Assembly: GCA_040769165.1 (NCBI GenBank)
Contig: JAXGLP010000001.1
Span: 728,197 to 792,196 of the forward strand
Direction of reading: 5' to 3'
Origin: Armatimonadota bacterium
GTDB lineage: Bacteria > Armatimonadota > UBA5829 > DSUL01
Length of the DNA: 64,000 nucleotides
Shown: positions 1 through 64,000 of the stretch, in pieces
How the letters are laid out: every line of letters starts with the position of its first letter
How positions within the stretch are numbered: the stretch's first letter is position 1
Made by a program: the position numbers and the translations under genes
Notes under the pieces: model-generated
The model's input: only the letters and a program-made list of their open reading frames with translations
Database searches by the model: none
What the model was told of the DNA's origin: nothing

Positions 1-1
1 G

Positions 2-1300
2 GCGGTGTTTCTCGACGCGCGCGACGAGGTCATCCGCCCGGCCATTCTCTGGTGCGACCAGCGGACGGCTGCCGAATGCCGCGAGATCACCGAACGCGCC
101 GGGCGCGAGACCGTGGAGCGGGTGACGCTCAATCCGGTGCTGACCGGCTTTCAGGCGCCGAAGATCGTCTGGCTCAGGAACAACGAGCCGGATGCGTTCG
201 CGCGGGTTCGCAGGGTGCTGCTCCCGAAGGACTACATCCGGCTCCTGCTCACGGGCGCGTACGCCACCGAAGTGTCCGACGCCTCCGGGACTTCCCTCCT
301 GAACGTGCGCGAGCGCAAATGGTCGCCCGAGATGGCCGCCGCGGCCTTCGTCGAGGAGAACTGGCTGCCCGAGTGTTTCGAGTCGGTGGAGGTTTCGGGA
401 CACCTCAGCGCGCAGGCCGCGGATGCGCTCGGGCTGAGGGCGGGCACGCCGGTGGTCGGGGGCGGAGGCGATCAGGCGGCTGGCGGCCTCGGCAGCGGCA
501 TCGTGAAGCCGGGCCTGGTCAGTTCGTCGCTCGGCACGTCCGGCGTCGTGTTCGCCTTCGCCGGCAGCCCGTTCGTGGACGACAAACTGCGCACGCACAC
601 ATTCTGCCACGCCGTTTCGGGCAAGTGGCACGTCATGGGCGTGGTGCTCTCGGCGGGAGGGTCGCTGCGCTGGTACCGCGACACGTTCTGCGAGGACGAG
701 AAGCGGGCGGCCGCCGAGCGCGGCGTGGACCCGTACGAACTCATCACGGCATCCGCGAAGGATATCCCTCCCGGCGCGGACGGGCTGTTCTTCCTGCCCT
801 ATCTCTCCGGCGAGCGCACTCCGTACCCGGACCCCTGCGCGCGGGGGGTGTTCTTCGGCGCCACGCTCAAGCACACGAAGGCACATTTCGCCCGCGCCGT
901 GCTCGAAGGCGTGGGCTTCGCGATGGCCGACAGCTTCAGCATTATGCGCGGCATGGGCATTGACGCAACGCAGGCGCGGGTGATGGGCGGCGGCGCGCGC
1001 AGCACGGTCTGGACTCAGATTCTGGCCGACATCACCGGGTGTCCTCACGTGACTCTCAATGTGGACGAGGGGCCCGCGTACGGCGTCGCCCTGCTTGCGG
1101 GGGTGTCGCAGGGTGTATGGGGGAGCATAGAAGAAGCCTGCTCGGCGGCGCTCGTGCCGGTACGCACAGTGTCGCCCGATGCGGCCGCGTCCGGGGCGTA
1201 TCAGGGGCTGCACGAGTTCTACACATCGCTGTACGGAAGTCTGAAGGAACGCTTCGCGGCGCTCAACGATATCTCGCGGATGGGCGCGGCGGATGGATAA
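2..1300 (+). CDS. xylB: Xylulokinase / FGGY-family carbohydrate kinase (5' end cut by window edge)
   Basis: ORF 5..1300 is open to the window start. It has FGGY kinase-like sequence (ILWCDQRT, GGGDQAAGGLG, YLSGERTP, GGGARS). Its stop overlaps the start of the next gene (ATGGATAA). Confidence 0.8.
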   Translation, partial: AVFLDARDEVIRPAILWCDQRTAAECREITERAGRETVERVTLNPVLTGFQAPKIVWLRNNEPDAFARVRRVLLPKDYIRLLLTGAYATEVSDASGTSLLNVRERKWSPEMAAAAFVEENWLPECFESVEVSGHLSAQAADALGLRAGTPVVGGGGDQAAGGLGSGIVKPGLVSSSLGTSGVVFAFAGSPFVDDKLRTHTFCHAVSGKWHVMGVVLSAGGSLRWYRDTFCEDEKRAAAERGVDPYELITASAKDIPPGADGLFFLPYLSGERTPYPDPCARGVFFGATLKHTKAHFARAVLEGVGFAMADSFSIMRGMGIDATQARVMGGGARSTVWTQILADITGCPHVTLNVDEGPAYGVALLAGVSQGVWGSIEEACSAALVPVRTVSPDAAASGAYQGLHEFYTSLYGSLKERFAALNDISRMGAADG

Positions 1301-2321
1301 GGCTCCGGGGAAGCAGCTTCAGACGAGCTGGCGCAGCCTTCTTGCGGCTGCCGCCAACCTGCGCGGCCTGCTGGCGCTCGTCGTTGTCATTGCGCTCGGC
1401 GTGCTCTTCACCCCGCGCAATCTCGAAACAGGGCACTCCATCTTCCTCACCTGGCAGACGCAGAGCGACATCCTGTTCGAGTACTCGGAGTATGGCCTTC
1501 TCGCGTGCGGAATGACGCTTGTCATACTCACCGGGGGAATTGACCTGTCGGTCGGAAGCATAGTGGGGTTCGCCGCCACCCTGTTCGCTCTGCTTCTTAT
1601 CGGGCACGGGTGGGGCGTGGGAGCGGCGGCGGGGGCGTGCCTGGCGGCGGGCGCGACGGCCGGACTCGTCAACGGCGTTCTCATCTCGCGCTTCCGCATG
1701 CAGCCGTTCGTCGCGACTCTGGCAATGATGGTTGCGGCGAGGGGTGCGGCAAAGGTCATCTCCGGGGGCATCAAGGTGCAGCCCGCGGCCAGGGACTGGT
1801 ATGCGTTGCAGGAAGGCTCGCCCCCTGTGTTCGACTGGCTCACTACCTCCCTGCCGTGGGTGCGCATCCAGCCCGCCACGCTGCTGTTTCTGCTCGCGAT
1901 CGTCATCATGACCGTCGTCGTCCGGTACACGTCGTTTGGCCGCAGGCTGTATGCGGTCGGCGGCAGCGAGGAGGCCGCCCGGCTGTCGGGCATCCGCGTG
2001 CCGCAGGTCAAGATATGGGCGTACAGCCTCTGCGCGTTCTTCGCCGCGCTCGCCGGGCTTATCAATGCCAGCCGCATCAGCATCGGCGATCCGGAAGCCG
2101 GGTTCACTTACGAGCTCGACGCCATCGCGGCGGTGGTCATCGGCGGAACCACGCTGAACGGCGGGCAGGGCGGGATGGGGCTCACGTTCGTCGGGGTCCT
2201 CATCATCGCCTATATCAATAAGATTCTAAGCCTCAATGCCGTGCCTGAGCCGTGGAGGCTGCTCGCAAAGGGGCTCATCATAGTCGTTGCGGTGCTGATC
2301 CAGCAGCGAAGGAAAGCATGA
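1293..2321 (+). CDS. Sugar ABC transporter permease (RbsC/AraH-like)
   Basis: 342-aa protein that is hydrophobic and multi-pass throughout. Carries the motif GGIDLSVGS typical of ribose/xylose-type permeases. Coupled to xylB by an 8-nt overlap. Confidence 0.8.
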   Translation: MDKAPGKQLQTSWRSLLAAAANLRGLLALVVVIALGVLFTPRNLETGHSIFLTWQTQSDILFEYSEYGLLACGMTLVILTGGIDLSVGSIVGFAATLFALLLIGHGWGVGAAAGACLAAGATAGLVNGVLISRFRMQPFVATLAMMVAARGAAKVISGGIKVQPAARDWYALQEGSPPVFDWLTTSLPWVRIQPATLLFLLAIVIMTVVVRYTSFGRRLYAVGGSEEAARLSGIRVPQVKIWAYSLCAFFAALAGLINASRISIGDPEAGFTYELDAIAAVVIGGTTLNGGQGGMGLTFVGVLIIAYINKILSLNAVPEPWRLLAKGLIIVVAVLIQQRRKA

Positions 2322-2374
2322 GGCCGGGGCAGGCCCGGAGTCTGTGATATCTTAGGTGTCTGAGGAGAACTGAT

Positions 2375-3322
2375 ATGAAGTACTATGCTCTTGCGGCCGC
2401 CGCGGCGGCGGTTGTGGTGTGCGCGGGTTGCGCCAGACAGGCCCCGTCCGGCAGCGGCGCCGGGGGACAGCAGGGAAAGGTCTGGAACATCGGCTTTTCG
2501 CAGTCGAATCTCGGCGAGCCCTGGCGCGTTCAGATGAACGCCGACATCAAGAAGGCGGCGGAGGCTCACCCGGAACTGAAGGTGATCTTCAAGGACGCTC
2601 AGAACGACACCGCCACCCAGCAGAACCAGGTCAAGGAGTTCGTTCAACAGGGCGTTGACCTGATCATCATCTCGCCCAAGGAAACCGTTCCGCTCACGCA
2701 GCCTGTCGCCGAGGCGATGGACAAAGGGATACCCGTCATCGTGCTCGATCGTGAAGTGCAGGGAGACAAATACACCTGCTTCATCGGCGGCGATAACAAG
2801 CAGATCGGCGAGGAAGCCGGCAAGCACGTCGTAAAGGCACTGGGCGGCGAAGGGCAGATTGTCGAGTTGAAAGGCCTGATGACCACGACCCCCGGTCAGG
2901 ACCGGCACACGGGATTCGTCAAGGGCATTCAAGGGTCCGGCATCAAGACCATTTTCGAAGCCGACTGCCGCTGGCTCGAGCCGGAAGCCCAGAAGGAGAT
3001 GAAGTCCGCCCTTGCCCGCTTCGACAGGATAGATGCCGTTTACGCACACAACGACCCGAGCGCCCACGGCGCCTACATGGCGGCGAAGCAGGAGGGCAAG
3101 GGCCGCGAGAAGACTATCAAGTTCATCGGGATTGACGGGCTTCCGAACGAGGGCGTCAAGTACGTCCGCGACGGCATATTGAGCGCGACGTTCGTGTATC
3201 CCACCTGCGGGCCGGAGGCTATTGACGCGGCCCTCAAGATTCTCGCGGGCGAAACCGTGCCGAAGCGGATCATGCTTCCGACCACGGTCATTACGAAGGA
3301 AACGCTGGAGGCGAAGAACTGA
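2375..3322 (+). CDS. Sugar ABC transporter substrate-binding protein (periplasmic binding protein type I, RbsB-like)
   Basis: Lipoprotein-like signal (AAAAAVVVCAGC). Body resembles RbsB/LacI-fold binding proteins (IGFSQSNLGEPWR, VDLIIISP, VIVLDR). GAGGAG ribosome-binding site lies upstream of the ATG. Confidence 0.8.
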   Translation: MKYYALAAAAAAVVVCAGCARQAPSGSGAGGQQGKVWNIGFSQSNLGEPWRVQMNADIKKAAEAHPELKVIFKDAQNDTATQQNQVKEFVQQGVDLIIISPKETVPLTQPVAEAMDKGIPVIVLDREVQGDKYTCFIGGDNKQIGEEAGKHVVKALGGEGQIVELKGLMTTTPGQDRHTGFVKGIQGSGIKTIFEADCRWLEPEAQKEMKSALARFDRIDAVYAHNDPSAHGAYMAAKQEGKGREKTIKFIGIDGLPNEGVKYVRDGILSATFVYPTCGPEAIDAALKILAGETVPKRIMLPTTVITKETLEAKN

Positions 3323-3360
3323 CTTCAGCCGGGCCCTTCATTCTGTCGGCGGACCGTGTT

Positions 3361-4575
3361 GTGCCCGAGCCGGGAACGGTCATAGAGCGCGGCCAGATTC
3401 GTGTCGAGTCTGGCCGCGTTACGCATGCAGGCGCCGAGGTCGCGGCGCGCCACCCGGGCGAACCAGTCCACGAGTTCCCGGGGTGCGTGCTGATTCCCGG
3501 GCTCGTCAACTGCCACACGCATCTGGAACTGACGGCGCTTCGCGGCGCCGGGCGCGGATTGCCGTTCGCCGCGTGGATTCAGCTAGTGACCCGCGAGATA
3601 GCCGCCCACGACCGCGAGTTCTGGATGGAGTCGGCCCGGCAGGGCGCGCGCGAGTGCCTGGCGGGAGGAGTCACGAGTCTGGCGGACTACAGCACGCACG
3701 GTGTGTCCTCCGCCGCCATCGCCGAGACGGGCATGCGCGGGGTGGTCTTTCAGGAGTGCTTCTTTCCCGACCCCAGGGCCGGTCTGGCGGCAATGCTGGA
3801 AGGGCTCGGCCGAGGCGTGCGCTCTCTTGAGGAGCTTGCCGGAGAGGACGTCCGGGTGGGTGTGAGCTGTCACGCCGCCTACAATGCCGCCAGACCGGCA
3901 CTGAAGGCTGTCGTGCAGGAATTCGGGGACTACCCCCGTTCCATCCACGCCGCCGAGTCGCCGGCGGAGGACAGATACATCCGCGAGGGCAGGGGGGAGA
4001 TCGCCGAGGCGCATCGTGAGCGCGGCATCCCGGTGGAGGCGCGGCGGATGAGCCCGGTGGAGTATCTGGACAACGCGGCGTACTGGCGGCCGGGAACGCT
4101 CGCGGTGCATCTGACGCAGGCGTCGCGGGGCGATTTTGCCATCCTCAAGGCGCGCGGGGTGTCGGCGGCCTTCTGCCCGGTCTCTAACGCGGCGCTTGGG
4201 GCGGGGGTTGCGGGCATTGCCGCCGCCCGCCGCGCTGGCCTGACGTGCGGCTTCGGCACCGATAGCGCAATATCCAGCGAGCGCCTCGATATGTTCGAGG
4301 AGATGCGCTTCGCGCTTCTGGCGTCGAGGGTCCGCAACGACCCGCTTGCTCCCTCCGATGTGTTCGCCATGGCTACCGCCGAGGGCGCCGCCGCGGCTGG
4401 AATCGAAGGCGCGGGCGTGCTGACGCCCGGGGCGCGCGCCGATGCCGTCGCCGTCCGCCTTCCGCGTCCGCCCGCGGACTCAACGGTGGTGGACCGGCTC
4501 GTCATGCAGGCGTCGTCCGGCGACGTCCGGGCGGTCTATGTTGCGGGGCGGCTTGAGGTTTCGCAGATACCGTGA
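3361..4575 (+). CDS. Amidohydrolase-family metal-dependent hydrolase (nucleoside/aminofutalosine-deaminase-like); start uncertain
   Basis: Contains PGLVNCHTHLELT (HxH metal motif), a later HAAES and a C-terminal GTDS. The family-like N-terminal strand (FILSADRVVPEPG) continues upstream of the first canonical start, GTG at 3361. Confidence 0.7.
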   Translation: MPEPGTVIERGQIRVESGRVTHAGAEVAARHPGEPVHEFPGCVLIPGLVNCHTHLELTALRGAGRGLPFAAWIQLVTREIAAHDREFWMESARQGARECLAGGVTSLADYSTHGVSSAAIAETGMRGVVFQECFFPDPRAGLAAMLEGLGRGVRSLEELAGEDVRVGVSCHAAYNAARPALKAVVQEFGDYPRSIHAAESPAEDRYIREGRGEIAEAHRERGIPVEARRMSPVEYLDNAAYWRPGTLAVHLTQASRGDFAILKARGVSAAFCPVSNAALGAGVAGIAAARRAGLTCGFGTDSAISSERLDMFEEMRFALLASRVRNDPLAPSDVFAMATAEGAAAAGIEGAGVLTPGARADAVAVRLPRPPADSTVVDRLVMQASSGDVRAVYVAGRLEVSQIP

Positions 4576-5576
4576 ATGACAGGCAGACAATCGGAGAAAC
4601 GGGCGGTGAGTTCGCTTTCATTGACCGCGCTCTCGCACAGGCGGCGCGGGGAGATCAGCGCATCATCGTGGGACCGGGCGACGATGCCGCCGTGCTGCGG
4701 TGCGGCGGCGAGGCGGTTGTCACTACCGATCTGCTGATCGAAGGCCGGCACTTCCGGCTCGACTGGATTGCCCCGTTCGATGCTGGCTGGCGCGCGGCAA
4801 TCTCATCGCTGTCCGACCTCGCCGCCATGGGCGCCCGCCCGCTGGCCGGGTTCCTGTCGCTCGGTGTTGGGCCGCAGTTTCCGGCCGCCGATGCCGAGGA
4901 TCTCGTCCGCGGAGTTGCTGCCTGCCTCGAAATCTATGGCGCGGCGCTCGCGGGAGGCGACACCGTCGCGAGCTCGTCCGGGGTGATCCTCAATGTCTGC
5001 CTCGCCGGCGAGTGGCAGGGCCGGTCGTGTCTGCGCAGCGCCGCCCGGCCCGGCGACCTGATCTGCGTCACGGGGCGTCTCGGCGGCTCGCGAGCGGCCC
5101 TGCGGCTTCTGGAGCGGCTGGGCCCCGGGGCGGCCTGGGAGGGGCATCACGAACTGATCCTGAGCTACTCCGCCCCGCACGCGCGCACCAGCGCCGGGCT
5201 GTGGCTGACGCGTCAGGACGCGGTTCACGCGATGATGGACATCAGCGACGGCCTCTCGTCCGACCTCTGGCGCATCGCGGAGGCGAGCGGCGTCCGGTGC
5301 GTCGTGGATGTCAGCGCTCTTCCCGTCAGCCCCGCGGCGGCCGCCGCCGCCCATCTGACCGGCGAAACGCTGGCCGACACGGCCCTTCACGGCGGTGAGG
5401 ACTTCGAGCTTCTCTTCACGATTGCGCCGGAAGGAGCCGAGGCTGTGCTGGGCGGCATCGTCATCGAAACAGGCACGCAGGCGGCAATCGTGGGAAGGGT
5501 CGACGAAGGCGAGCCGGGAGTCTTCGCGGCGGACGGCGCGCCCATCCACCCGGCGTTCGAGCATTTCGCCCCGTGA
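4572..5576 (+). CDS. thiL: Thiamine-monophosphate kinase
   Basis: AIR-synthase-fold motifs are present (GPGDDAAVL, TTDLLIEGRHF, GGDT, DISDGL). GTG start overlaps the upstream stop (GTGA). Confidence 0.8.
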   Translation: MNDRQTIGETGGEFAFIDRALAQAARGDQRIIVGPGDDAAVLRCGGEAVVTTDLLIEGRHFRLDWIAPFDAGWRAAISSLSDLAAMGARPLAGFLSLGVGPQFPAADAEDLVRGVAACLEIYGAALAGGDTVASSSGVILNVCLAGEWQGRSCLRSAARPGDLICVTGRLGGSRAALRLLERLGPGAAWEGHHELILSYSAPHARTSAGLWLTRQDAVHAMMDISDGLSSDLWRIAEASGVRCVVDVSALPVSPAAAAAAHLTGETLADTALHGGEDFELLFTIAPEGAEAVLGGIVIETGTQAAIVGRVDEGEPGVFAADGAPIHPAFEHFAP

Positions 5577-6022
5577 GCCCGTCCGCGCAAGTAACAGACA
5601 GCGCCAGCGTGCGCGAGACGCGCAAGTGCGCCTCCACGCTCGCCCGCAGGCTGCGGCCCGGCGATGCCGTGCTGCTCGAGGGGCCTCTTGGCGCGGGGAA
5701 GACGGCGTTCGTCTCCGGCGTCGCGCGCGCTCTCGGCGCGCCCGGCCAGGTCTCGAGTCCCACCTTCGTGTTCGTGCACGAGTACTCCGCCCGCATCCCC
5801 CTCGTGCACGTTGATCTCTACCGCCTGCCGGAGGGCTCGGACATCGAAGACCTGGGCATCCGCGAGTATCTGGACGGCTCCTGCATCGTTCTGGTCGAGT
5901 GGCCCGGGCGCTGCCCGTCGTTCGACTGGGGCGGACGGGTGTGGCGGGTGAGCATCTCCATCGAGGGTGACATGCACAGGCGGATTACGGTCACCCCGCC
6001 GGAGGCGGAGGACTGCCTTTGA
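5573..6022 (+). CDS. tsaE: tRNA t6A37 biosynthesis ATPase TsaE
   Basis: 149 aa with Walker A GPLGAGKT and SPTF..VHEY, the typical YjeE/TsaE pattern. 4-nt overlap with thiL. Confidence 0.8.
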   Translation: MSPSAQVTDSASVRETRKCASTLARRLRPGDAVLLEGPLGAGKTAFVSGVARALGAPGQVSSPTFVFVHEYSARIPLVHVDLYRLPEGSDIEDLGIREYLDGSCIVLVEWPGRCPSFDWGGRVWRVSISIEGDMHRRITVTPPEAEDCL

Positions 6023-6711
6023 GAGTACTTGCCATAGACACCTGCCTTGCCGACATCTCCGCGGCGGTCTCGCGCGAGCCCGGCCAGGCCGAGTGCGAGA
6101 CGTTCCGGCACGAGCGCGACGCCCTTCAGCGCCTGGCGGGCATCGTCCGCGACCTGCTTGGCCGCTCCGGCCTCCGGCCGGAAGACATCGAGCTTGTTGT
6201 CTGCACGCGGGGTCCGGGGTCGTTCACGGGCTTGCGGGTGGGCGTGGCTGCGGCGAAGGCGTTCGCCGCGGCTGCTGGCGCGCAGATGGCGGGGCCATCA
6301 ACGCTCGCAATGCTGGCCGCGAATGTCCAGACGCCCGGAGCGCTTGTCGTTCCGCTCATCGAAGCCTGCCCGGGCGAAGTGTACTGCGGGGCGTACAGGG
6401 TGGGCGGCGCGGGCGAAGCCCTGGCGGAGGTCGCGCCGGATCAGGTCTGCCCGGCGTCAAACCTCGAGCACTGGCTGGATGCTCTCGGCAGTCCCGGCCC
6501 GGTCATCATCGGACCGGCCGCCGCGAAATACGCCAGTTGCATCGGCGCGGCCAGGGTCGAGGAAGGATTCGACACGGTCAGCATCCTTAGAGTCATCGAA
6601 TGGGGAAGGGCGGCGGCGGAGTCCGGCGGCCTGACCGGGCCCCTGGACTTCCAGCCGGAGTATCTGCGCGCCTCGCACGCCGAGATCAGGCGGGCGGAGG
6701 GCAAGGGCTAG
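6019..6711 (+). CDS. tsaB: tRNA t6A37 biosynthesis protein TsaB (YeaZ-like)
   Basis: N-terminus VLAIDT... and GPGSFTGLRVG motif match the TsaB/YeaZ family. TTG start overlaps the tsaE stop. Confidence 0.75.
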   Translation: MRVLAIDTCLADISAAVSREPGQAECETFRHERDALQRLAGIVRDLLGRSGLRPEDIELVVCTRGPGSFTGLRVGVAAAKAFAAAAGAQMAGPSTLAMLAANVQTPGALVVPLIEACPGEVYCGAYRVGGAGEALAEVAPDQVCPASNLEHWLDALGSPGPVIIGPAAAKYASCIGAARVEEGFDTVSILRVIEWGRAAAESGGLTGPLDFQPEYLRASHAEIRRAEGKG

Positions 6712-7862
6712 ACGGAGTAATCCTCCGGGGAAATCGCCACCGGCACGCCGCCGAGCGCTTCCGATTCGGCTGCCCGCAGAATCACTGCTGTGCTGACCGC
6801 GGCCACTTCCGCCGAACACACAGGCTGCCGGCGCTCGCGGACGGCGCCCACGAGATTCGTCAGCAGCGCGTAGTGCCCCTTATCCGGCTGCTGGGGCAGT
6901 ATCGAGTTGTCCCCCTTCGCGATGGCCTGCGCCTGCGCCGCCCCAATCGCCCGATAGTATCCCTCGATTCCTTCCCCTTGCCCGCCCGGAATCGGGAACG
7001 CCGTCCGCAGCGGCTCGCCCTCTATCCCCGCCGTCCTGATCTCGCACAGATGGTCCATCACAATCGCGCTGCCGTTGTGGTATATCTCGACAAGCTCCTT
7101 CGGGTATCCGAAGCTCCCGAACACGGTCGCGAAGATCGTCGCGATTGACCCGTCCGCATACTCGATCGTGATGACGTGGTTTCCGGCCTTCTCGCCGGTG
7201 GTGGTTACGCGCACGGGCGGCGCCGTCACAAACGCGCCCGCAAGGTCGGCAAAGTGGGTCATCTCGTTCATCAGCGCGCCGGCGGCGAACGCCCACTTCT
7301 TCCACGACCAGAAGTCGTCGTTGACGCGCAGCAGAACCATCGTGCGGTTCTCGCCCGGAAGATCGGCCGGCCCGACGCCGTCGCGGTTGTATCGCCATTG
7401 CGGCGAAACCGGCCGGGCGCGATGCTTCTCGAGCATGCGCTGAGCCTCAATCACAGCGGGCGCCATGCGGCGGTTGTGCCCTACCGTCAGCAGCGCTCCG
7501 GTCTGGCTCACCACCCCGAGCAGATGACGCAGTTCCTCGAAGCTCTCCGCCATCGGCTTTTCGAGATAGATATGCTTGCCTGCGCGGGCGAACAGTTCCA
7601 CAAGGCCGCGCCGCGCGCCGTGACTCGCCGCAATCAGCGCCAGATGGCAGTTCTCATCCGCCGCTACGTCCCGCGCGTCCGCTGTTGCGTGTGCGGGATG
7701 GAACGCTTTCCGCGCCTGCTCCAGCGCGGCCGGATTCGGATCACAGCACCAGCGCAGTTCCAGATCGGGGTGGCGCGCGATATTCGGGAGGTGCACACTC
7801 TGCGCCATCATCCCGCAGCCTATCACTCCGATGCCGAGACGGTCGCCGTTCATGGGAACCAC
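6708..7862 (-). CDS. Gfo/Idh/MocA-family NAD(P)-dependent oxidoreductase
   Basis: N-terminal Rossmann motif IGVIGCGMMAQSVHLPN, then EKPMA, as in the Gfo/Idh/MocA family. Confidence 0.8.
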   Translation of the reverse strand: MVPMNGDRLGIGVIGCGMMAQSVHLPNIARHPDLELRWCCDPNPAALEQARKAFHPAHATADARDVAADENCHLALIAASHGARRGLVELFARAGKHIYLEKPMAESFEELRHLLGVVSQTGALLTVGHNRRMAPAVIEAQRMLEKHRARPVSPQWRYNRDGVGPADLPGENRTMVLLRVNDDFWSWKKWAFAAGALMNEMTHFADLAGAFVTAPPVRVTTTGEKAGNHVITIEYADGSIATIFATVFGSFGYPKELVEIYHNGSAIVMDHLCEIRTAGIEGEPLRTAFPIPGGQGEGIEGYYRAIGAAQAQAIAKGDNSILPQQPDKGHYALLTNLVGAVRERRQPVCSAEVAAVSTAVILRAAESEALGGVPVAISPEDYSV

Positions 7863-7865
7863 GCC

Positions 7866-9413
7866 TCAGCCACACCTGCCGCCGGCGATCTCCTCGCGAG
7901 CCTGCTCCCGAAGCACCCGCTTCAGAGTCTTGCCCAGCGTGTTCGTCGGCATCTGGTCCAGAACAATCACGGCGCGCGGCGTCTTGTATCGCGCCAGCCT
8001 GTCCTTGAAAAGCCCGAGAAGCTCATCCGGAGTCGCGCTCGCGCCCTCCTTGAGCACGACATACGCGCGCAGTGTTTCGTCGCCGGTGTGGTCCGGCACG
8101 CCGATCACCGCCGCATCTGCCACCGACGGGTGTTCCAGCAGAACTTCCTCCACCTCGCGCGGATATACGTTCAGCCCTTTTACGATCACCAGGTCCTTGG
8201 CCCGGTCCACAAGGAAGATGTAGCCGTCTTCGTCAATGCTGCCGAGGTCCCCGGTCCTCAGCCAGCCGTCCTCCATAAAAGCCGCGGCGGTTGCCTCGGG
8301 GTCGTTCCAGTAGCCGCGCATCACGTTCGGGCCTTTCACCACCAGCTCTCCGACCTCGCCCGGTCCGAGCACGGTCCCGTCTTCGCCGCGTATCTGCACC
8401 GAGACGTTCGGTATCGGCGGCCCGATACTGCCGTGCTTGCTGAGGCCGTGCGGCGGATTGGTCGAGACCACCGGGCTGGCCTCGGTCAGCCCGTAGCCCT
8501 GAATGAGCGGAATTCCGAGCTTCTCCTCGAACCCCCGCTGCACCTGAACAGCCAGAGGCGCCGCGCCGCTCAGGGCCCAGCGGACGCGGCCGCCCAGTGT
8601 CTCGAGCGTCAACCCCGGCGCCTTCACGATCGCCGCAAAGATCGCCGGCACCCCGATGAACACCGTTACCCCGTGCCGCGCGCAGGCTGCCAGCACCTCC
8701 GAGAACGGCTGCACCGACTCCACGATGACGATGGCCCCCCCCGAGAGCATCAGCATCACCACGCACACGGTCCAGCAGAAGACGTGGAACATCGGCAGCA
8801 CGGTCAGGCATCGGTCCTCCGGAGAGCAGTGGAAGACCGTCACGCACGACTCGCCGTTCGAGACTACGTTTCTGTGCGAAAGCATCACCGCCTTGCTCTG
8901 CCCCGTCACGCCCGAAGTAAAGAGCAGCGCCGCGATGTCGTCCTCCGTGGGACCCTCCGGAAGCGGCGCGCCGCCGGCGGGAGAGAGGAGCTTCTCGAAG
9001 GCGATCTGGTTGGGGCCGGTGCACGGCCCGTCCGCGACGATCGTAAAGCGAACCGTCTCGCGCGAGCAGGCTTCAGCCGCGTTCTCCAGGTAGCGCGCCT
9101 GCGCGATGATGCCAACCGCGCCGCAGCTTGCGGCGGCCGCGGTCACCTCGTGCGGCGACGCCGCCGGGTTCAGCGGGGCGGTGATTGCGCCGATGCGCGA
9201 AAGCGCAAGATATGACACAACGAACTCGGGGCAGTTGCGCATGATCAGCATCACGGCATCGCCCCGGCCAACGCCCATCGCCGCGAACGAGCGCGCGGCC
9301 GCCAGCACCTGATCGGCGACCTCGCCGTAGCTGATCTCCCGGTCCCTGAAGATGATCGCCGTTCTGTCTGAATTCTGTGCTGCGCTCTGAAGAAGCCTCT
9401 CGGCCAGGTTCAT
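7866..9413 (-). CDS. AMP-dependent acyl-CoA synthetase / long-chain fatty-acid-CoA ligase
   Basis: AMP-binding motifs LLFTSGVTGQSKAVMLSHRN, GYGLTE and TGDLG..DEDGYIFLVDRAKD. I chose the ATG at 9413 (MNLAERL) because GGAGG lies 8 nt upstream. The longer ORF reaching 9530 has no family-like sequence. Confidence 0.85.
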   Translation of the reverse strand: MNLAERLLQSAAQNSDRTAIIFRDREISYGEVADQVLAAARSFAAMGVGRGDAVMLIMRNCPEFVVSYLALSRIGAITAPLNPAASPHEVTAAAASCGAVGIIAQARYLENAAEACSRETVRFTIVADGPCTGPNQIAFEKLLSPAGGAPLPEGPTEDDIAALLFTSGVTGQSKAVMLSHRNVVSNGESCVTVFHCSPEDRCLTVLPMFHVFCWTVCVVMLMLSGGAIVIVESVQPFSEVLAACARHGVTVFIGVPAIFAAIVKAPGLTLETLGGRVRWALSGAAPLAVQVQRGFEEKLGIPLIQGYGLTEASPVVSTNPPHGLSKHGSIGPPIPNVSVQIRGEDGTVLGPGEVGELVVKGPNVMRGYWNDPEATAAAFMEDGWLRTGDLGSIDEDGYIFLVDRAKDLVIVKGLNVYPREVEEVLLEHPSVADAAVIGVPDHTGDETLRAYVVLKEGASATPDELLGLFKDRLARYKTPRAVIVLDQMPTNTLGKTLKRVLREQAREEIAGGRCG

Positions 9414-9629
9414 ATACTCTCTGCCTCCTGATAGTGCCGGTGCAGGATACACCACCCGGGGCCGCCTTGGGAAGTCATGCCGCGGCGCGAGCCGTCTTGC
9501 ACAAATAAACCAAAGCTGAACCGCGCCCACTGACAGAATCTGACAGTGACGGGTGTCATAACCTCTTTGTCAGTGCTGAAGGTGGTGCGCTTTCTTGCGC
9601 ACCGGGTGACACACAGGAGGACAGCAGAA

Positions 9630-10328
9630 ATGGCAGACACCGGACAGCCAACCACAAGAGTGGCCTACATTCTGGACAAATCAGGCTCGATGGCGAGTTG
9701 CAGGGAAGAGGCGATCAAGGGCACCAACGACTACATGGAGGCGCTCTGCGGCGAAAACCCGGACGCGCGCGTGACGGTGACCCTCTTCGACACCGAAGTC
9801 TATCAGGTCATTGACAGCGTGCTCGTGCGCGAGATCACCCATCTGACGGCCGACGCCTACATTCCTTCCGGGTGCACGGCGCTGTACGACGCTGTCGGCA
9901 GCAGCATCGCCGCGATCGGGGCCGAGGCTCAGGACGGCGACATCGTGCTCGTCTCCATCTTCACGGACGGCCTCGAGAACGCCAGCCATGAGTTCTCTCA
10001 CGAGACGATTCGCGATCTCATCAGCAAGCACGAGAAGAAGGGCTGGACTTTCGCGTATCTGGGCGCCAATCACGACGCGTGGGCCGCGGCTGAGTCCATC
10101 GGCATAGCGCGTGACAACACGGTCCGGTTCGCCGCCAGAGCGGCCGATGACGCCTTCGCGAAGGCCGGCCGCATTCAGTCGCGTTTTCTGCGAAGGCGAA
10201 GAGAAGCCCCGGAAGCCTCGCCGCAAACGGTGTTCGGGACAGGCGCCATCGAAGACGAAGCCGAGCCCGAGCCGCTGCCGGGCGACTGGAAGCAGCCCCG
10301 CGACAACCCTCGCAACAAGAAGCAGTAG
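9630..10328 (+). CDS. von Willebrand factor A (vWA) domain protein
   Basis: MIDAS-like ILDKSGSM, then TLFDT and a T/D-containing loop. ATG at 9630 is preceded by AGGAGG. Confidence 0.6.
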   Translation: MADTGQPTTRVAYILDKSGSMASCREEAIKGTNDYMEALCGENPDARVTVTLFDTEVYQVIDSVLVREITHLTADAYIPSGCTALYDAVGSSIAAIGAEAQDGDIVLVSIFTDGLENASHEFSHETIRDLISKHEKKGWTFAYLGANHDAWAAAESIGIARDNTVRFAARAADDAFAKAGRIQSRFLRRRREAPEASPQTVFGTGAIEDEAEPEPLPGDWKQPRDNPRNKKQ

Positions 10329-10433
10329 CTCTTCCTGAGGGCCGCCCCGATCTTCCGGGGCGGCCCGCTCTTCCGGTTACATGTCAGGAATCAGGCAAAG
10401 GTTCCCGCCAGCGTTGCGGCGAAGTGTCCTGGT

Positions 10434-11237
10434 ATGCAACGCATCGCGAGGCAGATTCGCTGCGACATCATCCGTATGATCCACGCGGCCGGGTCCGGGC
10501 ACCCGGGCGCGTCCCTCAGCGCCGTCGAGATCGTGACCGCCTTGTATTTCAGCGTGATGAACATAGACCCATCGCGCCCGAACTGGCCGCAGCGTGACCG
10601 CTTCATCCTCTCCAAGGGCCACGCCTGTCCCGTTCTGTACGCCGCGCTGGCGAGACGCGGCTACTTCGCCGCCAATGAACTGATGACCCTGCGCCGCATC
10701 AACAGCACGCTTCAGGGGCACCCCGACATGAACAAGACGCCCGGAGTGGATATGACGTCCGGGTCGCTCGGCAATGGTCTTTCGTGCGGCGGCGGGATGG
10801 CCCTGGCTGCACGGCTCGACTCGCTGCCCGCCCGCATCTATGTGCTGCTCGGCGACGGGGAACTGCAGGAAGGCATCGTGTGGGAGGCGGCAATGACCGC
10901 CGCTCATTACCGGCTCGACAACCTCTGTGCCATCGTGGACAACAACGGGCTTCAGCTCGACGGCTTCACGCGCGACGTGATGGGTGTCGGGCCCATTTCA
11001 GAAAAATGGCGCAGCTTCGGATGGAACGTCATCGAGACCGCCGGGCACGATCTGGACGCGCTTGTGCGCTCGTTCGAATCGGCGCGCGAGACAAAGGGAC
11101 GCCCCACCGTCATCATCGCCGCCACCACCAAAGGCAAGGGCGTGTCGTTTATGGAGAACGAGTGCGGCTGGCACGGCCGCTGCCCCACCGGCGACGAGGC
11201 CGCCCGGGCGCTCGTCGAACTGGGAGAGACGCTGTGA
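10434..11237 (+). CDS. Transketolase, N-terminal (TPP-binding) subunit
   Basis: Contains GSGHPGASLS, LSKGHA, GSLG.G and GDGELQEG. Size of 267 aa is typical of split transketolases. Confidence 0.85.
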   Translation: MQRIARQIRCDIIRMIHAAGSGHPGASLSAVEIVTALYFSVMNIDPSRPNWPQRDRFILSKGHACPVLYAALARRGYFAANELMTLRRINSTLQGHPDMNKTPGVDMTSGSLGNGLSCGGGMALAARLDSLPARIYVLLGDGELQEGIVWEAAMTAAHYRLDNLCAIVDNNGLQLDGFTRDVMGVGPISEKWRSFGWNVIETAGHDLDALVRSFESARETKGRPTVIIAATTKGKGVSFMENECGWHGRCPTGDEAARALVELGETL

Positions 11238-12187
11238 GCGCGCCTGTCGCCACACGCGTGGCGTACGGCGAGGCGCTCCCCGAGATGGGCGAGCTTTTCC
11301 CGAATCTGCTTGTGCTCGACTCGGACATCTCCAGAGCGATGCATACCGGCGCGTTCGAGGAGCGTTTCCCGGAGCGGCATTTCGACTTCGGAATCGCCGA
11401 GCAGGATATGATGGCGGCCGCGGCCGGGATGGCGGCCATGGGCAAGATACCCGTTGTGAACACCTACGCGGTCTTCGCGGCGCTGAGGGCGTGCGAGCAG
11501 ATGCGCACGTTCATCGCATATCCGAACCTCAACGTCAAAATCGCCGTCAGTCACGGCGGCCTGGCGGTCGGATGGGACGGGGTCACGCATCAGGGCCTCG
11601 AAGACATGAGCATCGTGCGCGCCATCCCGAACATGACCATCGTCCACCCCGCCGATGCGGTCTCGACGAAGAAGCTGCTTCCCCAGCTCATCGCGCACAA
11701 TGGTCCCGTGTATTTCCGTCTGGGCAGAAACCCGGCGCCCGTGCTCTACGCCGAAGACCGTCCGGTGACGATGGGGAAGGCGGAAGTGCTTGCTGAGGGC
11801 GGCGATGTCACAATCGTGGCGTGCGGGCTGATGGTCTCCGAGTCGCTGAAAGCGGTCCGGCTTCTGCGCGAGAGCGGGGTGGGGGCGCGGTTGCTCGACA
11901 TGCATGCAATCAAACCGCTGGACGCCGCGGCCGTGATCGACTCCGCGGCGCTTACGGGGGCGCTGGTGGCGGCGGAGGACAACACCATTCTGGGCGGGCT
12001 GGGGTCGGCGGTTGCGGAGACGCTGGCCGAAAACTGCCCCGCGCCGCTGAGGCGAATCGGCGTCCGGGACTGCTTCGGGGAATCGGGCGACCCCGCGGCG
12101 CTGTTCGAGAAATACGAAATGAGCGCGGCGCACATCGCGGCCGCCGCCGAGAGCGCAATCGCCGCCAAACAGGGGCGGCGGAAGTAA
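11234..12187 (+). CDS. Transketolase, C-terminal (pyrimidine-binding) subunit
   Basis: Contains RVAYGEAL, FDFGIAEQDM and THQGLEDM. GTG start overlaps the upstream stop (GTGA). Confidence 0.85.
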   Translation: MSAPVATRVAYGEALPEMGELFPNLLVLDSDISRAMHTGAFEERFPERHFDFGIAEQDMMAAAAGMAAMGKIPVVNTYAVFAALRACEQMRTFIAYPNLNVKIAVSHGGLAVGWDGVTHQGLEDMSIVRAIPNMTIVHPADAVSTKKLLPQLIAHNGPVYFRLGRNPAPVLYAEDRPVTMGKAEVLAEGGDVTIVACGLMVSESLKAVRLLRESGVGARLLDMHAIKPLDAAAVIDSAALTGALVAAEDNTILGGLGSAVAETLAENCPAPLRRIGVRDCFGESGDPAALFEKYEMSAAHIAAAAESAIAAKQGRRK

Positions 12188-12202
12188 CCGTCAGGAGAGC
12201 GT

Positions 12203-12568
12203 ATGGCCAGGCACACAGTGCACGAAAGCGAAATCGAGTATGTGAAGCTGACAGGGAGGGACCACAAGATGATCGTCGGTCCCGGCAAGGCGATGGAAGC
12301 CCGCAACATGGCGTTTGGCGTCGCCGACTTCCCCCCGCATGCGCACGCCCCCGCGCACGACCACGCGCAGGCCGAAGAGATCATCTACGTCACCTCCGGG
12401 TACGGAGAAATCTACTTCGACGGCGTCCCCGAGCCGGTGAAGGCGGGAACCGTCGCCTGCGTTCCGGAGGGAGTTGAGCACAGCATCGACAACCAGTCCG
12501 ATGAAACCATGACCATCGTCTATGTCTTCAGCCCGCCCGTCGCGCAGGGCAGCTACGAGCGGAAGTAG
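12203..12568 (+). CDS. Cupin-domain protein
   Basis: 121 aa with the cupin motifs H.H...EE.IYV..G and P.G..HS. GGAG lies upstream of the ATG. Confidence 0.7.
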   Translation: MARHTVHESEIEYVKLTGRDHKMIVGPGKAMEARNMAFGVADFPPHAHAPAHDHAQAEEIIYVTSGYGEIYFDGVPEPVKAGTVACVPEGVEHSIDNQSDETMTIVYVFSPPVAQGSYERK

Positions 12569-12608
12569 GCGCGCGGTGGCACGGGTCTCGTCAAAGCGCA
12601 AGCCTGCC

Positions 12609-14573
12609 ATGTTGAGCCGCGGGTGCGCGCGCCGGATGCTTCGCACCATGTGCCTGATCCGGCACTTCGAAGAGCGCGTCGTCAAGCTGTTCCACCAGGG
12701 GCTCATCCGGGGGGCCACCCACGTCTATCTGGGCGAAGAGGCGGTGGCGGCTGGCGCGTGCGCCGCGCTTAGGCCCGGCGACACGATCACGAGCACCCAT
12801 CGCGGGCACGGCCACTGCATAGCACGCGGGCTGGATGTGAAGCCGATGCTGGCCGAGCTTCTGGGCAAGGCAACCGGCTACTGCGGCGGCAAGGGCGGCA
12901 GCATGCACATCGCCGACCTGAAGCGCGGCATCCTTGGGGCGAACGGAATTGTGGGCGGCGGCATCCCCCTCGCGGCCGGAGCGGGGCTCACAGCGGCGTA
13001 CAAACAGACCGGCCAGGTCACCCTCTGTTTCTTCGGCGACGGCGCGGCCCAGCAGGGCGGGTTCCACGAATCGCTCAACCTCGCCGCCGTCTGGAAACTG
13101 CCGGTCGTTTACATCTGCGAGAACAACTGCTTCGCGCTGACCACCCCCAACCGCGACGAGTGCTGTATCGAGAATATCGGCGACAGGGCGGCGGCCTACG
13201 GCATTCCCGGCTGCGTCATTGACGGCAACGACGCGTTTGCTGTGTACGGGGCCGTCCGGAAGGCTGTGTCGCGCGCGAGACGCGGCGGCGGCCCGTCGCT
13301 CATCGAGTGCAAGACCTACCGGTGGCAGGGGCACTATCTGGGCGATCCGGAGGTCTACCGCACGAAGGCGCAGGTGCGGGAGTGGATCGCGCGCGATCCC
13401 GTCGCGCGCTCTGTCCGCGATCTCGACAGGCTCGGGATCGTTCCCGCCGCTGAGGCCGCCGCCATAGACCGGGACGCGGCGCTTGCTGTGGACGAGGCCG
13501 AGAAGTTCGCTCTGGCAAGCCCTCCGCCCGCGCCCGAAACGCTCACTCAGGGACTCTGGGCGCCCGAAAAGCCCCTTCCCGCGGCGTCAGTGTCGGGCAG
13601 CACGTGCGAGATGACGTACTGCCAGGCCCTGAACGAGGCTCTGCGCGAAGCTATGGCCGGCGATCCGGACGTGGTCGTTCTCGGCGAGGATGTCGGACTG
13701 CACGGAGGCCCGTTCCAGGTAACGAAAGGCCTGTTTGCCGAGTTCGGCGCCCGGCGCGTGCGCAACACCCCCCTCAGCGAGGCCGCCATCGCGGGGTGCA
13801 CGGTCGGCAGTGCTCTCACCGGACTGCGTCCCGTCGGCGAGATCATGTATATTGATTTCAGCACCATCGCGCTCGACCAGATCGTCAATCAGGCCGCCAA
13901 GATGCGCTACATGTTTGGCGGCGAAGCGACCCTGCCGCTTGTGATTCGCACCATGGTGGGCGCGGGGACGCGCAGCAGCGGCCAGCACTCGCAGAGCCTG
14001 GAGGCCTGGTTCTGCCACATCCCGGGCCTCAAGGTGGTGATGCCGTCCTGTCCCGCCGACGCGAAGGGGCTCCTCCGGGCCGCCATCCACGAGGACAACC
14101 CCGTCATCTTCATCGAGCTCAAGCGCCTGTACAACACGAAGGGCCCCGTCCCGCGGGGCGAGTACTTCATCCCGCTCGGCACGGCCGACGTCAAGAGGAC
14201 CGGCACGCATGCGACCGTCATCGCGACCGGCGCTCAGGTGGGCGAGGCGCTAAAGGCGGCGGAGCGTCTGGCATCAGAGGGCATCGAGGTCGAGGTGATT
14301 GACCCCCGCACGCTCTACCCGCTGGACAGGGAAGCGATAGCGGCGTCGGTTCGGAAAACGGGCCGGGCCGTGGCCGTCTCGGACGCGGTGGCGCGTTTCG
14401 GAGTCTGCGCCGAGGTCGCGTCGGTGATCATGGAAGACGCCTTCGACTATCTGGACGCCCCCGTCCGGCGCGTGGGCGGCGCGGAGGTTCCCATGCCCTA
14501 CGCGGCCGGGCTCGAGTCGTTGGCGCTCCCCGATTCAGCCGCCATCGAAGCCGCCGTGCGCAGTATTCTCTAG
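12609..14573 (+). CDS. Fused 2-oxoacid (pyruvate/acetoin-type) dehydrogenase E1 component, alpha+beta in one polypeptide
   Basis: N-terminal half carries E1-alpha motifs (RHFEERV, YLGEEA, GGKGGSMH, GDGAAQQG, CENN). C-terminal half carries E1-beta motifs (VLGEDVG..GG.F.VT, RVRNTPLSEA, IDPRTLYPLD). The frame is continuous. I chose the ATG at 12609 to avoid overlapping the cupin gene. Confidence 0.85.
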   Translation: MLSRGCARRMLRTMCLIRHFEERVVKLFHQGLIRGATHVYLGEEAVAAGACAALRPGDTITSTHRGHGHCIARGLDVKPMLAELLGKATGYCGGKGGSMHIADLKRGILGANGIVGGGIPLAAGAGLTAAYKQTGQVTLCFFGDGAAQQGGFHESLNLAAVWKLPVVYICENNCFALTTPNRDECCIENIGDRAAAYGIPGCVIDGNDAFAVYGAVRKAVSRARRGGGPSLIECKTYRWQGHYLGDPEVYRTKAQVREWIARDPVARSVRDLDRLGIVPAAEAAAIDRDAALAVDEAEKFALASPPPAPETLTQGLWAPEKPLPAASVSGSTCEMTYCQALNEALREAMAGDPDVVVLGEDVGLHGGPFQVTKGLFAEFGARRVRNTPLSEAAIAGCTVGSALTGLRPVGEIMYIDFSTIALDQIVNQAAKMRYMFGGEATLPLVIRTMVGAGTRSSGQHSQSLEAWFCHIPGLKVVMPSCPADAKGLLRAAIHEDNPVIFIELKRLYNTKGPVPRGEYFIPLGTADVKRTGTHATVIATGAQVGEALKAAERLASEGIEVEVIDPRTLYPLDREAIAASVRKTGRAVAVSDAVARFGVCAEVASVIMEDAFDYLDAPVRRVGGAEVPMPYAAGLESLALPDSAAIEAAVRSIL

Positions 14574-14893
14574 CCCCCTGCTTGCATAGCGCTGGCGGGA
14601 AGCACCATCCGGCGGATGATCGCCGCGTTTGAGGCGGCGGGCTTCGCCGCGGCGCTGCGGCTGCACGCCAACGCGGAGGCCGTGTGGCGCGCGACCCGGC
14701 CGGGCGGCATCAGCAACCTCGAAAAGAAGCTGAAGGCGCGGGGGAGGTAAACATCGGTGGCCGCTGCTCCGTTGTTTCGGGATTTCGGCCTCAGCATACC
14801 CGGCAACCCTGCGCAATCCGAAATCCCTATATGGTAGCATTTGTGTCGTACGGAGCATGAGTGGGGCGGTTTCTGCATTCAGGACCATCAAAT

Positions 14894-15070
14894 CCCGCTG
14901 AAACGCTGAATCCGGACTTCAGCGGCATCATCCCTTTCAGCGCCTCAGCGATTCCGCAAACCCCCGCGTCTCCGCCCGCCGTCCTGAATCGCGGAAGCAC
15001 GGAAGACAGAAGGAAACGCGGAATTCCGGATTCCGTGCCTCCGCCCGTCCCGCATCTCCGCGATTCCGGA
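14894..15070. repeat. 177-bp direct repeat, copy A (structured non-coding element)
   Basis: Identical to 15116..15292 except for 2 adjacent bases (15052-15053 vs 15274-15275). Contains nested inverted repeats: ccgctgaa/ttcagcgg, gaatcgcgga/tccgcgattc, gcacggaa/ttccgtgc and the palindrome cggaattccg. Confidence 0.9.
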
Positions 15071-15115
15071 AGATCCATATCCTGCCCGGCTTCCAGAATC
15101 GCGGAACGGATGAAA

Positions 15116-15292
15116 CCCGCTGAAACGCTGAATCCGGACTTCAGCGGCATCATCCCTTTCAGCGCCTCAGCGATTCCGCAAACCCCCGCGTCTCCGCCCG
15201 CCGTCCTGAATCGCGGAAGCACGGAAGACAGAAGGAAACGCGGAATTCCGGATTCCGTGCCTCCGCCCGTCCCGTGTCTCCGCGATTCCGGA
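15116..15292. repeat. 177-bp direct repeat, copy B
   Basis: Second copy, offset by 222 bp from copy A with a 45-bp spacer between them. The spacer holds a further partial 'gaatcgcggaa' motif. Confidence 0.9.
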
Positions 15293-15435
15293 GTTCCGCC
15301 GGGCAGCGTTCGCGTTGCCGCTACCAGCCGCCCGGCCGGACCTGCTGTATTTGTCTCCGGGAACTTCCGGAGCGCGGGAACGGGCCACTAGTCACGCCCT
15401 TTCGGAAGGCCCGAGCCCTGGCATCGGCTGACTTG

Positions 15436-15563
15436 CCCCCGGAGCGCACCAACCGGAACCCGTTGTTGTTGTTCCAGTTGTTCGGGTTGTTGTTGTTGCG
15501 GTTGGCGCAGCGGTTGTTGTTGTCGTTGTTGTTCCAGCTACCGCCGCGCAGAACCCGATAGCT
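15436..15563 (-). repeat. DGR template repeat (TR)
   Basis: Gap-free 128-bp match to 15713..15840. All 21 mismatches fall on A in this copy (minus-strand sense), within AAC-rich codons. The six-frame ORF 15321..15581 covering it encodes the Asn-rich ...GGSWNNNDNNNRCANRNNNNPNNWNNNNGFRLVRSGG. Confidence 0.9.
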
Positions 15564-15629
15564 CCTCCGACCCGTCCCCATTGAGAGAGCCGAGGCCCCC
15601 TCAATTCTGTTTTGTGAATTCGCGAGCGG

Positions 15630-15650
15630 GCAGGGGATTTATCCCCCTGC
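15630..15650 (-). promoter_or_regulatory. GC-rich hairpin (7-bp stem gcagggg/cccctgc, 7-nt loop) between VR and TR
   Basis: Inverted repeat read directly from the sequence, about 60 nt 3' of the target-gene stop. Could be a terminator or a DGR-type target-recognition hairpin. It has no U-tract. Confidence 0.4.
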
Positions 15651-15708
15651 ACCCCCTGCTACCGGAGAAAACGGTAAAAGGGTAAAACGGCAAAGCGTAA
15701 CCACGGAC

Positions 15709-16776
15709 TCAGCCCCCGGAGCGCACCAACCGGAACCCGACGCTGTCGTACCAGTAGTTCGGGCTGAAGAAGTTGCGGTCGGCGCAGCGGTAGTAGTAGT
15801 CGTCGAGGCCCCAGCCACCGCCGCGCAGAACCCGATAGCTGCCCGTGTAATCAAATGGACTTGTGCTCCCGGGATAAGAAACATACCAGTCCGCAACCCA
15901 CTCCCACACGTTACCAGCCATGTCCTGAAGACCATACGGACTCGCGCCCGAAGGATAACTCCCCACAGGAGCCGTCTGATACCTCTGGTAACCACCACCC
16001 GCGGAGTTGTGGTCATACCAGTTGTTGCACTTCTCATCGTCCCACTCGTTGCCCCACGGATACACGTTCGGATAACTCCCCGTCCAACGAGCCGCTTTCT
16101 CCCACTGAGCCTCCGTCGGCAAATGACCACCCGCCCACGCACAGTACGCCTCAGCCTCGTAATACGACACGCCGACAACCGGGTGAGACTGCGTCTGTGT
16201 GAATGTCTGCCCGGTGTACCAGGTCTGCTCCGCAGCCCAGTAGCGCGGCTCAGTGCGGCTGTTCGAAACCTTCCAACTCCACCCCGCGCTCGACCAGTAC
16301 GCAGGGTTGCTGTAACCGCCAGCCTCTATGAACCGGCGATACTCACCCCGCGTTACCTCATACTTCGCGATCCAGTAGCCCGAGAGATACACCGAGTGCT
16401 GGGGAAGCTCGTCGTCCCACGAATACGGCTCGCTGCCGTTGTTGCCCATCAGAAACGAACCCGCGGGGATGTAGACCATCTCGGTCGCCGCGGGGCCAAC
16501 GTAGTGCTCCACAGCGCCGGTCACCGTCAGCACGCTGCCGTCCCAGTCGCCAGTCACCACCAGGAAGTCCGACGGCGCCGCGGTGGTCCCGACGACCGTG
16601 ATCTCGCCGTTGCCGTCGCTCAGCTTCAGGGGACTCTCAGAGACGACACGACCCGCGACCTTGATGGGGTTTGGGGGCGTAGGGGAATACTGCAGGTCCG
16701 AGACGCGGACCACATACGCGCCCTGAACAGGCAGTCCGAGCACAAGCAACACACACGCACACAGCAACTTCTTCAT
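15709..16776 (-). CDS. Secreted FGE-sulfatase (SUMF1) / C-type-lectin-fold protein; DGR variable (target) protein
   Basis: Signal peptide MKKLLCACVLLVLGLPVQG, with GGAGG upstream of the ATG at 16776. FGE-sulfatase-like body (YIPAGSFLMGNN, HSVYLSGYWIAKYEVT, NVWEWVADW, RVLRGGGW...GFRLVRSGG). The VR occupies the last ~43 codons. Confidence 0.85.
   Translation of the reverse strand: MKKLLCACVLLVLGLPVQGAYVVRVSDLQYSPTPPNPIKVAGRVVSESPLKLSDGNGEITVVGTTAAPSDFLVVTGDWDGSVLTVTGAVEHYVGPAATEMVYIPAGSFLMGNNGSEPYSWDDELPQHSVYLSGYWIAKYEVTRGEYRRFIEAGGYSNPAYWSSAGWSWKVSNSRTEPRYWAAEQTWYTGQTFTQTQSHPVVGVSYYEAEAYCAWAGGHLPTEAQWEKAARWTGSYPNVYPWGNEWDDEKCNNWYDHNSAGGGYQRYQTAPVGSYPSGASPYGLQDMAGNVWEWVADWYVSYPGSTSPFDYTGSYRVLRGGGWGLDDYYYRCADRNFFSPNYWYDSVGFRLVRSGG
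15713..15840 (-). repeat. DGR variable repeat (VR) inside the 3' end of CDS 15709..16776
   Basis: Counterpart of the TR. Encodes GGGWGLDDYYYRCADRNFFSPNYWYDSVGFRLVRSGG. The last 26 nt (GGGTTCCGGTTGGTGCGCTCCGGGGG) contain no A and are identical to the TR (IMH-like). Confidence 0.9.
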
Positions 16777-16859
16777 TCGTAGTTCCTCCCTTTGCGGCTC
16801 CGCACCACAACGCTGAAACGGTGCGGACGGCTTAAGTATTGCGCATGGCCCGGCTGGTG

Positions 16860-17477
16860 TCAAGCTGAATCGCTGAACGTCTGCGCCCCCGCCGGCACGA
16901 GGCCGCTGCTGGGACTGACGCTCGTGTTGGACGGAGGGGCGGAGGCCACGGTGATCTCGCCAGCCTGATTCCAGCCGTCTCCATGCCCCGCGCGGTCGCC
17001 CACGTAGAGCCACTCCTTGAGCACCTTACCCCCCACGAGCGGCTTCAGCGTCAAGCCCACCCTCACCGTCAGCCCCGCGCCGGCGCCTGTCACCGCCGTG
17101 TCAGCACAGTGCACGGTACAGCGCGAGTTCTCGATGGTGTTCGCCGAACCCGGAGCGCAGCCGCCCAGCCATGCGCTGTTGGCGTCGTCTCGCAGCCAGA
17201 GCTTGTTCGCCGTCCGGTCGTGCCGCAGGAAGATACCGTTGTGGCCCACAAGCGCCGTGTTCAGCAGTATGCGGCAGTCGGTGATGTCGGCAAAGCCGTC
17301 GCCGTCGCTGAAGGACGCTGTGAAGGTTTGCTTCACACCGATCACAAGGCTGCCGCTCGATGGCGTGATTGTGCCGGTGACCGGCTCGCCTGCCGCATAG
17401 GCGGCAGGCGCAGATGCCGCAAGGGCGGCAACAAGCGCGCACACAAACAGCATAGAACGGATAACCGAACGGTTCAT
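16860..17477 (-). CDS. Secreted protein with one full copy plus a truncated second copy of the unrecognised 'LLLN/WLRNDAN' repeat domain
   Basis: Signal peptide MNRSVIRSMLFVCALVAALAASAPAAYA (ATG at 17477). Domain core ILLNTALVGHNGIFLRHDRTANKLWLRDDANSAWLGGCAPGSANTIENSRC matches the repeats in CDS 58425..61556 and 63081..>64000. Confidence 0.65.
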   Translation of the reverse strand: MNRSVIRSMLFVCALVAALAASAPAAYAAGEPVTGTITPSSGSLVIGVKQTFTASFSDGDGFADITDCRILLNTALVGHNGIFLRHDRTANKLWLRDDANSAWLGGCAPGSANTIENSRCTVHCADTAVTGAGAGLTVRVGLTLKPLVGGKVLKEWLYVGDRAGHGDGWNQAGEITVASAPPSNTSVSPSSGLVPAGAQTFSDSA

Positions 17478-17668
17478 CTCAATCCTGCTCCTTCCCGGCA
17501 CCGCCACTGGGCGGCCACATTCGGGCGTATGTCCGGCCGGGCGCCAATATACTACCAGACGCGCGGCGGGAGGGCAAGGGGAGCGGGGGTGAAGGGCTGG
17601 CAGGACCGCAGCAGTCTTCAACCACCCGTCCGTGTTATACTGCCCCGGCTTCTAAGGAGTGCTGCACC

Positions 17669-20600
17669 ATGTTCAGATTCAGAGTCATCCATGCGCTGGC
17701 CGCCGCCGCGTTGCTTCTCGTTACCGGGTTCCCGGCCACTTCGGCGCCGGGAACGCTGGAGGCTGGCTTCCGCAATCCGCCCCGCTCCGCGGGCCCGCAC
17801 ACCTGGTGGCACTGGATGAACGGCAACATCACCCGCGAGGGAATCACCGCCGACCTGGAAGCGATGAAGCGCATCGGTCTCGGCGGCGCGCAGATCTTCG
17901 ATGTGGACTGCGGAATCCCGGCCGGCCCGGTCAAGTTTATGACCCCCGAGTGGCTGGACATGGTCGGCCACGCGGCGGCTGAAGCCGATCGCCTGGGGCT
18001 CGAACTCTGCATCCACAACTGCGCCGGATGGTCGAGCAGCGGCGGCAAGTGGAACACTCCCGAACACGCGATGCAGGAAGTCGTCTGGAGCGAGCACCGG
18101 GTCAAGGGCCCCTCGCGCTTCTCCGAAGCTCTGCCGCAGCCCCCCGTCCGCGAAGGCTTCTATCGCGACATCTCCGTCCTTGCCTTCAAGGGTGACAGCG
18201 CCGAGCGGATCAACGATATCCGGGGGAAGGCCGCCTACGATCGCCGCGACCGCCTGGACCCCGATCTCTCGTCCGCCGCTTCAAGTCCCATCCCCCTGAT
18301 CGGCATCGTGAACCTGACCGGCAAGCTCGAGACCGGCGGGCGGATCTCGTGGGACGTCCCTGAGGGTGACTGGACCATTCTCAGAATCGGCCACACCTGC
18401 ACCGGCGCCATCAACGCCCCCGCTTCGCCCGAAGGCACGGGGCTGGAATGCGACAAGCTCAGCAAGGAGGCGCTGGACGCGCACTGGGCGGGGATGATGG
18501 CGAAGGTCATCGAGAAGGCGGGCCCGGCGGCAGGCCGGTCGCTCAACAACTCGCTCATAGACAGCTACGAGAGAGGGCATCAGAACTGGACGGCACTGTT
18601 CGCGGACGAGTTCCTGAAGCGTCGCGGGTACGACATCGTCCCCTATCTGCCGGTGCTGAGCGGGCGGGTCGTCGAGAGCACGGAGGTGAGCGAGCGCTTC
18701 CTCTGGGACTTCCGGCGCACCGTCGCCGACCTCTGGGCCGAAAACTATGTGGGCCACTTCACCGAGCTGTGCCACGCCAACGGAATGAAGAGTTCCATCG
18801 AACCGTACGGGAATGCCACCTTCGACAACCTGCAGTGCGGCGGGCAGGCCGATATCGTCATGGGCGAGTTCTGGGTGGCCGGGTGGCATGTGGGAGAATC
18901 AACCAAACTGGCCGCTTCGGCCAGCCACACCTACGGCCACAAGGTCACCGGGGCCGAGTCGTTCACGGCCGACGAGTCGCGCGGCCGCTGGATGGTGGAG
19001 CCGTACTCCGTCAAGTCACTCGGAGACCGCGTCTTCTGCGACGGCGTGAACAGGTTCATCATGCACCGCTACGCCCATCAGCCGTGGCTCAAGGTGGAGC
19101 CGGGCATGACGATGGGACCGTGGGGCACTCATTTCGACCGGACGATCACCTGGTGGGAACAGGCCGCGGCGTGGGTATCCTATGTTTCCCGCTGCCAGTA
19201 TCTGCTGCAGTCGGGGCTGTTCGCCGCCGATCTGTGCTATTTCTACGGCGAATCCGGGCCGAACGACCTCGTGTCGCGCGGGGGCCTGCGCCCGGCGCCC
19301 CCGGCGGGCTACGACTATGACGGCTGCGATTCCGCGGTTGTGCTGCAGCGCATGAGCGTCCGCAACGGCCGCATCGTGCTGCCCGACGGGATTAGCTACC
19401 GGGTGCTTGTGCTGCCCGAGAGCCGCTTCATGACTTGTGCCATGCTCAGGAAAATCGCAGAGCTTGTGCGGGCGGGCGCGGTGGTGGTGGGGCCGAAGCC
19501 CGCTCACTCCCCGAGCCTGTCCGGCTACCCCGCCTGCGATCTCGAGGTCAGGCGCATCGCCGGCGAGGTGTGGGGCGACTGCGACGGCGTTTCGGTGCGC
19601 GAACACAGGTATGGCCGGGGCAGGGTGGTCTGGGGCGTGGGGCTTGCGGATACTCTCCAGGGGATGGGCCTGCAGCCGGACTTCTCGACGCCCGATGAGC
19701 CGGGCAAGGAGCGCCTCTCCTGGATCCATCGCAGCATTGACGGGGCCGACGCGTACTTCGTCGCCAATCGCGCTTACTATCCGCAGACCATCGCCTGCAC
19801 GTTCCGCCAGACGGGCAGAGTGCCCGAGTTCTGGTATCCCGACACCGGCCGCATCGTGGATGCCCCGGTGTATCAGGATCAGGGCGGCAGAATCACCGTC
19901 CCGATTCAGTTCGACCCGGCGGGCTCGGTGTTTGTCGTGTTCCGCAGGCCGGCGGGCAAGGCGCCCCATCTGGTGTCCGCCGCGCGCTCCAGCAGGGCCG
20001 AGGCCGCCAGCGCCCCCGTCATCCGCATCGTCCGGGCCACGTACGGCCCCGCCAACGAATCGGCGCGCACGGCCGATGTCACCGAAAAGGTTTCGGCCAT
20101 GGCATCGGCAAACGCGCCCATCGGGGCGAACAATGCCGCGTTTGGCGATCCTTCGCCCCTCACCGTGAAGCAGCTGAGCGTCGAATACACGCTGAACGGC
20201 AAGGCGAAAAAGGCCGTCATCCCCGAAGGCGGCGTGCTGAATCTCACAGGCGACTCCGCAGTCCCGATGCCCGATTTCGAGCTTCTGGCCGGCCGCTCCG
20301 GCGCCGTTGAACTGAAAGCCTGGAAGCCCGGGGATTACACGCTGAAGACCTCAGACGGTGGTTCGCGTGTCATCCGTGTGCCCTCCGGCGCGGACACTTC
20401 CGAGCTTTCCGGGCCGTGGACGCTGCGGTTCCCCCGCGGGGGCGGCGCGCCGGACTATATCAGCCTCAAGAAGCTGGCGCCCTGGAACGAGCATCATATC
20501 GCCGGCGTGCGCTACTTCTCCGGAACCGCCGCGTACACGAAGCGCTTCACCCTGCCCGAGGGGTTTGTGCAGTCCGGCCGCTCGGTGGTGCTCGATCTCG

Positions 20601-20965
20601 GCAGAGTCAAGAACTTCGCGGAAGTGAAGCTGAACGGAAAGAGCCTGGGGGTTCTGTGGAAGGAGCCGTTCCGGCTGGATGTGACGGGTCTGGCGCGCCC
20701 GGGCCAGAACGACCTGGAGATCAGGGTCACCAACCTCTGGCCGAACAGGATCATCGGCGACGCCCAGCTTCCGGACGTGTATGAGTGGAGAGGCAACGCC
20801 ATCGCCAGCATCCCGGCGTGGGTGTCCGAAGGCAGGCCGAACCCCAATCCCGGCCGCTACACCTTCGCCACCTGGCGCTACTACAACAAGGATTCCCAGC
20901 TTCCCGAGTCCGGCCTCTCTGGCCCGGTCACAGTCCGCTCGGTCAAGAGGCTCGCCGTCCGGTAG
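17669..20965 (+). CDS. Large secreted glycoside hydrolase, GH106-like (putative alpha-L-rhamnosidase family)
   Basis: Signal peptide, then FRNPP....GPHTWWHWMNGNITREGITADLEAMKRIGLGG. C-terminal galactose-binding-like segment LDLGRVKNFAEVKLNGKSLGV. Family assignment is from recalled motifs only. Confidence 0.6.
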   Translation: MFRFRVIHALAAAALLLVTGFPATSAPGTLEAGFRNPPRSAGPHTWWHWMNGNITREGITADLEAMKRIGLGGAQIFDVDCGIPAGPVKFMTPEWLDMVGHAAAEADRLGLELCIHNCAGWSSSGGKWNTPEHAMQEVVWSEHRVKGPSRFSEALPQPPVREGFYRDISVLAFKGDSAERINDIRGKAAYDRRDRLDPDLSSAASSPIPLIGIVNLTGKLETGGRISWDVPEGDWTILRIGHTCTGAINAPASPEGTGLECDKLSKEALDAHWAGMMAKVIEKAGPAAGRSLNNSLIDSYERGHQNWTALFADEFLKRRGYDIVPYLPVLSGRVVESTEVSERFLWDFRRTVADLWAENYVGHFTELCHANGMKSSIEPYGNATFDNLQCGGQADIVMGEFWVAGWHVGESTKLAASASHTYGHKVTGAESFTADESRGRWMVEPYSVKSLGDRVFCDGVNRFIMHRYAHQPWLKVEPGMTMGPWGTHFDRTITWWEQAAAWVSYVSRCQYLLQSGLFAADLCYFYGESGPNDLVSRGGLRPAPPAGYDYDGCDSAVVLQRMSVRNGRIVLPDGISYRVLVLPESRFMTCAMLRKIAELVRAGAVVVGPKPAHSPSLSGYPACDLEVRRIAGEVWGDCDGVSVREHRYGRGRVVWGVGLADTLQGMGLQPDFSTPDEPGKERLSWIHRSIDGADAYFVANRAYYPQTIACTFRQTGRVPEFWYPDTGRIVDAPVYQDQGGRITVPIQFDPAGSVFVVFRRPAGKAPHLVSAARSSRAEAASAPVIRIVRATYGPANESARTADVTEKVSAMASANAPIGANNAAFGDPSPLTVKQLSVEYTLNGKAKKAVIPEGGVLNLTGDSAVPMPDFELLAGRSGAVELKAWKPGDYTLKTSDGGSRVIRVPSGADTSELSGPWTLRFPRGGGAPDYISLKKLAPWNEHHIAGVRYFSGTAAYTKRFTLPEGFVQSGRSVVLDLGRVKNFAEVKLNGKSLGVLWKEPFRLDVTGLARPGQNDLEIRVTNLWPNRIIGDAQLPDVYEWRGNAIASIPAWVSEGRPNPNPGRYTFATWRYYNKDSQLPESGLSGPVTVRSVKRLAVR

Positions 20966-21047
20966 CGGTCACGGAGCCTCCGCAGCGCTGCCAGGGCAGC
21001 AAACAGTCCGTGCTGAGCGCAGCCGAAGCGCCAGCCTCACGCTCAAA

Positions 21048-21128
21048 TGCCGAAGGTGGGAGTCGAACCCACACGAGTTGCCTCAGCGGTTTTTGAGACC
21101 GCCGCGTCTGCCATTCCGCCACTTCGGC
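21048..21128 (-). tRNA. tRNA-Leu (anticodon CAA)
   Basis: The reverse complement folds as a class II tRNA. Acceptor stem GCCGAAG/CTTCGGC, anticodon stem GCGGT/ACCGC with loop CTCAAAA, long variable arm, T-arm GTGGGTTCGACTCCCAC. CCA is not encoded. Confidence 0.85.
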
Positions 21129-21292
21129 ACGGGGACGCTGGATTATACGAACGCCGCGAGCGCACTGTCAAGGAGAGTGCGCCCGCGCGGATTTGCGCTA
21201 AACTGTCGTGAGGGGAGGAGTTAGCCCCGCCATGCCCGTAACAGGAGTACCGGGCGGAAGGCCGCCCGCGCAAGGTCACGGAGAAGCTTGAA

Positions 21293-22369
21293 ATGGAACA
21301 AAACGACGTCCAGTCCGCAACCGCATCCGTTCCCCCGCCGCCTCTGCCGCCGCCTGCGGCCGGCATGCCCGCCGGGGGCGGGCCTCCCGTCACCAACGCC
21401 CCCTCCGCCCGCAGAACCGGCGGCGGGCTGTGGCGATGGCTCCTGGGCTGCGGATGTCTCCTCGTCCTCTGCTGGGCGCTCCTGGCGGCGGCCATCGGCG
21501 CGCTGTTCAAGACCGGCGCGGCCCACAAGCCGTTCGGTCAGAAGGTTGCCGTCGTCTATGTCAGCGGCGCAATAAGCTCGGGCGCGTCCGATAGCGGACC
21601 GTTCTCGTCGGGCGGAGCAGCGTCCGAGCGCGTCATCCACGACCTGCGAACCGCCGTCAAGGAGTCCGGCGTCAAGGCCATCGTCCTTCGCGTCAACTCG
21701 CCCGGCGGCAGCGCCGCGGCGTCGCAGGAGATCTATCAGGAGATCGTGCGGGTTCGCGGCAAGGGCATGCCCGTCGTCGTTTCCATGGCCGATGTCGCCG
21801 CCTCGGGCGGATACTACGTCTCGGCGCCCGCGGACATGATCTTCGCCGACAACGGCACCCTGACGGGCAGCATCGGCGTCATTCTGCAGACAACCGATAT
21901 GACCGCCCTCTTCAGCAAGATCGGTCTCAAACCCGAAACGATCAAGAGCGGCAAGCACAAGGACATGTTCTCGCCCAGCCGTTCGCTCACCGACGAAGAG
22001 CGGATAATGGCCAAGGCGATGATCCTGGACATCTACGACCAGTTCGTCTCCGACGTTCTTGAAGGACGCAAGCACAAAGGTCTCACGCGCGAGAAGCTGC
22101 TTGCTGTCGCCGACGGGCGCGTGCTCACAGGCCGCCAGGCCCGCGATGCCCTGCTCGTGGACGAGATCGGGTCGTTGCAGGATGCGATCCAGGACGCCGC
22201 CAGGCGCGGCGGAATCAAGGGCGAGCCGTCCGTCTGGAAGGTGAAGCGCAGCTTCTGGGAGACGCTTGCCGAAGCAAAGATGGACGTGCGGCCCAATGTG
22301 ATTCTCGATCTCTCGCGGGCGCGAAGCGGAGGCGCGGCGCTGGACGAAATCCTGATGCAGGGCCGCTGA
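21293..22369 (+). CDS. sppA: Signal peptide peptidase SppA (36K type)
   Basis: Pro-rich N-terminus followed by a TM segment. S49 peptidase motifs: VKAIVLRVNSPGGSAAAS, SMADVAASGGYY, GSIGV, KSGKHKD. Confidence 0.8.
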   Translation: MEQNDVQSATASVPPPPLPPPAAGMPAGGGPPVTNAPSARRTGGGLWRWLLGCGCLLVLCWALLAAAIGALFKTGAAHKPFGQKVAVVYVSGAISSGASDSGPFSSGGAASERVIHDLRTAVKESGVKAIVLRVNSPGGSAAASQEIYQEIVRVRGKGMPVVVSMADVAASGGYYVSAPADMIFADNGTLTGSIGVILQTTDMTALFSKIGLKPETIKSGKHKDMFSPSRSLTDEERIMAKAMILDIYDQFVSDVLEGRKHKGLTREKLLAVADGRVLTGRQARDALLVDEIGSLQDAIQDAARRGGIKGEPSVWKVKRSFWETLAEAKMDVRPNVILDLSRARSGGAALDEILMQGR

Positions 22370-22371
22370 CG

Positions 22372-25047
22372 TTGGCGACCCCGCGCACCAGCGGCCGCCG
22401 CTGCATCGTGGTGGACGGCAACAGCCTTCTCTACCGCGCCTTTTTCGCCATCCGGTTCCTCAGCACGCGCTCCGGACAGCCGACGAACGCGCTGTTCGGC
22501 TTCGCGAACATGCTGCTGAAAGTGCTCGAGGATTACACGCCGGACCTGCTGATCGTCGCCTTCGACGCGCCGGCAAAGACCTTCCGCCACGAGGAGTTCC
22601 CGGCTTACAAGGAGACCCGCAAACCGACGCCGGACGAGTTGATCTCGCAGTTCTCGCTCTCCCGAGACCTCGCCCGCAGCCTGGGCGCGGTTGTCATCGA
22701 ACTGCCGGGCTACGAGGCCGACGACGTGGTGGGCACCTGTGCGCGGCAGGGCGAGTCCTGCGGGTATGAAGTCATCATTTTCACGGGTGACACCGATGAG
22801 TTGCAGCTCGTCACCGACAAAGTCACCGTCGTTGCGACGACGCGCGGGGTCTCCGATGTCGCCGTCTATACTCCCAATGCCGTTGTCGAGCGTTTCGGCC
22901 TGACGCCGGAGCAGTTCGTTGACTACAAGGCGCTGAAGGGCGACACGTCCGACAACATCCCCGGAGTTGCGGGCATCGGCGACAAGACGGCGAGCAGGCT
23001 CCTCGCGGAGTTCGGCTCGCTCGACGAACTCATGCGGCGGCTGGACGAGCTTCCGGAGGGGAAGGTCCGCACTGCGCTCGAGCAGTCGCGGGAGCAGGTC
23101 TGGCTGTCGCGGCGGCTGGCGACCATCGTGACCGATGCCCCGACAGGCGTGGATTGCGCCAGCCTTCCCGCCTATTCCAGGCCATCGGGCGAGGCCGAGC
23201 GGCTCTTCCGCGAGCTGGAGTTCGAGACGCTCGGCAGGCGGCTGCCGCCGTCCGAGCCCGCGGCGGGTGAGCCTCAGGAAGCAACCGCGCAGCAATCCAT
23301 GCCCGCGGTCGAAAGGGTGGAGGACGAGGCCGGCCTGGCGAAGCTCTACGAACGTCTGGCGGGTCAGGCTGGTATGGGCGTCTACCTCGAGACCGATGAC
23401 GCGGGCGCGCTTCTGCGGATTGGATTGGGCGCGGAAGGGTGGGGCGCGAGCGTTGACATTCAGCCCGCGGGCGGCTCGCAGGGCACGCTGCCGGGAGGCT
23501 CGGGCGGCTTCGAAGTATCCGCGGCGCGGCTCGTAAAGGCGCTGGAGTCCAGGGGCCTCCTTCAGCACTTTGCGACCCACGATCTCAAGCGCGCGCTGCT
23601 GACGCTGTCGAAATCCGGCGTCTCGCTCCCCGGATGCCGGCACGACACGATGCTTGCGGGTTTCCTGCTGCAGCCGGGCAGGGGGTCGTACACGCTGGAC
23701 TGGCTGGCAGGCCAGCACCTGGGATCGCAGATTCCGGACGACCTCAAGGACTGGCGGCGAACGGCTTTGTCGGCCGCTCTTATTGCGCGTCTCGCGGCGA
23801 TTCTCGAGGCGTCCATCGAATCGGAGGGGCTCAGATACCCCTACGAAGGGATTGAGATGCCCCTCGCCCCGGTGCTGGCGAAGATGGAGCAGGCGGGCAT
23901 TCAGGCGGACGCCGGGCGGTTGAGGGCGGCCTCGGATAGCATGGCCGCGACCATCAGCGCGCTGGAGGCCGATATCTTCGCGCTTGCGGGGACCGAGTTC
24001 AACATCGGCTCGCCGAAGCAGGTGGGTTCGGTGCTGTTCGAGAAGCTGCAGCTTCCCGCCGGAAAGCGTACGCGCACCGGCTTCTCCACCGACGCGGAGA
24101 CACTCGAGGCGCTCGCCCCGTCGTACGAGATCTGCGCGAAACTGCTGCACTGGCGCGAGCTGACCAAGCTGAAGGGCACTTACGCCGATGCTCTTCCCCG
24201 GCTGATAGACCCCGCGACCGGCCGGATTCACACGAGCTTCAACCAGACCGGCGCGGCGACGGGGCGCCTCTCATCGAGCGACCCGAACCTTCAGAACATC
24301 CCCATCAAGACGGAGGCCGGCCGCGAAATCCGCGCGGCGTTCGTCGCCGCGCCGGGATGCACTCTTCTGGCCGCCGACTATTCGCAGATCGAGCTGCGGC
24401 TGCTGGCCCATCTGAGCGGCGACCCCGAGCTGACCCGCTGCTTCAACGAACAGGAAGATATCCACGTGCGCACGGCCTGCGCGCTGTTTGGAGTCGAGGC
24501 GCATCAGGTCACGGCCGACCAGCGGCGGCGCGCGAAGACCATCAACTTCAGCGTCATATACGGCAAGAGCGATTTCGGGCTTTCGAAGGAACTCGGAATC
24601 ACCATCGGGGAGGCACACGCCTACATCGAAGCCTACTTCGCGCAGTACCCGCGGGTGCGCGAGTATACGGCCGAGGTATTGGAACGCGCCCGGACGGACG
24701 GGTACGCGGCGACTATTCTGGGACGCAAGCGATGGTTCCCGGAGCTTCACGCGCGGGATCGAAACGTGCGCGCAAACGCCGAGCGCGCCGCCTTCAACGC
24801 GCCGCTGCAGGGCTCGGCGGCGGACATCATCAAACTCGCGATGATTGCCATCGACCGCCTCGGCCCGTCGTTCCCGGCAACCATGGTGCTGCAGGTGCAC
24901 GATGAGCTGGTGTTCGACGTGCCCGAGGGCGCGGCCGGGGAAGTGACGAAAACCGTTCACGAGAAGATGGAGGGCGTGTGCGATCTGGCGGTTCCGCTTG
25001 TCGTGGACGTCAAATCGGGTCCGAACTGGCGGGACGTGGAGCAGTAA
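22372..25047 (+). CDS. polA: DNA polymerase I
   Basis: 5'-nuclease domain (VVDGNSLLYRAFFA, GDKSDNIPGV-like GDTSDNIPGVAGIGDKTA) plus Pol A motifs (DYSQIELR, RRRAKTINFSVIYG, QVHDELVF). TTG start. Confidence 0.9.
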   Translation: MATPRTSGRRCIVVDGNSLLYRAFFAIRFLSTRSGQPTNALFGFANMLLKVLEDYTPDLLIVAFDAPAKTFRHEEFPAYKETRKPTPDELISQFSLSRDLARSLGAVVIELPGYEADDVVGTCARQGESCGYEVIIFTGDTDELQLVTDKVTVVATTRGVSDVAVYTPNAVVERFGLTPEQFVDYKALKGDTSDNIPGVAGIGDKTASRLLAEFGSLDELMRRLDELPEGKVRTALEQSREQVWLSRRLATIVTDAPTGVDCASLPAYSRPSGEAERLFRELEFETLGRRLPPSEPAAGEPQEATAQQSMPAVERVEDEAGLAKLYERLAGQAGMGVYLETDDAGALLRIGLGAEGWGASVDIQPAGGSQGTLPGGSGGFEVSAARLVKALESRGLLQHFATHDLKRALLTLSKSGVSLPGCRHDTMLAGFLLQPGRGSYTLDWLAGQHLGSQIPDDLKDWRRTALSAALIARLAAILEASIESEGLRYPYEGIEMPLAPVLAKMEQAGIQADAGRLRAASDSMAATISALEADIFALAGTEFNIGSPKQVGSVLFEKLQLPAGKRTRTGFSTDAETLEALAPSYEICAKLLHWRELTKLKGTYADALPRLIDPATGRIHTSFNQTGAATGRLSSSDPNLQNIPIKTEAGREIRAAFVAAPGCTLLAADYSQIELRLLAHLSGDPELTRCFNEQEDIHVRTACALFGVEAHQVTADQRRRAKTINFSVIYGKSDFGLSKELGITIGEAHAYIEAYFAQYPRVREYTAEVLERARTDGYAATILGRKRWFPELHARDRNVRANAERAAFNAPLQGSAADIIKLAMIAIDRLGPSFPATMVLQVHDELVFDVPEGAAGEVTKTVHEKMEGVCDLAVPLVVDVKSGPNWRDVEQ

Positions 25048-25109
25048 ACTTCACGCCGAGGCGTGCAAATAGCAGAATTCTATGCAGCCTTGCAGGAATC
25101 GTGCCGTAG

Positions 25110-25138
25110 TTGTAGAAAACACATTCGTCTGCTAAAAT
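25110..25138 (+). promoter_or_regulatory. Putative sigma70-type promoter upstream of rpsA (TTGTAG-17 bp-TAAAAT)
   Basis: Located in the only AT-rich patch of the polA-rpsA intergenic region. Spacing counted directly. Leaves a leader of about 165 nt before the ATG at 25310. Confidence 0.45.
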
Positions 25139-25309
25139 CTCTAGTCTTTTCGGGGCATCGGGGGAAGGCGCCGTGGGCGTCGGCCCCTTGTGCACGGGAA
25201 GCGAACGAGTACAGGCTGGGTTTCCAGCCGGGTTTATCAACAAATGCCCGGGGCCTCCAGAAACACCGGACCAATGTCCGGCAGCCCGGGGCGAAAGAGG
25301 AGTAATCGT

Positions 25310-27214
25310 ATGTTCCACGAGATGGCCGGTCCGCTCGTCTTCTTGAAGCGCGGCGTTTCGCTGTTGGCGGGAGACGAAGAGACGGTGGATGTGGCCGGCG
25401 GTGGCGGTGGCGACGTGTCCCCGGATGACCAGTCCGCCAGCGCTCAGGAGAGCGCGGATACTGGGCCTGAGGTGACCGAGGGCGGCGAGGACGGCGTGCC
25501 GGAAGCGGCGGCGCCGGAATCGGCGGCGCCGGGGGCGGCGGCAGAGGAAACGGCCGAAGCGCCGCCGGAAGAGCCGGCGGAAGAGCCGGCCCAGCCGCCT
25601 GTTTCTGACGCGGAGGCGTTCGAGGCCGCCCTCAACGACCCGAACCTTGGCAGGCCGCCAGGGTCGAAAGGGTCGCGCCAGCAGGTAGATTACTCCGGCA
25701 CGTTCCAGTCCCTTCGCGAAGGCGACGTAGTGAAGGGCACTGTTGTGCACATTGACCGCGATGGCGTGCTTGTTGATGTCGGCACCAAGTCCGAAGGCGT
25801 CATCCGCATGCACGAACTCACCCGCGACAGCTTCCAGAACCCTGAAGATGTCGTCTCGGTCGGCGAAGTGATTTCGGTCTTTGTTATGGAGACCGAGAGC
25901 CAGGACGGAGCGCTGCTCCTTTCAAAGAAGCGCGCCGACTTCGAGGTTGCCTGGGAGCGCGTGGAGGAGGCCAGCAAGAACGGCAAGGTCATCTCCGCGA
26001 TGGTGACCGACAGGGTCAAGGGCGGCCTTGTGGTTGACCTGGGCATTCGCGGCTTTGTCCCGGCTTCGCATGTCGGCACCGGCAAGACGCAGAACCTCGA
26101 CCGATTCATCGGACAGTCCATTCCGCTCAAGGTCATCGAAGTGGACCGCGACCGCCGCAAGGTGGTCCTGTCGCACAGGCAGGCGGTGGAGGAAGAGCGC
26201 GAAAAGAAGCGCGCCGAGACTCTTAAGGGCCTGGCCGAGGGTCAGCAGAGGACGGGCATCGTTCGCAGGATTACCGAGTATGGCGCGTTCGTGGACCTCG
26301 GGGGAATAGACGGGCTCCTGCACATCAGCGAGATGTCGTGGACTCGCATCAACCATCCCAGCGAGGTCGTCAAGGTCAACGACAAGATCCAGGTGATGGT
26401 GCTCAAGATGAACCTGGAGAACGGGCGCCTGTCTCTTGGGATGCGCCAGATCCTTCCCGATCCGTGGCAGGGCGTCGGCGAGCGCTATCACGTCGGCGAC
26501 ATCATTCAGGGCAAGATATCCAGGCTCGTGCCGTTCGGCGCATTTGTCCAGCTCGAAGAAGGCGTGGAGGCGATTATCCCGAATCAGGAACTCTCCATGC
26601 GCCGGATCAAGAGGCCGGACCAGGTGGTCTCCGTCGGCGACGAAGTCGAGGCGAAGATTCTGGATGTGCGTCCCGACGAGCGCCGCATGACGCTGTCCAC
26701 CCGCACTCTGATGCACGAGCGTGATGAGCCGATGCCTGCGATGCCGCCGACGCACTCGGGCGGCGGGCGCGAAGCTCCGCGGACCACCGTTGCCGACCTG
26801 CTCGGCGAGGGCTTCGCCGAAAAGCGCGCTGAGTTTGAGCGCGAAATGGAAGGCGGCAAGGCCAAGGGCAAGCGGCGCAAAGACAAGGCGCGCGCGGCTG
26901 AGCGGGCCGAGGAAGAAGCGTACGGCGAACTCTCGGACGACGAACTGCTCGACCTGGCCGTCGACCCTGAGGCTGAAGATGGCGGCTTCGAGGCCGAAGG
27001 AGAGGCCGGGGCCGGCGAGGCCGCGGGCGAGGGCGAACAGACCGCGGAAGCGGATGACAGCGCTGAGCCTGCCGCCGAGGCCGAAGCATCCGCCGAAGCA
27101 TCCGCCGAAGCATCCGCCGAAGCATCCGCCGAAGCATCTGCCGAAGCATCTGCCGAAGCATCTGCCGAAGCATCGGCTGAAGAAGCCGGGAGCGAGCAGC
27201 CTGAAGAGGCCTGA
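25310..27214 (+). CDS. rpsA: 30S ribosomal protein S1 with acidic N- and C-terminal extensions
   Basis: Multiple S1 domains (GDVVKGTVV.IDRDGVLVDVG, GRISLGMRQ, GDIIQGKISRLVPFGAFV). I chose the ATG at 25310, which has GAGGAG upstream. C-terminal tail is rich in E/A/D and contains the EASA repeat. Confidence 0.85.
   Translation: MFHEMAGPLVFLKRGVSLLAGDEETVDVAGGGGGDVSPDDQSASAQESADTGPEVTEGGEDGVPEAAAPESAAPGAAAEETAEAPPEEPAEEPAQPPVSDAEAFEAALNDPNLGRPPGSKGSRQQVDYSGTFQSLREGDVVKGTVVHIDRDGVLVDVGTKSEGVIRMHELTRDSFQNPEDVVSVGEVISVFVMETESQDGALLLSKKRADFEVAWERVEEASKNGKVISAMVTDRVKGGLVVDLGIRGFVPASHVGTGKTQNLDRFIGQSIPLKVIEVDRDRRKVVLSHRQAVEEEREKKRAETLKGLAEGQQRTGIVRRITEYGAFVDLGGIDGLLHISEMSWTRINHPSEVVKVNDKIQVMVLKMNLENGRLSLGMRQILPDPWQGVGERYHVGDIIQGKISRLVPFGAFVQLEEGVEAIIPNQELSMRRIKRPDQVVSVGDEVEAKILDVRPDERRMTLSTRTLMHERDEPMPAMPPTHSGGGREAPRTTVADLLGEGFAEKRAEFEREMEGGKAKGKRRKDKARAAERAEEEAYGELSDDELLDLAVDPEAEDGGFEAEGEAGAGEAAGEGEQTAEADDSAEPAAEAEASAEASAEASAEASAEASAEASAEASAEASAEEAGSEQPEEA
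27077..27178 (+). repeat. In-frame 12-bp tandem repeat (gccgaagcatcc, about 8 units) encoding (EASA)n in the S1 tail
   Basis: Read directly from the sequence. Units differ only at synonymous positions (tcc/tct/tcg). Confidence 0.9.
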
Positions 27215-27242
27215 TTGCCCGGCTTGTTCTGATTTCGCACAT

Positions 27243-27276
27243 GGGCTTCGTGGGGCATACCCGCGAAGCCCTGTTT
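27243..27276 (+). terminator. Possible intrinsic terminator/attenuator after rpsA
   Basis: 8-bp stem gggcttcg/cgaagccc with a 13-nt loop, followed by tgttt. The T-tract is weak. Confidence 0.35.
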
Positions 27277-27307
27277 CATGTCCCGCCCGGGTTGGGGTGC
27301 GCGCACC

Positions 27308-27919
27308 ATGCTGAGCGTGGGACTGACAGGCGGCATCGCGACAGGCAAGTCCACGGTGCTGAGAATGCTTGCGGATATGGGGGCGAGCGTACTGTCAGCG
27401 GATTCGATAGTTCACGAACTCCTCGACAGCGACCCGGACGTGCGGGCGCGCGTCGTCGCAGGGTTTGGCCCGGAATGCGTGAGCCAGGACGGCGGTCTCG
27501 ACAGGGCGTGGCTGGGCAGAGTCGTGTTCCGCGACGCCCGGAAGCGCCGGGAACTGGAGGAGATTATCCACCCCGCGGTTATCTCCCGCATCGGGGCGTG
27601 GCTGGAGGCCCAGAGCAGGTGTGAGACCGCTGTTTGTGTCGTTGAAGTGCCGCTCCTTTTCGAGACGGGACTGCAGGGGATGTTCGACACTACCGTCGTT
27701 GTCTCTTCGGAACACGATGTGCAGGCGCATCGTCTCAACAACAGGGGCCTGTCACCCGGGGAATCTGCGGCTCGGATGGGCGCGCAGATGCCCCTTGCGG
27801 ATAAAGAGGAGTTGGCCGGCTATGTCCTCCGGAACGACGGTTCGCTCGACGAATTGCGCACACGCGTGCGCGAGTTTTGGGAGAATCTGTCGGCGGGAGG
27901 CGAATATCCCCGTATCTGA
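27308..27919 (+). CDS. coaE: Dephospho-CoA kinase
   Basis: Starts MLSVGLTGGIATGKST (P-loop at the extreme N-terminus) and has a CoaE-like body. Confidence 0.8.
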   Translation: MLSVGLTGGIATGKSTVLRMLADMGASVLSADSIVHELLDSDPDVRARVVAGFGPECVSQDGGLDRAWLGRVVFRDARKRRELEEIIHPAVISRIGAWLEAQSRCETAVCVVEVPLLFETGLQGMFDTTVVVSSEHDVQAHRLNNRGLSPGESAARMGAQMPLADKEELAGYVLRNDGSLDELRTRVREFWENLSAGGEYPRI

Positions 27920-27943
27920 TGTTCCCATTGTATGCTGTCAGGC

Positions 27944-27972
27944 TTGAAGCGCCGTGTGGGACATGCTAATAT
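27944..27972 (+). promoter_or_regulatory. Putative sigma70-type promoter (TTGAAG-17 bp-TAATAT) ahead of the surface-protein cluster
   Basis: Spacing counted directly. Lies between coaE and CDS 28155..29981. The leader contains a gcctgag/ctcaggc hairpin. Confidence 0.45.
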
Positions 27973-28154
27973 CTTGCGGCCTGAGCCGGGCGGACCGGTT
28001 CCGCCTCAGGCTTGGACCAGCCTCTCGCTCGCAGGGCGCCTGATCCCCGATTGTATCGGCGGTATCGCGGGCGATGGGGTCAGATGCTCCCTGCTTTTTC
28101 GTGCGGTAGCCGGGAGGAGTGCGCCCGCGGGAAGTTGAAGACTGCTGAGGCAGG

Positions 28155-29981
28155 ATGTTTTGGAGCGACGGTACGGCCGGAGGGCTGGCAGGACACCGCG
28201 CCCCGGAAGGAACGGCGTTTGTGATTAGGGCGAACAATAAGAAGGCAATTCGTGCTGTGGCGAAACTGCTTGCGGCGATTATGGTGCTCCCGCACCTGCT
28301 GCTGGTGGGGTCGTCTTCAGTCGTAATGGCGCAGACCGAGGCAGCCACGACTAACGTCGCGGTTCTCGACTTCGCCAACGTAAGCAAGTATGGTGATTCG
28401 GTGATCTCCCGCCTCGCGACCGACGCGGTGGTCGTGGAGCTGACCAAGTCCGAGAAGTTCACCGTCGAGACACTGCAGCGCACGCGGGAGGCGATGGCCG
28501 ACCTCGATCTGCGCTACCCGCTGACGACTGCCGGTATGCTTCGGCTTGCTGAAGAACTCGCGGTCAACGCAATGGTTGTCGGCAAAGTCCGGGAGGTCAG
28601 CCTCACGGACAAGCCCCGGCAGGCGAGAGTCGAGCTTGAAGTGCAGATGCTCGACGGCGCTACCGGCGAACCGATGAACGGCGCCATTGTGCGCGGCTCG
28701 TCGAGCCCGGTCGAGGATTTTACGGGCGATGATGACGTGCTCATTATGCAGGCCGTCAACAACGCCGCTTATGTGGCTGTCCGGCGCATGATTGACTACA
28801 TCATCCCCGAAGCGACTGTCCTCAACGCCATCGGATCGGACAAGGTGCTGCTCAACCGCGGCGCTCAGGATGGCATTTCCAAAGGGATGGTTATGATCGT
28901 GACCCGGGGCGACGAAGTGATCGGCAAGATCCGCGTTCTCGACGTTACGAACAACGACTCGACCGCGGCGATCACCTCCGCCGTGCGAGGGGTCAAAGCG
29001 GAGGACAAGGCGAAGGCTGTGTTCAACGTGCCCGAGAAGGTCACGGGCGGGTATGGCGAGCCGGCGTCGAAGCTGAGCGGCGGCGTAATCGGGGCGCCGA
29101 AGAAGAAGAAGGGCATCGGCCAGGTTCTCGGCGTGCTTGCTGGTCTGGCCCTTGTTGCGATTATCGCGGGGCAGGGCAGTTCGTCCGAAGATGCCTCGTC
29201 CGGCGCGGTGATGGCGACCGCCAACGGCATCGAGCTGACGCTGGACCCGGGTTCGTTCCAGGGGACATCGAACCTGATCGAGTATCACATTTACAGGAGC
29301 GATCAGGGGCTGCCCGTGTTCTCCGTGCCGGGCTCGAGCGCGTTTGCTCTGGACACCGTGCTCGGCACCGGCGCGACGCCGCCCGAGATCACCTATCAGG
29401 AGCCCGATCCGACCAACGCTTCGGATCTCGTCGAGAAGACGGGTTCCAACCCCGGCCTTCAAGTTGGGACGCAGTACACCTATCGCGTCCGAGTGCTCTA
29501 CAGAGAACTGACGTCACTCACGGGCGGCTCGTCGGATTCGGGCACCGACGGCGACTCCGCATACCGCTACCGCCTGTCCCCGCTGACGACTATGGGGCGG
29601 GCGACGATGATCGAGCAGCTTCTGCTCGCTGATCTGGTGCAGCCGGTGATGGACGCCTCGGACGTGAGCCTGTCGAGCGTGACATTCGGCTGGCAGTCGG
29701 CGCTCGGCGCCGACCAGTACATTGTGCAGGCGTCGCTCGACCCGTCATTCTCGACGGTCGCCTTCCAGAGCGGCATCGTGACGGGATCGCCGTCGGTCGG
29801 GGGCGAGTTCCTGACATTGAGCAACCAGAATTTGTCCAGCCAGTTCTCGAGCACGGATTCCGCCACACGGATCTACTGGCGTGTGGGCGCCAGGCGAAGC
29901 AGCGACAGCGCTCCAGCCTGGAGCTACAGTCCCGAGAGCTGGTTCAGGAAGAGTGAGGGGCCGCCTCCTCCGCCATCGTAG
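28155..29981 (+). CDS. Membrane-anchored envelope protein: LpoB/CsgG-like N-domain, FlgT_C-like beta domain, KKKK-TM anchor and FN3-like C-terminal region
   Basis: Signal/anchor segment LLAAIMVLPHLLLVGSSSVVMAQ. VAVLDFANVS.. pattern as in LpoB/CsgG-fold proteins. TM segment PKKKKGIGQVLGVLAGLALVAIIAGQG. The start could instead be the GTG at 28221. Confidence 0.55.
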   Translation: MFWSDGTAGGLAGHRAPEGTAFVIRANNKKAIRAVAKLLAAIMVLPHLLLVGSSSVVMAQTEAATTNVAVLDFANVSKYGDSVISRLATDAVVVELTKSEKFTVETLQRTREAMADLDLRYPLTTAGMLRLAEELAVNAMVVGKVREVSLTDKPRQARVELEVQMLDGATGEPMNGAIVRGSSSPVEDFTGDDDVLIMQAVNNAAYVAVRRMIDYIIPEATVLNAIGSDKVLLNRGAQDGISKGMVMIVTRGDEVIGKIRVLDVTNNDSTAAITSAVRGVKAEDKAKAVFNVPEKVTGGYGEPASKLSGGVIGAPKKKKGIGQVLGVLAGLALVAIIAGQGSSSEDASSGAVMATANGIELTLDPGSFQGTSNLIEYHIYRSDQGLPVFSVPGSSAFALDTVLGTGATPPEITYQEPDPTNASDLVEKTGSNPGLQVGTQYTYRVRVLYRELTSLTGGSSDSGTDGDSAYRYRLSPLTTMGRATMIEQLLLADLVQPVMDASDVSLSSVTFGWQSALGADQYIVQASLDPSFSTVAFQSGIVTGSPSVGGEFLTLSNQNLSSQFSSTDSATRIYWRVGARRSSDSAPAWSYSPESWFRKSEGPPPPPS

Positions 29982-30132
29982 TCTGCTGCGGTGTGATTTC
30001 GGATTCGGCAGGCGCATGACCGGCTTGTTGCGCGGCGGCTTGTCCGCCGCGCAGAGCCGGTTGCGCCGCATCGGTTTGTGGTTGGCAATCGAAACGCCTT
30101 GAGGGGGCGCTTGAACTGAAGGGTTTTGAGAT

Positions 30133-32475
30133 ATGAGTTCTAAGGACATCGGGCGGGTGGTCAGAGTGGCGCGGCTGGCCGCCTTGCTGCTTGCCGTGCT
30201 GGCCGCGGCGTCCCCGGGCTTTGCCGCGGGGGGCGGGGGCATGGATCCCGGATATGTGCCGGGCGAACTCGTCATCAAGCTTCGCGCGGGTTTCGGACCC
30301 TCTGACGCGGCATCCGTCGCCGCCCTTGCCGGCGCGGTGGTGAAGAAACCCCTGCCGGTTGAGGGCTTCTACCTGCTGGCCGCGAAGGACACCGCAACCA
30401 CGGTCGTCCAGATGCGCGACGCCCTCCGCACCGACGCGCGCGTCTCCTCCAGCGACCCGAACTATCGTTGCAAGCTGTCGGCCGAGCCCAACGACCCCTA
30501 CTATGCGCAGCAGTGGAACCTCGTGCTTGTCAATATGCCCGAGGCGTGGGAGCCGATCCACATCCGCGATGCCAGCGGCATTCGCGTGGCCGTGGTGGAC
30601 GCCTGCGTGCGCACGGACCACCCCGATCTGGCCGGCCGGATCGTTGCCGGATATGACGTCGCGGACGATGATGAAGACACCAATCCGCCGGAAGAGGCGC
30701 GTCCGTGGAGTGAGCACGGAACGATGGTGGCGGGCATCATTGGGGCGGTTACCGACAACAGGATCGGAATTGCGGGAGTGTGCTGGGACGGGGTTCAGAT
30801 TGTCCCTGTCAAGGTTTACGAAGACAGCAACAATACAGTGTATGGCTCCGGCGACGACTTCGTCGCGGGCCTGGACGAAGCCCTCAAGCGCAACGCCAAC
30901 GTTGTCAACATGAGCATGGAGTTCGCCGTCACGTTCGACCTTCTTCGAGAGAAGATAGAGGAACTGGCCGACGCCGGGATTATCCTTGTCGCGGCTGCCG
31001 GCAACGGCTCAGGAAACGTCTCCTATCCGGCTGCCTATCCGGAGGTTATCTGCGTGTCGAGCGTCAACAGCGATAAGGAGATCTCCGAGTTCAGCAACCG
31101 GGGGCCCCAGGTTGATGTCGCCGCGCCGGGTGAGGACGTAACGTCGACGGGGGTAGATTCCACCGTCACGCCCATCGCCTATTACCTTACAGAGTCGGGC
31201 ACCTCGTTTGCCGCGCCGCATGTGGCGGGCGCCGCGGCCATCCTGCTTGCCAACGGGCGGCAGGCGTCTTCGGTCCTTGACGCCATTCAGGCGACCGCGC
31301 AGCAGCAGGGGACGGAGATACCCAACGACGAGTATGGCTACGGAATTCTCGACGTCGGTGCGGCTCTGCTGTATCAGTCGTTCAACGTGATCATTGACCG
31401 CCCGCAGAACGGCGACAGTCTTTCAACCACCTACCCGCCGGTTCGCATCAGCCTGAACGGAGTCGCCATCGGAACGGTGCAGGTTCTCGTGGACGGTGAG
31501 ACCGCCATTTCCGGCGGCCAGATAGCTAACGCCAAAGTCTCGCACTACAGCGCGCCCACGACAAGCGGGCAGTTGGCGTTTACCTGGCCCTTCACGACGG
31601 GCACGCACCGGATAAACGTGACGGCATCTCCCGTCTACAGCGCCACCGAGACAGTGACTGTCAGAAGCACGTTCACCGTCGCTCCCCGCACTCTGCCGCC
31701 GGGCATGTATATGTTCTCGCTGCCGTTCGCGACGGCGGGGTCGCAGACAGGGCTCGGGGACGTCCTGGCGGCCGCGGACGGGTCGCCCCTGTTTGTCTAT
31801 CGCCAGGCGCGCTGGGAACCCGAGGTTGCCGCTTACAAGCTTTACAACTATCCCGGAATCCCGAACCAGACAGGCGCGTCGTTGCAGCCTTCGAACGTGC
31901 GCGCGGGCGAGAACGCGCTTCCGGCGGAGGGCGTGGCCTCGACAACCCTGCCCAGAGGCGTCGGGTACTGGCTGGATCTCCGCCAGAGCGCTTCGCTCAT
32001 CAGCTCCACCTACGTGGATGACAGCAAGACCTATGCGATCGAACTGAAGCACGGCTGGAACCAGATCGGGAATCCCTTCCCGTTCCCGGTAGGCTGGGGT
32101 AGCGTTCTTGTGCGCTACCTCAATGATACCGTCTCCATCACGGAGGCTGTGTCGCGCGGCTGGGTCAGCTCTTCGCTCTATCGCTATGAGAGCGGCGCGT
32201 ATCGCGCGGATTCGGCGCCGAACGGGCTGCTGGAGCCGTGGAAGGGCTACTGGGTGTATGTGAAGGTTCCTCCCACCGGGGGCGCGCCGGCCGACCCGAA
32301 CGCCGCGACTGCGAAAGTGACGCTGTTTATTCCGCCCCTGCAGGGCGCTCTGGCCGGCGGCCTGCCGCTGACCCCCGCGGGCATCACCGGATCCGCCGCC
32401 TCCAATGCCGCCGGAAGCGCTTCCGGGGCGGTACGAGGCACTCTCGCGGCCGTAAAGGGCTCGTCCGGACGTTAG
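30133..32475 (+). CDS. Secreted S8 (subtilisin-like) serine peptidase with the bipartite 'GWNQIG...GYW' C-terminal module
   Basis: Signal peptide present. Catalytic triad contexts VAVVDACVRTDHPDL (D), HGTMVAGIIG (H) and GTSFAAPHVAGAAAIL (S). The C-terminal module at about 31697-32270 is shared with the next three CDS. Confidence 0.85.
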   Translation: MSSKDIGRVVRVARLAALLLAVLAAASPGFAAGGGGMDPGYVPGELVIKLRAGFGPSDAASVAALAGAVVKKPLPVEGFYLLAAKDTATTVVQMRDALRTDARVSSSDPNYRCKLSAEPNDPYYAQQWNLVLVNMPEAWEPIHIRDASGIRVAVVDACVRTDHPDLAGRIVAGYDVADDDEDTNPPEEARPWSEHGTMVAGIIGAVTDNRIGIAGVCWDGVQIVPVKVYEDSNNTVYGSGDDFVAGLDEALKRNANVVNMSMEFAVTFDLLREKIEELADAGIILVAAAGNGSGNVSYPAAYPEVICVSSVNSDKEISEFSNRGPQVDVAAPGEDVTSTGVDSTVTPIAYYLTESGTSFAAPHVAGAAAILLANGRQASSVLDAIQATAQQQGTEIPNDEYGYGILDVGAALLYQSFNVIIDRPQNGDSLSTTYPPVRISLNGVAIGTVQVLVDGETAISGGQIANAKVSHYSAPTTSGQLAFTWPFTTGTHRINVTASPVYSATETVTVRSTFTVAPRTLPPGMYMFSLPFATAGSQTGLGDVLAAADGSPLFVYRQARWEPEVAAYKLYNYPGIPNQTGASLQPSNVRAGENALPAEGVASTTLPRGVGYWLDLRQSASLISSTYVDDSKTYAIELKHGWNQIGNPFPFPVGWGSVLVRYLNDTVSITEAVSRGWVSSSLYRYESGAYRADSAPNGLLEPWKGYWVYVKVPPTGGAPADPNAATAKVTLFIPPLQGALAGGLPLTPAGITGSAASNAAGSASGAVRGTLAAVKGSSGR

Positions 32476-32626
32476 CTATGCGGAACAACGACATGAACTT
32501 GACGGTCAATGACATGGAAGCGAAAGCAGGCCGCCGCTGGCAGCCTCGCCCCGTGTCGTTGCCACTTTCGTGCGACGGGTCCCGGCCGTATAATCCGGGT
32601 CCGGTGCGCACTGGCGGGAGGGCACG

Positions 32627-34747
32627 ATGATTCCCTGTCCGCCAAACGGAGTGCTGAGCAGAATGACCATACCAACACCCGCCCGACCTGCAGCGCGGAT
32701 CTCTTTCGGAATCGCCATGGCTGTAGCTGCGCTGCTCTGTCTGCAGGCGCTTCCGGGAATGGCGGAATACACCTCAGTCGCCGTCTCGAACCCCTACATC
32801 AGAGTGGTCGCGGGGATTTCGGGAGATGCTGAGCTTGGCGACGCCCGCGGGGGCGGTTCGCCCGAGGTCGGCGGGAAGTTCGCTGTCGGCACCTCCGGTG
32901 GCGACCCTTCCAGTTCGCTCGACAACAACTCGGCGCTGCTTGCCGGGTCTGACGGGGAATCCGGCAGCTCACTGGTGCCCTTCGGGGGCTCAACGTACAT
33001 AGTGATAGATGAGGAGACCGTCATTCTTTACGGGGGAGAGGACGGAACGTGGACGAAGCCTCCGACCCTGGACCCCGTTACCAGGGTGATCACCGATTCG
33101 TTCACTCCCGAAGAGATTCCGATTACCATAAGCCGCACCCTCAAGCCCCTGCGCGACAACGTGCTGGTCAGCTTCCAGATCACAAGCGACGACCTGGTGG
33201 CCCATACGGTGGGTCTGGTTACAGTCCTCGATACCGAGTTTGGAGCCCTCGAAGCTCTTCCGGCAACCGGTGGGCCCTTCTATACGACTCTGACCGGAAG
33301 CGTCAGCTACGAGCGGGCGTTTCTGGGGGCTGATGTCCCGGACATTATCTATGCGGCTGACAGGCTCCCCGACTACAGGATCATCTCGCAGGCGCTCTTG
33401 CGCCGCTCGGACGTGACGACTCCCGATGTGGTTCAGCTTGTCTCTCTTGCCACCGCGACGGCCGACCCGTGGGGATGCGAGGCGGATCCCTCGGTGTCGC
33501 TGCTGACGGACAGCGCGATGGTGCTGAAGTGGAACGAGAAGGCTTTGCCCGCCGGGGGCAGACTGCTTCCCGTCTCTTTTTACTTCGGGCTGGGCAATGC
33601 GTGCGCCGAGTTCAGCTATCCGGCGGTGGCGGCGCTTCAGACGCCGTTCACGCTCAACTATGTGCGGGATATTGACGATGAGACGGGGCTTGTCGAGGAC
33701 ATCGGTCACATCGTTCCGGACCCGTTTGTTGTTTACGGTTACGTTTACAACCTGAGCCCCGAGGTCAGCCTCAGCGGCGTTCAGCTTCAGCTTACGCTGC
33801 CCGACGGGCTCGAGTTTGCGACGGGTGAGTCGGCGATCCGCTCCATCGGCGCCATTGCTCCTCTGGCGGAAGGCTCGGTCTCGTGGAAGGTGCGGGCGAC
33901 TGGCCTGAAGACAGGCCCTCTGCCGGTGACCATGTCGGCCGTCGGTTCGCCGATGACAGGCAAGGCGGTCACGCGCACGGTGGACATCCCCGCGACGGAG
34001 ACCTACAGGTTCCGGGGCGGTCTGGGGCGCTGGCAGATGGTCACCATTCCGTTCGAGACCGAGAGCACCGATCTTGCGACCGCGCTCGGGCTCACCACGG
34101 CGCAGTGCCCGCAGTCGTGGCTGGACAGCCCGCTCAATTTTGACGACTACGGCGGAGTTCTGAGTTACCACGCCTTCCGCTGGAACCCGGACGGCGGAGG
34201 TTTGAGCAAGTACGACCGCGTGACGACGGTGCCGTTGCCCGGGGCTGCATTCTGGTTCCGGGGGTGCGCCGACCTGGTGCTGACAATGCAGGGCGCGACG
34301 CCGCTGCTCGAGTCTGACCTGCAGACGCGGACCATTGCGCTTCGGCCCGGATGGAACCAGATCGGAAATCCCTGGCTCTACGGCGTGGCGTGGGGGCGCT
34401 TCCGGGTTCTGAAGGATCCGGCGGTCGGGAGCGTGGAGCTTAAGGAAGCGATTCGTCAGCGCTGGCTGAACGGAACGCTCTACTGGCTCAATGCCGAAAC
34501 CAACGACTACGATTTCAGTTCCGCCCAGAGCACGGTGCTGCAGCCGTGGGTGGGTTACTGGCTGCGTGCTTACGAGCCCGTAACGCTGATCGTGCCGAAC
34601 GTCGACACCATCGGCGGAGCGGGTGTGGACATCTCCGGCGGGACCGGGGGCGGAAACAACGGTGGAGGTGGAAACGGCGGCAACGACCCGCCGCTGCCGC
34701 CGCTGCCGCCGGTGCCGTGGAGCACCACTTCGATGATTACCGACTGA
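32627..34747 (+). CDS. Secreted hypothetical protein (706 aa) ending in the shared C-terminal module plus a Gly/Asn- and Pro-rich tail
   Basis: Signal-like FGIAMAVAALLCLQALPGMAE. Module at 34021-34600 (RPGWNQIGNPW...LQPWVGYWLRAYEP). Tail is GGTGGGNNGGGGNGGNDPPLPPLPPVPW. Confidence 0.6.
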   Translation: MIPCPPNGVLSRMTIPTPARPAARISFGIAMAVAALLCLQALPGMAEYTSVAVSNPYIRVVAGISGDAELGDARGGGSPEVGGKFAVGTSGGDPSSSLDNNSALLAGSDGESGSSLVPFGGSTYIVIDEETVILYGGEDGTWTKPPTLDPVTRVITDSFTPEEIPITISRTLKPLRDNVLVSFQITSDDLVAHTVGLVTVLDTEFGALEALPATGGPFYTTLTGSVSYERAFLGADVPDIIYAADRLPDYRIISQALLRRSDVTTPDVVQLVSLATATADPWGCEADPSVSLLTDSAMVLKWNEKALPAGGRLLPVSFYFGLGNACAEFSYPAVAALQTPFTLNYVRDIDDETGLVEDIGHIVPDPFVVYGYVYNLSPEVSLSGVQLQLTLPDGLEFATGESAIRSIGAIAPLAEGSVSWKVRATGLKTGPLPVTMSAVGSPMTGKAVTRTVDIPATETYRFRGGLGRWQMVTIPFETESTDLATALGLTTAQCPQSWLDSPLNFDDYGGVLSYHAFRWNPDGGGLSKYDRVTTVPLPGAAFWFRGCADLVLTMQGATPLLESDLQTRTIALRPGWNQIGNPWLYGVAWGRFRVLKDPAVGSVELKEAIRQRWLNGTLYWLNAETNDYDFSSAQSTVLQPWVGYWLRAYEPVTLIVPNVDTIGGAGVDISGGTGGGNNGGGGNGGNDPPLPPLPPVPWSTTSMITD

Positions 34748-34757
34748 TTTTTGTGAC

Positions 34758-34830
34758 GCGGGGCCGCCGGAGCGATGCCGGCCCCGCCCTTTGCGCCGGG
34801 AGCGCATCCGGCGCGGACGCGCGCTTTTTC
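34758..34830 (+). terminator. Cluster of GC-rich hairpins ending in a T5 run (likely terminator)
   Basis: Hairpins gcggggccg/cggccccgc (9 bp), gcgccgg/ccggcgc (7 bp) and gcgcg/cgcgc, followed by ttttt at 34825-34829. Confidence 0.5.
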
Positions 34831-34878
34831 GGCCGGGGCCGGGTTGGCCCGTAGAGGCCAGGGGAGTAGTGAACGGGT

Positions 34879-37800
34879 TTGGACAGTAGGACACCTGGAA
34901 CAGACAACCGAGGGGGGTTCGTGGGATTGAGACTGAGCTGGCGAACATCGGCCGGAAGCGTACTGCTTGCGCTCCTGGCGTTGCTGTGTACGGCTGGCGT
35001 TTCGCTGGCGCAGACTATCTCTCTCACCGACGGCAAGGTGACGCCGGCTTTCAGCGTGCGCGGGGCGGTTTACACCTACTCTGTAACCTACTCAGATGAG
35101 GACGCAACGCCGCCGATGTACGTGCGCGTCGTCATAGACGGCGAGACCTACACCATGCAGCGCTCTGCCGGCGCGCCCGACTATGCGGCGGGCGTTGTCT
35201 ACACCTACCAGCGCCGTCTCACCACCAGCGGCACACACCGCTATCATTTTGAAGCGCGCAATGCGTCGGGCTATGCGGTCTGGGATTTCCTCAGGTTCAG
35301 AGCCGGCGACGTGGAGGTGGAAGAGGAAGAAGACGAAGAGGGCAACGTCATCAGTTCCGTCGCCACAATCACCATCGCCGGCGAGGGGCCGTACCCGGAG
35401 TGTTACTCTGAGATAACCTGGGTCGGTGGCGACCGTGAGGGCATGGTGGACGCGGTCAACGCATCCGGGGATACGCTGACCATCGAGATTGAAGGCCCGT
35501 TTGAACCTGCGGCGCGGGGGGGTGACACGTTCGAACTCCCTTACTCGCGCAAATGCAGGTCGGCCTTTACCGTTGTCGGCGACTTCAGGGATCCCCTGGT
35601 CAACGACGCCCCGTTCCTGTCTGACCCGGTCGTCTCTCCGCGATGGAACTCGGATGGGTCGCAGGCGCACTGGACCTTCAAAATCACCTACAGCGACATC
35701 GAAGGAAACGGTCCGTCCTTCGTTCAGCTGTTCCTTGGCAGGGCGACGCTGATGGCGGCTAAGTCCGTGAGCGCAACCGAAACCGGCGCCGTCAGTCTGG
35801 CCTCCGCGCTGGGAAACAATCGGCTTCTGAACGTTGTGGGAGTCTATGATGACCCGGCGGGCGAAGGCGTCAACTACTATACGGGCGGCAGTTACAATCC
35901 GGAGACCGCGGTCGTCACGCTCGGCACGCCCCTGCCTGAGCCGAAGAGCGTGTACGTCACCTATCACGCCACGCCGATGACCTGGCAGGCGTACGATCTC
36001 ATCAAGGCCGATCCGCTCGCCTCAGGCTACACCGCCGGGGTGGAGTACGTCGTTCCCGCCCCGATTCCTCTCACCGGCTATAACACGCGGGCGCCGGGCC
36101 AGCCGCCTCATCTGTATTATTACTCTTTTGAGGCGGGTGACGGGCTTTACGACGACCGTAGGACTGGCTATCCGCTGTCGGTTGTGCCTGCACCGGCGAA
36201 GCAGCTTTTCGCGGCCGTTTCGGAGGTTCTCGGAACGCCAGGGGCTGAAGCGCCGTACCCGATGGTGTTCAACGGTCTCGGTGCCGGCTGGACTGAAACG
36301 ACGACCGGCCCGATATCCCGGATTGTCATGTCGGCCGCGTACGGGCCGCCGGAGGGCGCCGGGTTTGGTGTGCAGATCAGGACCATCTCAGCGTCGAACG
36401 AGGTCACCCCGGTTACGGACGCGAAAACGGATGACGCCCTGGGCCAGGTCACGCTGACAAGTGCGCCGGCGGCGGGCGATACGGTAACAGGCAGCTACGT
36501 TTTTGCCGAGCCTCTGCAGATGGCGCAATACGCCTCGCCGCCCGTCCTGGAGGATGGCACGGTCACCCCCGAGATCGGCGACCGCTCGGAAGCGTTCACC
36601 TACTGGGTTACCTACAAAGATGGGGCAGGCAGAGCTCCGGAATCGGTCACTGTGGTCATAGACGGTGTCGCGCGGGAGATGGCCCCGGCCGGGTCAGGCG
36701 CCCCGGACTACGCAAGCGGAGTTGTCTACCGCTACAGCACCATGCTCGCGCCCGAGACGGAGCATCAGTATCATTTCGAAGCGGTCAGCGCGGGCGGATA
36801 TGCCGTCTACGACGCGCTGCCGCTGGAGATCGTGTCGCTGCAGTACGACTACGCCGAGGACGGGGTTACCACAATCGCCACGTCACTGGCCCAGAACTGG
36901 TGGGACGAGGAGTTCGAAGGCAGCGAGATCACCTGGGTGACCGGACTCCGCGCCGGCGTCAGCGACCCTGTGGAGGGCGTCCGTGTCATAGACTACGACA
37001 GTATTACGCCAGCCGATGACCCGACCACGATCACCGTCACCGGCGTGCTCAACCGCGATCCGGAGAAAGAGCCGTTTCCTGGCGACCTGCTGACGCTGAA
37101 CCGGTCACGAAGCAGTCTCTGGCCCATCGCGGCAACGGGTGATATCGCGGGACCGTATGTCAACGACTCTCCCACTCTCACGAACTCGCAGGCCAGCCCG
37201 AGCACCAGCGTGCCGCTTCCGAACTCGGGGTGGACCTTCCAGACCACATACAGCGACATAGACAACAACGCGCCGCAGTTCGTGTACGCCATTCTGGGCC
37301 AGGCTACCGCCCGCTCTGCGCAGCCGTGCGCCGCTTCCAGCGTCAGCCAGGTGACTGTGGTTCCGCCCGACCCGGGCATTCCCGGCGAGGCCGCGCCGAA
37401 ACTGCTGAATGTCGTGGGAGTCTGGGACAACCCGAACGGCAGCGGAACCAACTACTACTCGGGCGGATCGTTCGACCCGGCCACGGGCGTGGTGACGCTC
37501 GGCACGAGTCTCGCTGCAGCCTCCACGGTCTACGTGACGTATCACTGCACCCCCATCGTGTGGGCGCCGGATGGCTCCGGCACGGGCCGGATAGCCCTCT
37601 CGAAGCTCGATCCGGGCGACATTGATTTCAGGGACGGCGCCATATTCACGACTTCCGCGCCTGTCTATTTCGATGGACCCGCGACCGGCAATATCGCGAA
37701 AGATCCGCCGAGGCTCAACTACTACTCTTTCGCTGCTTCAGACGGCTTCACTCGTGCAAAATATGCGCCCAACGACGCGCGCCCGTCTCCGGGCGCGTAC

Positions 37801-40800
37801 GGCGTCGAGATGGACATGCTGGTGACCGGCGATCAGCAGACCTACCGGATGACGTTCAACGGCTTCCCGCTCAGTTCGCGGCCTGACCCTGTCTCGCCCG
37901 TCCTGCTCGGCCCGTTGGCCGCGTCGGCCGCGGATGGTGACCTGGCGCTCGTCAACACCATCGTTACGCTGACGCCTGAAGGCGGCATGCCGCAGGTGCT
38001 GCCTCAGGGCGACTTCGCTTCGCGCATGGAGTACGAGTTGGACTATGCGCTCGGGACCGTGCGGCTCGGCGCCGCTCCTGAGCCGGGGGCTCCCGCGGAC
38101 CTCCTCCAGGCGAGCTACTGGTTCGCGCGGGCTTTGCCGATGGTGCAGTACAACAACCCGCCCGTCCTCACGTCGGGCAGGTTGGCGCCGGAGGTCGGCT
38201 CGCAGTTTACGACCTACACATACACGGTGACTTACACCGATACGGACGGCCTGAACGGCACGGCTCCGTCCTACGTTCGCGTTGTCATTGACGGGACGAC
38301 CTATTCTATGTCGCGCGTTTCGTCGGGTGTACCGATCTACCGCAATGGCGTGGAGTACCGCTACCAGACAAAGCTGGCTCCCAATACCTCCCACCGGTAC
38401 TACTTCGAGGCGAGCGACGGCTACGGGTACGCGCTCTTCCATGCGCCGTCCATCCCTGTGTCTCAGATCTCGTTCGATGCCGCCGCTGGAACAACGCTGG
38501 TGTCTGCCACCGGGCAGAGCTGGAAAGCATCGGAACACAAGAACGGCACGGTCGCCTGGGTCACCGGCAAGCGGGCCGGCAAGTACGACACCATTCTCGA
38601 CAATGCCGCCTCGACGCTCACCGTCGGTGGGCTGCTGAACGCGGATGCCGCAGTGCAGCCCGTTGTTGGCGACCAGTTCAAGGTTACGAAGTCAGAAAGC
38701 AGCCTGACCGCCTTTACCGCTCCCGGAGCCATTGACGGTCCGTTCATCAACGACGCGCCGTACCTCACCGATGGCACCGTCGTTGCCGTCGGGGCCATCA
38801 AGCGCGGTGACCCTGTTTCCTACACCGTGTCGTATCACGACAGCGACAACGACGCCCCGGCGGACGGCTACCCGATGGCCTGGGTCGGCGGCACGAACTG
38901 GGAGTTCAACGGCGGTGTCACGTCGCGCCTTTACGGTGATGTCACGCTCATCACCGACGACAGCCAGGCGTGGACGCCCTCGCAGTTCAAGGATCAGCCG
39001 CTTACGTGGATTACGGGCAAGCGCGTTGGCATCACCGACACGATCCTCGACAACACGTCGAATATGCTGATCATCAGCGGCCGGCTCGACGCGAGCATCA
39101 CGGCCCGGCCGGAGGTCAGTGACCGCTTCAGCATCCTGCAGGCGACCGGAACCGCGTCGGCCATAGACTACCGGGCCGCGGCATTTGTGGATGACACCAA
39201 AGCGTTCGTGCCGGACGCGCTCGCTGGCGAGCGCATCCAGATGGTTACCGGGTCTGGCCTCGGAGCGGTCTTCGATGTCGCCGCAAACACGGCTGAGATG
39301 CTCGTGATATCTGGACGGCAGCTTCCCACATCGTCTGCTGATCCCGCTGTCGCGGCCACGGGCGTGGCGAGCGGCGATTCGTATTCGATCCACGACTTTC
39401 TCGTCGGCGCGATTACGCTGAACGTAAACGACGGCGGCCTGGTCTCGATGAAGTTCAACAACTCGCCGGGCTGGGTCACCGACCAGTTCGCCGGGCTTGT
39501 CATCCAGATGATGAGCGGTACGGCGGTCTGGAAGAAATATACCATCCTCAACAACACCGCCGACACGCTGTACTTCTCCCAGCAGGCGAGCGTCTTCGTC
39601 AACGACGGTGTGGCGACTGGCGACGTTGTGCGCATTGCCGGTCTCAAGATGGACAAGCAAAGCCCGGGTGAGAACGATTTCACCGTCGCGCCCGGAGTGT
39701 ACTACACGGTCACCATTCCGGGGCTTGGGCTCGGCGATCACACGGTCAAATGGATGGCCTCCAACAGCCCGCTGGTGCGCGGCGTCCGAACCACCTTCCA
39801 GGGCCGGTATCCTGCCGGGGCCTCCCTCCCCGGTCCGCTCGTGACCGGTGACATACCGCCCGGCAACACCGCCCCGCAGCTTAGAAACGCGGTTGCCTCG
39901 CCGGCGATCGGTCTCACGACCAGCAACTACCGCTTCTCGGTTGACTACCGGGACGCCGACGGCGACCCGCCGGGTCCGCACGACGGAGTGGTCGGATTCC
40001 TGCAGCTAGTGGTGGATGCCGAGATCAATGGCCAGATCGTTCGCCGGACATACCGCTCTTCGGTTGACCCGGTGAGCGGCGGCGCCTGGCCCGTCAACAT
40101 CTATCGCACGATTGACTCCACTGTCTTCAGCGGCTTCCTGCTCGATGCCAGCGTGGCGCAGCTTCCGCCGGGCACGCACAGGTTCCATTTCGAGGCGTCG
40201 GACGGCTGGTCCGTGGTTCGCTACCCGTCGAACGCCGCCGACGACCCGATGGTGGTTGTCAACAGCCGGCCAACGCTCACGATTCCCGCCGCTGGCGGGG
40301 TGAGTCCGGGCGAAGGAAACACCGGCACGACATTCCGCTTCCGCGTCATCTATGCGGACGGTGATAACCAGGCGCCCGCCTCCATCAGCCTCGTGCTGGC
40401 GAAGGGCGGCGTGCCTCAGGCGCCGCTGATCCTGTCGCAGGAGGTTCCGTCGGACGGGAACTACCTGGATGGCGCGGTCTACTACGTGGACACCACGCTG
40501 CCGGCGGGAACGTACACTTATTACTTCTCGGCGAGTGATGGGGTGGAGCTGTACCCGGTCGTGACGCAGTCCCAGCCCGGCCCGATAGTCCGCGGCGAGA
40601 ACAACGCTCCGGTCCTTCTTGAAGCAGCGGTGACTCCCGCTGTCTCACCGTTTGCCGGAAACGAGTTCAACTACACCGTCCGCTACAGGGACCAGGACAA
40701 CGATCCTCCGAACCACGTGAGCCTTACTGTCTATGCAGCGGACCAGACCACGGTTCTGGACACGCTGGCCATGGAGAAGGCTGATCCGGACGACACGGCT

Positions 40801-43062
40801 TACTCGAGCGCCGAGGGCGTTTTGTATGAGTATCCGGGCTACCACTTTGGCCAGAGCGGAACGTTCTTCTACCAGTTCAGCGCATCCGACGGCGTGGACG
40901 CCACCGGCGATGTTGAGATAATGACGGGTCCGTTTGTGAACACGCCGCCGGCGCTCGGCGAGCCCGAGGTCGACAAGATGAGCGGCCCGTCCGACGAGCT
41001 CTTCACATTTGGCGTCACCTACACCGATGCCGATGGCGTCGCGCCTTCGGCGGACGGGTATGTGCGGCTGGTTTTGACGACGGGCTCCACGGTCACGAAG
41101 GTGGATATGGTCCGGCAGGCCGAAGACGGTTGGGCTGGCGGAGTGCGGTATCTGACGCAGATACAACTCGCACCCGGCACCCACAGCTTCTACTTCGAGG
41201 CGAGCGACGGGCTTGACCCGGCCGCGAGCACCGAGACAGTCAGCGGACTCACCGTGATAGCCACGCCGGGCCTCAGAAACCCCACTGTTACGCCCGGCAC
41301 GGGCAAGTCAACGGATACGTATTCGTATTCGGTCACGCTGGCGAATCCGAGCGGAAGCGGCCCGGACGAGATTCTCGTCTTCATTGACGGGACCGGTGAT
41401 GATTCGGCCCACCTGATGACGAAGGTGAACCCCTCCGACATGAACTTTGCCGAGGGCGTCCGCTATATCTACACGACCCAGCTTGCCCCGTCCGCGAGCA
41501 TTCCGGGCGGCAAGCACACCTGGTTCGTCCGCGCCACAGTGGGCGGGCAGACGATCTACCCGCCGGGGCAGAGCCCGTCAACTCCGAGTATCGGGCCGCT
41601 GGTCAACAGTGCTCCGGCGCTGACCGAAGCGAGCGTCAACCCGACATTCGGGCGCCCGTCGGACACGCAGTTCACGTTTGTCGTGACCTACACGGATGCC
41701 GACAAAGTGGCGCCGGGGGCAGGCGGCTACGTTCGGGTGGTGGTTTCGGGGGTTGCCTACCCGATGACGGCCCAGGCCAGCCCCGACTGGAAGAAGCCGG
41801 TCGTGTACACGCTCGCGACGCCTCTGCCAGGCGGGCAGCATTCGTTCTACTTCGAGGCATCCGACGGTATCGAGACAACGCGTTTGCCGGCCGGAAGCGG
41901 TCAGTTCGACGGTCCTCGAGTCAGCGCGCGCCCATTGCTGACGGACGGAGCGGTTACCCCGGATACGGGAACCACGGCGACTCAATTCACTTACACCGTG
42001 AAGTACTCCGACCCCGAAGGCGACGCTCCGGCGGTGGACGGCGTTCAGGTGCTGATTGACGGCCAGCCGCACGTGATGACGCGCGCCGCGGGCGTGCCGA
42101 ACTATGTGACGGGCGTGACATACACCTATACGACCACGCTGGGGGCGGGTTCTCACAACTTCATGTTCCAGGCGACTGATGGAACAGACCTGATCACGAG
42201 TCCTTTGCAGAGCGGCAAGCCGACTGTGGACGCGGTGGGGCTTACCGTAAACGCCTCGCCGAACCCGGCAGCGCTCGGGAGCCAGATCACTGTTTCGGGT
42301 GAGGTGCTTCCGAAGCGCGCGGCGACGCTGAATGTGGTCCTCGACCGCCCGGCGGGAGCAAACGTGAACCGCACGGTTACGACGGATGCGTCCGGCGCCT
42401 ATTCGTTCACTTTCGTGACCGACGAGGTGGGGACGTGGGATGTGCGCGTAGCCGATCCGGGAACCAGCGCCAGCGCCTCGATCAGTCCGAAACTCACCGT
42501 CAACAAAGCCACCCTGCGCGTTCAGGGCGGGGTGGTGGATATGATATCGAGCCCGGTGTACTCGGTAACCGGGGATCCGTCGGCCGTGTTTGGAAGCGCC
42601 GCCGCGCTGGGGCTTAACATCGTGAAGTGGGTTCCGGCGGCGGGAGTCTACAGCTACTACGGGGCCGCTCTCGACTTCCCTGTGCTGGGCGCGACGTCGG
42701 GCTTCTGGATCAAACCCGCGGCCACCACCACGCTGGAGCTGACGGGCGCCCTGCACGACCAGACGCAGCCGATAGCAGCGCGTGTCTCGGCGGGTTGGAA
42801 TCAGATAGGCTCCGGCTTTGTGACGCCGGTGAACTGGGCGGATGTCAGGGTGAAGTACGGCACGCAGGATCCGGTGAGCCTGTCCGAAGCTCAGTCGCGC
42901 GGATGGATCCGCGACTACGCCTGGGGGTATGATCCGATGGCGAGGCGCTACTTCCTGGTGCGCGGCTCGGGAGGCGAGGCGAGCACTCTCGATCCTTTCA
43001 GGGGCTACTGGGTGCGGTCGTTCGTTGACTGCGACCTGCTGATCCAGCCGCCCGCAAAGTAG
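34879..43062 (+). CDS. Giant secreted repeat protein (2727 aa): about 10 beta-sandwich '...Y.V.Y.D.DG..P...V.IDG....M......Y..GV.Y.Y...L..G.H.Y.FEA.DG' modules, other repeat classes, and the shared C-terminal module
   Basis: Signal-like LLALLALLCTAGVSLAQ. 8 tandem modules of about 95 aa at 39868-42190. Shared module at 42530-43059 (SAGWNQIGSGF...FRGYWVRSF). The start may be the GTG at 34921. Confidence 0.75.
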   Translation: MDSRTPGTDNRGGFVGLRLSWRTSAGSVLLALLALLCTAGVSLAQTISLTDGKVTPAFSVRGAVYTYSVTYSDEDATPPMYVRVVIDGETYTMQRSAGAPDYAAGVVYTYQRRLTTSGTHRYHFEARNASGYAVWDFLRFRAGDVEVEEEEDEEGNVISSVATITIAGEGPYPECYSEITWVGGDREGMVDAVNASGDTLTIEIEGPFEPAARGGDTFELPYSRKCRSAFTVVGDFRDPLVNDAPFLSDPVVSPRWNSDGSQAHWTFKITYSDIEGNGPSFVQLFLGRATLMAAKSVSATETGAVSLASALGNNRLLNVVGVYDDPAGEGVNYYTGGSYNPETAVVTLGTPLPEPKSVYVTYHATPMTWQAYDLIKADPLASGYTAGVEYVVPAPIPLTGYNTRAPGQPPHLYYYSFEAGDGLYDDRRTGYPLSVVPAPAKQLFAAVSEVLGTPGAEAPYPMVFNGLGAGWTETTTGPISRIVMSAAYGPPEGAGFGVQIRTISASNEVTPVTDAKTDDALGQVTLTSAPAAGDTVTGSYVFAEPLQMAQYASPPVLEDGTVTPEIGDRSEAFTYWVTYKDGAGRAPESVTVVIDGVAREMAPAGSGAPDYASGVVYRYSTMLAPETEHQYHFEAVSAGGYAVYDALPLEIVSLQYDYAEDGVTTIATSLAQNWWDEEFEGSEITWVTGLRAGVSDPVEGVRVIDYDSITPADDPTTITVTGVLNRDPEKEPFPGDLLTLNRSRSSLWPIAATGDIAGPYVNDSPTLTNSQASPSTSVPLPNSGWTFQTTYSDIDNNAPQFVYAILGQATARSAQPCAASSVSQVTVVPPDPGIPGEAAPKLLNVVGVWDNPNGSGTNYYSGGSFDPATGVVTLGTSLAAASTVYVTYHCTPIVWAPDGSGTGRIALSKLDPGDIDFRDGAIFTTSAPVYFDGPATGNIAKDPPRLNYYSFAASDGFTRAKYAPNDARPSPGAYGVEMDMLVTGDQQTYRMTFNGFPLSSRPDPVSPVLLGPLAASAADGDLALVNTIVTLTPEGGMPQVLPQGDFASRMEYELDYALGTVRLGAAPEPGAPADLLQASYWFARALPMVQYNNPPVLTSGRLAPEVGSQFTTYTYTVTYTDTDGLNGTAPSYVRVVIDGTTYSMSRVSSGVPIYRNGVEYRYQTKLAPNTSHRYYFEASDGYGYALFHAPSIPVSQISFDAAAGTTLVSATGQSWKASEHKNGTVAWVTGKRAGKYDTILDNAASTLTVGGLLNADAAVQPVVGDQFKVTKSESSLTAFTAPGAIDGPFINDAPYLTDGTVVAVGAIKRGDPVSYTVSYHDSDNDAPADGYPMAWVGGTNWEFNGGVTSRLYGDVTLITDDSQAWTPSQFKDQPLTWITGKRVGITDTILDNTSNMLIISGRLDASITARPEVSDRFSILQATGTASAIDYRAAAFVDDTKAFVPDALAGERIQMVTGSGLGAVFDVAANTAEMLVISGRQLPTSSADPAVAATGVASGDSYSIHDFLVGAITLNVNDGGLVSMKFNNSPGWVTDQFAGLVIQMMSGTAVWKKYTILNNTADTLYFSQQASVFVNDGVATGDVVRIAGLKMDKQSPGENDFTVAPGVYYTVTIPGLGLGDHTVKWMASNSPLVRGVRTTFQGRYPAGASLPGPLVTGDIPPGNTAPQLRNAVASPAIGLTTSNYRFSVDYRDADGDPPGPHDGVVGFLQLVVDAEINGQIVRRTYRSSVDPVSGGAWPVNIYRTIDSTVFSGFLLDASVAQLPPGTHRFHFEASDGWSVVRYPSNAADDPMVVVNSRPTLTIPAAGGVSPGEGNTGTTFRFRVIYADGDNQAPASISLVLAKGGVPQAPLILSQEVPSDGNYLDGAVYYVDTTLPAGTYTYYFSASDGVELYPVVTQSQPGPIVRGENNAPVLLEAAVTPAVSPFAGNEFNYTVRYRDQDNDPPNHVSLTVYAADQTTVLDTLAMEKADPDDTAYSSAEGVLYEYPGYHFGQSGTFFYQFSASDGVDATGDVEIMTGPFVNTPPALGEPEVDKMSGPSDELFTFGVTYTDADGVAPSADGYVRLVLTTGSTVTKVDMVRQAEDGWAGGVRYLTQIQLAPGTHSFYFEASDGLDPAASTETVSGLTVIATPGLRNPTVTPGTGKSTDTYSYSVTLANPSGSGPDEILVFIDGTGDDSAHLMTKVNPSDMNFAEGVRYIYTTQLAPSASIPGGKHTWFVRATVGGQTIYPPGQSPSTPSIGPLVNSAPALTEASVNPTFGRPSDTQFTFVVTYTDADKVAPGAGGYVRVVVSGVAYPMTAQASPDWKKPVVYTLATPLPGGQHSFYFEASDGIETTRLPAGSGQFDGPRVSARPLLTDGAVTPDTGTTATQFTYTVKYSDPEGDAPAVDGVQVLIDGQPHVMTRAAGVPNYVTGVTYTYTTTLGAGSHNFMFQATDGTDLITSPLQSGKPTVDAVGLTVNASPNPAALGSQITVSGEVLPKRAATLNVVLDRPAGANVNRTVTTDASGAYSFTFVTDEVGTWDVRVADPGTSASASISPKLTVNKATLRVQGGVVDMISSPVYSVTGDPSAVFGSAAALGLNIVKWVPAAGVYSYYGAALDFPVLGATSGFWIKPAATTTLELTGALHDQTQPIAARVSAGWNQIGSGFVTPVNWADVRVKYGTQDPVSLSEAQSRGWIRDYAWGYDPMARRYFLVRGSGGEASTLDPFRGYWVRSFVDCDLLIQPPAK

Positions 43063-43196
43063 TAACAGAACACGGTTGGTCTGCCCGCGGTTCGCAGAGA
43101 GCCGTGGGCAGGCAGTCTTCAGGTTGCCGGCCGGGCCGGTTACGAGTCTGGAGTTACGTAAGATTGAGCGATATTCATAAGAAGAACAGAAGAGCC

Positions 43197-46100
43197 ATGA
43201 ACCTGCTGAGCCGACTGAGGGGGCAACTGGTTGCCGCGTCTGGTCTGAGAGCCGCGCTGCCGGGTCTCGCCGCCGCGCTGGCGTGCGCCGTTCTGGCAGG
43301 GCCGGTCTCGGCTCAGTCGCTGTCTGGTCCGGGCGTCACGCCGGGTAAGGCGACCACAAACTCAATCTACAACCACACCGTGACCTGGACGTGGACCCCC
43401 TCCAACAACCATTTCCCGTGGTATGCCAATGTGGTCACCCTGGGTCCCGAAGAGGTGACGCGGGTCTATTCCGACGCCGCGCGCACGCAGCTTGTCACCG
43501 ACCAGGTGGACATTAAGATACCCGTGACATGGTTCGGCGTGGACCGGTTCTACGAGATCTGGGCCGCAAACGGCGAGAACTACCCACCGACCGCTGACCG
43601 GGTCAATGCGGGTTACCGCCCGGGCGGTAACCGCGTCCGCGTGACCCTTCCGGTGGACGAAGAAGGCAATACGATCAACCCTGTCACCGCGACCGGCGAA
43701 CTGACAGCACGGGTCCGCCTTGGCGCCTTCCGCGCGGTTGAGCGCAATGTCCCGGTTGACCCCGACGGCGACGGGCAGACGTTCTTCACCCGCGGGGCGC
43801 CGATTGTCGCGGTGGGCGGCGTGTTCGACGAAAACGGCGTGGATTACTGGGAGACCCAGGACCAGTACGGCAACCCCACAGGCGGTCTGGGCTCTGTCGT
43901 CAGCGGCGCGGGCTATCCATTCCGCTGCGGCCTCAGGCTGCCATCGCCTCTTCCCAGCCGCGTCAAGACCGTGACCCTCATCTACTATGTCGGGCCGGTG
44001 ACGCTCGGCAACATCGGTGGCGGCTTCGATGATGACGACGGAAACTACGTGCCGCTGGCGGCCGCATGGGACGGCGACAAGCCGCCGCAGGACGGCTCGA
44101 GGTTTCTCCTCTCCGCGTCGAGGGGACTCAATCTGCTCAACGACCCGCGCGCTGTGCCTGGAGTAAACCGTGTGACAGGGCCGGGGGCGACCCAGCACTG
44201 GGCCACCCGTTTCATCAAGCGCGACAGCAACGGCCGTCCCGAGCGGATAACCAGCAATACCGATGACGACGTCATACGTTACGGCGCGTATATGAAGGTG
44301 GAAGGGAGCGACACTGAGCCGGCGCAGCCGGGCGACCTGGATACGGAGTCGTTCCCGTCAACACCGCCGCTCGTGGGCGCCAATGCGGCCGTCATCAGCC
44401 CCAATCTGTTCGGGCCTTACAACTACCCAAGCGTAATCCAGAAGGTGGGTCCCACCGGCTCGACTATCATCAAGGTCTCGCCTCCTGGCGGCGGATATCT
44501 CGTGGATGTTCGCGGAGTGTGGGCCGATTCGGACGCGGACGATGACGGCGTGGCCGATCTGACCGGTCCGAACTACTACAGCGGCGGCACGTTCGATACC
44601 GCGACGAACATCATTACGCTCGGCACGGCGCTTCCGTCCTCGGTTCAGAATGTCTGGGTGGACTACGCGTACTCGAGCAGGTACTACCGCTTCGGTGATG
44701 CAGGCGAGGAAGATGACACTTCCATCTGGGGCCATGACGCGCTCGGGGCGTACCCGGCGGTTGCGTTCGTCAACCGCGCCAAGGTGTACAACCCCCTCGT
44801 GGCGGAGCAGTATATCCGCGATTACTACTGGCGCATAGACCCCGTCTCGGGCGACCTGGTTGTGAACCCTTCCGCAAGGAAGATGATCAAGATCACCGAC
44901 GACGCCGCGTTCATAGATGCCAGCGGCACGACACCGGCGGACGAACGGCTCTTCACGCCCTTCAAGCAGAACGCTCCGAACGATGGCAACAGCTCTCACT
45001 CGTTCAACTTCAGGGTCCGCTACTACAACGACCAGGGCCTTGGAGCCAGCAACTGGCTGCCGAGAGCCGATGGGCGCCCGGGCGCATCTGGCGTGATGGT
45101 GTACGTGAAGTACGATGGCGAGAACGACTTCCGGCCCTACGGCATGGCCCAGGAGAACCCGGCGGTCAACAACGTTGCGCGCGATGACAACAGCTATCCG
45201 GGCGACTACGGACTGGGATATCTCCTCAGGTTTGAACCGAATTTCGGGCTGAGCGGTATTGTCGTGGCTGGCAAGAAGAACTACCCCACGCCGACGTGGA
45301 CGCTGCCCAACAACTACATCTCGATGCCCGTGGGCCGACATCAGTACTTCTTCGCCACAAGCGATGACTCGCTGAAAGACTGGGACGGCGCCCTCTGGCG
45401 GAATCCGCAGGTGAAGGTCAGGGCCGAGAATCCCCTGAACCCCTACGATGTTCCCTGGTGGACCCAGCAGAACCCGCCCGCCTACCGTCCCGGCGAGCTG
45501 CCCTTCGGCTTTGGTGACGGCTTCATAGACAGTAATATGCGCGACACCTACAACTTCGCGGATATCACAACCTACCAGCCGGGACTGCTGAATACGGGCT
45601 ACGAGTACGAAGCGACCGAGCATCCGGTCGTGCACGCGCTGCTGTCGGGCATTCCGTTCGGGCAGGATGCCCTGGGACATGTCGGTTCGGGGTTCTTCCT
45701 CGGAACGCTCTCCCCGTATGTGCCGGCCGTGAATCCGCGGCAGCCGCCCGTGCCTACCGGAATGTCTGCCGGGTTCAACCTTGCGGGTGCCTGGCAGACA
45801 ACGTCCATGGGCACTGCGTCCACCTTATTCACCTTCAAGGTGATCTGGCAGTCGTTCGACCCCGACACAAAGGTGGGCCGCCCGCCGAAGTACATCAAGG
45901 TTTTCGTCAACAACAAGTCCACCGCCAAGCCGACGCTGGACACGGACAATACGACGGTTGACCCCGCCGCGAAGTACACCGGCTACACGATGGTGCCGGT
46001 CAAGGCCAACCCGACGGCCGCCGACTACGCGGCCGGCCTCACCTATCAGTATCAGACCACGCTGCCGCCGGGCCCGCATACGTACTACTTCGAGGCCGAT

Positions 46101-49100
46101 GCCGGGTTCGGCGCCGTGCGCTTCCCGGTGCGTCCCGACGGACGCCGGCTGGACGCGCCGCCTGAGGACGGCGGCCACGGCTGGTGGGAAGATCCATATG
46201 TGCCGGGCGAGCGCGACTTTGCGGACAACAACGACTACTGCCCGGGGCCGTACGTCAACAACAAGCCGCAGCTCCTGAGCCCGAGCGTCACGCCGTCGAG
46301 CGGGCCTTACGGGACCGACTTCGTTTACAGGGTCATCTACCAGGATCCCGACGGCCAGCGGCCGGTGCAGACCGACATCATCATCGAGCTGGCTCCGGGC
46401 CAGACCGTGCGCGCCACCATGCAGCGCGTGGAGCCCGATCCGGCGAACGTGGACTACGCCGAGGGCGAGGCCTATATCTTCCGGGCGTCCTCCCTCCAGG
46501 GCTCGGTGTTCGCGCCCGGAATCAGGCGCTATCGCTTCGAGTTCCGCGACGACTGGGGCCACCCGCGCATAGATACCGATACCATCCCGGGTGAGCTCGT
46601 GAGTGCGCCGGCGGCGGTCAACAATGTCACCGCATGGTATGAGGGGCCGACTGTTTCCGCTCAGGCGCGGCCGCTGCTGACCGCCGGGGCGGTGTCGTCT
46701 TCGGACGGCTCGTCGAACCCGGCGACTCTGTGGACCTACCAGGTCACGTACACGCACGGCAACAACATCGCGCCGAGCTTCGTCAACGTCTATACAGGCG
46801 CTCAGCGCGATGCCGCCGACCCGCTGAATGCGCGCACGCTGGAACGCGCCAGGCCGTCGTCGGCCAGGAGCCTGCAAGTCGCCGTGACTCCGGTTACGTC
46901 GGTCACCGGCGTCTGGACCAACGCCGCGGGAGGTGGCGTCAACTACTACACCGGCGGCAGCTTCAACCCGAGCACCGGCGTTATCACGCTGGGCGCTGCT
47001 CTGCCCGAGCCGAGCCGCGACGTCTGGGTGACCTACTCGGCTAACCCCATCGTGTGGGATGACGGACACGGGATGGCCAGGCGCGACGCCGCCGATATCA
47101 TCTACACCGACGGCGCGGTCTATCAGTATCAGACCACGTTGCCCGGTCCGCAGCGAACGGGCGACCTGCCGATTACGTACTACTTCACGTATCAGGCGTC
47201 TGACGGGCGGCTGATGACCCATTACGATGCTGCTTCGTCGGCGTCGGCGTTCGCGCTGACCCGCCAGCCCGCCGGAGAGGGCGCCACCGATACGGGTGAG
47301 ATTCTGAGCCACGCGACGAGCCAGAACTACACGGTGTATCAAGCCGAGCACTTCCCGATCGTGGGGCCGCTGCCGACGACAGCGACGAGCGATCCGGGCG
47401 TGCTCCTGCAGCCTATCATCTACAAGAACGATCTGCAGCTTATGCCCGGTTTCACCGGAACGCTGGACTCTGCTTATGTTGAGGACAACGTCAGGGTGGA
47501 CGCCAACGGCCTGAGCGTGACCGTTGACCCGTCCGTGGTTCACATGGTGCTCGGCGTATATACCGATGCTCTCATGATGGGCACGGATTACTACGCCGGC
47601 GGCGCCGGGGGCAAGTACAACAGCGAGTCGGGCGTCATCGCTCTGGGCACGCAGCTTCCCGCGGGAGTCCGCCGCGTGTATCTGAGCTACTCCAACCGGG
47701 GCGAGTATCGCGTGGACTTCGTGAATGGCAAGGTGATCTTCACCGAGCCGAACGATGCCAGTGACGTGCTCGAGATGGAGTACTGGTGGGCCGCCAAAGG
47801 CCCCGCCAGCGTCGGCCTGAACAACCCGCCGTCGCTGTCGCTGGGGCGCTGGACGGCGCTGCCGCTGGACACCGTCCCCAACGACGGGGTGGACGGGTCG
47901 AGCACGACGGAATTCACGTTCTCGGTCGTGTATCGCGATGTGGATGGACAGGGCGGGCAGGCGCCATCGTTCGTGAACATCATCATTGATGGCGTTGTGC
48001 ACCCGATGACGCTCAGCACGAGCAATCCGGTCTACTCGACGGGCGCGACATTCAGCTACACGACGAAGCTGTCGAGCGGATCGCATCTGTACTACTTCGA
48101 GGCGTCGGACGGCACGGGCTTCGCGGCTTACGATGCTGACGGGTCGAAGAGTTCGGCCGCCGAGATCACGGGCCTGGTGCCGATCGTCGGGCCGTTTGTC
48201 AACGACCGGCCCGTTCTGTCGAGCGGCGCTGTCTCACCCAACCCCGTGGACGGCATCGCGGCAGGAAGCTCGGCGACCTACGCTGTGACGTACACCGATG
48301 CTGACGGCAACCCGCCGAACGTGGGCTACCCGAAGGTCTGGATAGACAATCCGACCGAGGTGGACTACTCGGGCAAGGTAACGGCTGTCAACGGGTCCAC
48401 GCTCACCATCGGCGGAGCGGACTGGGCGCCCGGAGTACTGACAGGCAAGCTGCTTCAGGTGACGACCGGACTGGTGATTGACCCCGAGACGCAGACGCTT
48501 GGCAGCCCGAGCGCGGCTTCCGGCAGAATCTATCAGGTGCTGGACAGTGGGCGGAACACGCTGGTTGTGACGCCCACCGAACTGCCGGGCGAGACGATTA
48601 TCCTGGGAGACACGATCTCGGTCACCGGGCTGGTGATGAGCAAGCAGAACCCGCAGCAGACGGACTACCGGCAGCCGGTTCCGTACCAACTCGTCGTTCC
48701 GTCCATGCCTGTGGGCACTCACGAATACCACTTCAGCGTTGTCTCTGCGCCGACAGTGGAGGTTGTGACGCTCAGGGCCGGGAGCGCCGAGTTCGCCGGG
48801 CCGCTCGTCACAAGCACGCCGCCAGACGGTAACGTGGCCCCGGTGCTCGCGGCCGGCTCGGTCACGCCGGACAGAGGCGTCTCGAACACCGCCTTCACGT
48901 TCGAAGTTGCCTATTCGGATGCCGATGACGATCCGCCGGGCGCGCACGACGGCGTGTTCGGATATGTCAGGCTCGTGTTCAACGACGGCAGCTATCCGGC
49001 GCAGAGAATGCAGCCCGTGGGCGCGGTCAACTCGTGGATCAGCCCCGTCGTTTACCGGGTTGTTCTCGACGACCTTCCGGCGGGAACTCATCTGTTCCAC

Positions 49101-50663
49101 TTCGAGGCGTCCGACGGATACCGCGCCGTGCGCTATCCCGAGACAACAGCCTACGACACGGCGGTTGTCATCAACTCCGCGCCCTCACTGGCGTCGGGGA
49201 CGGTCTCGCCCCCGAACGGGACTCCGGACACCGACTTCACCTGGAGCGTCGTTTACATAGACGCCGACAACCAGGCCCCTGCCTTCATGAGAGTGCTGAT
49301 TGACGGCACGGCGCACGATATGGCGAAGATTACCGCCGGGAGCAACTACGCGTCGGGCGTGACCTACCGGTGGACGCAGAACCTGCCGCTCGGCACGCAT
49401 AACTTCCTGTTCCAGGCAAGCGACGGGCAGCCGGGCGAGCCGGTTGTGCAGTCGACGCTTCAGAGCGGCCCCATCGTTCAGGATGTCGCAGGGCCGGAAC
49501 TGACGGACGGGGCGGTTTCGCCGACGCAGGGCGCTGCGAATGAGCAGTTTGTTTACAGCGTCTGGTATCGCGACCCGAACAACCGCCAGCCAGCGAGCAT
49601 CTCCGTCTTCATTGACGGAAGCGCAACCGGACGCGCTCTGTTTGCCACGGGTGTCCCGGACGCCCAGGGGCGGCAGCGTTACGAATCGGCGCCGGTGTCG
49701 CTTGGCGGCGGCTCGCACACATTCTACTTCGAGGCATCGAACGGCCTCGCGACCAGCCGCCTGGGTTCGCCGTCCAACCCGCTGGTTGGGCCGTCGGTCT
49801 CTGGCGCCAGCCTGGTGCTGAACGTGTCGAGCGACAGCTACAAGCTCGGACAGACCATCTCGGTGACGGGCTCGCTCGCTCCCGCCAGCTTGAGCCCGGC
49901 CGCGATCATCATTACCCTGAACACGCCGGACGTGAACCGGCCCGTGATTCAGAAGACCGTGACGACGTCGGCCGACGGAACGTTTGCGGCGGACGTTGCC
50001 GCGGCGGACTATACCGGCACCTGGACTATCCGGGCGGCCTGGAACGGCGGCTCCGGGTTCCCGGCGCAGGAGACGGCGCTGACGTCCATAGATGTCGGCG
50101 GCTTCGTGTTCCGCCTGAACGCGGGTGTCGTGGACATGGTGACGCTCACGCTGATTCCGTCGAGCGCCGACCCGGCGGTTGTCTTCGGCGACGCAGCGAC
50201 GGCGGCGAACGTTCAGATGGCCGAGTGGAGTCCGAACCTGGCTGAATACCTGTTCTATCCCGCCCGCGCTCCCCGCGCTGCCGCGCAACTCTGGGGTGGG
50301 GCCGGGTTCTGGGTCAAGCCGCTCGTGACGCAGGATGTCGAGGTCAGCGGGCAGTTGGCTTCCCAGACCTCGGCCTATCGGGTACCGCTGAGCGCTGGCT
50401 GGAACCAGGTCGGCTCGGTGTTCGTGAAACCGATACAGATCGGTGCTATGCAGGTCGTATATCAGGGTCAGACAAGGACGCTGGCGGATGCCGCGCGGCA
50501 GGGATGGATCCGGGACTACGCCTGGGGCTTCGACCCGGCGGCGGCAAATCCCGGGGACTACTACTTCCTGGTGATGGCCGGCACGAACCGGACGACGTTC
50601 GATCCGGGCCGGGGTTACTGGATCAGGGCGCTTGTCGACTGCGACCTGGTGCTCGTTCCGTAG
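43197..50663 (+). CDS. Giant secreted repeat protein, paralog of the preceding CDS (about 2488 aa), with the shared C-terminal module
   Basis: ATG at 43197 gives the signal peptide ...LAAALACAVLAGPVSAQ. Same three repeat classes as 34879..43062. Shared module at 50126-50660 (SAGWNQVGSVF...GRGYWIRAL). Confidence 0.75.
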   Translation: MNLLSRLRGQLVAASGLRAALPGLAAALACAVLAGPVSAQSLSGPGVTPGKATTNSIYNHTVTWTWTPSNNHFPWYANVVTLGPEEVTRVYSDAARTQLVTDQVDIKIPVTWFGVDRFYEIWAANGENYPPTADRVNAGYRPGGNRVRVTLPVDEEGNTINPVTATGELTARVRLGAFRAVERNVPVDPDGDGQTFFTRGAPIVAVGGVFDENGVDYWETQDQYGNPTGGLGSVVSGAGYPFRCGLRLPSPLPSRVKTVTLIYYVGPVTLGNIGGGFDDDDGNYVPLAAAWDGDKPPQDGSRFLLSASRGLNLLNDPRAVPGVNRVTGPGATQHWATRFIKRDSNGRPERITSNTDDDVIRYGAYMKVEGSDTEPAQPGDLDTESFPSTPPLVGANAAVISPNLFGPYNYPSVIQKVGPTGSTIIKVSPPGGGYLVDVRGVWADSDADDDGVADLTGPNYYSGGTFDTATNIITLGTALPSSVQNVWVDYAYSSRYYRFGDAGEEDDTSIWGHDALGAYPAVAFVNRAKVYNPLVAEQYIRDYYWRIDPVSGDLVVNPSARKMIKITDDAAFIDASGTTPADERLFTPFKQNAPNDGNSSHSFNFRVRYYNDQGLGASNWLPRADGRPGASGVMVYVKYDGENDFRPYGMAQENPAVNNVARDDNSYPGDYGLGYLLRFEPNFGLSGIVVAGKKNYPTPTWTLPNNYISMPVGRHQYFFATSDDSLKDWDGALWRNPQVKVRAENPLNPYDVPWWTQQNPPAYRPGELPFGFGDGFIDSNMRDTYNFADITTYQPGLLNTGYEYEATEHPVVHALLSGIPFGQDALGHVGSGFFLGTLSPYVPAVNPRQPPVPTGMSAGFNLAGAWQTTSMGTASTLFTFKVIWQSFDPDTKVGRPPKYIKVFVNNKSTAKPTLDTDNTTVDPAAKYTGYTMVPVKANPTAADYAAGLTYQYQTTLPPGPHTYYFEADAGFGAVRFPVRPDGRRLDAPPEDGGHGWWEDPYVPGERDFADNNDYCPGPYVNNKPQLLSPSVTPSSGPYGTDFVYRVIYQDPDGQRPVQTDIIIELAPGQTVRATMQRVEPDPANVDYAEGEAYIFRASSLQGSVFAPGIRRYRFEFRDDWGHPRIDTDTIPGELVSAPAAVNNVTAWYEGPTVSAQARPLLTAGAVSSSDGSSNPATLWTYQVTYTHGNNIAPSFVNVYTGAQRDAADPLNARTLERARPSSARSLQVAVTPVTSVTGVWTNAAGGGVNYYTGGSFNPSTGVITLGAALPEPSRDVWVTYSANPIVWDDGHGMARRDAADIIYTDGAVYQYQTTLPGPQRTGDLPITYYFTYQASDGRLMTHYDAASSASAFALTRQPAGEGATDTGEILSHATSQNYTVYQAEHFPIVGPLPTTATSDPGVLLQPIIYKNDLQLMPGFTGTLDSAYVEDNVRVDANGLSVTVDPSVVHMVLGVYTDALMMGTDYYAGGAGGKYNSESGVIALGTQLPAGVRRVYLSYSNRGEYRVDFVNGKVIFTEPNDASDVLEMEYWWAAKGPASVGLNNPPSLSLGRWTALPLDTVPNDGVDGSSTTEFTFSVVYRDVDGQGGQAPSFVNIIIDGVVHPMTLSTSNPVYSTGATFSYTTKLSSGSHLYYFEASDGTGFAAYDADGSKSSAAEITGLVPIVGPFVNDRPVLSSGAVSPNPVDGIAAGSSATYAVTYTDADGNPPNVGYPKVWIDNPTEVDYSGKVTAVNGSTLTIGGADWAPGVLTGKLLQVTTGLVIDPETQTLGSPSAASGRIYQVLDSGRNTLVVTPTELPGETIILGDTISVTGLVMSKQNPQQTDYRQPVPYQLVVPSMPVGTHEYHFSVVSAPTVEVVTLRAGSAEFAGPLVTSTPPDGNVAPVLAAGSVTPDRGVSNTAFTFEVAYSDADDDPPGAHDGVFGYVRLVFNDGSYPAQRMQPVGAVNSWISPVVYRVVLDDLPAGTHLFHFEASDGYRAVRYPETTAYDTAVVINSAPSLASGTVSPPNGTPDTDFTWSVVYIDADNQAPAFMRVLIDGTAHDMAKITAGSNYASGVTYRWTQNLPLGTHNFLFQASDGQPGEPVVQSTLQSGPIVQDVAGPELTDGAVSPTQGAANEQFVYSVWYRDPNNRQPASISVFIDGSATGRALFATGVPDAQGRQRYESAPVSLGGGSHTFYFEASNGLATSRLGSPSNPLVGPSVSGASLVLNVSSDSYKLGQTISVTGSLAPASLSPAAIIITLNTPDVNRPVIQKTVTTSADGTFAADVAAADYTGTWTIRAAWNGGSGFPAQETALTSIDVGGFVFRLNAGVVDMVTLTLIPSSADPAVVFGDAATAANVQMAEWSPNLAEYLFYPARAPRAAAQLWGGAGFWVKPLVTQDVEVSGQLASQTSAYRVPLSAGWNQVGSVFVKPIQIGAMQVVYQGQTRTLADAARQGWIRDYAWGFDPAAANPGDYYFLVMAGTNRTTFDPGRGYWIRALVDCDLVLVP

Positions 50664-50668
50664 GATAT

Positions 50669-50691
50669 TTCCTGCCCCGCCGGGGCAGGAA
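50669..50691 (+). terminator. Strong hairpin (10-bp stem ttcctgcccc/ggggcaggaa, 3-nt loop) just after the giant CDS
   Basis: Perfect inverted repeat 6 nt after the stop. No downstream T-tract. Confidence 0.4.
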
Positions 50692-50766
50692 GAAGAGACA
50701 GATGCTCTTCCACCGTGGGACGGCTCGCTGGTGGGGACGATAAGCTGATAGTGCAGATGAGGAAAC

Positions 50767-51645
50767 TTGATGAGATGTAACGTTTTGCCGCGCATCGCGC
50801 TTCTGGTGGCGGGCGCGTATTTGATCAATCTTGCAGCGCCAGCCGCTGCGCAGACCGCCGCGCCTGCGCCGGAGGCCGCCAAGGCTCCGGCCGAGGCGAA
50901 GGCCGCCCCCGGCGCTGCCGAGGCGGGGTACACCGGCCCGCGCATCAGCCTGCTGGTGTTCCCGTTCGATACTTCGGAAGTGCAGGGCGCGCCTGAGGGG
51001 CTGGGCGAGAGCCTGGCCAAGATGTTCAAGGACGGCACCCTGCGAAGCACCATCTTCACCGGCGTGACGTTCAACCCGAAGTTCCCGGTGTTGCGCCGGG
51101 CGCTCGATGAGACGACACTTTCGGCTGCCGACCTGAAGGAGCCGTTCACGCTCGATCCGCGCGACACCGAGCGCGCCGCCAAGATCGGCCGCGTTATGGA
51201 TATGCCGGTGGCTCTGGGAGCGCTCCAGGACTTCAACTACGACCGCGAGAAGAAAGAAGCGACGGTCACGATCACGGCCGAGATTATCAACAGCCAGACC
51301 GGGCGCATCGACAAGACCCTTGTCGCAAGCGGCAAGACTCCGGCCTCGATGGTCGTCGGCACCGAAACGGACTATCTCCTGCGGGCGGCGGAACTGGCCG
51401 GGCAGGATCTGCTCGCGAAGATTCCGGGCGTGGAGCCGACGCTTGTCGTGAAGCCGGGTGAGAACGGCAAGACTGCGACGGATGAGGGCGAGAAGCCCGT
51501 GGTTGTTGAGCCCGTCAAGAAGAAGAGCAACTCCGGCCTGTGGGCGGCGCTTGCCGTGCTGGCTGGCATCATCATCGCTGGAAGCGGCGGTGGCGGTGGT
51601 GGGGGCGGAACCACCACGGTCGGGCCACCGGCTCCTCCTTACTAG
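50767..51645 (+). CDS. Membrane-anchored LpoB/CsgG-like envelope protein, short paralog of CDS 28155..29981
   Basis: Signal peptide ...[25 protein letters not shown] pattern. C-terminal anchor [31 protein letters not shown] parallels KKKKGIGQVLGVLAGLALVAIIAGQG. Confidence 0.55.
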
Positions 51646-51763
51646 AGAGGCAGCCTGCACGAATCAGCTTCTGGGCGGCGGCGCCGGATTCCGGCAGCCG
51701 CCGCTTTTTCGTGTCACGCCGCCGCTGTTGGGCATTGGATATACTGCTTCGCAGAGTACATCC

Positions 51764-53839
<2,076 letters not shown>

Positions 53840-53903
53840 CGCCGCGGCCGCACAACCTGTTCTCACGCAGGATGACCGGGCCGCCCCGCGTAACTCAGCC
53901 AGT

Positions 53904-54962
53904 ATGTCGAAGGAAACAATGACAGGCCGCGAGCGATGGCTCGCGGTTCTGAACCGAGAGAAGCCGGACCGCATCCCGATGGATTACTGGGCCACCGGCG
54001 AAGCCTCGCAGAAGCTGTGCGAGCACATGGGCTGCGATCTTGAGACCGCGCTTGCGCGCCTGCACGTTGACCATCCCGCGAGCGTCGGCGGCCGGTACGT
54101 GGGGCCGCCTCCGCCGGAGGGGCAGGATATCTGGGGCCTCGAGCGGCGGCAGGTCAGCTATGGCTCCGGGGTTTACAGCGAAGTCGTCGGAGACCCGCCG
54201 CTGGCGCGCTTCGGCAGCGTGGAGGAGATCGAGGCCGGCTACCGGTGGCCTTCGCCCGACGACTGGGACTACTCGCACCTGCCCGCGGCGGTGCAGGCCC
54301 TGCGCGACAGGCCTGTGCGCGGCGGCGGGTCCGAGCCGTTTCTGCTCTACAAGCTGCTTCGCGGCGAGGCGCAGGCGTTTGTGGACCTCATCGAGAACCC
54401 GGAGATCGTCCACTACTGCCTCGGCCGCCTGTTCGATCTCGCGTATCAGGAGACCCTCCGGGTCTTCGAAAGCATTCCCGGCGTGGTGATGATCACCTAC
54501 GTCGCCGAGGATGTCGGCGCGCAGACCGGGCTGATGTACTCGCCCGCGCAGATCAGGGAGTTCCTGCATCCGGGCATGAAGCGCATGATGGACCTGACGC
54601 ATCAGCACGGGTCGTTCGTGTTCCATCACACGGACGGAGCGGTGCGGGACATCCTGCCCGATCTCATCGCGCTCGGCATAGACGTTTTGAACCCTGTTCA
54701 GTGGCGCTGCGCGGGGATGGAGCGCGAGGGGCTGAAGCGTGACTTCGGGGCGCAGATCGTGTTTCACGGCGGCGTGGACAATCAGTACACCCTCCCGTTC
54801 GGCACGGTCGAAGAGGTGCGGAGTGAAGTGCGGGACAACTACCGCATCCTCGGCGAGGGTGGGGGGTATATCCTTGCCCCCTGCCACAACATCCAGGCGG
54901 TGGGACCGGCGGAGAATGTCGTGGCAATGTATGAAGCGGGGTATGAATACGGATGGCAGTGA
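53904..54962 (+). CDS. Uroporphyrinogen decarboxylase (URO-D)-family protein (MtaA/CmuA-like)
   Basis: Begins MTGRERWLAVLNREKPDRIPMDYW and ends ...ILAPCHNIQ, which matches the URO-D TIM-barrel family pattern. Confidence 0.65.
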   Translation: MSKETMTGRERWLAVLNREKPDRIPMDYWATGEASQKLCEHMGCDLETALARLHVDHPASVGGRYVGPPPPEGQDIWGLERRQVSYGSGVYSEVVGDPPLARFGSVEEIEAGYRWPSPDDWDYSHLPAAVQALRDRPVRGGGSEPFLLYKLLRGEAQAFVDLIENPEIVHYCLGRLFDLAYQETLRVFESIPGVVMITYVAEDVGAQTGLMYSPAQIREFLHPGMKRMMDLTHQHGSFVFHHTDGAVRDILPDLIALGIDVLNPVQWRCAGMEREGLKRDFGAQIVFHGGVDNQYTLPFGTVEEVRSEVRDNYRILGEGGGYILAPCHNIQAVGPAENVVAMYEAGYEYGWQ

Positions 54963-56029
54963 AGGCTGACTGGGATGCTTCGAAACGGCGGTTTGAGGCC
55001 TGGTGGAACGGCTCGGCCGACGACCGCGTGCTGCTGCAGGTGATTGCGCCGAAGGAAGCAGAATCGAAGCCCGCCGCGCCTCCGGCTTCTCCCGAGCAGC
55101 GCTGGCTCGACGCGGACTGGCGTATTCGGGCGTTCGAGCAGGGGATGGCGCGCACGCACTACGGCGGCGACGCCTTCCCGTTCCTCGATACCCACATCGG
55201 GCCGGGCACGATGTCGCTGTACCTCGGCGCGGTGCCCGAGTTTCACGACAACACCGTCTGGTATCACCCCTGCATTCAGGACATTCGCACTGCCGAGCCG
55301 CCCGAGCCCGACGAGAACAACCGATTCTGGGCCTTCTCGAAGGAGTTCGCCCGAGCGGCCGTCGAGCGGCTGAAGGGCAGAGCCCTGGTCAGTTTCCCCG
55401 ACCTGATCGAGGGGTTGGACACGATATCGAGCCTTATCGGCAACGACGAGCTTCTGCTGGCGCTGGTGGATGCTCCGGACGACGTCCACCGCTTTCAGGG
55501 TTCGCTGACCGACACCTACTTCGATTTCCACGACCCGCTCTACAACATCATCCGCGACGCGGACGGAGGCTGCTGCTTCTCCGCGTTCAACACGTGGGCG
55601 CCCGGGCCGATGGCCAAGGTGCAGTGCGACTTCAGCGCGATGATCTCGGCGGAGATGTTCGAGGAGTTCGCGCTGCCGTATCTCGACGAGCAGTGCGCCC
55701 GGCTGGAGTATTCCGTCTATCATCTGGACGGCCCGGGAGCGCTTCAGCATCTGCCGCTTCTCCTCGATATACCGGATCTGAACGCCATCCAGTGGACGCC
55801 TGGAGCGGGGCAGCCCTCGGCGGCGTGGGACGGCTACATTCCGATGTACAGGGAAATCCGCCGGGCCGGAAAGTCGGTTATGGTGCGCGGCGGAACGCCG
55901 GACGAAGCGAGGGCGCTCGTGCGGACAATGGGTCCCGAGGGGCTGGACATCCTGATCTGGGCCGGCTCGCCGGAGGAAGCCGACGCGCTCGTGAAGGAGT
56001 CGTTTTCCTGGAAGACCCGTCCGGCCTGA
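54953..56029 (+). CDS. Hypothetical protein, distantly URO-D-like TIM barrel
   Basis: Overlaps the upstream stop by 10 nt. Weak URO-D-like segments (GLDTISSLIGNDELLLALVDAPDDV, DFSAMISAEMFEEFALPY, YHLDGPG). Confidence 0.4.
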   Translation: MAVKADWDASKRRFEAWWNGSADDRVLLQVIAPKEAESKPAAPPASPEQRWLDADWRIRAFEQGMARTHYGGDAFPFLDTHIGPGTMSLYLGAVPEFHDNTVWYHPCIQDIRTAEPPEPDENNRFWAFSKEFARAAVERLKGRALVSFPDLIEGLDTISSLIGNDELLLALVDAPDDVHRFQGSLTDTYFDFHDPLYNIIRDADGGCCFSAFNTWAPGPMAKVQCDFSAMISAEMFEEFALPYLDEQCARLEYSVYHLDGPGALQHLPLLLDIPDLNAIQWTPGAGQPSAAWDGYIPMYREIRRAGKSVMVRGGTPDEARALVRTMGPEGLDILIWAGSPEEADALVKESFSWKTRPA

Positions 56030-56035
56030 TTCCGG

Positions 56036-58270
56036 CTACCGGGCACTCCGCTTCTCGCTGATCGTTCCTTCGCCGTTCATGTCCAGCGTCAGGAAGCGGT
56101 CTTTCGCGATCTGAGTCCAGAACACGCCGTCCTTCGCGATGTCGAGATGCGGCAGTCCCTCCGCGTCCATCGCCGCCTGCAACTCCACCGCGAGCGCGGG
56201 CAGACCGTCCAGCCGCGCCACCTTTCCCTTGCCGATGGTTCGCCCGTTCGGTGAACCCCCGAACAGAATCTCCTCGGGCTCGCCTGTGCCCTCGACGCTC
56301 TCGAAGCGCGGCACGCCCGTCACCAGAAGCCGGCCGCCCTTCCTCACCCAGGCGGCGATCAGCCGCGCGTCCGAAGGCTCCATCACATCGCCGTGCAGCA
56401 CAACCAGCAGCCGGTTCCGGTCGAGGGCGCCCGTGCGGAGCATGGACTCGTCCACGTAGTCGAAGTCAATGAAGTCCCGGAACTCCGCCGCCTTCTGCAG
56501 ATAGCCGCCCCATTTCAGCGTCAGCGCCACGTTCGGATACCAGAGCGCGACCGGCACCACCGGGTTCGCAACATGAAACAGCCACGGCAGGTTTCGGCGC
56601 TGCGCCGCAATCCTCGACTCGCTCGATACGACGTTCGGGTTGTAGTCGTGAAGCTGGTTCGCGCCCGAAGCCGTCGCGTTGTAGATGCGCGCCGCAATGC
56701 CCTTCTCGTCCTCGGCGCCCGCTGGCTCGAACCCGAAGTACGCCCCGTAGTGCTTGCCCGCCGATGCCACCCAGCGTGTTATCGAGAAGTTCAGCCCGTA
56801 GTCGGACGCCTCGTTCGTAATTCGCACACCCGCCCCGTGCTTCGCCGCCACCCTGCACTGCTCCGCGAAGTTCGACCCGTGCTCCGGAATCGCGTCGCCG
56901 CCCGTGCACAGGTAGATGGGCGTCTTCGGGAAATGCTTCCGGGTCGTCGCCATCCACCAGTCCGACCAGTCGGTCATGCACTCGCGGTACCAGTCCACGA
57001 AATCGAGCCACCGCCTGCGCGCAAGCGCATCGCCCGTTCCGGCGCGCTCGCGAAACGCCGCAAGCTCCTCCCCGCGGCCCGGGAATCCGGCCGTCGAGAT
57101 GGCCGCGAACGACGTGCCCCAGGCGCGATTCAGAGCCTCGACTGATTCGTACCGCCGCCCGAGGAACTTCCGGAAGCTCGCCAGCGCGTACGGGTCGTCG
57201 CACCAGAAACCCGCGTGGTTGTGATACTCGCCGGGGATGTCGAAAGTCCAGCCGCCGCCCCATACCGAATAGATGGCCTCTCCGAAATCCCCCTGAATCC
57301 CGAGCAGCACCGACTCGATCACCCCGCTCTTGCCGTACCGTTCGGCGAACGCAGCCAGGAATCGGTCAATCCACTTCGGGAGGTTCGGGTTCCACAAAGA
57401 CTCGACCTTGCTCTGGATTCCATGCTCCAGACAGCGGCAGCCGTAGTGGTCGCTGCCTTCGCGGAACCAGTCCGGAGTCGAGTACGCGGGCCCCAGAATC
57501 AGAAACGGCACCCACTTCAGGCCGTTTGCCTTCATAATCCGGACCTGCTCGTCCCAGCGCGACCAGTCCCACTCCCCTTCCTTGCGTCCCTCCACCGTCT
57601 CCCACGCCACATAGCTCTCGATGCTCGTGACGCCGAGCGCGCGGTAGAGCGGCGCGCTGGCCTCGTCAACGTCGTTTCCCAGAGTGTAGTACATGCCTTG
57701 CGGCTTGCCGCTGTTCTTGAGATGCATTCGGATGCGCTCCGTGTTTCCGGGCAGCTTGATCTTAGGATCCTCGAAGTAGATCTCCAGTCGCGAGAGACGC
57801 AGGTCCGGCGGGCCGTTTATGCGCAAATCCGCGCCGCCGTTTTGCGTGCCTGAGAGTCTGGCATCGGTGAACTTCAGCACCGCGCGTTCCCACTTGCCCG
57901 ATCCGAGCATCAGTATGCGCGGGCCGTCGGAGTAGGCGGACGCGCTGGAGTTGTACTGCGTGCGGGCTACTCCCATGCCGCTGTCGAGGTAGTCAACCAC
58001 GGCATACACCACCCCTCCCGCCTTCGAGCGCGCGCCCGGTTCGAGCCGGAAGTAGAGATACGTGATCGCGGGTTCGCCGCCCGCGACATTGCCAACCGCT
58101 TCGCGGCCGGCGATGCTGGTCTTTTCCCACCGTCCGTCCGGAACGGAAACCAGTTCCAGTCCGTCTGACGCGGATGGCGCGAAAACGGCCGCTGGGCTTG
58201 CCGCCGCCAGAATCGGCGTGGGCGCCAGCGCGGGGATGATGGAAACCACGAGGATGATGATAGTTCGCAT
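56036..58270 (-). CDS. Secreted glycoside hydrolase, GH42/GH14-like TIM barrel
   Basis: Signal peptide MRTIIILVVSIIPALAPTPILAAA (ATG at 58270; an alternative start is 58287). Contains GVTSIESYVAWETVEGRKEGEWDWSRWDEQVRIMKANGLKWVPFLILGPAYSTPDWF. Confidence 0.55.
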   Translation of the reverse strand: MRTIIILVVSIIPALAPTPILAAASPAAVFAPSASDGLELVSVPDGRWEKTSIAGREAVGNVAGGEPAITYLYFRLEPGARSKAGGVVYAVVDYLDSGMGVARTQYNSSASAYSDGPRILMLGSGKWERAVLKFTDARLSGTQNGGADLRINGPPDLRLSRLEIYFEDPKIKLPGNTERIRMHLKNSGKPQGMYYTLGNDVDEASAPLYRALGVTSIESYVAWETVEGRKEGEWDWSRWDEQVRIMKANGLKWVPFLILGPAYSTPDWFREGSDHYGCRCLEHGIQSKVESLWNPNLPKWIDRFLAAFAERYGKSGVIESVLLGIQGDFGEAIYSVWGGGWTFDIPGEYHNHAGFWCDDPYALASFRKFLGRRYESVEALNRAWGTSFAAISTAGFPGRGEELAAFRERAGTGDALARRRWLDFVDWYRECMTDWSDWWMATTRKHFPKTPIYLCTGGDAIPEHGSNFAEQCRVAAKHGAGVRITNEASDYGLNFSITRWVASAGKHYGAYFGFEPAGAEDEKGIAARIYNATASGANQLHDYNPNVVSSESRIAAQRRNLPWLFHVANPVVPVALWYPNVALTLKWGGYLQKAAEFRDFIDFDYVDESMLRTGALDRNRLLVVLHGDVMEPSDARLIAAWVRKGGRLLVTGVPRFESVEGTGEPEEILFGGSPNGRTIGKGKVARLDGLPALAVELQAAMDAEGLPHLDIAKDGVFWTQIAKDRFLTLDMNGEGTISEKRSAR

Positions 58271-58336
58271 TGTCTCTTTCTTCCCCATCGGGGCCCGAAA
58301 TCCCCTTTTTTTTGCCGCCATATTGGCCCTCTTGTC

Positions 58337-58365
58337 TTGACCTGCATCGCGCCGAAGATTACTAT
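58337..58365 (+). promoter_or_regulatory. Putative sigma70-type promoter (TTGACC-17 bp-TACTAT) for CDS 58425..61556
   Basis: Spacing counted directly, in the divergent intergenic region. GAAGGAG ribosome-binding site precedes the ATG at 58425. Confidence 0.45.
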
Positions 58366-58424
58366 TGTACCTGCCCTCCCGCACACTGTTCAGGGAGGAA
58401 CTCTGCACGAGCGAAGGAGTCACG

Positions 58425-61400
58425 ATGTATCTGCATTTCTGCCGGCCCGGACGGCCCCACTGCAGGCGGTCGCCGGAAACGGCCCTTGTTCTGCTTTGTC
58501 TTGCTCTGGTTCTTGCCTGCGCGCCTCTCGGCGCGGCGCCTGTCAACCAGAGTGTATCGCCAAACAGTGCGAGTCTGGCGGTCGGCATCGAGTTTGATCT
58601 CACTGTTGTCCACAGCGATGCGCTGGGAGGTAACACCATCTCCGGATCGTATCTGCTTCTCAACTCGGCAGTGGACGGCGCCGACGCAGTGTATCTGTTC
58701 TATAGCGCTGCCGAAAACCGTCTTTTCCTGAGGAACGATGCGGGCAACGCTTGGATGGCCGGAGCATCGCCGGGAGCGAATACTGTGCTGCAGAACTCGC
58801 GCTGCAAAGTCTACTGCGCGAGGACAGTCGTCTCCGCATCCGGCACAACGCGGACCGTGCGGTGGCGTTTGGAACTCAAGCCATCAATGGCGGGCAGATC
58901 GCTCAGGGCTTTCGCCTATTGCACAAGCTCGAGCGGTTGGGATGGCTGGGACCAGCTCCGATCATATACGGTTGGTACAGTGCCTGTGCAGTCACCGGTC
59001 AACATTAGCTTGTCCGGAAGGCTCTCTATAGGATCCATGCAGACAATCACCGCGATCTATTCGGACGCTGACGGTGCGGGCAACCTGGCCGGATGCTATC
59101 TCTTGGCAAACAAGACCTTGAACGGCGCCAGTGGCATCTACCTTTGGTACGACGTCGCAAACAACAAGCTCTGGGCACGGAATGAAGCCAACACTGCCTG
59201 GGTTGGCGGCTATGCCCCAGGGTCTTCCAATACCATTGAGACCAGTCTGTTCGCGATGGATTGCAGCAAGACGACTGTTACACAGGGGACCAACAACCTC
59301 ACGATAGCCTGGAAGGTGCAGCGGAAAGCGTCTTCTCAAGGGGCTAGCCTCAACGTCTGGATGTACGTGGCCGACAGGGTGGGCCGCGCGGCTGGATGGA
59401 CCTTGAAGGCTGTGTGGCCGAACGTGGCGCCGGAGTGCAATGAGGTCGACTACGATAATATGGTGGTCGAGGACCCTGAAAACTGGATTGGGGCGCTTTT
59501 CGATGACTATAACGGCCCAGGTGATATAAAGGGATGCTATCTGCTCGTCAACACCGCACTTGATGGGCGCAGTGCTGTTTATTTGTGGTATGACGCGGCG
59601 GCCAACCGAATCTACCTCCGCAATGACGCCAACACGGCCTGGATTGGTGGGTTCGCGCCGGGCTCGCCCAATGTCATCGAGAACGCGCAGTGCAAGGTGC
59701 ATTGCGCTGACACATATGCGGTGGCCGACGGTTACGATATGTGGGTGGATGCAGCGGTGGAACTGAAAGGCGTCATGGCTGGCAAGCGGTGCTCGGTCTG
59801 GACTTACGCTGTTGACTACGAAAACGCCAATACCGGCTGGGTTAGAAAGGCCTCGGTCACGCCGTTTCGTGCTGGGCCAGAAAATGTCAGCATTACTCCG
59901 GGGGGTGGGGAATTGCCCGGACAGACATCACTCGTGCTGAAGGCGACCGTGGCGCACCCGGGTGGCATCGAAAACCTGAGTGATGTCTACTTGCTGCTGA
60001 ATGAGGTGCTCAGTGGCGCCAACGCGTGCTATCTCCACATGGATCAGGACGGGAAGCTATTCCTGCGCAATGATCAGAACACAGAGTGGCTCGGCGGCTA
60101 TTATCCAGGAGACCCATATACCATCGAGAACAGTACGGTCCGCCTCCACTGTGCCAGTAGCGACGTGACGTTTGATGAATCCGGAATTGCGGGGGCGCCT
60201 GCAACGGCCAGTGTCAGTTGGAGCGTCGAGTTTAGGTCACCAGCCTCGTCCCGAGAGGTCAGCGCATGGATGTACGTCAAGGATACCGACGGCAAGTCCG
60301 ACGGTTGGGACAAGATGGGGCAGTACGTTATCCGGCCGTTCAACCCCGGTGTCGCTCAGGGACGGCTGCAGTCGCTCCTGTCACAAGAGGCAAGCACTAT
60401 TGATGCCTGTGAGGAGTTCAACTGGTTTCAGGCATACAGGACGGCCCATCCCGGTGATAAGACAGGGCTGGTTGGCTGGAGCGTAGCGCGAGTGGCATGC
60501 GCGGTGACCACGCTGCAGGACAAGTATGCAGTGTCAGACGGCAGCCTTGCGGCAATCAAGACATTTCGTGGTGCGTTGAGTGCTGCGTCAGGTGACGGCA
60601 TGGCGCAACTGGCTTACTCCCCTGTTAGCGTTGTGACGAACCATGGAGTCGAATCGCTGTTGTCAACTGGCTCCTTTGCTCCGTCGTCTTTGGGTGTGCA
60701 GCCGGCATCGTCAGTCAGCTTGACGCCAGCCGCGCTTACAGCCGATATCAGGAACGAAATAGTCCCGGCGCTGGAAGATTCCATCGCGGCCCTTGCCCCG
60801 GCAATCGCGGATAGTTCGTTTGTGGCTACCATGGTGTTTGATGATGAACGCGTTGCCCACATACGCAGCGAGGAATTGCAGATGTACCGGGCAGCCCTGG
60901 AAGCAGTCCTGGCTCTGCTGAGCACCGCCGTTGCCTATTCCTGGGACGACACCGGTTTCGACTGGAACCGTTCGCCGGAGGAGATGGACCTGAATCAGGA
61001 TGGACTGCTGACCCCTGCAGAGTACTTGCCCGGCGGGACGTTCGGCATGCTGGCCGATGCCTCGTCTCTGACTCGTGGCTGGACTGCTCTGAACGCGGCA
61101 GTGGATGATGGCCTGGCAGTAGCCGACAGCAGCTTCCCCGCGAACGATCCTGACCAGCTCCTGAAGATGGTGGTGGAGCCGCCCGATTGGGGAGAGGTCC
61201 AGGCGGCGCTAGACCAGGCCAAACTTGTCCTGTCCGGTCTGGTGGTCGTGCCTTGCGATTACCGTTCGAGAGTATGGCGCTACGACTGGTATTACGACGA
61301 GTTTGGGTGGGAGTGGGTAGATGAGCAGGCATTTGTTACCTTCAACCTGTCGAGCTTCTGGTTGCACCCGATTGCCAGCCTGCGCGCTCTCTGGCCTGTG

Positions 61401-61556
61401 TTGGCCGTGCAGTGGGATGACTGGGGGTATTCGTATTGCACTCTGGAGAGCGTTCCGGACCCGACCATGAACGGCTTGTTCCCGCGCGGAGCAAGCCAGA
61501 TTCCGCTCGAGTTGTGGAACGAGTGGTTCGGCAGTGGGCTGCTCGGGGGCTGGTAG
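58425..61556 (+). CDS. Secreted protein with 4 tandem copies of the unrecognised ~145-aa 'LLLN/WLRNDAN' domain plus a ~420-aa C-terminal region
   Basis: Signal peptide LVLLCLALVLACAPLGAAP. Repeats at about 58540-60345, each with YLL.N..L.G....YL.YD...N.L.LRND.N.AW.GG.APG..N.IE. and ending in GW. Confidence 0.65.
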   Translation: MYLHFCRPGRPHCRRSPETALVLLCLALVLACAPLGAAPVNQSVSPNSASLAVGIEFDLTVVHSDALGGNTISGSYLLLNSAVDGADAVYLFYSAAENRLFLRNDAGNAWMAGASPGANTVLQNSRCKVYCARTVVSASGTTRTVRWRLELKPSMAGRSLRAFAYCTSSSGWDGWDQLRSYTVGTVPVQSPVNISLSGRLSIGSMQTITAIYSDADGAGNLAGCYLLANKTLNGASGIYLWYDVANNKLWARNEANTAWVGGYAPGSSNTIETSLFAMDCSKTTVTQGTNNLTIAWKVQRKASSQGASLNVWMYVADRVGRAAGWTLKAVWPNVAPECNEVDYDNMVVEDPENWIGALFDDYNGPGDIKGCYLLVNTALDGRSAVYLWYDAAANRIYLRNDANTAWIGGFAPGSPNVIENAQCKVHCADTYAVADGYDMWVDAAVELKGVMAGKRCSVWTYAVDYENANTGWVRKASVTPFRAGPENVSITPGGGELPGQTSLVLKATVAHPGGIENLSDVYLLLNEVLSGANACYLHMDQDGKLFLRNDQNTEWLGGYYPGDPYTIENSTVRLHCASSDVTFDESGIAGAPATASVSWSVEFRSPASSREVSAWMYVKDTDGKSDGWDKMGQYVIRPFNPGVAQGRLQSLLSQEASTIDACEEFNWFQAYRTAHPGDKTGLVGWSVARVACAVTTLQDKYAVSDGSLAAIKTFRGALSAASGDGMAQLAYSPVSVVTNHGVESLLSTGSFAPSSLGVQPASSVSLTPAALTADIRNEIVPALEDSIAALAPAIADSSFVATMVFDDERVAHIRSEELQMYRAALEAVLALLSTAVAYSWDDTGFDWNRSPEEMDLNQDGLLTPAEYLPGGTFGMLADASSLTRGWTALNAAVDDGLAVADSSFPANDPDQLLKMVVEPPDWGEVQAALDQAKLVLSGLVVVPCDYRSRVWRYDWYYDEFGWEWVDEQAFVTFNLSSFWLHPIASLRALWPVLAVQWDDWGYSYCTLESVPDPTMNGLFPRGASQIPLELWNEWFGSGLLGGW

Positions 61557-61576
61557 GGCGCTGTCTTCATCCTCGG

Positions 61577-62992
61577 ATGATTGATCTGGTGGCGGGGAAG
61601 GGGGTCCGGACCCTTCCCCGCCACGCACTGCGAGCGGCCGCCGCGCTTCTGATTCTGTGTGTCGCGGCGGCCCCGGCAGGGGCGTCCCCGGACCTGCTGG
61701 CTCTGTTTCAGCCCGGCGAAGTCGTGGACGTCCTCGCGGGCGGCCTGACGTTGCCCGGAGGGCTTCGCGCGGCGCCTGCCCTCGATGCGCCCCTCTCGCT
61801 GCTGGAGTTTCCCACGTCGGTTTCAGTCAGCTACACCCGTTCGCGTCCGTTCCGGCAGAACGGCTCCGACCGGTGGCGCGTCGGCGGCTCGGCCGCGGAG
61901 GCGCTCCTCACTGTGCGCGACCGGGGCAAGGCGGGCGATATCGCTGTGGGAGCCGTGTATGAATCGAGCTCGCTCGGCCTCAATGAGTCCGGACGCGCCA
62001 GCGCTGAGGGCAGTCTTTCGCCGAAGACCCGCACGGCAGGCCTTGCCGTTGCCCGCGGCGGACTCGCCGCGGGAGTTTCTGTCGGCCGCGAGAGCCACGA
62101 AGGGCTGATCACCAGCAGCCGTTTCGAAGGGATCGAGTCCGCTCCGGGGCTCGGGGAGGGCTTCCTCGCGTGGATGCAGAGCCATCCCTGTCTTGCAGTC
62201 GAGGTGCGTTCGTCGTTCGGGCGGCACCAGGCGGGAGTGCTGCACAGGCAGTCTAACGGACAGGCGACAATCAGGACTGTCTCCGACGGGCAGGCCTACC
62301 ACGTCCGTCAGAACTTCAGCAGCCGGGTGTGGGCGCCGCACTGGGTGTGGCGCGACGGCGGCTTCACCGCTATCGGGCTGCTATCGTGGTCGTCGGGGTG
62401 CGCAACCGGCCCGGTCGCCGTCGGCAACCTGGTGGCAGGAAGCCTCACGGGTGAGGCGCGGGGCTCTTCGCAGGCCATCGCCCTGCGCTCCGACGGCCCC
62501 GGCGCCAGCCAGATGTGGTCCTTCGAGCACACCCGACAGCACGGCGACCTGCGGGCTTCCGCCGGGGGATTTCTCTTTCCGGGAATCCTGAGCAAGTCCT
62601 ACAGCACACTGGATTACTTCGGGTACGAACGGTACAGCCTGCGCTGCGGACAAGAGCGCCGCAACGGTTCGGTATCGCTGCGCGCGGGCCTGCTGCTCAG
62701 TTACGGGCAGGTGGATCTGCGCCTGCGCGCCACGCAGTCCAGATTCCTGCGCCCGCCCATCGTGCTCGCCGATGAGCGCCTCGACAACGGCGAACTCTGG
62801 GTGCTGGCGCCGTCGGTGGGCGCGGGTCTCAAAACCGGCGATTGGATATTCGATGCCGGGGCTTCGGTGTTCTTCGCTCTGCTCGAAGACGGCATCGAGG
62901 ACGCGGAAGAGCCCGGCGGCGGAGATCCGGGCGCGCACAACCACGTGCGTCCGTCGTACCGATGGGGCGTGACCGTGCGCAAGCTCCTCTAG
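61577..62992 (+). CDS. Hypothetical secreted protein, possibly an outer-membrane beta-barrel
   Basis: Signal peptide AAALLILCVAAAPAGASP. Alternating hydrophobic/polar, Gly/Ser/Arg-rich strands throughout. No recognised motif. Confidence 0.35.
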   Translation: MIDLVAGKGVRTLPRHALRAAAALLILCVAAAPAGASPDLLALFQPGEVVDVLAGGLTLPGGLRAAPALDAPLSLLEFPTSVSVSYTRSRPFRQNGSDRWRVGGSAAEALLTVRDRGKAGDIAVGAVYESSSLGLNESGRASAEGSLSPKTRTAGLAVARGGLAAGVSVGRESHEGLITSSRFEGIESAPGLGEGFLAWMQSHPCLAVEVRSSFGRHQAGVLHRQSNGQATIRTVSDGQAYHVRQNFSSRVWAPHWVWRDGGFTAIGLLSWSSGCATGPVAVGNLVAGSLTGEARGSSQAIALRSDGPGASQMWSFEHTRQHGDLRASAGGFLFPGILSKSYSTLDYFGYERYSLRCGQERRNGSVSLRAGLLLSYGQVDLRLRATQSRFLRPPIVLADERLDNGELWVLAPSVGAGLKTGDWIFDAGASVFFALLEDGIEDAEEPGGGDPGAHNHVRPSYRWGVTVRKLL

Positions 62993-63080
62993 CCGCGCCG
63001 TCCAGCTATTGACAGAACCGCGTCATGCGCGAACAATGCGCAGTGAGCCGGGCGCGCTTTGTGCCGCTCAAGGAGTTAGT

Positions 63081-64000
63081 ATGAGTCTTCCGTCGTGGAT
63101 TCCGGGGGGGCGCGGGGAGGCGTGCGCGGGGTCGGCCCGGCCGCTGGCACGGGGCTTGCGCGGGGCGGTGCTGGTTTGTCTTGCACTTGCGTGTTGCTCG
63201 GCTGCATATGCGCAGGCGGCCTTTTCGCTTGCGCCAGGCGGCGGCGCGCTGCTGACCGGCGTTGACTATACGCTCACCGCCGGATATCGCGGCGCGGGCA
63301 TCGCCAACACCTATCTGCTTCTCAACACCACCCTGTCCTCCGTGCGGGGAGCCAGCCTCTGGTATGACGCCGTCAACAACCGGATCTGGCTCCGAAACGA
63401 CGTCAGCTCGGCGTGGCTGGGCGGCCACGCGCCGGGCTCGGCGTTCACCATCGAAAACAGCTATGTCAAAGTCGTCTGTGCACAGACCACCGTGTCGCGC
63501 AGCGGCGAGGTGCTGAGCGTCGCCTGGCGAGTCCAGCTCAAGGACACGATGGCCGGGAAGACCCTGCGAAGCTGGATGTACGTGGATTTCAGCGACCAGA
63601 CCCACATCGGCTGGAACGAGATGCCGCCGTTCACGGCCATTCTGCCGGGCCGCGCGCCCGTGAACGTGAGCATCACGCCGTCGTCGGGAACCATCGCCAG
63701 CGGAAGCAAGCTCACCCTGCAGGCCGCCTACTCCGACCCTAACGGCGCATCCGACATCGCGTCGTCGTTCCTGCTCCTGAACACCGTCGCCGAAAGCGCG
63801 AATGTCGTCTATCTCTGGTACGACGCTTTTGAGAACAAGCTTTTCCTGCGCGACGATGCCGACGCATCCTGGCTCGGCGGAGTGGCTCCAGGCGCGGCCG
63901 GGACCATCGAAAACAGTTGGTGCGCGCTCGATGCCTCCGCAACCACTGTTTCCGCGTCGGGATCCAGCCTGGTCGTCAACTATCGCATCACCCTCAAGCC
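63081..64000 (+). CDS. Secreted 'LLLN/WLRNDAN' repeat-domain protein (3' end beyond window; at least 2 copies seen)
   Basis: Not in the ORF track because the frame stays open to the window end. Translated by hand: AAGGAG-N5-ATG, MSLPSW..LVCLALACCSAAYAQA, then YLLLNTTLSSVRGASLWYDAVNNRIWLRNDVSSAWLGGHAPGSAFTIENS and FLLLNTVAESANVVYLWYDAFENKLFLRDDADASWLGGVAPGAAGTIENS. Confidence 0.7.
   Translation, partial: MSLPSWIPGGRGEACAGSARPLARGLRGAVLVCLALACCSAAYAQAAFSLAPGGGALLTGVDYTLTAGYRGAGIANTYLLLNTTLSSVRGASLWYDAVNNRIWLRNDVSSAWLGGHAPGSAFTIENSYVKVVCAQTTVSRSGEVLSVAWRVQLKDTMAGKTLRSWMYVDFSDQTHIGWNEMPPFTAILPGRAPVNVSITPSSGTIASGSKLTLQAAYSDPNGASDIASSFLLLNTVAESANVVYLWYDAFENKLFLRDDADASWLGGVAPGAAGTIENSWCALDASATTVSASGSSLVVNYRITLK

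Follow-up and report, generated by a model that had tools for sequence, protein, structure and literature searches.

Which enzymes diversify a DGR target whose locus encodes neither a reverse transcriptase (RT) nor Avd? The question is raised by a TR/VR pair on an Armatimonadota contig, which we analysed within a stretch of 64 kb (hereafter the window; features in Table 1). An earlier note on this DNA had described the pair as an orphan or trans-served cassette without an adjacent RT or Avd gene, and searches of all 64 kb by regular expression, tblastn and HMM, each of them negative, support that description. Avd and RT must be borrowed from elsewhere in the genome, or else the cassette has recently fallen silent. 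We consider it probable that the locus represents a satellite DGR cassette, devoid of RT and Avd and served in trans.

Table 1. Features of the cassette and its surroundings, in window coordinates
Feature	Position	Strand	Remarks
Sigma-70-like promoter	16835-16863	minus	TTGACA-17-AATACT; upstream of target gene
DGR target gene	15709-16776	minus	355 aa; Pfam FGE-sulfatase PF03781, E=2.7e-62
VR	15712-15840	minus	129 nt; 21 A-to-N differences from TR
VR-TR spacer	15564-15711	minus	T-rich tract, GC hairpin, RBS-like remnant, pre-TR strand
T-rich tract in spacer	15664-15694	minus	
GGGGGT and GC-rich hairpin	15630-15656	minus	hairpin GCAGGGGGATAAATCCCCTGC at 15630-15650
RBS-like remnant	15596-15605	minus	ATTGAGGGGG
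Pre-TR strand	15569-15579	minus	GGGGACGGGTC; predicted to pair with Sp
TR (TR_B)	15435-15563	minus	129 nt; 38 adenines, mostly in AAC codons
Sp-like structured RNA flanking TR	15293-15434	minus	142 nt; end at about 15296
Sp P1	15426-15434	minus	paired with 15390-15398
Sp P2, 5' half only	15399-15416	minus	19-nt deletion between 15399 and 15398
Sp strand pairing with pre-TR	15376-15386	minus	
Sp P3 hairpin	15355-15373	minus	
Sp A-rich segment	15345-15354	minus	ACAAATACAG
Sp motif	15321-15329	minus	GGCTGGTAG
REP-like element, two copies	15113-15292 and 14891-15070 (block 14891-15292)	minus	180 nt; 98% identical
Remaining non-coding DNA	14574-14890	.	10-bp inverted repeat (GGGATTTCGG...CCGAAATCCC); 45-aa ORF
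E1 dehydrogenase	12522-14573	plus	683 aa; fused alpha/beta E1 of 2-oxoacid dehydrogenase, E1_dh + Transket_pyr + Transketolase_C

The pair itself has the signature of a DGR. TR and VR differ at 21 positions, every one a TR adenine (of 38), and agree at all 91 non-adenine positions (hypergeometric P = 3.9e-14 for all 21 mismatches falling on adenines). In the target frame, each mismatch affects the first or second position of a codon. The VR ends 1 nt before the stop codon of the target ORF. The product has a signal peptide at its N terminus (MKKLLCACVLLVLGLPVQGA), a domain of about 95 aa and a domain of the FGE-sulfatase/C-type-lectin fold; the VR forms the final 43 codons of that domain, and of this PF03781 protein. 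The target is a secreted binding protein with its own hypermutation template and structured RNA. The GC-rich inverted repeat that follows (GCAGGGGGATAAATCCCCTGC) lies farther from the VR, at about 58 nt, than its counterparts in phage DGRs, for which 4-34 nt is reported (PMC3240598). Adenine-specific mismatches, a VR at the 3' end of a C-type-lectin/FGE-fold gene and a GC-rich post-VR hairpin are shared with canonical Avd-type DGRs, of which Bordetella phage BPP-1 is the prototype, and these features have been described for BPP-1 and 207 other DGRs (10.1101/2023.10.23.563531). The promoter upstream of the target gene is the sole promoter-like site within 14500-17000; a separate sigma-70-like site for the TR was sought in the spacer and across the same interval, and none was found. 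The target promoter is therefore the likely source of a read-through transcript spanning target, TR and Sp.

Unlike canonical Avd-type DGRs, the locus has no avd or RT, and neither has the remainder of the 64 kb. A Y.DD regular expression run over the whole window found no RT, and tblastn of the 64 kb with two family RTs and one Avd found neither gene. Profile HMMs built from 120 RT homologues and from 5 Avd sequences were compared with every six-frame segment of 40 aa or more in the window and gave no match (best E-values 0.16 and 0.64, respectively). No accessory gene of Avd or HRDC type adjoins the TR. Beyond the TR, 861 nt (14574-15434) lead to the stop codon of the E1 gene, which is convergent with the cassette and lies outside the element; no RT-like or Avd-like ORF occurs in this interval. 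ORFs within 14535-15652 matched no family above cut-off, with one weak sub-threshold match to DUF7542 on an ORF crossing the REP-like repeat, and the 45-aa ORF of the remaining non-coding DNA had no family match. The earlier note had thus rightly reported that no YxDD-type RT ORF was seen in the 64 kb, that the VR-TR spacer is about 150 bp long (148 nt as measured) and that some 860 bp past the TR reach the E1 end without an RT-like ORF. It had missed what this last interval does hold, which is a structured RNA adjoining the TR and, after it, the two REP-like repeats.

Each REP-like unit contains two long hairpins (z=-3.1), with a terminator-like hairpin followed by a T-run. The two units are the only copies in the window. 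Others occur in L008, L012-L014 and L015 (contigs and loci under comparison carry L numbers), flanking RT and Sp in L008 and L012, and fragments are found in L002 and L009; the repeats at 14891-15292 are not part of the conserved cassette. Matches of the L008 RT ORF to 14763-15279 by tblastn were considered as the remnant of an RT gene and rejected, as they involve residues 347-421 only, beyond the RT domain, and as the DNA is the REP-like repeat, which is present elsewhere too.

Canonical relatives indicate where the missing genes belong. In this Armatimonadota family, the canonical order is target/VR - hairpin - avd - RT - TR - Sp. The nearest canonical relatives found are five Armatimonadota/Fimbriimonadia loci (L015, L016, L017, L019 and L021) with RTs 63-87% identical to the L008 RT; all five read target - bAvd - RT - TR - Sp, and in every one avd-RT is placed between VR and TR, within 2-4 kb. 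Since the TR lies downstream of the RT in these loci, the missing genes would have sat in the 148-nt spacer. The layout target-avd-TR-RT assumed in the earlier note does not apply to this family, and the place where it sought the missing RT, between the E1 gene and the TR, is replaced by the VR-TR spacer. The motifs of that spacer follow the order of the VR-to-avd intergenic region of the relatives, with about 30 nt of pre-TR sequence added, and the window locus thus resembles a canonical DGR minus avd and RT. Judged by its motifs, the spacer looks like a VR-to-avd intergenic region joined to the pre-TR sequence. The design of GGGGGT plus a GC stem recurs, with changed stem sequences, in L015, L016, L018, L019 and L021.

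The same arrangement, VR-spacer-TR-Sp without an RT, was found in at least four other assemblies (L001, L007, L009 and L011). Their 3' flanks carry HsdM (L001), a REP-associated tyrosine transposase, RAYT (L007; 83.9 bits against a cut-off of 80), and TolC/ABC (L009), all different from the E1 gene of the window; the L011 contig ends inside Sp, and 3' flanks were seen for three of the four sister cassettes. The homology block common to the window and other cassettes begins at 16879, and the cassette block has sharp boundaries in several unrelated contexts. Identity between the window and the sister cassettes is 97-98% in the spacer, 99% in the TR (128/129) and 98-99% in Sp (97-100% overall), and about 85-92% in the target coding sequence of L001, L009 and L011. 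That the non-coding parts are so well conserved could be due to recent spread and not to selection. A scan of a genome collection matched only L001, a 4-kb contig, and two scans of viral contigs with TR/VR patterns gave no match and no sign of phage origin. Relatives of the target with a VR only, and with no TR or RT within 10 kb, are present in L003-L006.

The VRs of these RT-less loci vary between close genomes at A-templated sites. L009 and L011 have coding sequences that are 99.1% identical and VRs that are only 87% identical, and L022 matches the window at 97.2% identity over 1.9 kb but has a different VR. Across seven VR alleles, 139 mismatches fall at adenines and 3 at other bases. The cassette family has been diversifying recently. 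From the 21 A-templated substitutions and the lack of drift elsewhere, the earlier note had argued against a very old fossil; both counts were reproduced, and the argument holds, given the absence of non-A mismatches and the different VRs of strains with 97-99% identical flanks. Covariation of AGC and AGT between TR and VR was considered as proof of homing after divergence and was rejected, being weak support for it: the pattern holds in L001 and L007 and fails in L009 and L011.

A possible source of the enzymes exists among the relatives. L012-L014, on contigs other than that of the window, carry a related avd-RT-PIN-TR_A-Sp_A locus whose RT matches RVT_1 at 1e-24 and has the motifs IGNLTSQ and YVDD. 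TR_A and TR_B have the 5' two-thirds in common and differ at the 3' end, which reads ...AACAACAACTGGAACAACAACGGGTTCCGTCTCGCCC in the RT-linked TR_A (L012) and ...GGGTTCCGGTTGGTGCGCTCCGGGGGC in the window VR and TR_B. The window VR therefore fails to agree with the complete locus's TR at every non-A site, and the cassette uses its own TR. The identical TR beside an RT for which the earlier note had proposed a search has no counterpart here: the related avd-RT locus was found, with the different 3' end of TR_A. RT-linked and RT-less RNA modules share about 79% identity and show compensatory changes. In contig L008, the RT side of L012 is fused to the downstream side of L009 at a crossover within the common TR core, which points to the coexistence of both locus types in one sampled population; this coexistence of master and satellite is to be read with the facts that L008 may be an assembly chimera and that the other support comes from samples of the same ENA project series.

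Under the satellite reading, the cassette would have kept the cis-acting parts (the target with its C-terminal VR, the T-rich tract, the GC hairpin, its own TR, the pre-TR strand and about 140 nt of Sp) and lost two protein genes, avd and RT, located between hairpin and TR in canonical relatives. The target promoter would yield the read-through RNA, and an Avd-RT complex from a master DGR elsewhere in the genome would bind the conserved Sp structure. The bound complex would then make adenine-mutagenised cDNA from TR_B, and this cDNA would replace the VR, guided by the common 3' end (...GGGTTCCGGTTGGTGCGCTCCGGGGGC) and the downstream hairpin. It has been found that avd, TR and brt work when supplied in trans (PMC5758913), and RT-less DGR loci of Thiohalocapsa have been proposed to be diversified in this way (PMC10907252).

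The proposed recognition element is well conserved in the family. Of the 41 pairs in the Sp consensus structure, 19 show compensatory changes; 93% of cells are paired, against 30-47% in slid controls, and the observed structure values were reached by none of 500 shuffles. A duplex of the pre-TR strand with Sp is predicted in 8 of 8 sequences. Rfam contains no family for the TR-flanking RNA and returned only weak, spurious miRNA-like matches, on the REP hairpins. The window copy retains P1, P3, the pre-TR:Sp duplex and the conserved single-stranded motifs, and its P2 is broken. Of 12 family members, this copy alone has a 19-nt deletion, which eliminates the 3' strand of P2; the stem is intact with compensatory changes in all 11 other members examined. 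The window Sp no longer folds into P2, its covariance-model score is 112.5 bits versus 159-161 for complete intact sister copies (about 48 lower), and its single-sequence fold has a z-score of -1.0 versus -3.4. By analogy with BPP-1, P2 is the putative Avd-binding stem-loop; in that phage, less cDNA is made when the Avd-binding stem-loop that directly follows the TR (Sp 5-32) is deleted (bioRxiv 10.1101/2023.10.23.563531). Because the 19-nt deletion takes half of this presumed Avd binder, leaving the window copy, unlike canonical Avd-type DGRs, with a half-lost TR-proximal stem-loop, the copy may be newly disabled. The chances that it is already impaired or dead are therefore about even. A 1-nt deletion that shortens the post-VR hairpin is likewise found in the window copy only, among the five RT-less cassettes. 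The P2 deletion, the hairpin deletion, the lower covariance score and the weaker fold suggest decay of the window copy.

The best-surviving alternative, to which we give a minor but real share of probability, is that the locus is a recently dead remnant, which once diversified in cis, before the loss of avd-RT, or in trans, and whose VR is now frozen. It has the same origin as the satellite reading and differs from it only on present activity; its cause would be abolition of Avd-RT recognition by the Sp deletion or loss of the RT from the genome. The damage to P2, the lowered score, the effect of the stem-loop deletion in BPP-1, the shortened hairpin and the REP-like insertions immediately after Sp all argue for a dead copy. 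Against it stand a TR that is intact with all 38 adenines, the absence of non-A mismatches between TR and VR and an RNA module otherwise 98-99% identical to the sister cassettes; moreover, P2 is equated with the BPP-1 stem-loop by analogy, and the 19-nt deletion could have arisen very recently or be an error of assembly. Of the alternatives in the earlier note, an old fossil is improbable, and a recently disabled cassette stays in consideration for the window copy given its Sp deletion.

Much less probable is an ordinary DGR that has been stretched, with avd-RT in cis beyond the 64-kb window and no separate master element. The window spans only about 14.5 kb on the E1 side of the cassette, and about 47 kb on the other, and remote targets are known whose components lie tens to hundreds of kilobases apart (PMC5758913). 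Such a layout is opposed by the short VR-TR distance that encloses avd-RT in every canonical relative, by the distinct TR_A of the RT-linked loci L012-L014 and by the sharply bounded cassette block in several unrelated contexts. An assembly artefact, through the loss of avd-RT when repeats were collapsed or through a chimeric join, is very improbable: DGR repeats often break or confuse assemblies, L008 is a hybrid, L010 looks chimeric and several contigs end at the VR or inside avd, but independent assemblies of four other datasets, which stem from different projects, show the VR-spacer-TR-Sp order too, and the spacer sequence is unique and continuous, with no repeat flanking the expected position of avd-RT.

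RT-less DGR loci have already been reported, and what is new here is a variant that keeps its own TR and Sp. DGR 4 and 5 of Thiohalocapsa PB-PSB1 also lack an RT, adjoin MITE-like/REP-like repeats and have targets that still vary in nature, and diversification in trans by a DGR of the same genome was proposed for them (PMC10907252). Their VRs match the TR of a complete locus (DGR 2; PMC10907252), whereas the window cassette has its own TR with a 3' end unlike TR_A. In further contrast to DGR 4 and 5, the cassette type of the window has a complete RNA module, and its RT-less layout recurs across strains and contexts. Remote-target DGRs, such as that of Treponema denticola, resemble the satellite reading in that one RT acts on distant targets (PMC5758913), and non-adjacent targets were found in 45 of 372 DGRs by Wu et al. 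2018 (PMC5758913); remote targets carry a VR only, whereas the window locus also has a TR and Sp. In multi-TR DGRs, one RT presumably serves more than one TR, as would be the case here; the DGR of Stenotrophomonas sp. SKA14, for example, has two TRs, and among multi-VR DGRs about 20% possess at least two (PMC6642488). Those extra TRs were counted in the same predicted DGR, whereas the window TR is unlinked from an RT and paired with its own target. An incomplete DGR of Nanoarchaeota without an RT ORF likewise combines TR, VR and target in a lineage with several DGRs (PMC4372165); it is known from one fragment, on a short contig, with no conserved RT-less architecture or RNA module shown (PMC4372165). 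DGR surveys start from the RT and then seek nearby repeats, and TR cassettes without an RT are thus systematically missed.

A broader arrangement can be put forward tentatively, and we rate it somewhat below an even chance. In Armatimonadota, one RT may serve many templates within a modular network, in which a self-contained promoter-target-VR-hairpin-TR-Sp cassette of about 1.6 kb, without avd and RT but with a complete DGR RNA and a TR 3' end of its own, has spread to several sites, with boundaries next to REP-like motifs and RAYT genes, and relies on Avd-RT from an unlinked master DGR. One enzyme pair would then diversify several unlinked genes from several different templates, and the window would contain, in addition, a naturally occurring mutant whose putative Avd-binding stem-loop has lost 19 nt. 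The family offers matched natural material for examining this idea, since it includes RNA modules with and without a linked RT as well as the 19-nt deletion as a natural allele; the question also bears on engineered DGR mutagenesis systems in which template RNAs are supplied in trans. If service in trans is true, the conserved Sp structure would define recognition by the enzyme, and if one Avd-RT pair serves unlinked TR RNAs, the diversification capacity of the genome would be larger and more modular than RT counts suggest.

The window holds a 129-nt template repeat (TR) and variable repeat (VR) of a diversity-generating retroelement (DGR), and the repeat pattern occurs only twice in the window. 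The two copies differ at 21 positions, all of which are TR adenines (21 of 38, against 0 of 91 non-A positions; hypergeometric P = 3.9e-14) and occupy first or second codon positions in the frame containing VR. This bears out the earlier note, which had described adenine-only substitution with no drift elsewhere. VR forms the end of a gene with an FGE-sulfatase domain, whose C-type-lectin-type fold is a common object of DGR diversification (PMC5758913). In the product of the convergent E1 dehydrogenase gene beyond TR, the alpha (E1_dh) and beta (Transket_pyr and Transketolase_C) subunits are fused into one protein of 683 aa. Elsewhere, the repeat-rich regions 34879-50663 and 58365-63914 probably encode large surface or adhesin-like proteins.

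Features of the cassette, its surroundings and related loci (window positions unless a locus is named)
Feature	Position	Strand	Details
Target ORF	15709-16776	minus	355 aa; signal peptide and Pfam FGE-sulfatase (E=2.7e-62); last 43 codons are VR
VR	15712-15840	minus	129 nt
VR-TR spacer			148 nt
T-rich tract in spacer	15664-15694
GGGGGT and hairpin in spacer	15630-15656
ATTGAGGGGG remnant in spacer	15596-15605		resembles L021 avd ribosome-binding site
TR	15435-15563	minus	129 nt
Sp P1			first nucleotides after TR (AAGUCAGCC) paired with GGCGUGACU
Sp P2			enclosed stem-loop, ~10 bp; GAAA cap in L001 and L017
Sp conserved single-stranded motifs			GACUA, GGCNCGUUCCCG, ACAAAUANAG, GGCUGGUAG
Sp P3			hairpin, then A-rich run
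180-nt REP-like element, two tandem copies directly after Sp	15113-15292, 14891-15070		98% identical
Last 317 nt	14574-14890		inverted repeat; 45-aa ORF without family match
Fused E1 dehydrogenase gene	12522-14573	plus	convergent; stop codon 861 nt beyond TR
Giant ORFs, adjacent	34879-43062, 43104-50663		2727 aa and 2519 aa; many diverged internal repeats, motifs such as YYFEASDG
Further repeat family	59145-63914		in region 58365-63914
Related REP-like copies	L008 5483-5634; L012 1160-1311, 2330-2420
Extra genes	L008 4997-5446, 4788-5105; L012 1348-2006, 2432-2836; L015 7962-8264

We consider this locus to be, probably, a satellite DGR cassette that depends on a reverse transcriptase (RT) and its accessory protein Avd encoded elsewhere. 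Four independent searches gave no sign of either gene, in line with the earlier note, which had seen no RT ORF in the 64 kb. A Pfam search of the ORFs of 14535-15652 returned no family above cut-off, the sole match being a weak, sub-threshold DUF7542 on an ORF through the REP-like repeat; a six-frame scan of the window for [YF].DD gave no RT-like context; and tblastn of the window with two RTs and one Avd of the cassette's DGR family gave random matches only. In an unfiltered HMM search of the 813 six-frame segments that measure 40 aa or more, models made from 120 RT homologues and from 5 Avd proteins reached best E values of 0.16 and 0.64, respectively. A remnant of an RT gene in 14574-15434 was rejected, as the tblastn matches of the RT ORF of L008 cover only residues 347-421, which are REP-like repeat outside the RT domain.

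A pattern scan of species-representative genomes yielded one locus, L001, from an Armatimonadota MAG, and a TR-specific scan of metagenomes yielded five more (L007-L011). In L001, L007, L009 and L011 the order is that of the window: target, VR, a spacer of 148-149 nt, TR and ~160 nt of conserved sequence (Sp). As far as their contigs extend, these four loci contain no RT. Downstream lie HsdM (L001), a REP-associated tyrosine transposase encoded in L007, TolC/ABC genes (L009) or E1 (window), the L011 contig stopping inside Sp; some of the upstream flanks also differ. The block of homology starts sharply at window position 16879 (against L009 and L002), ends at ~15282-15296 (against L009, L007 and L001), and stops beside GAATCGC-type motifs on both sides.

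L008 carries the RT of this DGR family (431-aa ORF; RVT_1, E=1e-24; motifs IGNLTSQ and YVDD). Its homologues led to L012-L014, which belong to the same 90% RT cluster (representative 99% identical) and read [avd 3' end], RT, PIN, small ORF, TR_A and Sp_A. The canonical relatives L015, L016, L017/L018, L019 and L021, whose RTs share 63-87% identity with that of L008, read FGE target/VR, bAvd, RT, TR and Sp. TR therefore lies downstream of RT in this family, so the genes missing from the window would have lain between VR and TR and not between TR and the E1 gene, where the earlier note proposed to compare relatives for an RT. RT-linked operons also contain extra genes: a PIN-domain protein and a small ORF between RT and TR (possibly a toxin-antitoxin pair), a GxxExxY/PDDEXK_3 protein after Sp, and a GIY-YIG protein between avd and RT. 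In each of four assemblies, the contig (L008, L012, L013 or L014) ends within avd, 44-115 nt before the RT start; a repeat in or upstream of avd, or strong variation between strains there, may be the cause.

Post-VR regions of canonical loci follow a fixed design of stop codon, T-rich 'TTTTACCC'-like tract, GGGGGT, GC-rich hairpin (stem sequence varies, pairing is kept), short C/G motif, T-rich stretch with ribosome-binding site, and avd start. The window's spacer has its motifs in this order, and the ~30 nt after the 'ATTGAGGGGG' remnant can be aligned with sequence just upstream of TR in RT-linked loci; the homology lies in motif order more than in sequence identity. From this we infer a canonical ancestor of the cassette that lost avd and RT.

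Sp was aligned across two RT-less cassettes and six RT-linked loci, all eight distinct. Its consensus structure has 41 pairs, 19 of them with compensatory changes; 93% of cells are paired, against 30-47% when partners are slid 1-3 columns, and such values did not arise in any of 500 column shuffles. A duplex between ~10 nt upstream of TR (GGGAYGGGYC) and GGCYCGUUCCC in Sp is predicted in all eight sequences at -20 to -28 kcal/mol. In BPP-1 and 207 other Avd-type DGRs, Avd binds a tetraloop-capped stem-loop directly downstream of TR, and sequences on the two sides of TR pair to form a 'stop' duplex (10.1101/2023.10.23.563531). Sp fits this description in its TR-proximal stem-loop and its duplex across TR, and by analogy P2 would be the Avd-binding element. 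Rfam has no family for the Sp RNA. Searched with a covariance model of this RNA, the window yields a single copy, the other match (22194-22289, 11 bits) being noise.

The window's copy is damaged. Alone among 12 family members examined, it lacks 19 nt (GGACGCCCGGGGAGTGCCC in L001) between 15399 and 15398, which takes out the entire 3' strand of P2. Folded alone, its Sp forms no P2 (z-score -1.0, against -3.4 for L001 and -2.5 for L017), and it scores 112.5 bits with the covariance model, against 159-161 for complete sister cassettes; the hairpin behind VR is altered as well, with a bulge caused by the loss of 1 nt. In BPP-1, deletion of the Avd-binding stem-loop reduces cDNA synthesis (10.1101/2023.10.23.563531). 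The lost strand and lowered scores speak for a second, tentative reading, in which the Sp deletion recently inactivated this copy, and which overlaps with the satellite reading on origin. TR is intact and VR is without non-A drift, so any loss of function would be recent. The alternatives posed in the earlier note, an RT encoded elsewhere or a fossil whose RT was lost, are supported. It is unlikely that an RT lies in cis just outside the window, and an assembly artefact is most improbable.

Several observations speak for the RT-less cassettes being in use. The window is 97-98% (spacer), 99% (TR) and 98-99% (Sp) identical to its four sisters L001, L007, L009 and L011, which are 99-100% identical among themselves in all three parts. 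Target coding sequence is ~85-92% identical, depending on alignment, between the window and L001, L009 and L011. L009 and L011 are 99.1% identical in coding sequence, with VRs 87% identical and of unequal length, and L022, the closest relative of the window, is 97.2% identical to it over 1.9 kb, yet has a different VR. Mismatches to TR, summed over seven VR alleles, number 139 at adenines and 3 at other bases, two of the three being one TR polymorphism (AGC/AGT). VR length departs from TR by +3 nt (L009), -6 nt (L011) and -3/+3 nt (L002), always in AAC-repeat tracts. Such differences are unusual in DGR homing and suggest slippage while the sequence was being reverse-transcribed or replicated.

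TR_A of L012 and TR_B, the TR of the RT-less cassettes, have their 5' two-thirds in common, and end in ...GGGTTCCGTCTCGCCC and ...GGGTTCCGGTTGGTGCGCTCCGGGGGC, respectively. The cassettes therefore depend on a TR of their own, since TR_A cannot serve as template for the 3' end of their VRs. Between Sp_A and Sp_B identity is ~79%, with paired positions compensated, as expected if one enzyme pair recognises both RNAs. L008 is a hybrid contig that switches, within the TR core common to both locus types, from an RT side matching L012 to a side with 99.84% identity to L009 along 4.3 kb. One sampled population contained both locus types, whether the contig arose by real recombination or by chimeric assembly. 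L022 shares an ENA project series with the RT loci L013 and L014, a link that is suggestive only. L010 (Ga0079101_1025504), an AT-rich contig that bears a GDP-fucose-synthase-like gene, holds at ~1410-1585 (TR orientation) ~40 nt of pre-TR sequence and a whole unmutated TR_B, and no other cassette part. A chimera from assembly or library preparation is the probable explanation; the insert covers the stretch that a full-length DGR cDNA template should have. The P0006 loci L003-L006 (e.g. L003 10950-11090) are full-length target homologues, 79% identical, with a diversified VR-like 3' end finishing ...GGGTTCCGGTTGGTGCGCTCCGAGGGC, and within 10 kb of them neither TR, family-type hairpin nor RT is present. 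The lineage thus has both TR-bearing cassettes and true remote targets with VR alone.

Each 180-nt REP-like copy behind Sp contains two long hairpins (z=-3.1), with a terminator-like hairpin and T-run on the cassette strand. L008 and L012-L014 have copies of ~84% identity immediately 3' of the RT domain, L012 and L013 also have a partial copy behind Sp_A, and L002, L009 and L015 contain short fragments. These repeats may drive rearrangement or spread of DGR modules.

Remote VR-only DGR targets are well documented, and avd-TR-brt is active in trans from a plasmid (PMC5758913); DGRs with more than one TR exist (PMC6642488). In 'degenerate' loci of Thiohalocapsa PB-PSB1, RT is replaced by MITE-like repeats and the VRs match the TR of a complete locus, for which trans diversification was proposed (PMC10907252), and a DGR fragment lacking RT has been reported from Nanoarchaeota (PMC4372165). 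Unlike these cases, the probable satellite cassette described here keeps its own TR, distinct from the RT-linked TR, and is of a type that keeps a complete RNA module (the window's own copy having lost the P2 3' strand), and the same compact RT-less architecture recurs in several contexts.

Follow-up and report, generated by a model that had tools for sequence, protein, structure and literature searches.

The window, that is, the whole stretch of 64,000 nucleotides that was analysed, carries on its minus strand a gene (15709-16776, with the ATG at 16776) whose product of 355 amino acids comprises a putative signal peptide, an N-terminal beta-rich domain and a domain of the FGE-sulfatase/C-type-lectin fold. 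The signal peptide (MKKLLCACVLLVLGLPVQG, with the cut before AY; 16720-16776, minus strand) was inferred by inspection, and the N-terminus does look like one by eye, having a basic n-region, a hydrophobic core and small residues before the cut. The fold assigned to the protein in the original prediction, FGE-sulfatase/CLec, was borne out by a Pfam match (PF03781, 2.7e-62) to residues 98-353 of a 356-aa translation that starts at 16779 (15721-16488, minus strand). Sequence matches in the PDB are to TvpA of Treponema denticola (2y3c, 2.4e-10), FGE and EgtB, and an AlphaFold model of the protein (pLDDT 77.5, pTM 0.80) is matched by Foldseek to EgtB/FGE, which have the same fold. The homologues number more than 7,500, and the few that carry a source name come from Armatimonadota MAGs. 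The gene family is mosaic, and protein clusters with invariant N-termini show hypervariable C-terminal tips. A protein-based genome scan found only three remote targets, all without a template or a reverse transcriptase (RT). Upstream of the gene, the arrangement TTGACA, 17 nt, AATACT (16835-16863, minus strand) is promoter-like by its match to the consensus. On contig L017, gene calling gives 355 aa for the target protein and 205 aa for the product of the neighbouring gene; for the E1-dehydrogenase gene, called starts give 641 and 654 aa and lie downstream of a start that would give 683 aa.

Diversity-generating retroelements (DGRs) and DGR targets of the FGE fold are well known, and the 3' end of this gene was predicted to be such a target. 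The last 42 codons form a variable repeat (VR; 15713-15840, minus strand) that is the C-terminal tip of the fold, and a template repeat (TR_B; 15436-15563, minus strand), encoding SYRVLRGGSWNNNDNNNRCANRNNNNPNNWNNNNGFRLVRSGG, lies beyond the gene. The ungapped alignment of the two over 128 nt with 21 mismatches was reproduced on recomputation (83.7% identity; 129 nt if 15435/15712 is counted in), and the peptides that had been given for TR and VR were obtained again exactly. On the minus (coding) strand the intergenic copy has A at all 21 mismatches, as claimed; the changes from TR to VR are A>T (11), A>G (9) and A>C (1), and tabulation of the realignment by template base left zero mismatches at the other three bases. 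There are 38 adenines in the 128 nt of the TR, 21 of which are changed in the VR, versus none of the 90 non-A positions, and the hypergeometric chance that all 21 mismatches would fall on A is P = 4.7e-14. The further claim that the changes sit in the first two positions of AAC codons stood as regards position (1 or 2 only), while 20 of the 21 codons are AAC and the remaining one is AGC, a trivial departure. The 3'-terminal 26 nt (GGGTTCCGGTTGGTGCGCTCCGGGGG) contain no A and are identical in TR (15436-15461) and VR (15713-15738, minus strand), forming in the latter a GC-rich, IMH-like 3' end; homology ends one base past these 26 nt, at the stop codon, and no IMH/IMH* difference was seen between the 3' ends of TR and VR. 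An adenine-agnostic scan found no second VR for TR_B in the 64-kb window, and the full TR pattern (with A replaced by N) had no match in the GTDB genomes and JGI metagenomes scanned. An ORF of 86 aa (15321-15581) that overlaps the TR is a by-product of the TR and no gene, and an Mtd-like match at 1245-2318, tried as a second target, was rejected as a BPD_transp_2 permease. All computationally testable elements of the predicted DGR interpretation hold, and the segment is a genuine DGR target, not a complete DGR.

The spacer of 149 nt between VR and TR (15564-15712, minus strand) contains TTTTAC-type repeats and two hairpins. One of these, GC-rich and located at 15630-15650 (GCAGGGGG-ATAAA-TCCCCTGC), has a stem of 8 bp and a loop of 5 nt and lies 62 nt from the VR; the other (15581-15604) is just upstream of the TR. 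TTTTAC repeats after the VR, followed by a CAGGGG...CCCCTG hairpin, are present also in the canonical relatives L036 and L039, where the hairpin is homologous with changed stem bases and is thus conserved in the lineage. On the 3' side of the TR, a structured domain of about 150 nt (15282-15435, minus strand) has homology to the sequence that follows the RT-linked TRs of L033, L036 and L039 on their 3' side. RNAalifold places 48 pairs in this domain, 16 of them with compensatory changes, and 96% of cells are paired versus 33-47% with partners slid, with 0 of 500 shuffles reaching the observed values, the structure being derived from the same alignment and the lineages that are independent numbering only about four. 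A search of Rfam gave only sub-threshold chance matches. The domain is probably the part of the DGR RNA that is recognized or primed from by the RT. In the window a deletion of 19 nt at about 15377 removes one small helix that is present in every other copy, including those of L006 (same population), L028 and L030, and the window copy of the domain could be impaired by it. The spacer is 98% identical (146/149 aligned positions) in L028, L030 and L032; spacer, TR and 3' domain together are kept at 98-99% identity, versus about 89% for the non-VR coding sequence in L030 and L032. The next feature is a tandem pair of REP/MITE-like units of 180 nt (14891-15070 and 15113-15292, spanning 14891-15292, no strand assigned), 98% identical and each internally palindromic. 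The core of this repeat is dispersed in related genomes, often beside DGR parts, and the repeat was considered as a DGR-specific element and rejected, the core being found also between nuo genes in L039; the repeats are probably not part of the mechanism.

Six distinct VR alleles are found, in the window and in contigs L017, L028, L030, L032 and L016. L017 is the same locus at 97% nucleotide identity, and its VR differs from that of the window at 23 positions, all of them TR adenines and none of them among the 90 non-A positions; L028, L030, L032 and L016 contribute one further allele each, beside a TR that is 99% identical. The independent assembly L006 has an identical TR_B, linked there to the same E1-dehydrogenase gene as in the window, and L028, L030, L031 and L032 have copies at 99% identity, so that across related contigs the TR is the same or differs by 1 nt. 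The alleles differ essentially only at TR-adenine positions. Thus, in metagenome contigs the VR is hypervariable at its A-templated positions and the TR is invariant, which agrees with the original prediction and is what an active DGR, or one active until recently, should show. In three independent contigs the VR, spacer and TR follow one another without a break, and the arrangement is therefore real; the layout without an RT is seen in two or more genomic contexts (window/L032 versus L030/L016). Two observations were counted against a cassette diversified in trans: the VR of L028 follows a single-base difference in the TR (AGC/AGT) that the VRs of L030 and L032 do not share, and three VR alleles have indels of 3-6 nt relative to the TR, which are not produced by adenine mutagenesis alone.

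No RT was found in the 64-kb window by motif regex, by tblastn/phmmer or by Pfam on all large ORFs. Scanning all six frames for YxDD and I/LGxxxSQ by regex turned up only one YVDD, which lies within a subtilase; queries with Brt, Avd and Mtd (tblastn, phmmer) found no RT or Avd homologue in the window; the lineage's own RT matched the window only by read-through into the REP-like repeat; and bAvd, PIN, orf65, PDDEXK_3 and the RTs of L036 and L039 had no homologue there. The absence of an RT spans at least 15 kb on one side of the cassette and 48 kb on the other. With neither an RT nor an Avd in the window, the pair is a TR-VR cassette that would depend on an RT encoded elsewhere. Avd or bAvd accompanies about 74% of DGRs and so is not universal. 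Surveys of DGRs accept a locus only if a repeat lies no more than 1 kb from the RT and the pair within 20 kb (PMC8144416), and in the window no RT lies next to the TR.

A DGR-type RT is encoded on separate contigs of the same metagenome series (L029, L033, L034, L035). Pfam assigns this candidate to RVT_1 (1e-24), its identity to Brt is 39% (3e-60), and it shows the motifs IGNLTSQ and YVDD; the order at its locus (P0121) is RT, PIN, orf65, TR_A, PDDEXK_3, and no Avd or bAvd was called at the locus on L033, bAvd being found in L036 and L039, which are related more distantly. TR_A is carried by L033 and L034, the two longer of the RT contigs, and L035 ends inside a TR after 69 nt that are exact to TR_A and have 2 mismatches to TR_B. 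Non-A mismatches of the window VR number 0 against the local TR_B and 4 against the RT-linked TR_A, and the VR therefore fits only TR_B. L035 was found in sample ERZ17993498 at a coverage of 6.0, together with the window-type contig L006 at 5.7, and tetranucleotide composition is compatible but separates neither L033 from the window's genome nor the several related Armatimonadota strains that coexist in these samples. The RT locus and the cassette are on different contigs, and the evidence of co-occurrence, matching coverage and composition falls short of proof that one genome contains both. An FGGY kinase on L033 was considered as the first gene of the window, which would place the RT just to the left of it, and was rejected, nucleotide homology being confined to the TR and the repeat.

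It is probable that the locus is an RT-less satellite TR-VR cassette that is served in trans by an RT encoded elsewhere. TR_B (15436-15563) would be transcribed together with the conserved 3' domain of about 150 nt; a DGR RT encoded elsewhere in the genome, for which that of the P0121 locus is the candidate, would copy this RNA with misincorporation opposite adenines; and the cDNA, guided by the A-free GC-rich end and the downstream hairpin, would replace the VR (15713-15840) at the 3' end of the gene (15709-16776). The outcome would be a protein with a ligand-binding tip that differs from cell to cell, about 19 AAC/AGC-templated codons being randomized. We infer that the candidate RT belongs to this genome and works on TR_B in trans, and that activity of the cassette continues in this strain. 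No promoter for the TR was found at the locus, which was counted against service in trans. At somewhat below even chances, the cassette can tentatively be described as a non-autonomous DGR satellite composed of the 3' end of a target, a spacer, its own template and an RT-recognition domain, with the master RT and its TR_A acting in trans, and one RT would then run several independent templates. Occurrence of the module in at least two genomic contexts means that it may be spreading or be exchanged as a unit.

Loss of the cassette's own Avd and RT would likewise leave a locus with neither in cis, and deletion of bAvd and RT from the order target, bAvd, RT, TR of L036 and L039 yields exactly the layout of the window. 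The cassette would then be a frozen relic in which the VR differences predate the loss or stem from recombination of paralogues; the target family is mosaic, and VR differences between contigs could therefore partly reflect such recombination. The 19-nt deletion in the TR 3' domain and the REP/MITE-like repeats that abut the module, as they do in degenerate Thiohalocapsa loci (PMC10907252), also favour decay. A relic is nevertheless unlikely, because TR and VR agree at all 90 non-A positions even though cassette carriers diverge by about 10% in their non-VR coding sequence, six VR alleles exist and the RT-less layout recurs in two or more genomic contexts, identity of 98-99% is maintained over the non-coding spacer, the TR and the 3' domain, and a closely related RT co-occurs in the same sample. 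Alternatively, the local TR might be a passive duplicate, the VR being rewritten from an RT-adjacent copy of the same template. Contig L029 would supply such a copy, as it joins RT, PIN and orf65 to a TR with a 3' half and 3' flank of the TR_B type; however, on one flank of its TR L029 matches L030 at 99.7% identity, on the other flank it matches L033 at 97.4%, and the switch falls inside a stretch of about 75 nt common to both TRs, a pattern characteristic of a chimera from short-read assembly or else of a recombinant. The longer RT contigs L033 and L034 carry TR_A, the 69 nt of L035 match TR_A exactly, and the 98-99% identity of the 3' domain and spacer would be unexpected of a passive copy, all of which makes this explanation improbable. 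That there is no DGR at all, the pair being due to chance, to ordinary duplication of the 3' end of a gene or to an assembly artefact, is favoured only by the absence of an RT from the window and is effectively refuted, with a negligible chance of being correct: 21/21 mismatches fall on a single base in only one of the copies (P about 5e-14), the template is built around AAC codons, assemblies made independently in other projects share this layout, and population variation is restricted to A positions.

Targeted hypervariation of proteins is known in prokaryotes only from DGRs, catalogues of which have been built by anchoring on the RT gene. If the window holds a working cassette with its own template and no RT, the unit of diversification is separable from the enzyme, a single RT may work on several different templates, and current surveys undercount both targets and templates; such cassettes would systematically escape RT-anchored finders, which look for a repeat no more than 1 kb from the RT. 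For the host, an uncultured bacterium that is probably of the Armatimonadota, the result points to a family of secreted lectin-fold proteins as a fast-evolving binding surface. If the cassette is a relic, or is merely far from its RT, it represents an ordinary DGR of the commonest target class.

The window shares with TvpA (PDB 2y3c) and the CLec-class DGRs (Wu et al. 2018, PMC5758913) the adenine-only asymmetry, the AAC-rich template and the A-free GC-rich 3' end, as well as a secreted FGE-sulfatase-fold protein that ends with a GFR motif and has the VR at its very C-terminal end. In the survey of Wu et al. 2018, the TR adjoins the RT (TR-RT or RT-TR) in every architecture and only target genes are remote (PMC5758913), whereas in the window the TR is beside the target and an RT is absent nearby. 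The canonical relatives L036 and L039, the RTs of which (P0131 and P0129, respectively) are 77-78% identical to the candidate RT, resemble the window in their kind of target and their post-VR motifs, and their TR and the structured domain that follows it on the 3' side are homologous to those of the window; they are complete and contiguous (target, bAvd, RT, TR), whereas the window has only the target, the 149-nt spacer, the TR and the 3' domain. BPP-1 (mtd, avd, TR, brt) resembles the window in having a TR/VR pair of 128-134 nt at the 3' end of a gene for a CLec-fold protein, in BPP-1 a receptor-binding one, and its pair was recovered by the TR/VR scan as a positive control; it differs in being phage-borne and Avd-dependent and in having its parts all packed into 3 kb. 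Priming in BPP-1 reportedly needs a structured segment of RNA on the 3' side of the TR. The consensus for phage post-VR hairpins is a stem of 7-10 bp with a 4-nt GRNA loop, located 4-34 bp from the VR (PMC3240598), from which the window hairpin departs in loop length (5 nt) and in distance (62 nt downstream). In Thiohalocapsa PB-PSB1, RT-less DGR loci exist beside a complete DGR elsewhere in the genome (Dore et al. 2024, PMC10907252); their VRs are still diversified in nature, which was explained by activity in trans, and these VRs match the TR of the complete locus, so that a master TR and RT suffice (PMC10907252). The window VR, by contrast, matches only the local TR_B and not the RT-linked TR_A, and the RT would therefore have to use the satellite template, unlike in Thiohalocapsa. 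The degenerate Thiohalocapsa loci and the window are alike in lacking an RT and in having MITE-like tandem repeats next to the remaining parts, although those of the window are 3' of the TR module, whereas RTs of this clade are found on the 5' side of the TR. The window is unusual only in that an RT is missing within 64 kb, and RT-less loci have a precedent in Thiohalocapsa.

A repeat search of the window identifies 15436-15563 and 15713-15840 as a genuine repeat without gaps, and comparison on the minus strand of the intergenic copy (15563 to 15436; the template repeat, TR) with the in-gene copy (15840 to 15713; the variable repeat, VR) reproduces the 21 differences originally predicted among 128 positions. 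Adenine stands in the intergenic copy in every case (11 A>T, nine A>G and one A>C), all 90 TR positions with C, G or T are unchanged in the VR, and the probability that 21 of 21 differences would fall by chance on the 38 adenines among 128 nt is 4.7e-14. The differences are confined to codon positions 1 and 2; the original prediction placed them all in AAC codons, which is correct for 20 and incorrect for one, in an AGC codon. Its peptide translations of template and gene are reproduced, as is its identical, A-free 3' end of 26 nt, and homology stops at the stop codon. This pair is the only one found by a TR/VR scan of the window, which recovered the pair of Bordetella phage BPP-1 as a positive control.

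The target gene of this diversity-generating retroelement (DGR) pair (15709-16776, minus strand) encodes 355 aa, comprising an N-terminus that is signal-peptide-like by inspection (MKKLLCACVLLVLGLPVQG), an N-terminal beta-rich domain modelled with confidence by AlphaFold, and an FGE-sulfatase domain (Pfam, 2.7e-62) that makes up the remainder. A PDB sequence search with the target matches EgtB, OvsA and FGE, and the C-terminal part matches the variable protein TvpA of Treponema denticola (2y3c, 2.4e-10). The AlphaFold model (pLDDT 77.5, pTM 0.80) has its lowest confidence over the VR, and its Foldseek matches point to the same fold as the EgtB/FGE group, in agreement with Pfam and the PDB sequence matches on the predicted FGE-sulfatase/C-type-lectin fold. 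The target has more than 7,500 homologues, the few with a source name being from Armatimonadota MAGs; in alignments the scaffold is kept and the AAC-templated residues are hypervariable.

The same locus on a contig with 97% identity to the window (L017) carries a VR that differs from the window's at 23 positions, all of them TR adenines and none among the 90 others, and from the TR at 17, all at A. An independent assembly (L006) has a TR identical to the window's, joined to the same E1-dehydrogenase gene. Scanning metagenomes with a pattern specific to the TR yielded L028, L029, L030, L031 and L032; L031 has a TR 99% identical to the window's, and L028, L030 and L032 share the window layout (target, VR, 149 nt, TR), each with a distinct VR allele adjoining a TR with a one-base difference, which is repeated in the VR of L028 and absent from those of L030 and L032. 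A sixth VR allele is found in an NCBI MAG (L016), and three alleles have 3-6-nt indels relative to the TR. Thus, the VR, whose invariance in populations was to count against a DGR, is not invariant: six alleles vary beside a near-constant TR, with the reservation that these indels, the TR base mirrored only in L028 and the mosaic target family qualify the pattern. Short-read contigs of this population are interrupted on either side of the cassette (target gene with VR, 149-nt spacer, TR and TR 3' domain). The five E1-side contigs that reach it (L006-L010) end between about 15336 and 15570, the expected outcome for a repeat whose partner is heterogeneous, and three of the four GH106-side contigs (L002, L004, L005) end at or near 17586 (17552-17586). 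The latter break sits upstream of a 205-aa secreted gene (16860-17477).

Homology of the window to all other TR-bearing contigs begins at 15282 and extends to about 15600, and the 154-nt stretch on the 3' side of the TR (15282-15435) can be aligned to the corresponding stretch beyond TRs linked to a reverse transcriptase (RT) on L033, L036 and L039. In this 3' domain, RNAalifold predicts 48 pairs, 16 with compensatory changes; paired cells are 96%, versus 33-47% after partners were shifted by 1-3 columns, and the observed values were reached in none of 500 shuffles. Because no more than about four independent lineages are represented, and the alignment tested is also the source of the structure, the covariation is supportive rather than conclusive. 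One small conserved helix of the domain is lost from the window through a 19-nt deletion (GGACGCCCGGGGAGTGCCC) at about 15377 when compared with L028, L029, L030 and, from the same population, L006; either strain variation or misassembly could account for it. Compared with L030, L032 and L028, the window has 98-99% identity in spacer, TR and 3' domain, against about 89% in the non-VR coding sequence for L030 and L032. Directly past the VR stop codon, the spacer contains T-rich TTTTAC-type repeats (15655-15700) and then a GC-rich hairpin (15630-15650); L036 and L039 have both downstream of the VR too, the stem bases being changed and the TTTTAC run conserved in position (about 3440-3470 and about 7430-7460, respectively). 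The hairpin departs from the phage consensus, in which a GRNA loop of 4 nt lies no more than 34 bp from the VR (PMC3240598). Only two tandem REP/MITE-like units of 180 nt (14891-15070 and 15113-15292), 98% identical and each internally palindromic, separate the TR module from the convergent E1 gene. Their 38-nt core (15139-15176, 14917-14954), a REP/MITE-like element, has six copies in both orientations in L039. In L018-L020 and L025 it immediately follows DGR targets, in L016 it sits a short way upstream of the target, and in L029 and L033 it is fused to the RT ORF at its 3' end.

A DGR requires a reverse transcriptase. A six-frame search of the window for RT motifs found a single YVDD, within a subtilase; the Brt and Avd proteins of BPP-1 had no match in the window by tblastn and phmmer, nor did bAvd and two further RTs; and the sole match of the lineage's own RT was read-through into a REP-like repeat. 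Pfam searches of all large window ORFs found no RT and assigned ordinary chromosomal genes (including sugar kinase, ABC transporter, transketolase, E1 dehydrogenase, GH106, PolA, S1, CoaE and UvrB). Thus, the nearest possible RT lies over 15 kb from one side of the cassette or over 48 kb from the other. The DGR reading stands for the mechanism (adenine asymmetry, fold and population pattern) and falls for a complete DGR, an adjacent RT having been looked for and found absent, so the cassette is filed as an architectural variant. Two giant neighbouring ORFs (34879-43062 and 43104-50663, both on the plus strand; 2,727 and 2,519 aa) have no Pfam match at E <= 1e-3.

A DGR-type RT is encoded by L029 (39% identical to Brt, 3e-60; RVT_1, 1e-24; motifs IGNLTSQ and YVDD), and its 99%-identical protein cluster (P0121) is present on L033 (a 51-kb contig), L034 and L035, which share their ENA metagenome series with the window-type contigs; in sample ERZ17993498, coverage is 6.0 for L035 versus 5.7 for the window-type L006. 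The P0121 locus consists of RT, PIN, orf65, a paralogous template (TR_A) with a 3' domain of its own, followed by PDDEXK_3 and an fn3 protein, with no bAvd and no target within 10 kb, and L033 has no nucleotide homology to the window beyond the shared parts. On L033 (1348-2006) the PIN-domain ORF overlaps the stop codon of the RT, with the 65-aa ORF between RT and TR_A; a similar small-ORF pair follows the RT in L039, and these ORFs may be toxin-antitoxin or DGR accessory genes. In relatives, small PDDEXK_3 (PF13366) ORFs lie directly downstream of DGR targets or the RT-linked TR (L018 9730-9936 and 11166-11600; L019; L033 2432-2836), flanked by the REP-like element; an ORF of this kind is absent from the window. 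Judging from its sequence, L029 (MTKZ01000907.1) is probably either chimerically assembled or a product of natural recombination: at 4462-4780 its RT side is 97.4% identical to L033 and its other side 99.7% to L030, with the switch located within the TR stretch common to both TRs.

Distant relatives of this RT are found in contiguous, canonical loci (target, bAvd, RT, TR in L036; target, bAvd, GIY-YIG, RT, TR in L039); that the window's cassette is a relic, which likewise once had its own Avd and RT, lost them and is now frozen, is unlikely. TR_A encodes ...PNNNWNNNGFRLARK and the window's template (TR_B) ...PNNWNNNNGFRLVRSGG; the window VR has no non-A mismatches to TR_B versus four to TR_A, which identifies the local TR_B as its template. 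That the local TR is a passive duplicate, with the VR rewritten from an RT-adjacent copy of the same template, is quite improbable. Near-identical targets (P0247/P0248, P0002/P0241) have C-termini of either the TR_B type (GFRLVRSGG) or the TR_A type (GFRIAR), and the target family is mosaic in its middle part in the protein alignment; these features suggest an exchange of VR ends between templates, or recombination among paralogues. The preferred model is one in which TR_B is transcribed together with its own 3' domain; a DGR RT made elsewhere, for which the P0121 locus is the candidate, would reverse-transcribe the TR_B RNA, misincorporating at adenines; and the cDNA would replace the VR, a step that the A-free 3' end would anchor and the downstream hairpin would assist, giving the secreted lectin-fold protein a new binding tip. 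The data establish the asymmetry of the repeats, the fold, the population pattern, the lack of an RT in cis, a related RT locus and the RNA domain common to both; we infer that this RT is encoded in the same genome and uses TR_B in trans, and that the cassette is currently active.

A DGR acting on an FGE-fold protein is common and already known; the part that deserves follow-up is the enzyme-less cassette that carries its own template. In the survey of Wu et al., remote targets are known but the TR is always beside the RT (PMC5758913), whereas TR_B is without an RT in 64 kb. The pipeline of Roux et al. demands a repeat no more than 1 kb from the RT (PMC8144416), so a cassette of this type could not be found by it. 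The closest precedent is Thiohalocapsa PB-PSB1, in which degenerate loci that lack an RT and carry MITE-like arrays continue to be diversified; there, the VRs fit the TR belonging to the complete locus (PMC10907252), whereas the VR of the window fits only its own distinct template, TR_B.

Follow-up and report, generated by a model that had tools for sequence, protein, structure and literature searches.

Six co-directional genes between coaE and uvrB

The window analyzed here, a stretch of 64,000 nt from the Armatimonadota bacterium GCA_040769165.1 (contig JAXGLP010000001.1, positions 728,197-792,196, forward strand), contains six co-directional plus-strand open reading frames between coaE and uvrB, as seen in Table 1. 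The initial annotation described six same-strand genes at 28155-51645 with housekeeping genes on both sides, coaE upstream and uvrB downstream. Every open reading frame was found at these coordinates, and polA and rpsA also lie upstream. The flanking genes scanned, which lie beyond the first ~17 kb of the window, are housekeeping or glycoside-hydrolase genes. When the N-termini were read by eye, all six products had a positive n-region, a hydrophobic core and an AxA-type site. Six putative signal peptides are recognizable, in agreement with the claim that every product carries a signal peptide or an anchor. A consensus-like promoter had also been placed in the 235-nt gap between coaE and g1. 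The candidate reads TTGAAG-17-TAATAT with an upstream TG, but only 8 of 12 consensus positions match and a consensus promoter scan did not report the candidate. There was no convincing intrinsic terminator between the six genes. The sole find of the tRNA and Rfam scans of the window was a tRNA-Leu (21047-21129) that is unrelated to the locus.

Table 1. Features of the six-gene locus, in window coordinates.
Feature	Position	Strand	Remarks
Possible sigma-70-type promoter	27944..27972	+	TTGAAG, 17 nt, TAATAT; TG upstream of -10; weak
g1, long anchor protein	28155-29981	+	608 aa
g1 LpoB-like alpha/beta domain	28326-28802	+	after signal peptide; family-level Pfam
g1 small MreC/FlgT_C-like beta-barrel	about 28839-29054	+	
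g1 Lys-rich patch and hydrophobic helix	29100-29171	+	then two fn3-like domains, PPPPPS tail
g2, secreted subtilase	30133-32475	+	780 aa
g2 S8 catalytic domain	30574-31344	+	Asp, His, Ser motifs at 30586, 30715, 31198
g2 module	31639-32301	+	module HMM 1e-41
g3, conserved core protein	32627-34747	+	706 aa
g3 module	34025-34603	+	
g4, giant secreted repeat protein	34879-43062	+	2727 aa
g4 module	42436-43056	+	module HMM 7e-59
g5, giant secreted repeat protein	43104-50663	+	2519 aa from first GTG; 2488 aa from likely ATG at 43197
g5 module	49995-50657	+	module HMM 1e-60
g6, short g1 paralog	50767-51645	+	292 aa
g6 LpoB-like alpha/beta domain	50938-51411	+	after signal peptide and Ala/Pro-rich linker
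g6 Lys-rich patch and hydrophobic helix	51517-51582	+	then Gly run, PPAPPY end

The first and last genes encode proteins with a common layout: an LpoB-like domain, a Lys patch before a hydrophobic helix, and fn3 or poly-Pro ends. The LpoB-like fold is found in envelope-anchored scaffold and regulator proteins. The claim that g1 is LpoB-like was supported at the family level, although the window's own g1 and g6 fell below all LpoB model thresholds. Among 22 members of the g1 family, Pfam assigned LpoB to 16 (best 4.4e-9), the MreC barrel to 18, CsgG to six (best 1e-4) and FlgT_C to five. The NCBIfam LpoB model (TIGR02722) matched 12 of the 22 homologs (best 3e-9), and NCBIfam CsgG matched none. 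LpoB was also the best sequence match when the PDB was searched with g1 (E 0.11). The signal peptides end between VVMAQ and TEAA in g1 and between AAAQ and TAAP in g6, with no lipobox Cys at the site. CsgG was rejected as an identity for g1, since the window's g1 has no CsgG match and no lipobox and the PDB profile search returned no CsgG chain. From a true LpoB, an outer-membrane lipoprotein that activates PBP1B, g1 differs in the missing lipobox and the extra barrel, helix and fn3 domains.

BLAST detected no similarity between g1 and g6. Profile-profile comparison of the two families with hhalign gave a probability of 99.7% (E 6e-26), which bears out the proposed paralogy. The fn3 domain of most g6 orthologs has been lost in the window's g6, and g1 has an alternative GTG start at 28221. 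The topology of both proteins is odd, with the Lys patch on the "wrong" side of the helix. A cleavable signal peptide is followed by a later helix and, therefore, the fn3 domains are predicted to be cytoplasmic. Periplasmic alpha/beta scaffolds of the LpoB/FlgT/FlgO type resemble g1 and g6 in the N-terminal domain, which matches LpoB models at the family level, and g1 also in the MreC/FlgT_C-like barrel that follows this domain. In contrast to these scaffolds, g1 and g6 are not lipoproteins, have an added helix, fn3 domains and poly-Pro tails, and show no apparent link to PBP1B or flagellar genes.

The identification of g2 as an S8 subtilase held up. It matches Peptidase_S8 (PF00082) at 6.1e-48 over model positions 2-288 of 288, and the Asp, His and Ser motifs are intact (VAVVDAC, HGTMVAG and GTSFAAP). 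The catalytic domain is preceded by a signal peptide and a Fervidolysin_NPro-like propeptide (2e-5) and followed by an Ig-like spacer, a C-terminal module shared with g3, g4 and g5, and a low-complexity tail. Its best NCBIfam matches were the T7SS mycosin and dentilisin PrtP, which, as proposed for g2, are envelope-associated subtilases within secretion or surface-complex loci. Neither identity was accepted: the mycosin model (TIGR03921) gave 171.6 bits against a cut-off of 278.75 and there are no ESX genes, and PrtP gave 87.9 bits against a cut-off of 300 and there are no Prc partners.

The g3 protein consists of a signal peptide, a beta-rich N-terminal region of ~420 aa, an Ig-like domain, the module, and a Gly-rich and poly-Pro tail. 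It had no sequence match in Pfam, NCBIfam or the PDB, and profile searches of Pfam and the PDB found nothing in the g3-specific N-terminal region. Elsewhere, the g3-family profile matched FlgD_ig/FlgD at the C-terminal domains of orthologs and scattered Ig-type families such as NPCBM_assoc. Only four proteins were returned by a homolog search with the N-terminal region. The AF2 model built from this shallow alignment was unreliable (pLDDT 55), and a fold search with it gave generic beta-sandwich matches only (TM<=0.19). An outer-membrane beta-barrel akin to the barrel gene of the Rhodothermota-type operons described below was considered for this region and rejected (hhalign probability 1%). 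The initial annotation counted g3 among the cargo-like proteins. We instead regard it as a conserved core component because a g3-like gene with a module lies after the protease gene in 23 loci.

Both giant proteins end directly in the folded module. By fragment-versus-self BLAST, three super-repeats of ~520 aa in g4 precede a tandem array of ~110-aa Ig-like repeats (aa 1600-2470), and the module comes last. g5 has repeats of ~110 aa and the module, and it matches g4 by BLASTP at 6e-83. From their sequences, g4 and g5 appear to be variable, adhesin-like giant Ig-repeat proteins inserted as cargo. A sub-threshold CarboxypepD_reg match was seen in g4, and the cargo protein of another locus (L010) has CarboxypepD_reg domains at 3e-32.

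A shared C-terminal module

The initial annotation noted that the four central proteins share a C-terminal module. Indeed, g2, g3, g4 and g5 end in an all-beta module of ~190 aa, with pairwise BLASTP E values of 1e-7 to 1e-14 and the invariant motifs GWNQ.G and GYW. Trp, Tyr, Asn and Gln are prominent among the conserved positions. No counterpart was found in Pfam, NCBIfam or the PDB: a lenient Pfam scan of 18 members gave no consistent family, and the best match in a PDB sequence-profile search had an E value of only 0.48. The AF2 model of the g4 module is good (pLDDT 85), and Foldseek with this model returned nothing below E 0.2 in the PDB and nothing below E 0.047 in BFVD. A literature search found no paper containing the module motifs. 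As no relative is solved or annotated, what the module binds can only be guessed at. It may be a structural or glycan-binding unit of a general kind.

The module matches 21,635 cluster representatives in several phyla. Its passengers there are very diverse, including Ig, PQQ-propeller, FG-GAP, PKD and sedolisin domains, and its position is almost always at or near the C-terminus. This pattern of position and passengers is typical of targeting or anchoring domains, and the module behaves like a promiscuous C-terminal targeting domain. Most of these proteins have no protease or LpoB-like gene within their 10-kb flanks, and some module proteins are encoded on their own, distant from any g1-like gene (e.g. 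L087, L013, L015 and L021). The initial annotation had considered that the module may be generic, widely scattered and unlinked to S8 peptidases. This is true of most representatives, but independent links to peptidases and to pairs of CsgG/LpoB-like proteins recur in other phyla. With over 21,000 cluster representatives, the module ranks among the larger domain families that Pfam, NCBIfam and the PDB still lack. A definition of the module would allow thousands of giant proteins now called "hypothetical" to be annotated better, among them many type IX secretion system (T9SS) cargo proteins of Bacteroidota and related phyla.

Conservation across Armatimonadota and relation to T9SS cargo

The order coaE-[cargo]-g1-protease+module-g3-like+module-[giant cargo]-g6-uvrB recurs in >20 Armatimonadota assemblies. 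Conserved order from coaE to uvrB was found in 24 loci, down to 29% g1 identity, including records labeled Fimbriimonadales, Armatimonadia, WS1 and Fervidibacter. Independent gene calls confirmed the gene order at 29-36% g1 identity. The g6 family lies downstream of the g3-like gene in 18 loci, and the window itself has the order g1-like, protease+module, g3-like+module, g6-like. The six-gene envelope locus is, thus, real, and its chromosomal spot is kept across the phylum. The proposal in the initial annotation thereby withstands its first refuting condition, a neighborhood not conserved in related genomes. The protease slot is occupied by an S8 peptidase in 20 of 23 Armatimonadota loci, with the His and Ser motifs kept. 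In L009, the slot holds a Peptidase_C39_2 domain (3.5e-8). The L052 domain is M6-like and has an HELGH motif, the M6-like homolog of L002 lacks HExxH, and L064 has no protease gene. The slot is retained through changes of catalytic class.

In the literature, we found the cluster mentioned only once before, in 2016, when clusters of this type from three hot-spring Armatimonadetes were printed as a "curli CsgG" amyloid system (PMC4737851, Supplementary Figure 10). The envelope of the cultivated Fervidibacter sacchari is diderm, with a periplasm of 55 nm (PMC11535203). Because the phylum is diderm, giant exported proteins need an envelope address. Its constant position among housekeeping genes throughout the phylum makes the locus a strong candidate for the machinery by which Armatimonadota export and retain very large surface proteins.

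In most Armatimonadota, as in the Fibrobacterota-Chlorobiota-Bacteroidota (FCB) group, the module is followed by a domain that we call "mid" and then by a T9SS type-A C-terminal sorting domain (CTD). Most Armatimonadota loci have this ending on the protease, on the g3-like protein and on the cargo alike. An HMM built exclusively from FCB sequences detected 44 of the 45 Armatimonadota CTDs (median E 9e-13) and all 45 mid domains (median 2e-23). FCB members score up to 44.9 bits with TIGR04183, against a T9SS type-A cut-off of 23. The Armatimonadota CTDs of L007 and L015 match FlgD_ig, and TIGR04183 did not match them at E<=1e-3. In many module proteins, a second module stands where the CTD would be, giving a module-mid-module end. 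The mid+CTD HMM found nothing in the window, and its proteins lack the ~80-aa domain of the TIGR04183, PF18962 or FlgD_ig-like type. The whole locus is nevertheless kept without mid or CTD in the window and in L001/L047, L004, L008, L080, L082, L084 and L085. As judged by sequence, the window's lineage has lost both domains, and its proteins end with the module.

Attachment in the T9SS involves cargo with a CTD, the protease PorU and the non-catalytic PorZ, each with a CTD of its own, and the paralogous partners PorV and PorQ. The locus is similar in that diverse secreted proteins have a C-terminal address domain in common, the address of the cargo is also borne by a protease and by a protein without catalytic function (compare PorU and PorZ), and there are two paralogous membrane-associated partners (g1/g6 versus PorV/PorQ). 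The cassette of most Armatimonadota orthologs also ends in a CTD homologous to type A. In contrast to the T9SS, the window's proteins have no CTD, the protease is S8 (or C39- or M6-like) while PorU is C25-type, and the partners are LpoB-like proteins with a helix while those of the T9SS are FadL-like beta-barrels. The genes scanned, which lie beyond the first ~17 kb of the window, include none for the T9SS core (GldK/L/M/N, SprA/Sov, PorV, PorU). The initial annotation stated that the locus recalls the logic of the T9SS with different components. This is correct for the window, which lacks the CTD, but most other Armatimonadota orthologs combine the module with mid and a T9SS type-A-like CTD. 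That FCB T9SS cargo and a phylum of Terrabacteria have a cassette in common is relevant to where type IX-like sorting arose and how far it truly extends across phyla.

Related arrangements were seen outside the phylum. In operons of the Rhodothermota type, genes for two TPR+CsgG/LpoB-like proteins accompany those for a module-mid-CTD protein and an outer-membrane beta-barrel. In 13 Cytophagales-type loci, a gene for an exported caspase-like C14 peptidase directly follows a module-mid-CTD gene. The pairing of the module with peptidases of four classes and with CsgG/LpoB-like pairs yields hypotheses for the cultivated F. sacchari, Fimbriimonas ginsengisoli and Chthonomonas calidirosea.

Proposed function and alternative explanations

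We tentatively favor, at a little under even confidence, that the locus encodes a conserved envelope system for the docking and processing of surface proteins in diderm Armatimonadota. It would be a variant of the C-terminal-domain sorting systems. The core would be four genes, the paralogous anchors g1 and g6, the secreted protease g2 and the non-catalytic g3, with g4 and g5 as variable cargo. All products would be exported by Sec. The module probably docks the protease, its partner and the giant proteins to the cell envelope, acting as a common address that would bring them to one site. This docking site would most likely be the scaffold of the LpoB-like pair or an envelope glycan beside it. 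The co-localized protease may then mature or release the cargo. The ancestral form may have been module, mid and T9SS-type CTD, surviving in most Armatimonadota and in FCB. Synteny at a fixed position, one module on unrelated proteins, the retained protease slot, the associations in other phyla, the shared layout of g1 and g6 and the diderm envelope speak for this reading. The odd topology of g1 and g6, the many module proteins with no protease or LpoB-like neighbor, the module's lack of a known relative and the exceptions L064 and L002 speak against it. A route across the outer membrane is presumed as well, and no outer-membrane translocator is visible within the locus, a difficulty for the CTD-less lineage. 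The surface-layer assembly put forward in the initial annotation gained no specific support.

A bolder form of this proposal is possible, if doubtful: the module may be the sorting and anchoring signal of an unrecognized, T9SS-independent pathway by which diderm Terrabacteria fix large proteins to their outer envelope. The LpoB-like pair would then serve as envelope receptor or anchor and might cross the outer membrane with a helix, the module-bearing protease would be a dedicated sortase-like or release enzyme, and the CTD would be an optional add-on to an older cassette.

It is unlikely that the module proteins are simply the cargo and accessories of a type IX-like machine encoded elsewhere, that is, a conserved PorU/PorZ-like cargo set with no system of its own, in which module and mid are a mere stalk before the CTD. 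The module-mid-CTD ends of the protease, g3-like protein and cargo, the performance of the FCB-only HMM and the FCB scores above the TIGR04183 cut-off all point in that direction. However, the window's lineage keeps the whole locus without mid or CTD and, therefore, the conserved function needs no CTD. The module-mid-module proteins, in which the module replaces the CTD, and the failure of the tested Armatimonadota CTDs to match TIGR04183 also argue against it. Furthermore, we found no paper linking the T9SS to Armatimonadota, and the sorting domain has been described as exclusive to the FCB superphylum (PMC4737851).

We consider it quite improbable that there is no dedicated system. In that case, a secreted protease and adhesin-like proteins would share a common beta-sandwich by chance, for example for carbohydrate binding to a substrate or biofilm matrix, and the LpoB-like proteins would have a separate housekeeping envelope role, such as control of peptidoglycan synthesis, explaining the position between coaE and uvrB. 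The location among housekeeping genes fits this, as do the lone module proteins, the abundance of the module on many types of enzyme and adhesin, and its Trp/Tyr/Asn/Gln-rich positions, which resemble many glycan-binding sites. Chance does not, however, explain the strict order g1-protease-g3-like-g6 down to 29% identity, a protease kept in its slot despite changing catalytic class, or the recurrence of CsgG/LpoB-like pairs beside module proteins in a distant phylum. Additionally, neither g1 nor g6 has the lipoprotein signal by which a true LpoB is defined.

A curli-like amyloid system (Eloe-Fadrosh et al. 2016), with g1 as a CsgG-type outer-membrane channel and large CarboxypepD_reg (transthyretin-like) proteins as amyloid subunits processed by the subtilase, is very improbable: the published annotation, the six Pfam CsgG matches and the CarboxypepD_reg domains speak for it, but LpoB dominates over CsgG in both family databases, the PDB profile search ranks LpoB first and lists no structure of CsgG up to E 10, g1 is without a lipobox cysteine, its alpha/beta domain of ~155 aa seems too short for the two transmembrane hairpins of CsgG, the curlin repeat, CsgE and CsgF are absent from the six proteins in Pfam and NCBIfam, and the cargo proteins are folded and multi-domain at 2,500-4,000 aa rather than small unfolded subunits. 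The locus shares with the curli and holdfast systems (CsgG/HfaB) a putative CsgG/LpoB-superfamily envelope protein adjoining secreted surface-structure proteins, but it lacks a full CsgG domain and CsgA/B/E/F.

The favored docking and processing system also has analogies with two other kinds of system. In the LapA-LapG system, retention and release of a giant adhesin are governed by a dedicated exported protease. The likeness would be one of logic only, a giant Ig-repeat adhesin held at the outer membrane by a terminal module together with a dedicated exported protease. Unlike that system, the locus has no RTX repeats, T1SS genes, LapG (C93) or LapD homologs, and its module is C-terminal and is borne by the protease too. 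Models for LPXTG, PEP-CTERM, GlyGly-CTERM and PGF-CTERM had no match in the six proteins in Pfam and NCBIfam. The signal here is a folded domain of ~190 aa rather than a short motif with a TM segment and a basic tail, and the enzyme is a soluble subtilase. What the locus does have in common with the sortase, exosortase, rhombosortase and archaeosortase systems is a dedicated processing enzyme accompanied by many proteins with a common C-terminal signal.

A conserved four-gene core

ORF calling in the window, whose GC content is about 64%, returned six co-directional genes (g1 to g6) exactly where the initial annotation had placed them. The gaps between them measure 40-151 nt, and no convincing intrinsic terminator was found between any of them. 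Housekeeping genes flank the cluster, with polA, rpsA and coaE upstream and uvrB downstream. The promoter claimed for the cluster held only in part: TTGAAG-17-TAATAT with a TG is present, but it is weak (8/12 match) and was missed by a consensus scan. All six proteins have Sec signal-peptide-like N-termini, as judged by eye. g2 is an intact subtilase: its match to Peptidase_S8 spans the whole model (6e-48), the motifs of Asp, His and Ser are all present, and it carries a fervidolysin-type propeptide. None of the other five proteins reached a Pfam or NCBIfam threshold. In the giant protein g4, three super-repeats of about 520 aa occur together with shorter repeats of about 110 aa; the repeats of g5 are likewise about 110 aa long.

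A scan for the C-terminal module of g2-g5 over one genome per GTDB species gave 79 loci (L numbers), which were annotated with HMMs for the module, the S8 domain, g1, g3 and g6. The order g1-like gene, protease with module, g3-like gene with module was seen in MAGs labelled Armatimonadota, Fimbriimonadales, Armatimonadia, WS1 and Fervidibacter. The initial annotation had made its proposal of a dedicated surface system hinge on conservation of the neighbourhood, and this order was kept in 24 loci and the window, usually within the coaE/uvrB frame. Contigs with distant g1 homologs (29-36% identity), retrieved independently and with their own gene calls, match the synteny: rpsA, coaE, g1, S8, a protein of about 700 aa, a giant protein (3,500-4,100 aa) or smaller cargo, and uvrB. 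An iterated HMM located the g6 family in 18 loci, where it comes right behind the g3-like gene or behind cargo inserted in between. Since the order recurs across loci, the conserved core consists of four genes: g1, protease with module, g3 with module, and g6. The module-bearing cargo is variable; its insertion points are ahead of g1 and between g3 and g6. g3 had been called cargo-like, but it is a core component, recurring with its module after the protease gene.

The gene after g1 encodes an S8 domain with the His and Ser motifs kept in 20 of 23 loci, both counts including two loci recovered twice each (L080/L081 and L082/L083); Pfam confirmed the domain in L007, L029 and L070. Different proteins occupy this slot in L009, L052 and L002 (see table), and in L064 the gene is missing altogether. 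The retention of a module-bearing peptidase despite a change of catalytic class argues that the selected feature is a protease at the module's address.

In one relative, L084, weak matches to PEP-CTERM (PF07589) were seen in two small proteins encoded some 6 kb upstream of the locus (2573-4298). Exosortase-type sorting may therefore also be used in at least some of these genomes.

Coordinates of genes and gene rows in the window (g1 to tRNA) and in scanned loci (L numbers, locus coordinates)
Feature	Position	Strand	Content
g1	28155-29981	+	LpoB-like anchor
g2	30133-32475	+	S8 subtilase
g3	32627-34747	+	706-aa protein
g4	34879-43062	+	Giant protein
g5	43104-50663	+	Giant protein
g6	50767-51645	+	LpoB-like anchor
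GH106	17669-20965		Alpha-L-rhamnosidase (2.8e-215), near locus
GH14/GH42-like	56036-58663		Near locus
S49 peptidase	21293-22369		Near locus
tRNA-Leu(CAA)	21047-21129	-	
L009 slot	7765-10887		Peptidase_C39_2 domain, 3.5e-8, above threshold
L052 (Fervidibacter) slot	7751-11110		M6-like domain, HELGH motif; weak, 20 bits vs cut-off 22
L002 slot	7883-11116		Homolog of L052 protein without HExxH
L062 row	1597-10475	one strand	Kinase with PEGA, two TPR+CsgG/LpoB-like, module-mid-CTD, outer-membrane beta-barrel
L055 row	1308-12252		L062-type row without Ser/Thr kinase
L050 row	8012-17932	partner genes opposite to module gene	Four partner genes including Ser/Thr kinase
L060	2-2928		Module gene and barrel gene only
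L022	11129-12298		Peptidase_C14 gene

The C-terminal module and its associations

The C-terminal domain reported as common to g2-g5 was confirmed by BLASTP of g2/g3 against g4/g5 (E 1e-7 to 1e-14). Its alignment comprises two half-repeats totalling about 190-200 aa, the first running from G.xM(I/F)S.P to G.G(Y/F)W and the second from GWNQ(I/V)G, then EA..GW, to L.P..GYW. The module lies a few residues from the protein end in g4 and g5, and just 45-70 aa of low-complexity tail follow it in g2 and g3. For the module copy of g4, AF2 gave a confident, all-beta model (pLDDT 85, pTM 0.79). Foldseek with this model returned no solved structure at E <0.2 and no viral model at E <0.047; the sequence profile had no match in the PDB, and no Pfam family was found even with E up to 1.

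The module is non-terminal in most loci. Of 96 post-module tails of at least 60 aa, 95 fall into one BLAST cluster, and most have lengths of 236-313 aa; they are built from a "mid" domain (about 170 aa) and, after it, a domain of about 80 aa (CTD). The FCB (Fibrobacterota-Chlorobiota-Bacteroidota) version of the latter passes the T9SS type-A threshold (TIGR04183 up to 44.9 bits vs a cut-off of 23; Por_Secre_tail/FlgD_ig), and the Armatimonadota version matches FlgD_ig. Because an HMM built solely from FCB sequences recognised 44/45 Armatimonadota CTDs (median E 9e-13) and 45/45 mid domains (median E 2e-23), the module-mid-CTD cassette is common to Armatimonadota and FCB T9SS-type cargo. The cassette would fit a locus that is simply an island of T9SS-type cargo, which we consider unlikely; neither mid nor CTD was found anywhere in the locus of the window, L001/L047, L004, L008, L080, L082, L084 or L085, and the window lineage keeps the whole locus without them.

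An exhaustive profile search gave 21,635 cluster representatives of the module family at E<=1e-3 and 7,391 at E<=1e-10. Among the 143 best representatives (P numbers), the module forms the protein end in 115, and 42 of these have the order module-mid-module, where a second module takes the place of the T9SS-type CTD. Such ends are seen in many unclassified-bacterium proteins (P0018-P0059; e.g. P0018 aa 369-915). P0050 (Cloacimonadota) holds five module copies, and in P0013 the CTD directly follows the module. Passengers are very diverse, including Ig, PQQ propeller, FG-GAP, PKD, sedolisin, fn3, CARDB, NIDO and cadherin-like domains.

Family size and passenger diversity are what would be expected if the module were a generic binding domain and no dedicated system existed, a reading that we regard as quite improbable. 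Gene neighbourhoods speak against it. In L062 and L055, recorded as Rhodothermota relatives or unclassified bacteria, a module-mid-CTD gene stands within an operon-like row that also encodes an outer-membrane beta-barrel and a pair of paralogous TPR+CsgG/LpoB-like proteins. L062 has in addition a Ser/Thr kinase with PEGA domains, and L050 has this kinase and the other partner genes near its module gene. A gene for a caspase-like Peptidase_C14 (about 400 aa, signal peptide, no CTD) lies directly 3' of the module-mid-CTD gene in 13 loci, mostly Cytophagales-type (L022, L031, L034, L036, L044, L045, L046, L057, L058, L071, L072, L074 and L078). Gene context in more than one phylum thus ties the module to LpoB/CsgG-like pairs and to dedicated peptidases.

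The paired anchor proteins g1 and g6

Homologs of g1 matched LpoB in Pfam (16/22, best 4e-9) and in NCBIfam TIGR02722 (12/22, best 3e-9), and 18/22 contain a small MreC/FlgT_C-type barrel. CsgG matched fewer (6/22, best 1e-4). A PDB profile search with g1 ranked LpoB first (E 0.11), and CsgG was absent from the list. Given the dominance of LpoB, the lack of a PDB match to CsgG and the absence of a lipobox from both g1 and g6, g1 was rejected as a CsgG.

BLAST detected no similarity between g6 and g1. The paralogy proposed for them was borne out by their family profiles, which align (99.7% probability, E 6e-26) across the signal peptide, the alpha/beta domain, a Lys-rich patch plus hydrophobic helix, and an fn3 domain. 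The g1 LpoB-domain HMM also matches g6 members directly. The fn3 domain follows the helix in most g6 orthologs but is lost in the window g6, which ends in GGGGGGGG...PPAPPY. In g1 and g6 alike the Lys patch comes before the helix, an arrangement at odds with a simple type I topology; with a cleavable signal peptide and an ordinary stop-transfer helix, the fn3 domains would end up in the cytoplasm. One possibility is that the helix is an outer-membrane helix, for which Thermotoga Omp-alpha is a precedent.

Proline-rich C-terminal ends were seen in g1 (PPPPPS, 29955-29978), g6 (PPAPPY, 51622-51642) and g3 (PPLPPLPPVPW, 34690-34720). The PPPPPS tail is nearly invariant across the g1 family.

A proposed envelope docking and processing system

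On the best-supported reading, which is tentative and has somewhat less than an even chance, the locus encodes a system for docking and processing proteins at the envelope. All six products would be exported by Sec, and the module would serve as a common address, gathering the protease together with g3 and the giant Ig-repeat proteins at one envelope site. The g1/g6 pair probably organises this docking site, where the protease may mature or release cargo. We infer where the products are localised, what they dock to, that cargo is cleaved and how the outer membrane is crossed.

In the T9SS attachment complex, a CTD is borne both by a protease, PorU, and by a non-catalytic protein, PorZ, and the two membrane partners, PorV and PorQ, are paralogs. 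A protease, a non-catalytic protein and two paralogous partners would thus occur in both systems, a striking but formal parallel. The likeness to LapA/LapG, in the logic of adhesin retention and release, would be a functional analogy. We class the locus among systems that sort or attach proteins by a C-terminal domain and have a dedicated protease, and there is a real chance, though well below even, that it is an independent pathway.

A "six-gene conserved cluster" was reported in three hot-spring Armatimonadetes genomes, comprising genes for a large WD40/FlgD_ig/CarboxypepD_reg protein, a "CsgG", a subtilisin, an FlgD_ig protein and two hypothetical proteins, and was proposed to secrete a functional amyloid (Eloe-Fadrosh et al. 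2016, PMC4737851). L056 comes from GxsBSed, one of the sources of that study. The locus is therefore not an unnoticed object, since it is already visible in a supplementary figure of 2016; no later follow-up of the cluster was found in the literature. A curli-like amyloid is very doubtful here, since g1 did not prove assignable to CsgG and no curlin, CsgE or CsgF was found by Pfam/NCBIfam in the six proteins. Not described in the literature found, and apparently new, are several points: that the locus is conserved phylum-wide at a fixed position, that the shared module defines a very large family so far uncatalogued, that the module-mid-CTD cassette also occurs in T9SS cargo, that g1 and g6 are paralogs, that the protease slot is interchangeable, and that the module is linked across phyla to LpoB/CsgG-like pairs and peptidases.

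Elsewhere in the window, a region of lower GC (0.59-0.62) holds a 1063-aa ORF (58365-61556, +). The ORF begins with what resembles a signal peptide, does not carry the module and contains about five repeats of a unit of about 190 aa with the motif GCYLL.N..L.GA.AVYLWYD...N.L.LRND.NTAW.GG.APG.

Follow-up and report, generated by a model that had tools for sequence, protein, structure and literature searches.

A tandemly duplicated C-terminal module shared by four consecutive secreted proteins of a conserved Armatimonadota operon

Results

Four consecutive genes and their neighbours

The window, that is the whole 64-kb stretch of Armatimonadota DNA analysed here, contains four consecutive genes on the + strand whose products each carry one copy of the same module of ~180 residues (hereafter M) in the C-terminal region. 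The first gene (30133..32475, +) encodes a thermitase-like subtilase of 780 aa (S8), composed of a signal-peptide-like N-terminus, a fervidolysin-type N-propeptide (a Fervidolysin_NPro-like match in Pfam), a catalytic domain at aa 148-404 (Pfam Peptidase_S8, PF00082, E 6e-48), an Ig-like spacer, M and a 45-aa tail rich in Ala, Gly and Ser. Its best match among PDB sequences is thermitase (1thm, E 1e-41) and the triad motifs VVDA, HGT and GTSFAAP are present in the translation; judged by its domain and its Asp/His/Ser motifs, the protein is a peptidase S8. The second gene (32627..34747, +) encodes a 706-aa protein (p706) with a signal-peptide-like N-terminus, an all-beta N-region, M and a 48-aa Gly/Asn/Pro-rich tail. 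The p706 N-region had no match in Pfam, NCBIfam or PDB sequences; an AlphaFold2 model of it from 7 sequences reached a pLDDT of 53.5 and its Foldseek matches were generic multi-Ig or macroglobulin-like structures (TM 0.25 or lower), and no function was drawn from either.

The third and fourth genes encode paralogous giant proteins. Giant 1 (G1; 34879..43062, +; 2727 aa, start codon uncertain) starts with a signal-peptide-like sequence and contains a ~100-aa repeat, present at least 14 times and matching no Pfam family, as well as an Ig-like domain that matches CarboxypepD_reg below threshold; M lies at its extreme C-terminus. Giant 2 (G2; 43104..50663, +; 2519 aa) likewise starts with a signal-peptide-like sequence and carries the ~100-aa repeat of G1 at least 10 times, and its last residues are those of M. 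Signal peptides and transmembrane helices were judged by eye from the sequence throughout. Potential hairpins between p706 and G1 (34748-34878) folded no better than shuffled sequence (z 0.69), and terminator and promoter scans gave nothing informative.

Two further genes flank the four. Upstream, up608 (28155..29981, +; 608 aa) is hydrophobic at the N-terminus and contains an alpha/beta N-domain starting VAVLDF, then a lysine cluster and, after it, a hydrophobic helix (aa ~318-340), with an fn3-like region towards the C-terminus; its only matches were to the MreC barrel, below threshold. Downstream, orf292 (50767..51645, +; 292 aa) has a signal-peptide-like N-terminus, an N-domain starting ISLLVFPF, a KKK stretch, a hydrophobic helix and a Gly-rich C-terminus, and it matched no family in scans of the Pfam/NCBIfam type. 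Further along the window, a GH106 enzyme and a 1063-aa ORF (58365-61556) have signal-peptide-like N-termini and lack M. Glycoside hydrolases are abundant around the locus (GH106 and a GH14/42-like gene).

Four copies of one module, each a tandem duplication

Each copy of M lies in the frame of a long + strand ORF, and the copies are 180-218 aa in length. The S8 copy (31684..32337, +; aa 518-735 of 780; HMM E 6e-72) consists of unit 1 at 31684-32028 and unit 2 at 32029-32337, with a 30-aa insertion within unit 1 and a 15-aa insertion ahead of the last strand. In p706, M occupies 34010..34600 (+; aa 462-658 of 706; E 3e-76), with units at 34010-34324 and 34325-34600. The G1 copy (42514..43053, +; aa 2546-2725 of 2727; units 42514-42768 and 42769-43053) has a lone conserved Cys in its last strand and is followed by 2 residues, while the G2 copy (50109..50660, +; aa 2336-2519 of 2519; units 50109-50372 and 50373-50660; E 2e-79) runs to the stop codon.

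The similarity among the four copies is well past chance: M of S8 matches M of G1 at a BLASTP E of 1e-16, M of p706 matches M of G2 at 1e-8, and the four-way alignment has 21 invariant columns. A six-frame HMM scan of the window recovered the four copies and no others (E 1e-72 to 1e-79), the next best match being at E 0.57, and all four were recognised by a profile of 34 diverse members (E 1e-44 to 1e-55). The preliminary description, made from the letters alone, had proposed that the same module ends the protease, the 706-aa protein and both giants, and this is borne out. It had also correctly placed M at the very end of the giants (...DCDLLIQPPAK and ...DCDLVLVP before the stop codons) and ahead of low-complexity tails in S8 and p706. 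Its four sites hold, but its boundaries were 1-2 nt out of frame and its S8 copy ended too early, missing the last strand (VTLFIPP, to 32337) that lies past the 15-aa insertion.

The module had been called bipartite. It does have two parts, which arose by tandem duplication from a single unit of ~88 aa (half versus half, hhalign probability 97.4%, E 1.2e-11) with the pattern GWNxI[S/G]xP ... W.P ... Y..Y ... L.P.GYW, whose first motif has degenerated to GxxMxSxP in unit 1 of the window subfamily. An AlphaFold2 model of the G1 copy is beta-rich and confident (pLDDT 95.2, pTM 0.90), with an identical order of secondary-structure elements in both halves; the two units are thus predicted to pack into one compact beta-rich fold. 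Foldseek found no neighbour of this model in the PDB (best match E 0.18, no TM above 0.27). Across 134 modules three positions never vary (G91, A122, G160) and three more, W92, N93 and Y161, exceed 93% conservation; aromatic residues, together with Asn/Gln, are the most conserved (GWNQ, W, Y, Y, GYW).

A large family with a fixed position

An exhaustive HMM search recovered 6,872 representatives of 50% identity clusters at E<=1e-3; with the cut-off at E<=1e-10 there were 2,380. The family is present in Armatimonadota, in Chloroflexota, in Bacteroidota and their relatives, and in some archaea. Homologue searches by word index detect M poorly (3 and 82 matches, all <=382 aa), and the taxonomic picture from our pattern scan is skewed towards members of the GWNQ[IV]G type; with its narrow patterns, that scan gave one M locus per genome in the closest relatives. 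M had no match in Pfam, NCBIfam or PDB sequences (best PDB sequence E 0.38, insignificant), and literature searches on the motif string, on Armatimonadota and T9SS, and on FlgD Ig-like sorting found no description of it. By its sequence, M belongs to a large, widespread and so far unnamed family of extracellular domains, defined by two ~88-aa units that lie no more than ~300 residues from the end of a secreted protein. The source annotations of its relatives tell little about it (hypothetical, Ig-like, SBBP repeat, transthyretin-like).

The C-terminal bias expected from the preliminary description proved very strong: none of 153 relatives extends further than 300 residues past its last copy, up to 4,579 residues precede the first, and M is the true C-terminus (<=10 aa left) in 57 of them, about 40%. 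Copy number is strictly one or two. The passengers are diverse (S8, M6-like, BNR, Ig-like, cohesin, SBBP), include the glycoside-hydrolase-associated domains Glucodextran_B, BNR and NPCBM_assoc, and in three proteins (P0172, P0176 and P0178) are cohesins followed by a C-terminal M.

In ~60% of relatives, an uncharacterised domain of ~160 aa (X) comes after M, and X in turn precedes either a FlgD_ig/T9SS-type C-terminal domain (F) or a second M, so that M-X-M and M-X-F strings occur. X was considered as a diverged M unit and rejected (hhalign probability below 1%). Orthologues of S8 and p706 in other Armatimonadota are M-X-FlgD_ig, whereas the lineage of the window keeps M alone: the ~265-aa tail of the relatives (X plus FlgD_ig) has no counterpart anywhere in the window. 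In the Bacteroidota relatives M-X precedes a genuine CTD, with profile matches to 9whd_A (5.5e-7), PorU (5.4e-5) and 8glj_D (2e-4). A link to RemZ, a T9SS cargo of Flavobacterium (8gl8_D), was judged to be chance, since the match (E 0.38, residues 694-735) disappeared with a Bacteroidota-specific profile; the RemZ structure resolves the CTD only (PMC10994853).

A conserved operon

Across Armatimonadota the operon is conserved as a membrane protein, S8 with M, p706 with M and a small membrane protein, often followed by uvrB, and runs of 2-4 consecutive M genes flanked by up608 and orf292 homologues recur in several classes of the phylum. The occurrence of M on an S8 peptidase is thus a recurrent feature of this operon. 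Homologues of up608 lie directly upstream of S8/M genes in 14 loci, p706 orthologues adjoin the S8 gene in 12-16 Armatimonadota loci, and orf292 homologues lie directly downstream of the last M gene in 8 loci, a related family (L016_357) accounting for 12 more. This conserved adjacency suggests that up608 and orf292 are members of the M system. In some relatives the operon also encodes a C11 peptidase.

M compared with known anchors and sorting signals

Most known surface-sorting and anchoring systems (LPXTG/sortase, T9SS CTD, PEP-CTERM, SLH) were found through C-terminal domains common to otherwise unrelated secreted proteins. HMM, profile and fold searches with M matched no named sorting or cell-wall-binding domain, which agrees with its initial placement outside T9SS CTDs, PEP-CTERM, SLH and LysM and extends this to GW and PPC domains. 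The HMMs of T9SS CTDs (Por_Secre_tail PF18962/TIGR04183, CHU_C PF13585) matched neither the four proteins (E<=0.1) nor 34 modules (E<=10), and no T9SS component appeared among the window products scanned against Pfam/NCBIfam, a subset of the ORFs of the 64 kb. T9SS type A CTDs and FlgD_ig resemble M in being C-terminal and common to many unrelated secreted proteins, and they occur in M-bearing proteins of Bacteroidota, Ignavibacteriota, Armatimonadota and others. However, a CTD is a ~70-100-aa Ig-like terminal beta-sandwich, whereas M is duplicated, twice as long, separate from the CTD, ~160 aa upstream of it and without HMM or fold similarity to it; moreover, the window M proteins have no CTD. 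For PEP-CTERM, LPXTG, GlyGly-CTERM and PGF-CTERM, we found neither the motif with transmembrane helix and charged tail nor an NCBIfam sorting-signal match, and the Gly/Ala/Ser/Asn/Pro-rich tails of S8 and p706 are without a hydrophobic helix.

M had no Pfam or fold match to SLH, LysM, GW/SH3b, CWB2 or choline-binding domains. The GW modules of Listeria InlB and Ami offer an analogy only: like M, they are tandem units of ~80-90 aa with a conserved Gly-Trp (hence their name), C-terminal on unrelated surface proteins. GW modules attach proteins non-covalently to the envelope by binding lipoteichoic acid, which belongs to Gram-positive envelopes; M differs by the lack of any HMM match or Foldseek SH3b/GW match and by its host phylum, Armatimonadota. 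Likewise, the SLH domains of anchoring scaffoldins (which consist of cohesins and then SLH domains) and the 'choice-of-anchor' domains described by Haft in NCBIfam are accessory domains at or before a C-terminal anchor, as is M, but neither SLH nor any choice-of-anchor model matches M in sequence, and the parallel between cohesin plus M and cohesin plus SLH is an architectural analogy only. Finally, PPC (PF04151) and the SD1/SD2 domains of fervidolysin are, like M, non-catalytic C-terminal beta domains of secreted S8 peptidases. PPC does not match M by HMM, M is also found on the non-protease proteins of the operon, and subtilase C-terminal domains were absent among the 50 PDB Foldseek matches listed for M, none of which was significant.

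Discussion

The distribution of M had been read as that of a sorting, anchoring or co-assembly domain rather than a catalytic one. The non-catalytic part of this proposal stands, the diversity of the passengers being typical of an accessory or anchoring module. As a terminal sorting signal in general, M fails, because ~60% of relatives carry X and a CTD/FlgD_ig, or a second M, after it; the real sorting domain, where present, is therefore a separate downstream domain. Conversely, M is retained in the window lineage without X and without a CTD-like domain and must therefore be functional in its own right. Judged by domain architecture and gene neighbourhood, its role is best read as anchoring or co-assembly.

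We propose, with a probability of roughly 0.4, that M is an envelope-proximal base that holds S8, p706, G1 and G2 non-covalently at one envelope site. In such secreted multidomain surface proteins M would act as a common handle, and its likeliest partners would be either an envelope component that all four share or the pair of membrane-anchored proteins whose genes open and close the operon. Tethering through M would keep the protease together with its probable partners or substrates.

The conserved aromatic residues and Asn of M might just as well constitute a site that binds glycans of an external substrate, so that M would be a CBM- or lectin-like module targeting its passengers away from their own envelope. 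Aromatic and Asn/Gln residues do dominate many glycan-binding sites, Glucodextran_B, BNR and NPCBM_assoc are among the passengers and glycoside hydrolases are plentiful nearby. We nevertheless consider this unlikely: CBMs vary in position while M stays inside the final ~300 residues, neither HMM nor fold searches linked M to any CAZy CBM (best, CBM6 1gmm, E 1.1, TM 0.18), the conserved aromatics may be mere core residues, and M occurs on proteins without a catalytic domain (the giants and p706) and on all genes of one operon. Somewhat less probable still is a passive stalk, spacer or folding nucleus that has no specific partner. M is embedded among Ig-like beta domains, and its M-X-M and M-X-F strings resemble other structural repeats. 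However, its specific motifs are very highly conserved across phyla and domains of life (in the 134 modules), its copy number and its position near the C-terminus are fixed, and it was kept in the window lineage after the loss of X and F, which together suggest that M is more than a spacer.

The extreme C-terminal location in both giants and in 57 of the 153 relatives, and the presence of a protease (in some relatives also a C11 peptidase) in the operon, would fit a secretion signal or C-terminal propeptide read by an export machine and perhaps cut by S8, in the manner of T9SS CTDs or PPC. This is the reading that we find hardest to sustain: M cannot be a terminal signal where X and a CTD/FlgD_ig, or a second M, follow it, as in most relatives; duplicated and 175-218 aa long, it is larger than known C-terminal signals; and the GH106 enzyme and the 1063-aa ORF do without it. 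The single locus per genome given by the narrow patterns in the closest relatives also argues against a general export signal.

More speculatively, and with considerable doubt about the whole, the predicted beta fold of M, new to the PDB, may together with up608, orf292 and S8 constitute an unrecognised surface retention and assembly system conserved across Armatimonadota. In Bacteroidota and allied phyla, M-X would then be a general, undescribed 'pre-CTD' adaptor of T9SS-type cargo, and simpler two-unit forms would serve in archaeal surface proteins.

To our knowledge, the cell-envelope biology of Armatimonadota is almost unstudied, and M marks a conserved operon of this phylum. With thousands of members in several bacterial phyla and some archaea, M has neither a Pfam or NCBIfam name nor a solved fold relative, and a family model would annotate thousands of 'hypothetical' C-terminal regions. 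Once defined, the partner of M would explain how proteases and giant adhesin-like proteins are displayed in Armatimonadota, and the same work would annotate the recurrent region just upstream of the T9SS CTD in Bacteroidota cargo.

Results

Six plus-strand genes follow one another at 28155-51645 of the window: up608 (608 aa, 28155-29981), a thermitase-like S8 peptidase of 780 aa (30133-32475), the 706-aa protein p706 (32627-34747), the giant repeat proteins G1 (2,727 aa, 34879-43062) and G2 (2,519 aa, 43104-50663), and orf292 (292 aa, 50767-51645). Housekeeping genes lie on both sides (polA, the ribosomal protein S1 gene and coaE upstream, uvrB downstream), the GC content of the window is about 64-65%, and a contig of MAG_6077 (Armatimonadota; JBPOJE010000025) is collinear with it at 89% nucleotide identity. 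The S8 product combines a Peptidase_S8 domain (Pfam, E 6e-48) with a fervidolysin-type N-propeptide, and thermitase is its closest solved relative (PDB sequence search, E 1e-41); p706, G1 and G2 have no significant match in Pfam, NCBIfam or PDB sequences. By eye, the N-termini of all four resemble signal peptides, as does that of a 1063-aa open reading frame at 58365-61556, which lacks the C-terminal module described below and has no Pfam match. A repeat of about 100 aa (...TQFTYTV.Y.D..G..P..V.V.IDG....M......Y.....L..G.H.F.F.A.DG) occurs in at least 14 copies in G1 (34879-42500) and at least 10 in G2 (43104-50100); it matches no Pfam or NCBIfam model and nothing in PDB sequence searches.

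The preliminary description had these four secreted proteins share one C-terminal module, and this is confirmed: the in-frame, plus-strand copies in S8 (31684-32337), p706 (34010-34600), G1 (42514-43053) and G2 (50109-50660) align with 21 invariant columns, pairwise BLASTP links S8 to G1 (E 1e-16) and p706 to G2 (E 1e-8), and scanning the entire window with the HMM in six frames returns only these four (next best match, E 0.57). The coordinates first reported lay 1-2 nt out of frame and left out the final strand of the copy in S8. As also reported, the module forms the extreme C-terminus of both giants and is followed by low-complexity tails in S8 (45 aa) and p706 (48 aa); these tails contain no hydrophobic helix.

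The bipartite pattern seen initially is a tandem duplication: when 134 family members were cut into halves and compared profile against profile, the two parts matched each other with 97.4% probability (E 1.2e-11). Relatives with GWN in both halves (P0002, P0172, P0173) display the ancestral unit, GWNx[IL][SG]xP followed by a short helix, W.P, Y..Y and L.PG.GYW[VIL], of which unit 1 has degenerated to G..M.S.P in the window's subfamily. An AlphaFold2 model of the G1 copy (34-sequence alignment) is very confident (pLDDT 95.2, pTM 0.90) and has the same strand order and one short helix in each half. Foldseek against 350,542 PDB chains gave no significant neighbour of this model (best E 0.18, no TM above 0.27), and PDB sequence searches with either profile of the module gave insignificant matches only (E 0.38 or worse). 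The empty Foldseek result does not prove a new fold, but it leaves the model with no solved structure as an available relative. The model matches a single structure, the BFVD prediction A0A8D9C8P8 (E 5.5e-7, TMq 0.68) for a 587-aa protein that bears the label 'putative hemin binding protein [uncultured marine phage]' and is probably no more than a further member of the family, possibly from a bacterial contig binned as viral. RemZ, a Flavobacterium T9SS cargo (PDB 8gl8_D, residues 694-735), was rejected as a relative (E 0.38, not reproduced with a Bacteroidota-specific profile); this segment, in the unresolved passenger region, has a weak motif-level likeness to the module profile, Y.YD..G.W......P.GY.VRA.

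Across the 134 modules, conservation is highest at G91-W92-N93, A122 and G160-Y161-W162, and also at P13, G58 and W62. In the last beta-strand (HMM column 169), a lone cysteine is present in 82 of the modules (61%), and 61 modules have no other cysteine; it is a conserved unpaired cysteine in a domain that is extracellular. It corresponds to aa 2718 of G1 (window about 43030-43032) and aa ~2513 of G2 (about 50640-50642), and is replaced by valine in S8 and p706.

When 1.84 billion cluster representatives were searched exhaustively with the HMM, 6,872 proteins passed E<=1e-3, 2,380 of them E<=1e-10 and 75 E<=1e-30. Relatives are named 'hypothetical', 'Ig-like domain-containing' or 'SBBP repeat-containing' in their source records. 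Of 34 diverse modules, none is matched by a Pfam-A model even at E<=10, NCBIfam contains no matching model, and a literature search found no mention of the motif. A scan by pattern, covering one genome for each species and biased to GWNQ-type members, yielded 74 loci; with groups counted from record titles, they comprise about 27 in Armatimonadota (Chthonomonadales, Fimbriimonadales, Armatimonadia, Capsulimonadaceae, Fervidibacter), about 19 in Bacteroidota/Rhodothermota, four in Ignavibacteriota, two in Chloroflexota and single loci in Latescibacterota, Eisenbacteria, Krumholzibacteriota, Fibrobacterota, Calditrichota, Acidobacteriota and others. Short archaeal proteins (Methanosarcinaceae, Woesearchaeota) end in two clean units, in some cases preceded by a cohesin domain.

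Residues beyond the last module, counted in the 153 best relatives, fall into discrete classes: <=10 (57 proteins), 10-60 (13), 60-120 (5), 120-200 (27), 200-240 (4) and 240-300 (47), with none above 300, so that the C-terminal bias first predicted is real and strong; ahead of the first module the median is 504 residues and the maximum 4,579. These classes reflect a few architectures, in which the module (M) stands alone or is combined with a second domain of about 160 aa (X) and FlgD_ig (F, above the Pfam threshold at up to 47 bits, with TIGR04183 sub-threshold): M-X, M-X-F, M-X-M (43 of the 153 proteins) and, more rarely, X-M and M-F. In relatives, X nearly always accompanies the module (e.g. 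L016:8426-11320, L006:8567-11308, P0010 aa 572-744); it carries motifs such as N.LG....A.DG.D..D.PKPP and VTLSWPDLS.LP and matches neither Pfam nor NCBIfam, and nothing in the window corresponds to the X/F tail. By profile comparison with solved C-terminal domains (9whd_A, 5.5e-7; PorU, 5.4e-5; 8glj_D, 2e-4), the last domain of the Bacteroidota and Rhodothermota proteins is a bona fide T9SS type A C-terminal domain (CTD).

Two to four module genes in succession are the rule in Armatimonadota, and the operon is conserved there: phmmer searches of the loci with the window proteins found homologues of up608 at 14, S8 peptidases with the module at 10, p706-like proteins with the module at 12-16, giants in some lineages, and homologues of orf292 or L016_357 at 8 and 12, respectively. 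A clostripain-like C11 peptidase gene follows the up608 homologue and precedes the S8 gene at six loci (L016:3673-5058; L012, L015, L017, L026, L028) and is absent from the window. The S8 and p706 orthologues of other Armatimonadota end in M-X-FlgD_ig, whereas the window lineage (window, L002, L003) has the module alone, followed at most by a short low-complexity tail; the module is therefore kept where X and F are missing. In the window (51458-53839) and in the distant locus L016 (14537-18523) alike, uvrB directly follows the operon, in L016 as uvrB-uvrC, and the locus is therefore old within the phylum; such a stable neighbourhood is unexpected for envelope genes.

Both up608 and orf292, kept beside the module genes in many Armatimonadota loci, share one layout: the N-terminus is hydrophobic, and an N-domain, a lysine cluster, a hydrophobic helix and finally a stretch rich in Gly/Ser come after it, the last forming the very C-terminus of orf292. 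HMM searches assigned neither to a family. The N-domains start with VAVLDF or LLVFPF, look alpha/beta and, from their sequence and without HMM support, may recall LpoB/CsgG-type domains.

Discussion

The module was first taken for a sorting, anchoring or co-assembly domain, an interpretation that is supported in part. Anchoring or co-assembly is now favoured and a terminal sorting signal is not general, since the module is usually the penultimate element, with X, FlgD_ig, a CTD or a second module behind it. Its diverse passengers, its fixed place next to the C-terminus or CTD, its combination with cohesin and its presence on every secreted product of the conserved operon suggest an envelope-proximal retention or co-assembly domain, neither catalytic nor a terminal export signal, a tentative reading to which we give a probability of roughly 40%.

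The nearest functional analogues would be GW modules, SLH domains and 'choice-of-anchor' domains. All membership tests that could be run were negative for these and for T9SS CTDs, PEP-CTERM/LPXTG-type signals and PPC, and no HMM or fold similarity to a CBM was found. A glycan- or ligand-binding module for external substrates seems unlikely to us, and a passive structural element somewhat less likely still. Most doubtful is a role as signal or propeptide, with the module being recognised or cleaved. The module was not recognised at first as a T9SS CTD, PEP-CTERM or SLH, and this stands.

The module represents a new domain family, so far without a name, whose general kind is familiar. It brings to light an undescribed yet widespread domain and, in Armatimonadota, a conserved operon built around it, whose part in retention or co-assembly at the envelope we infer.
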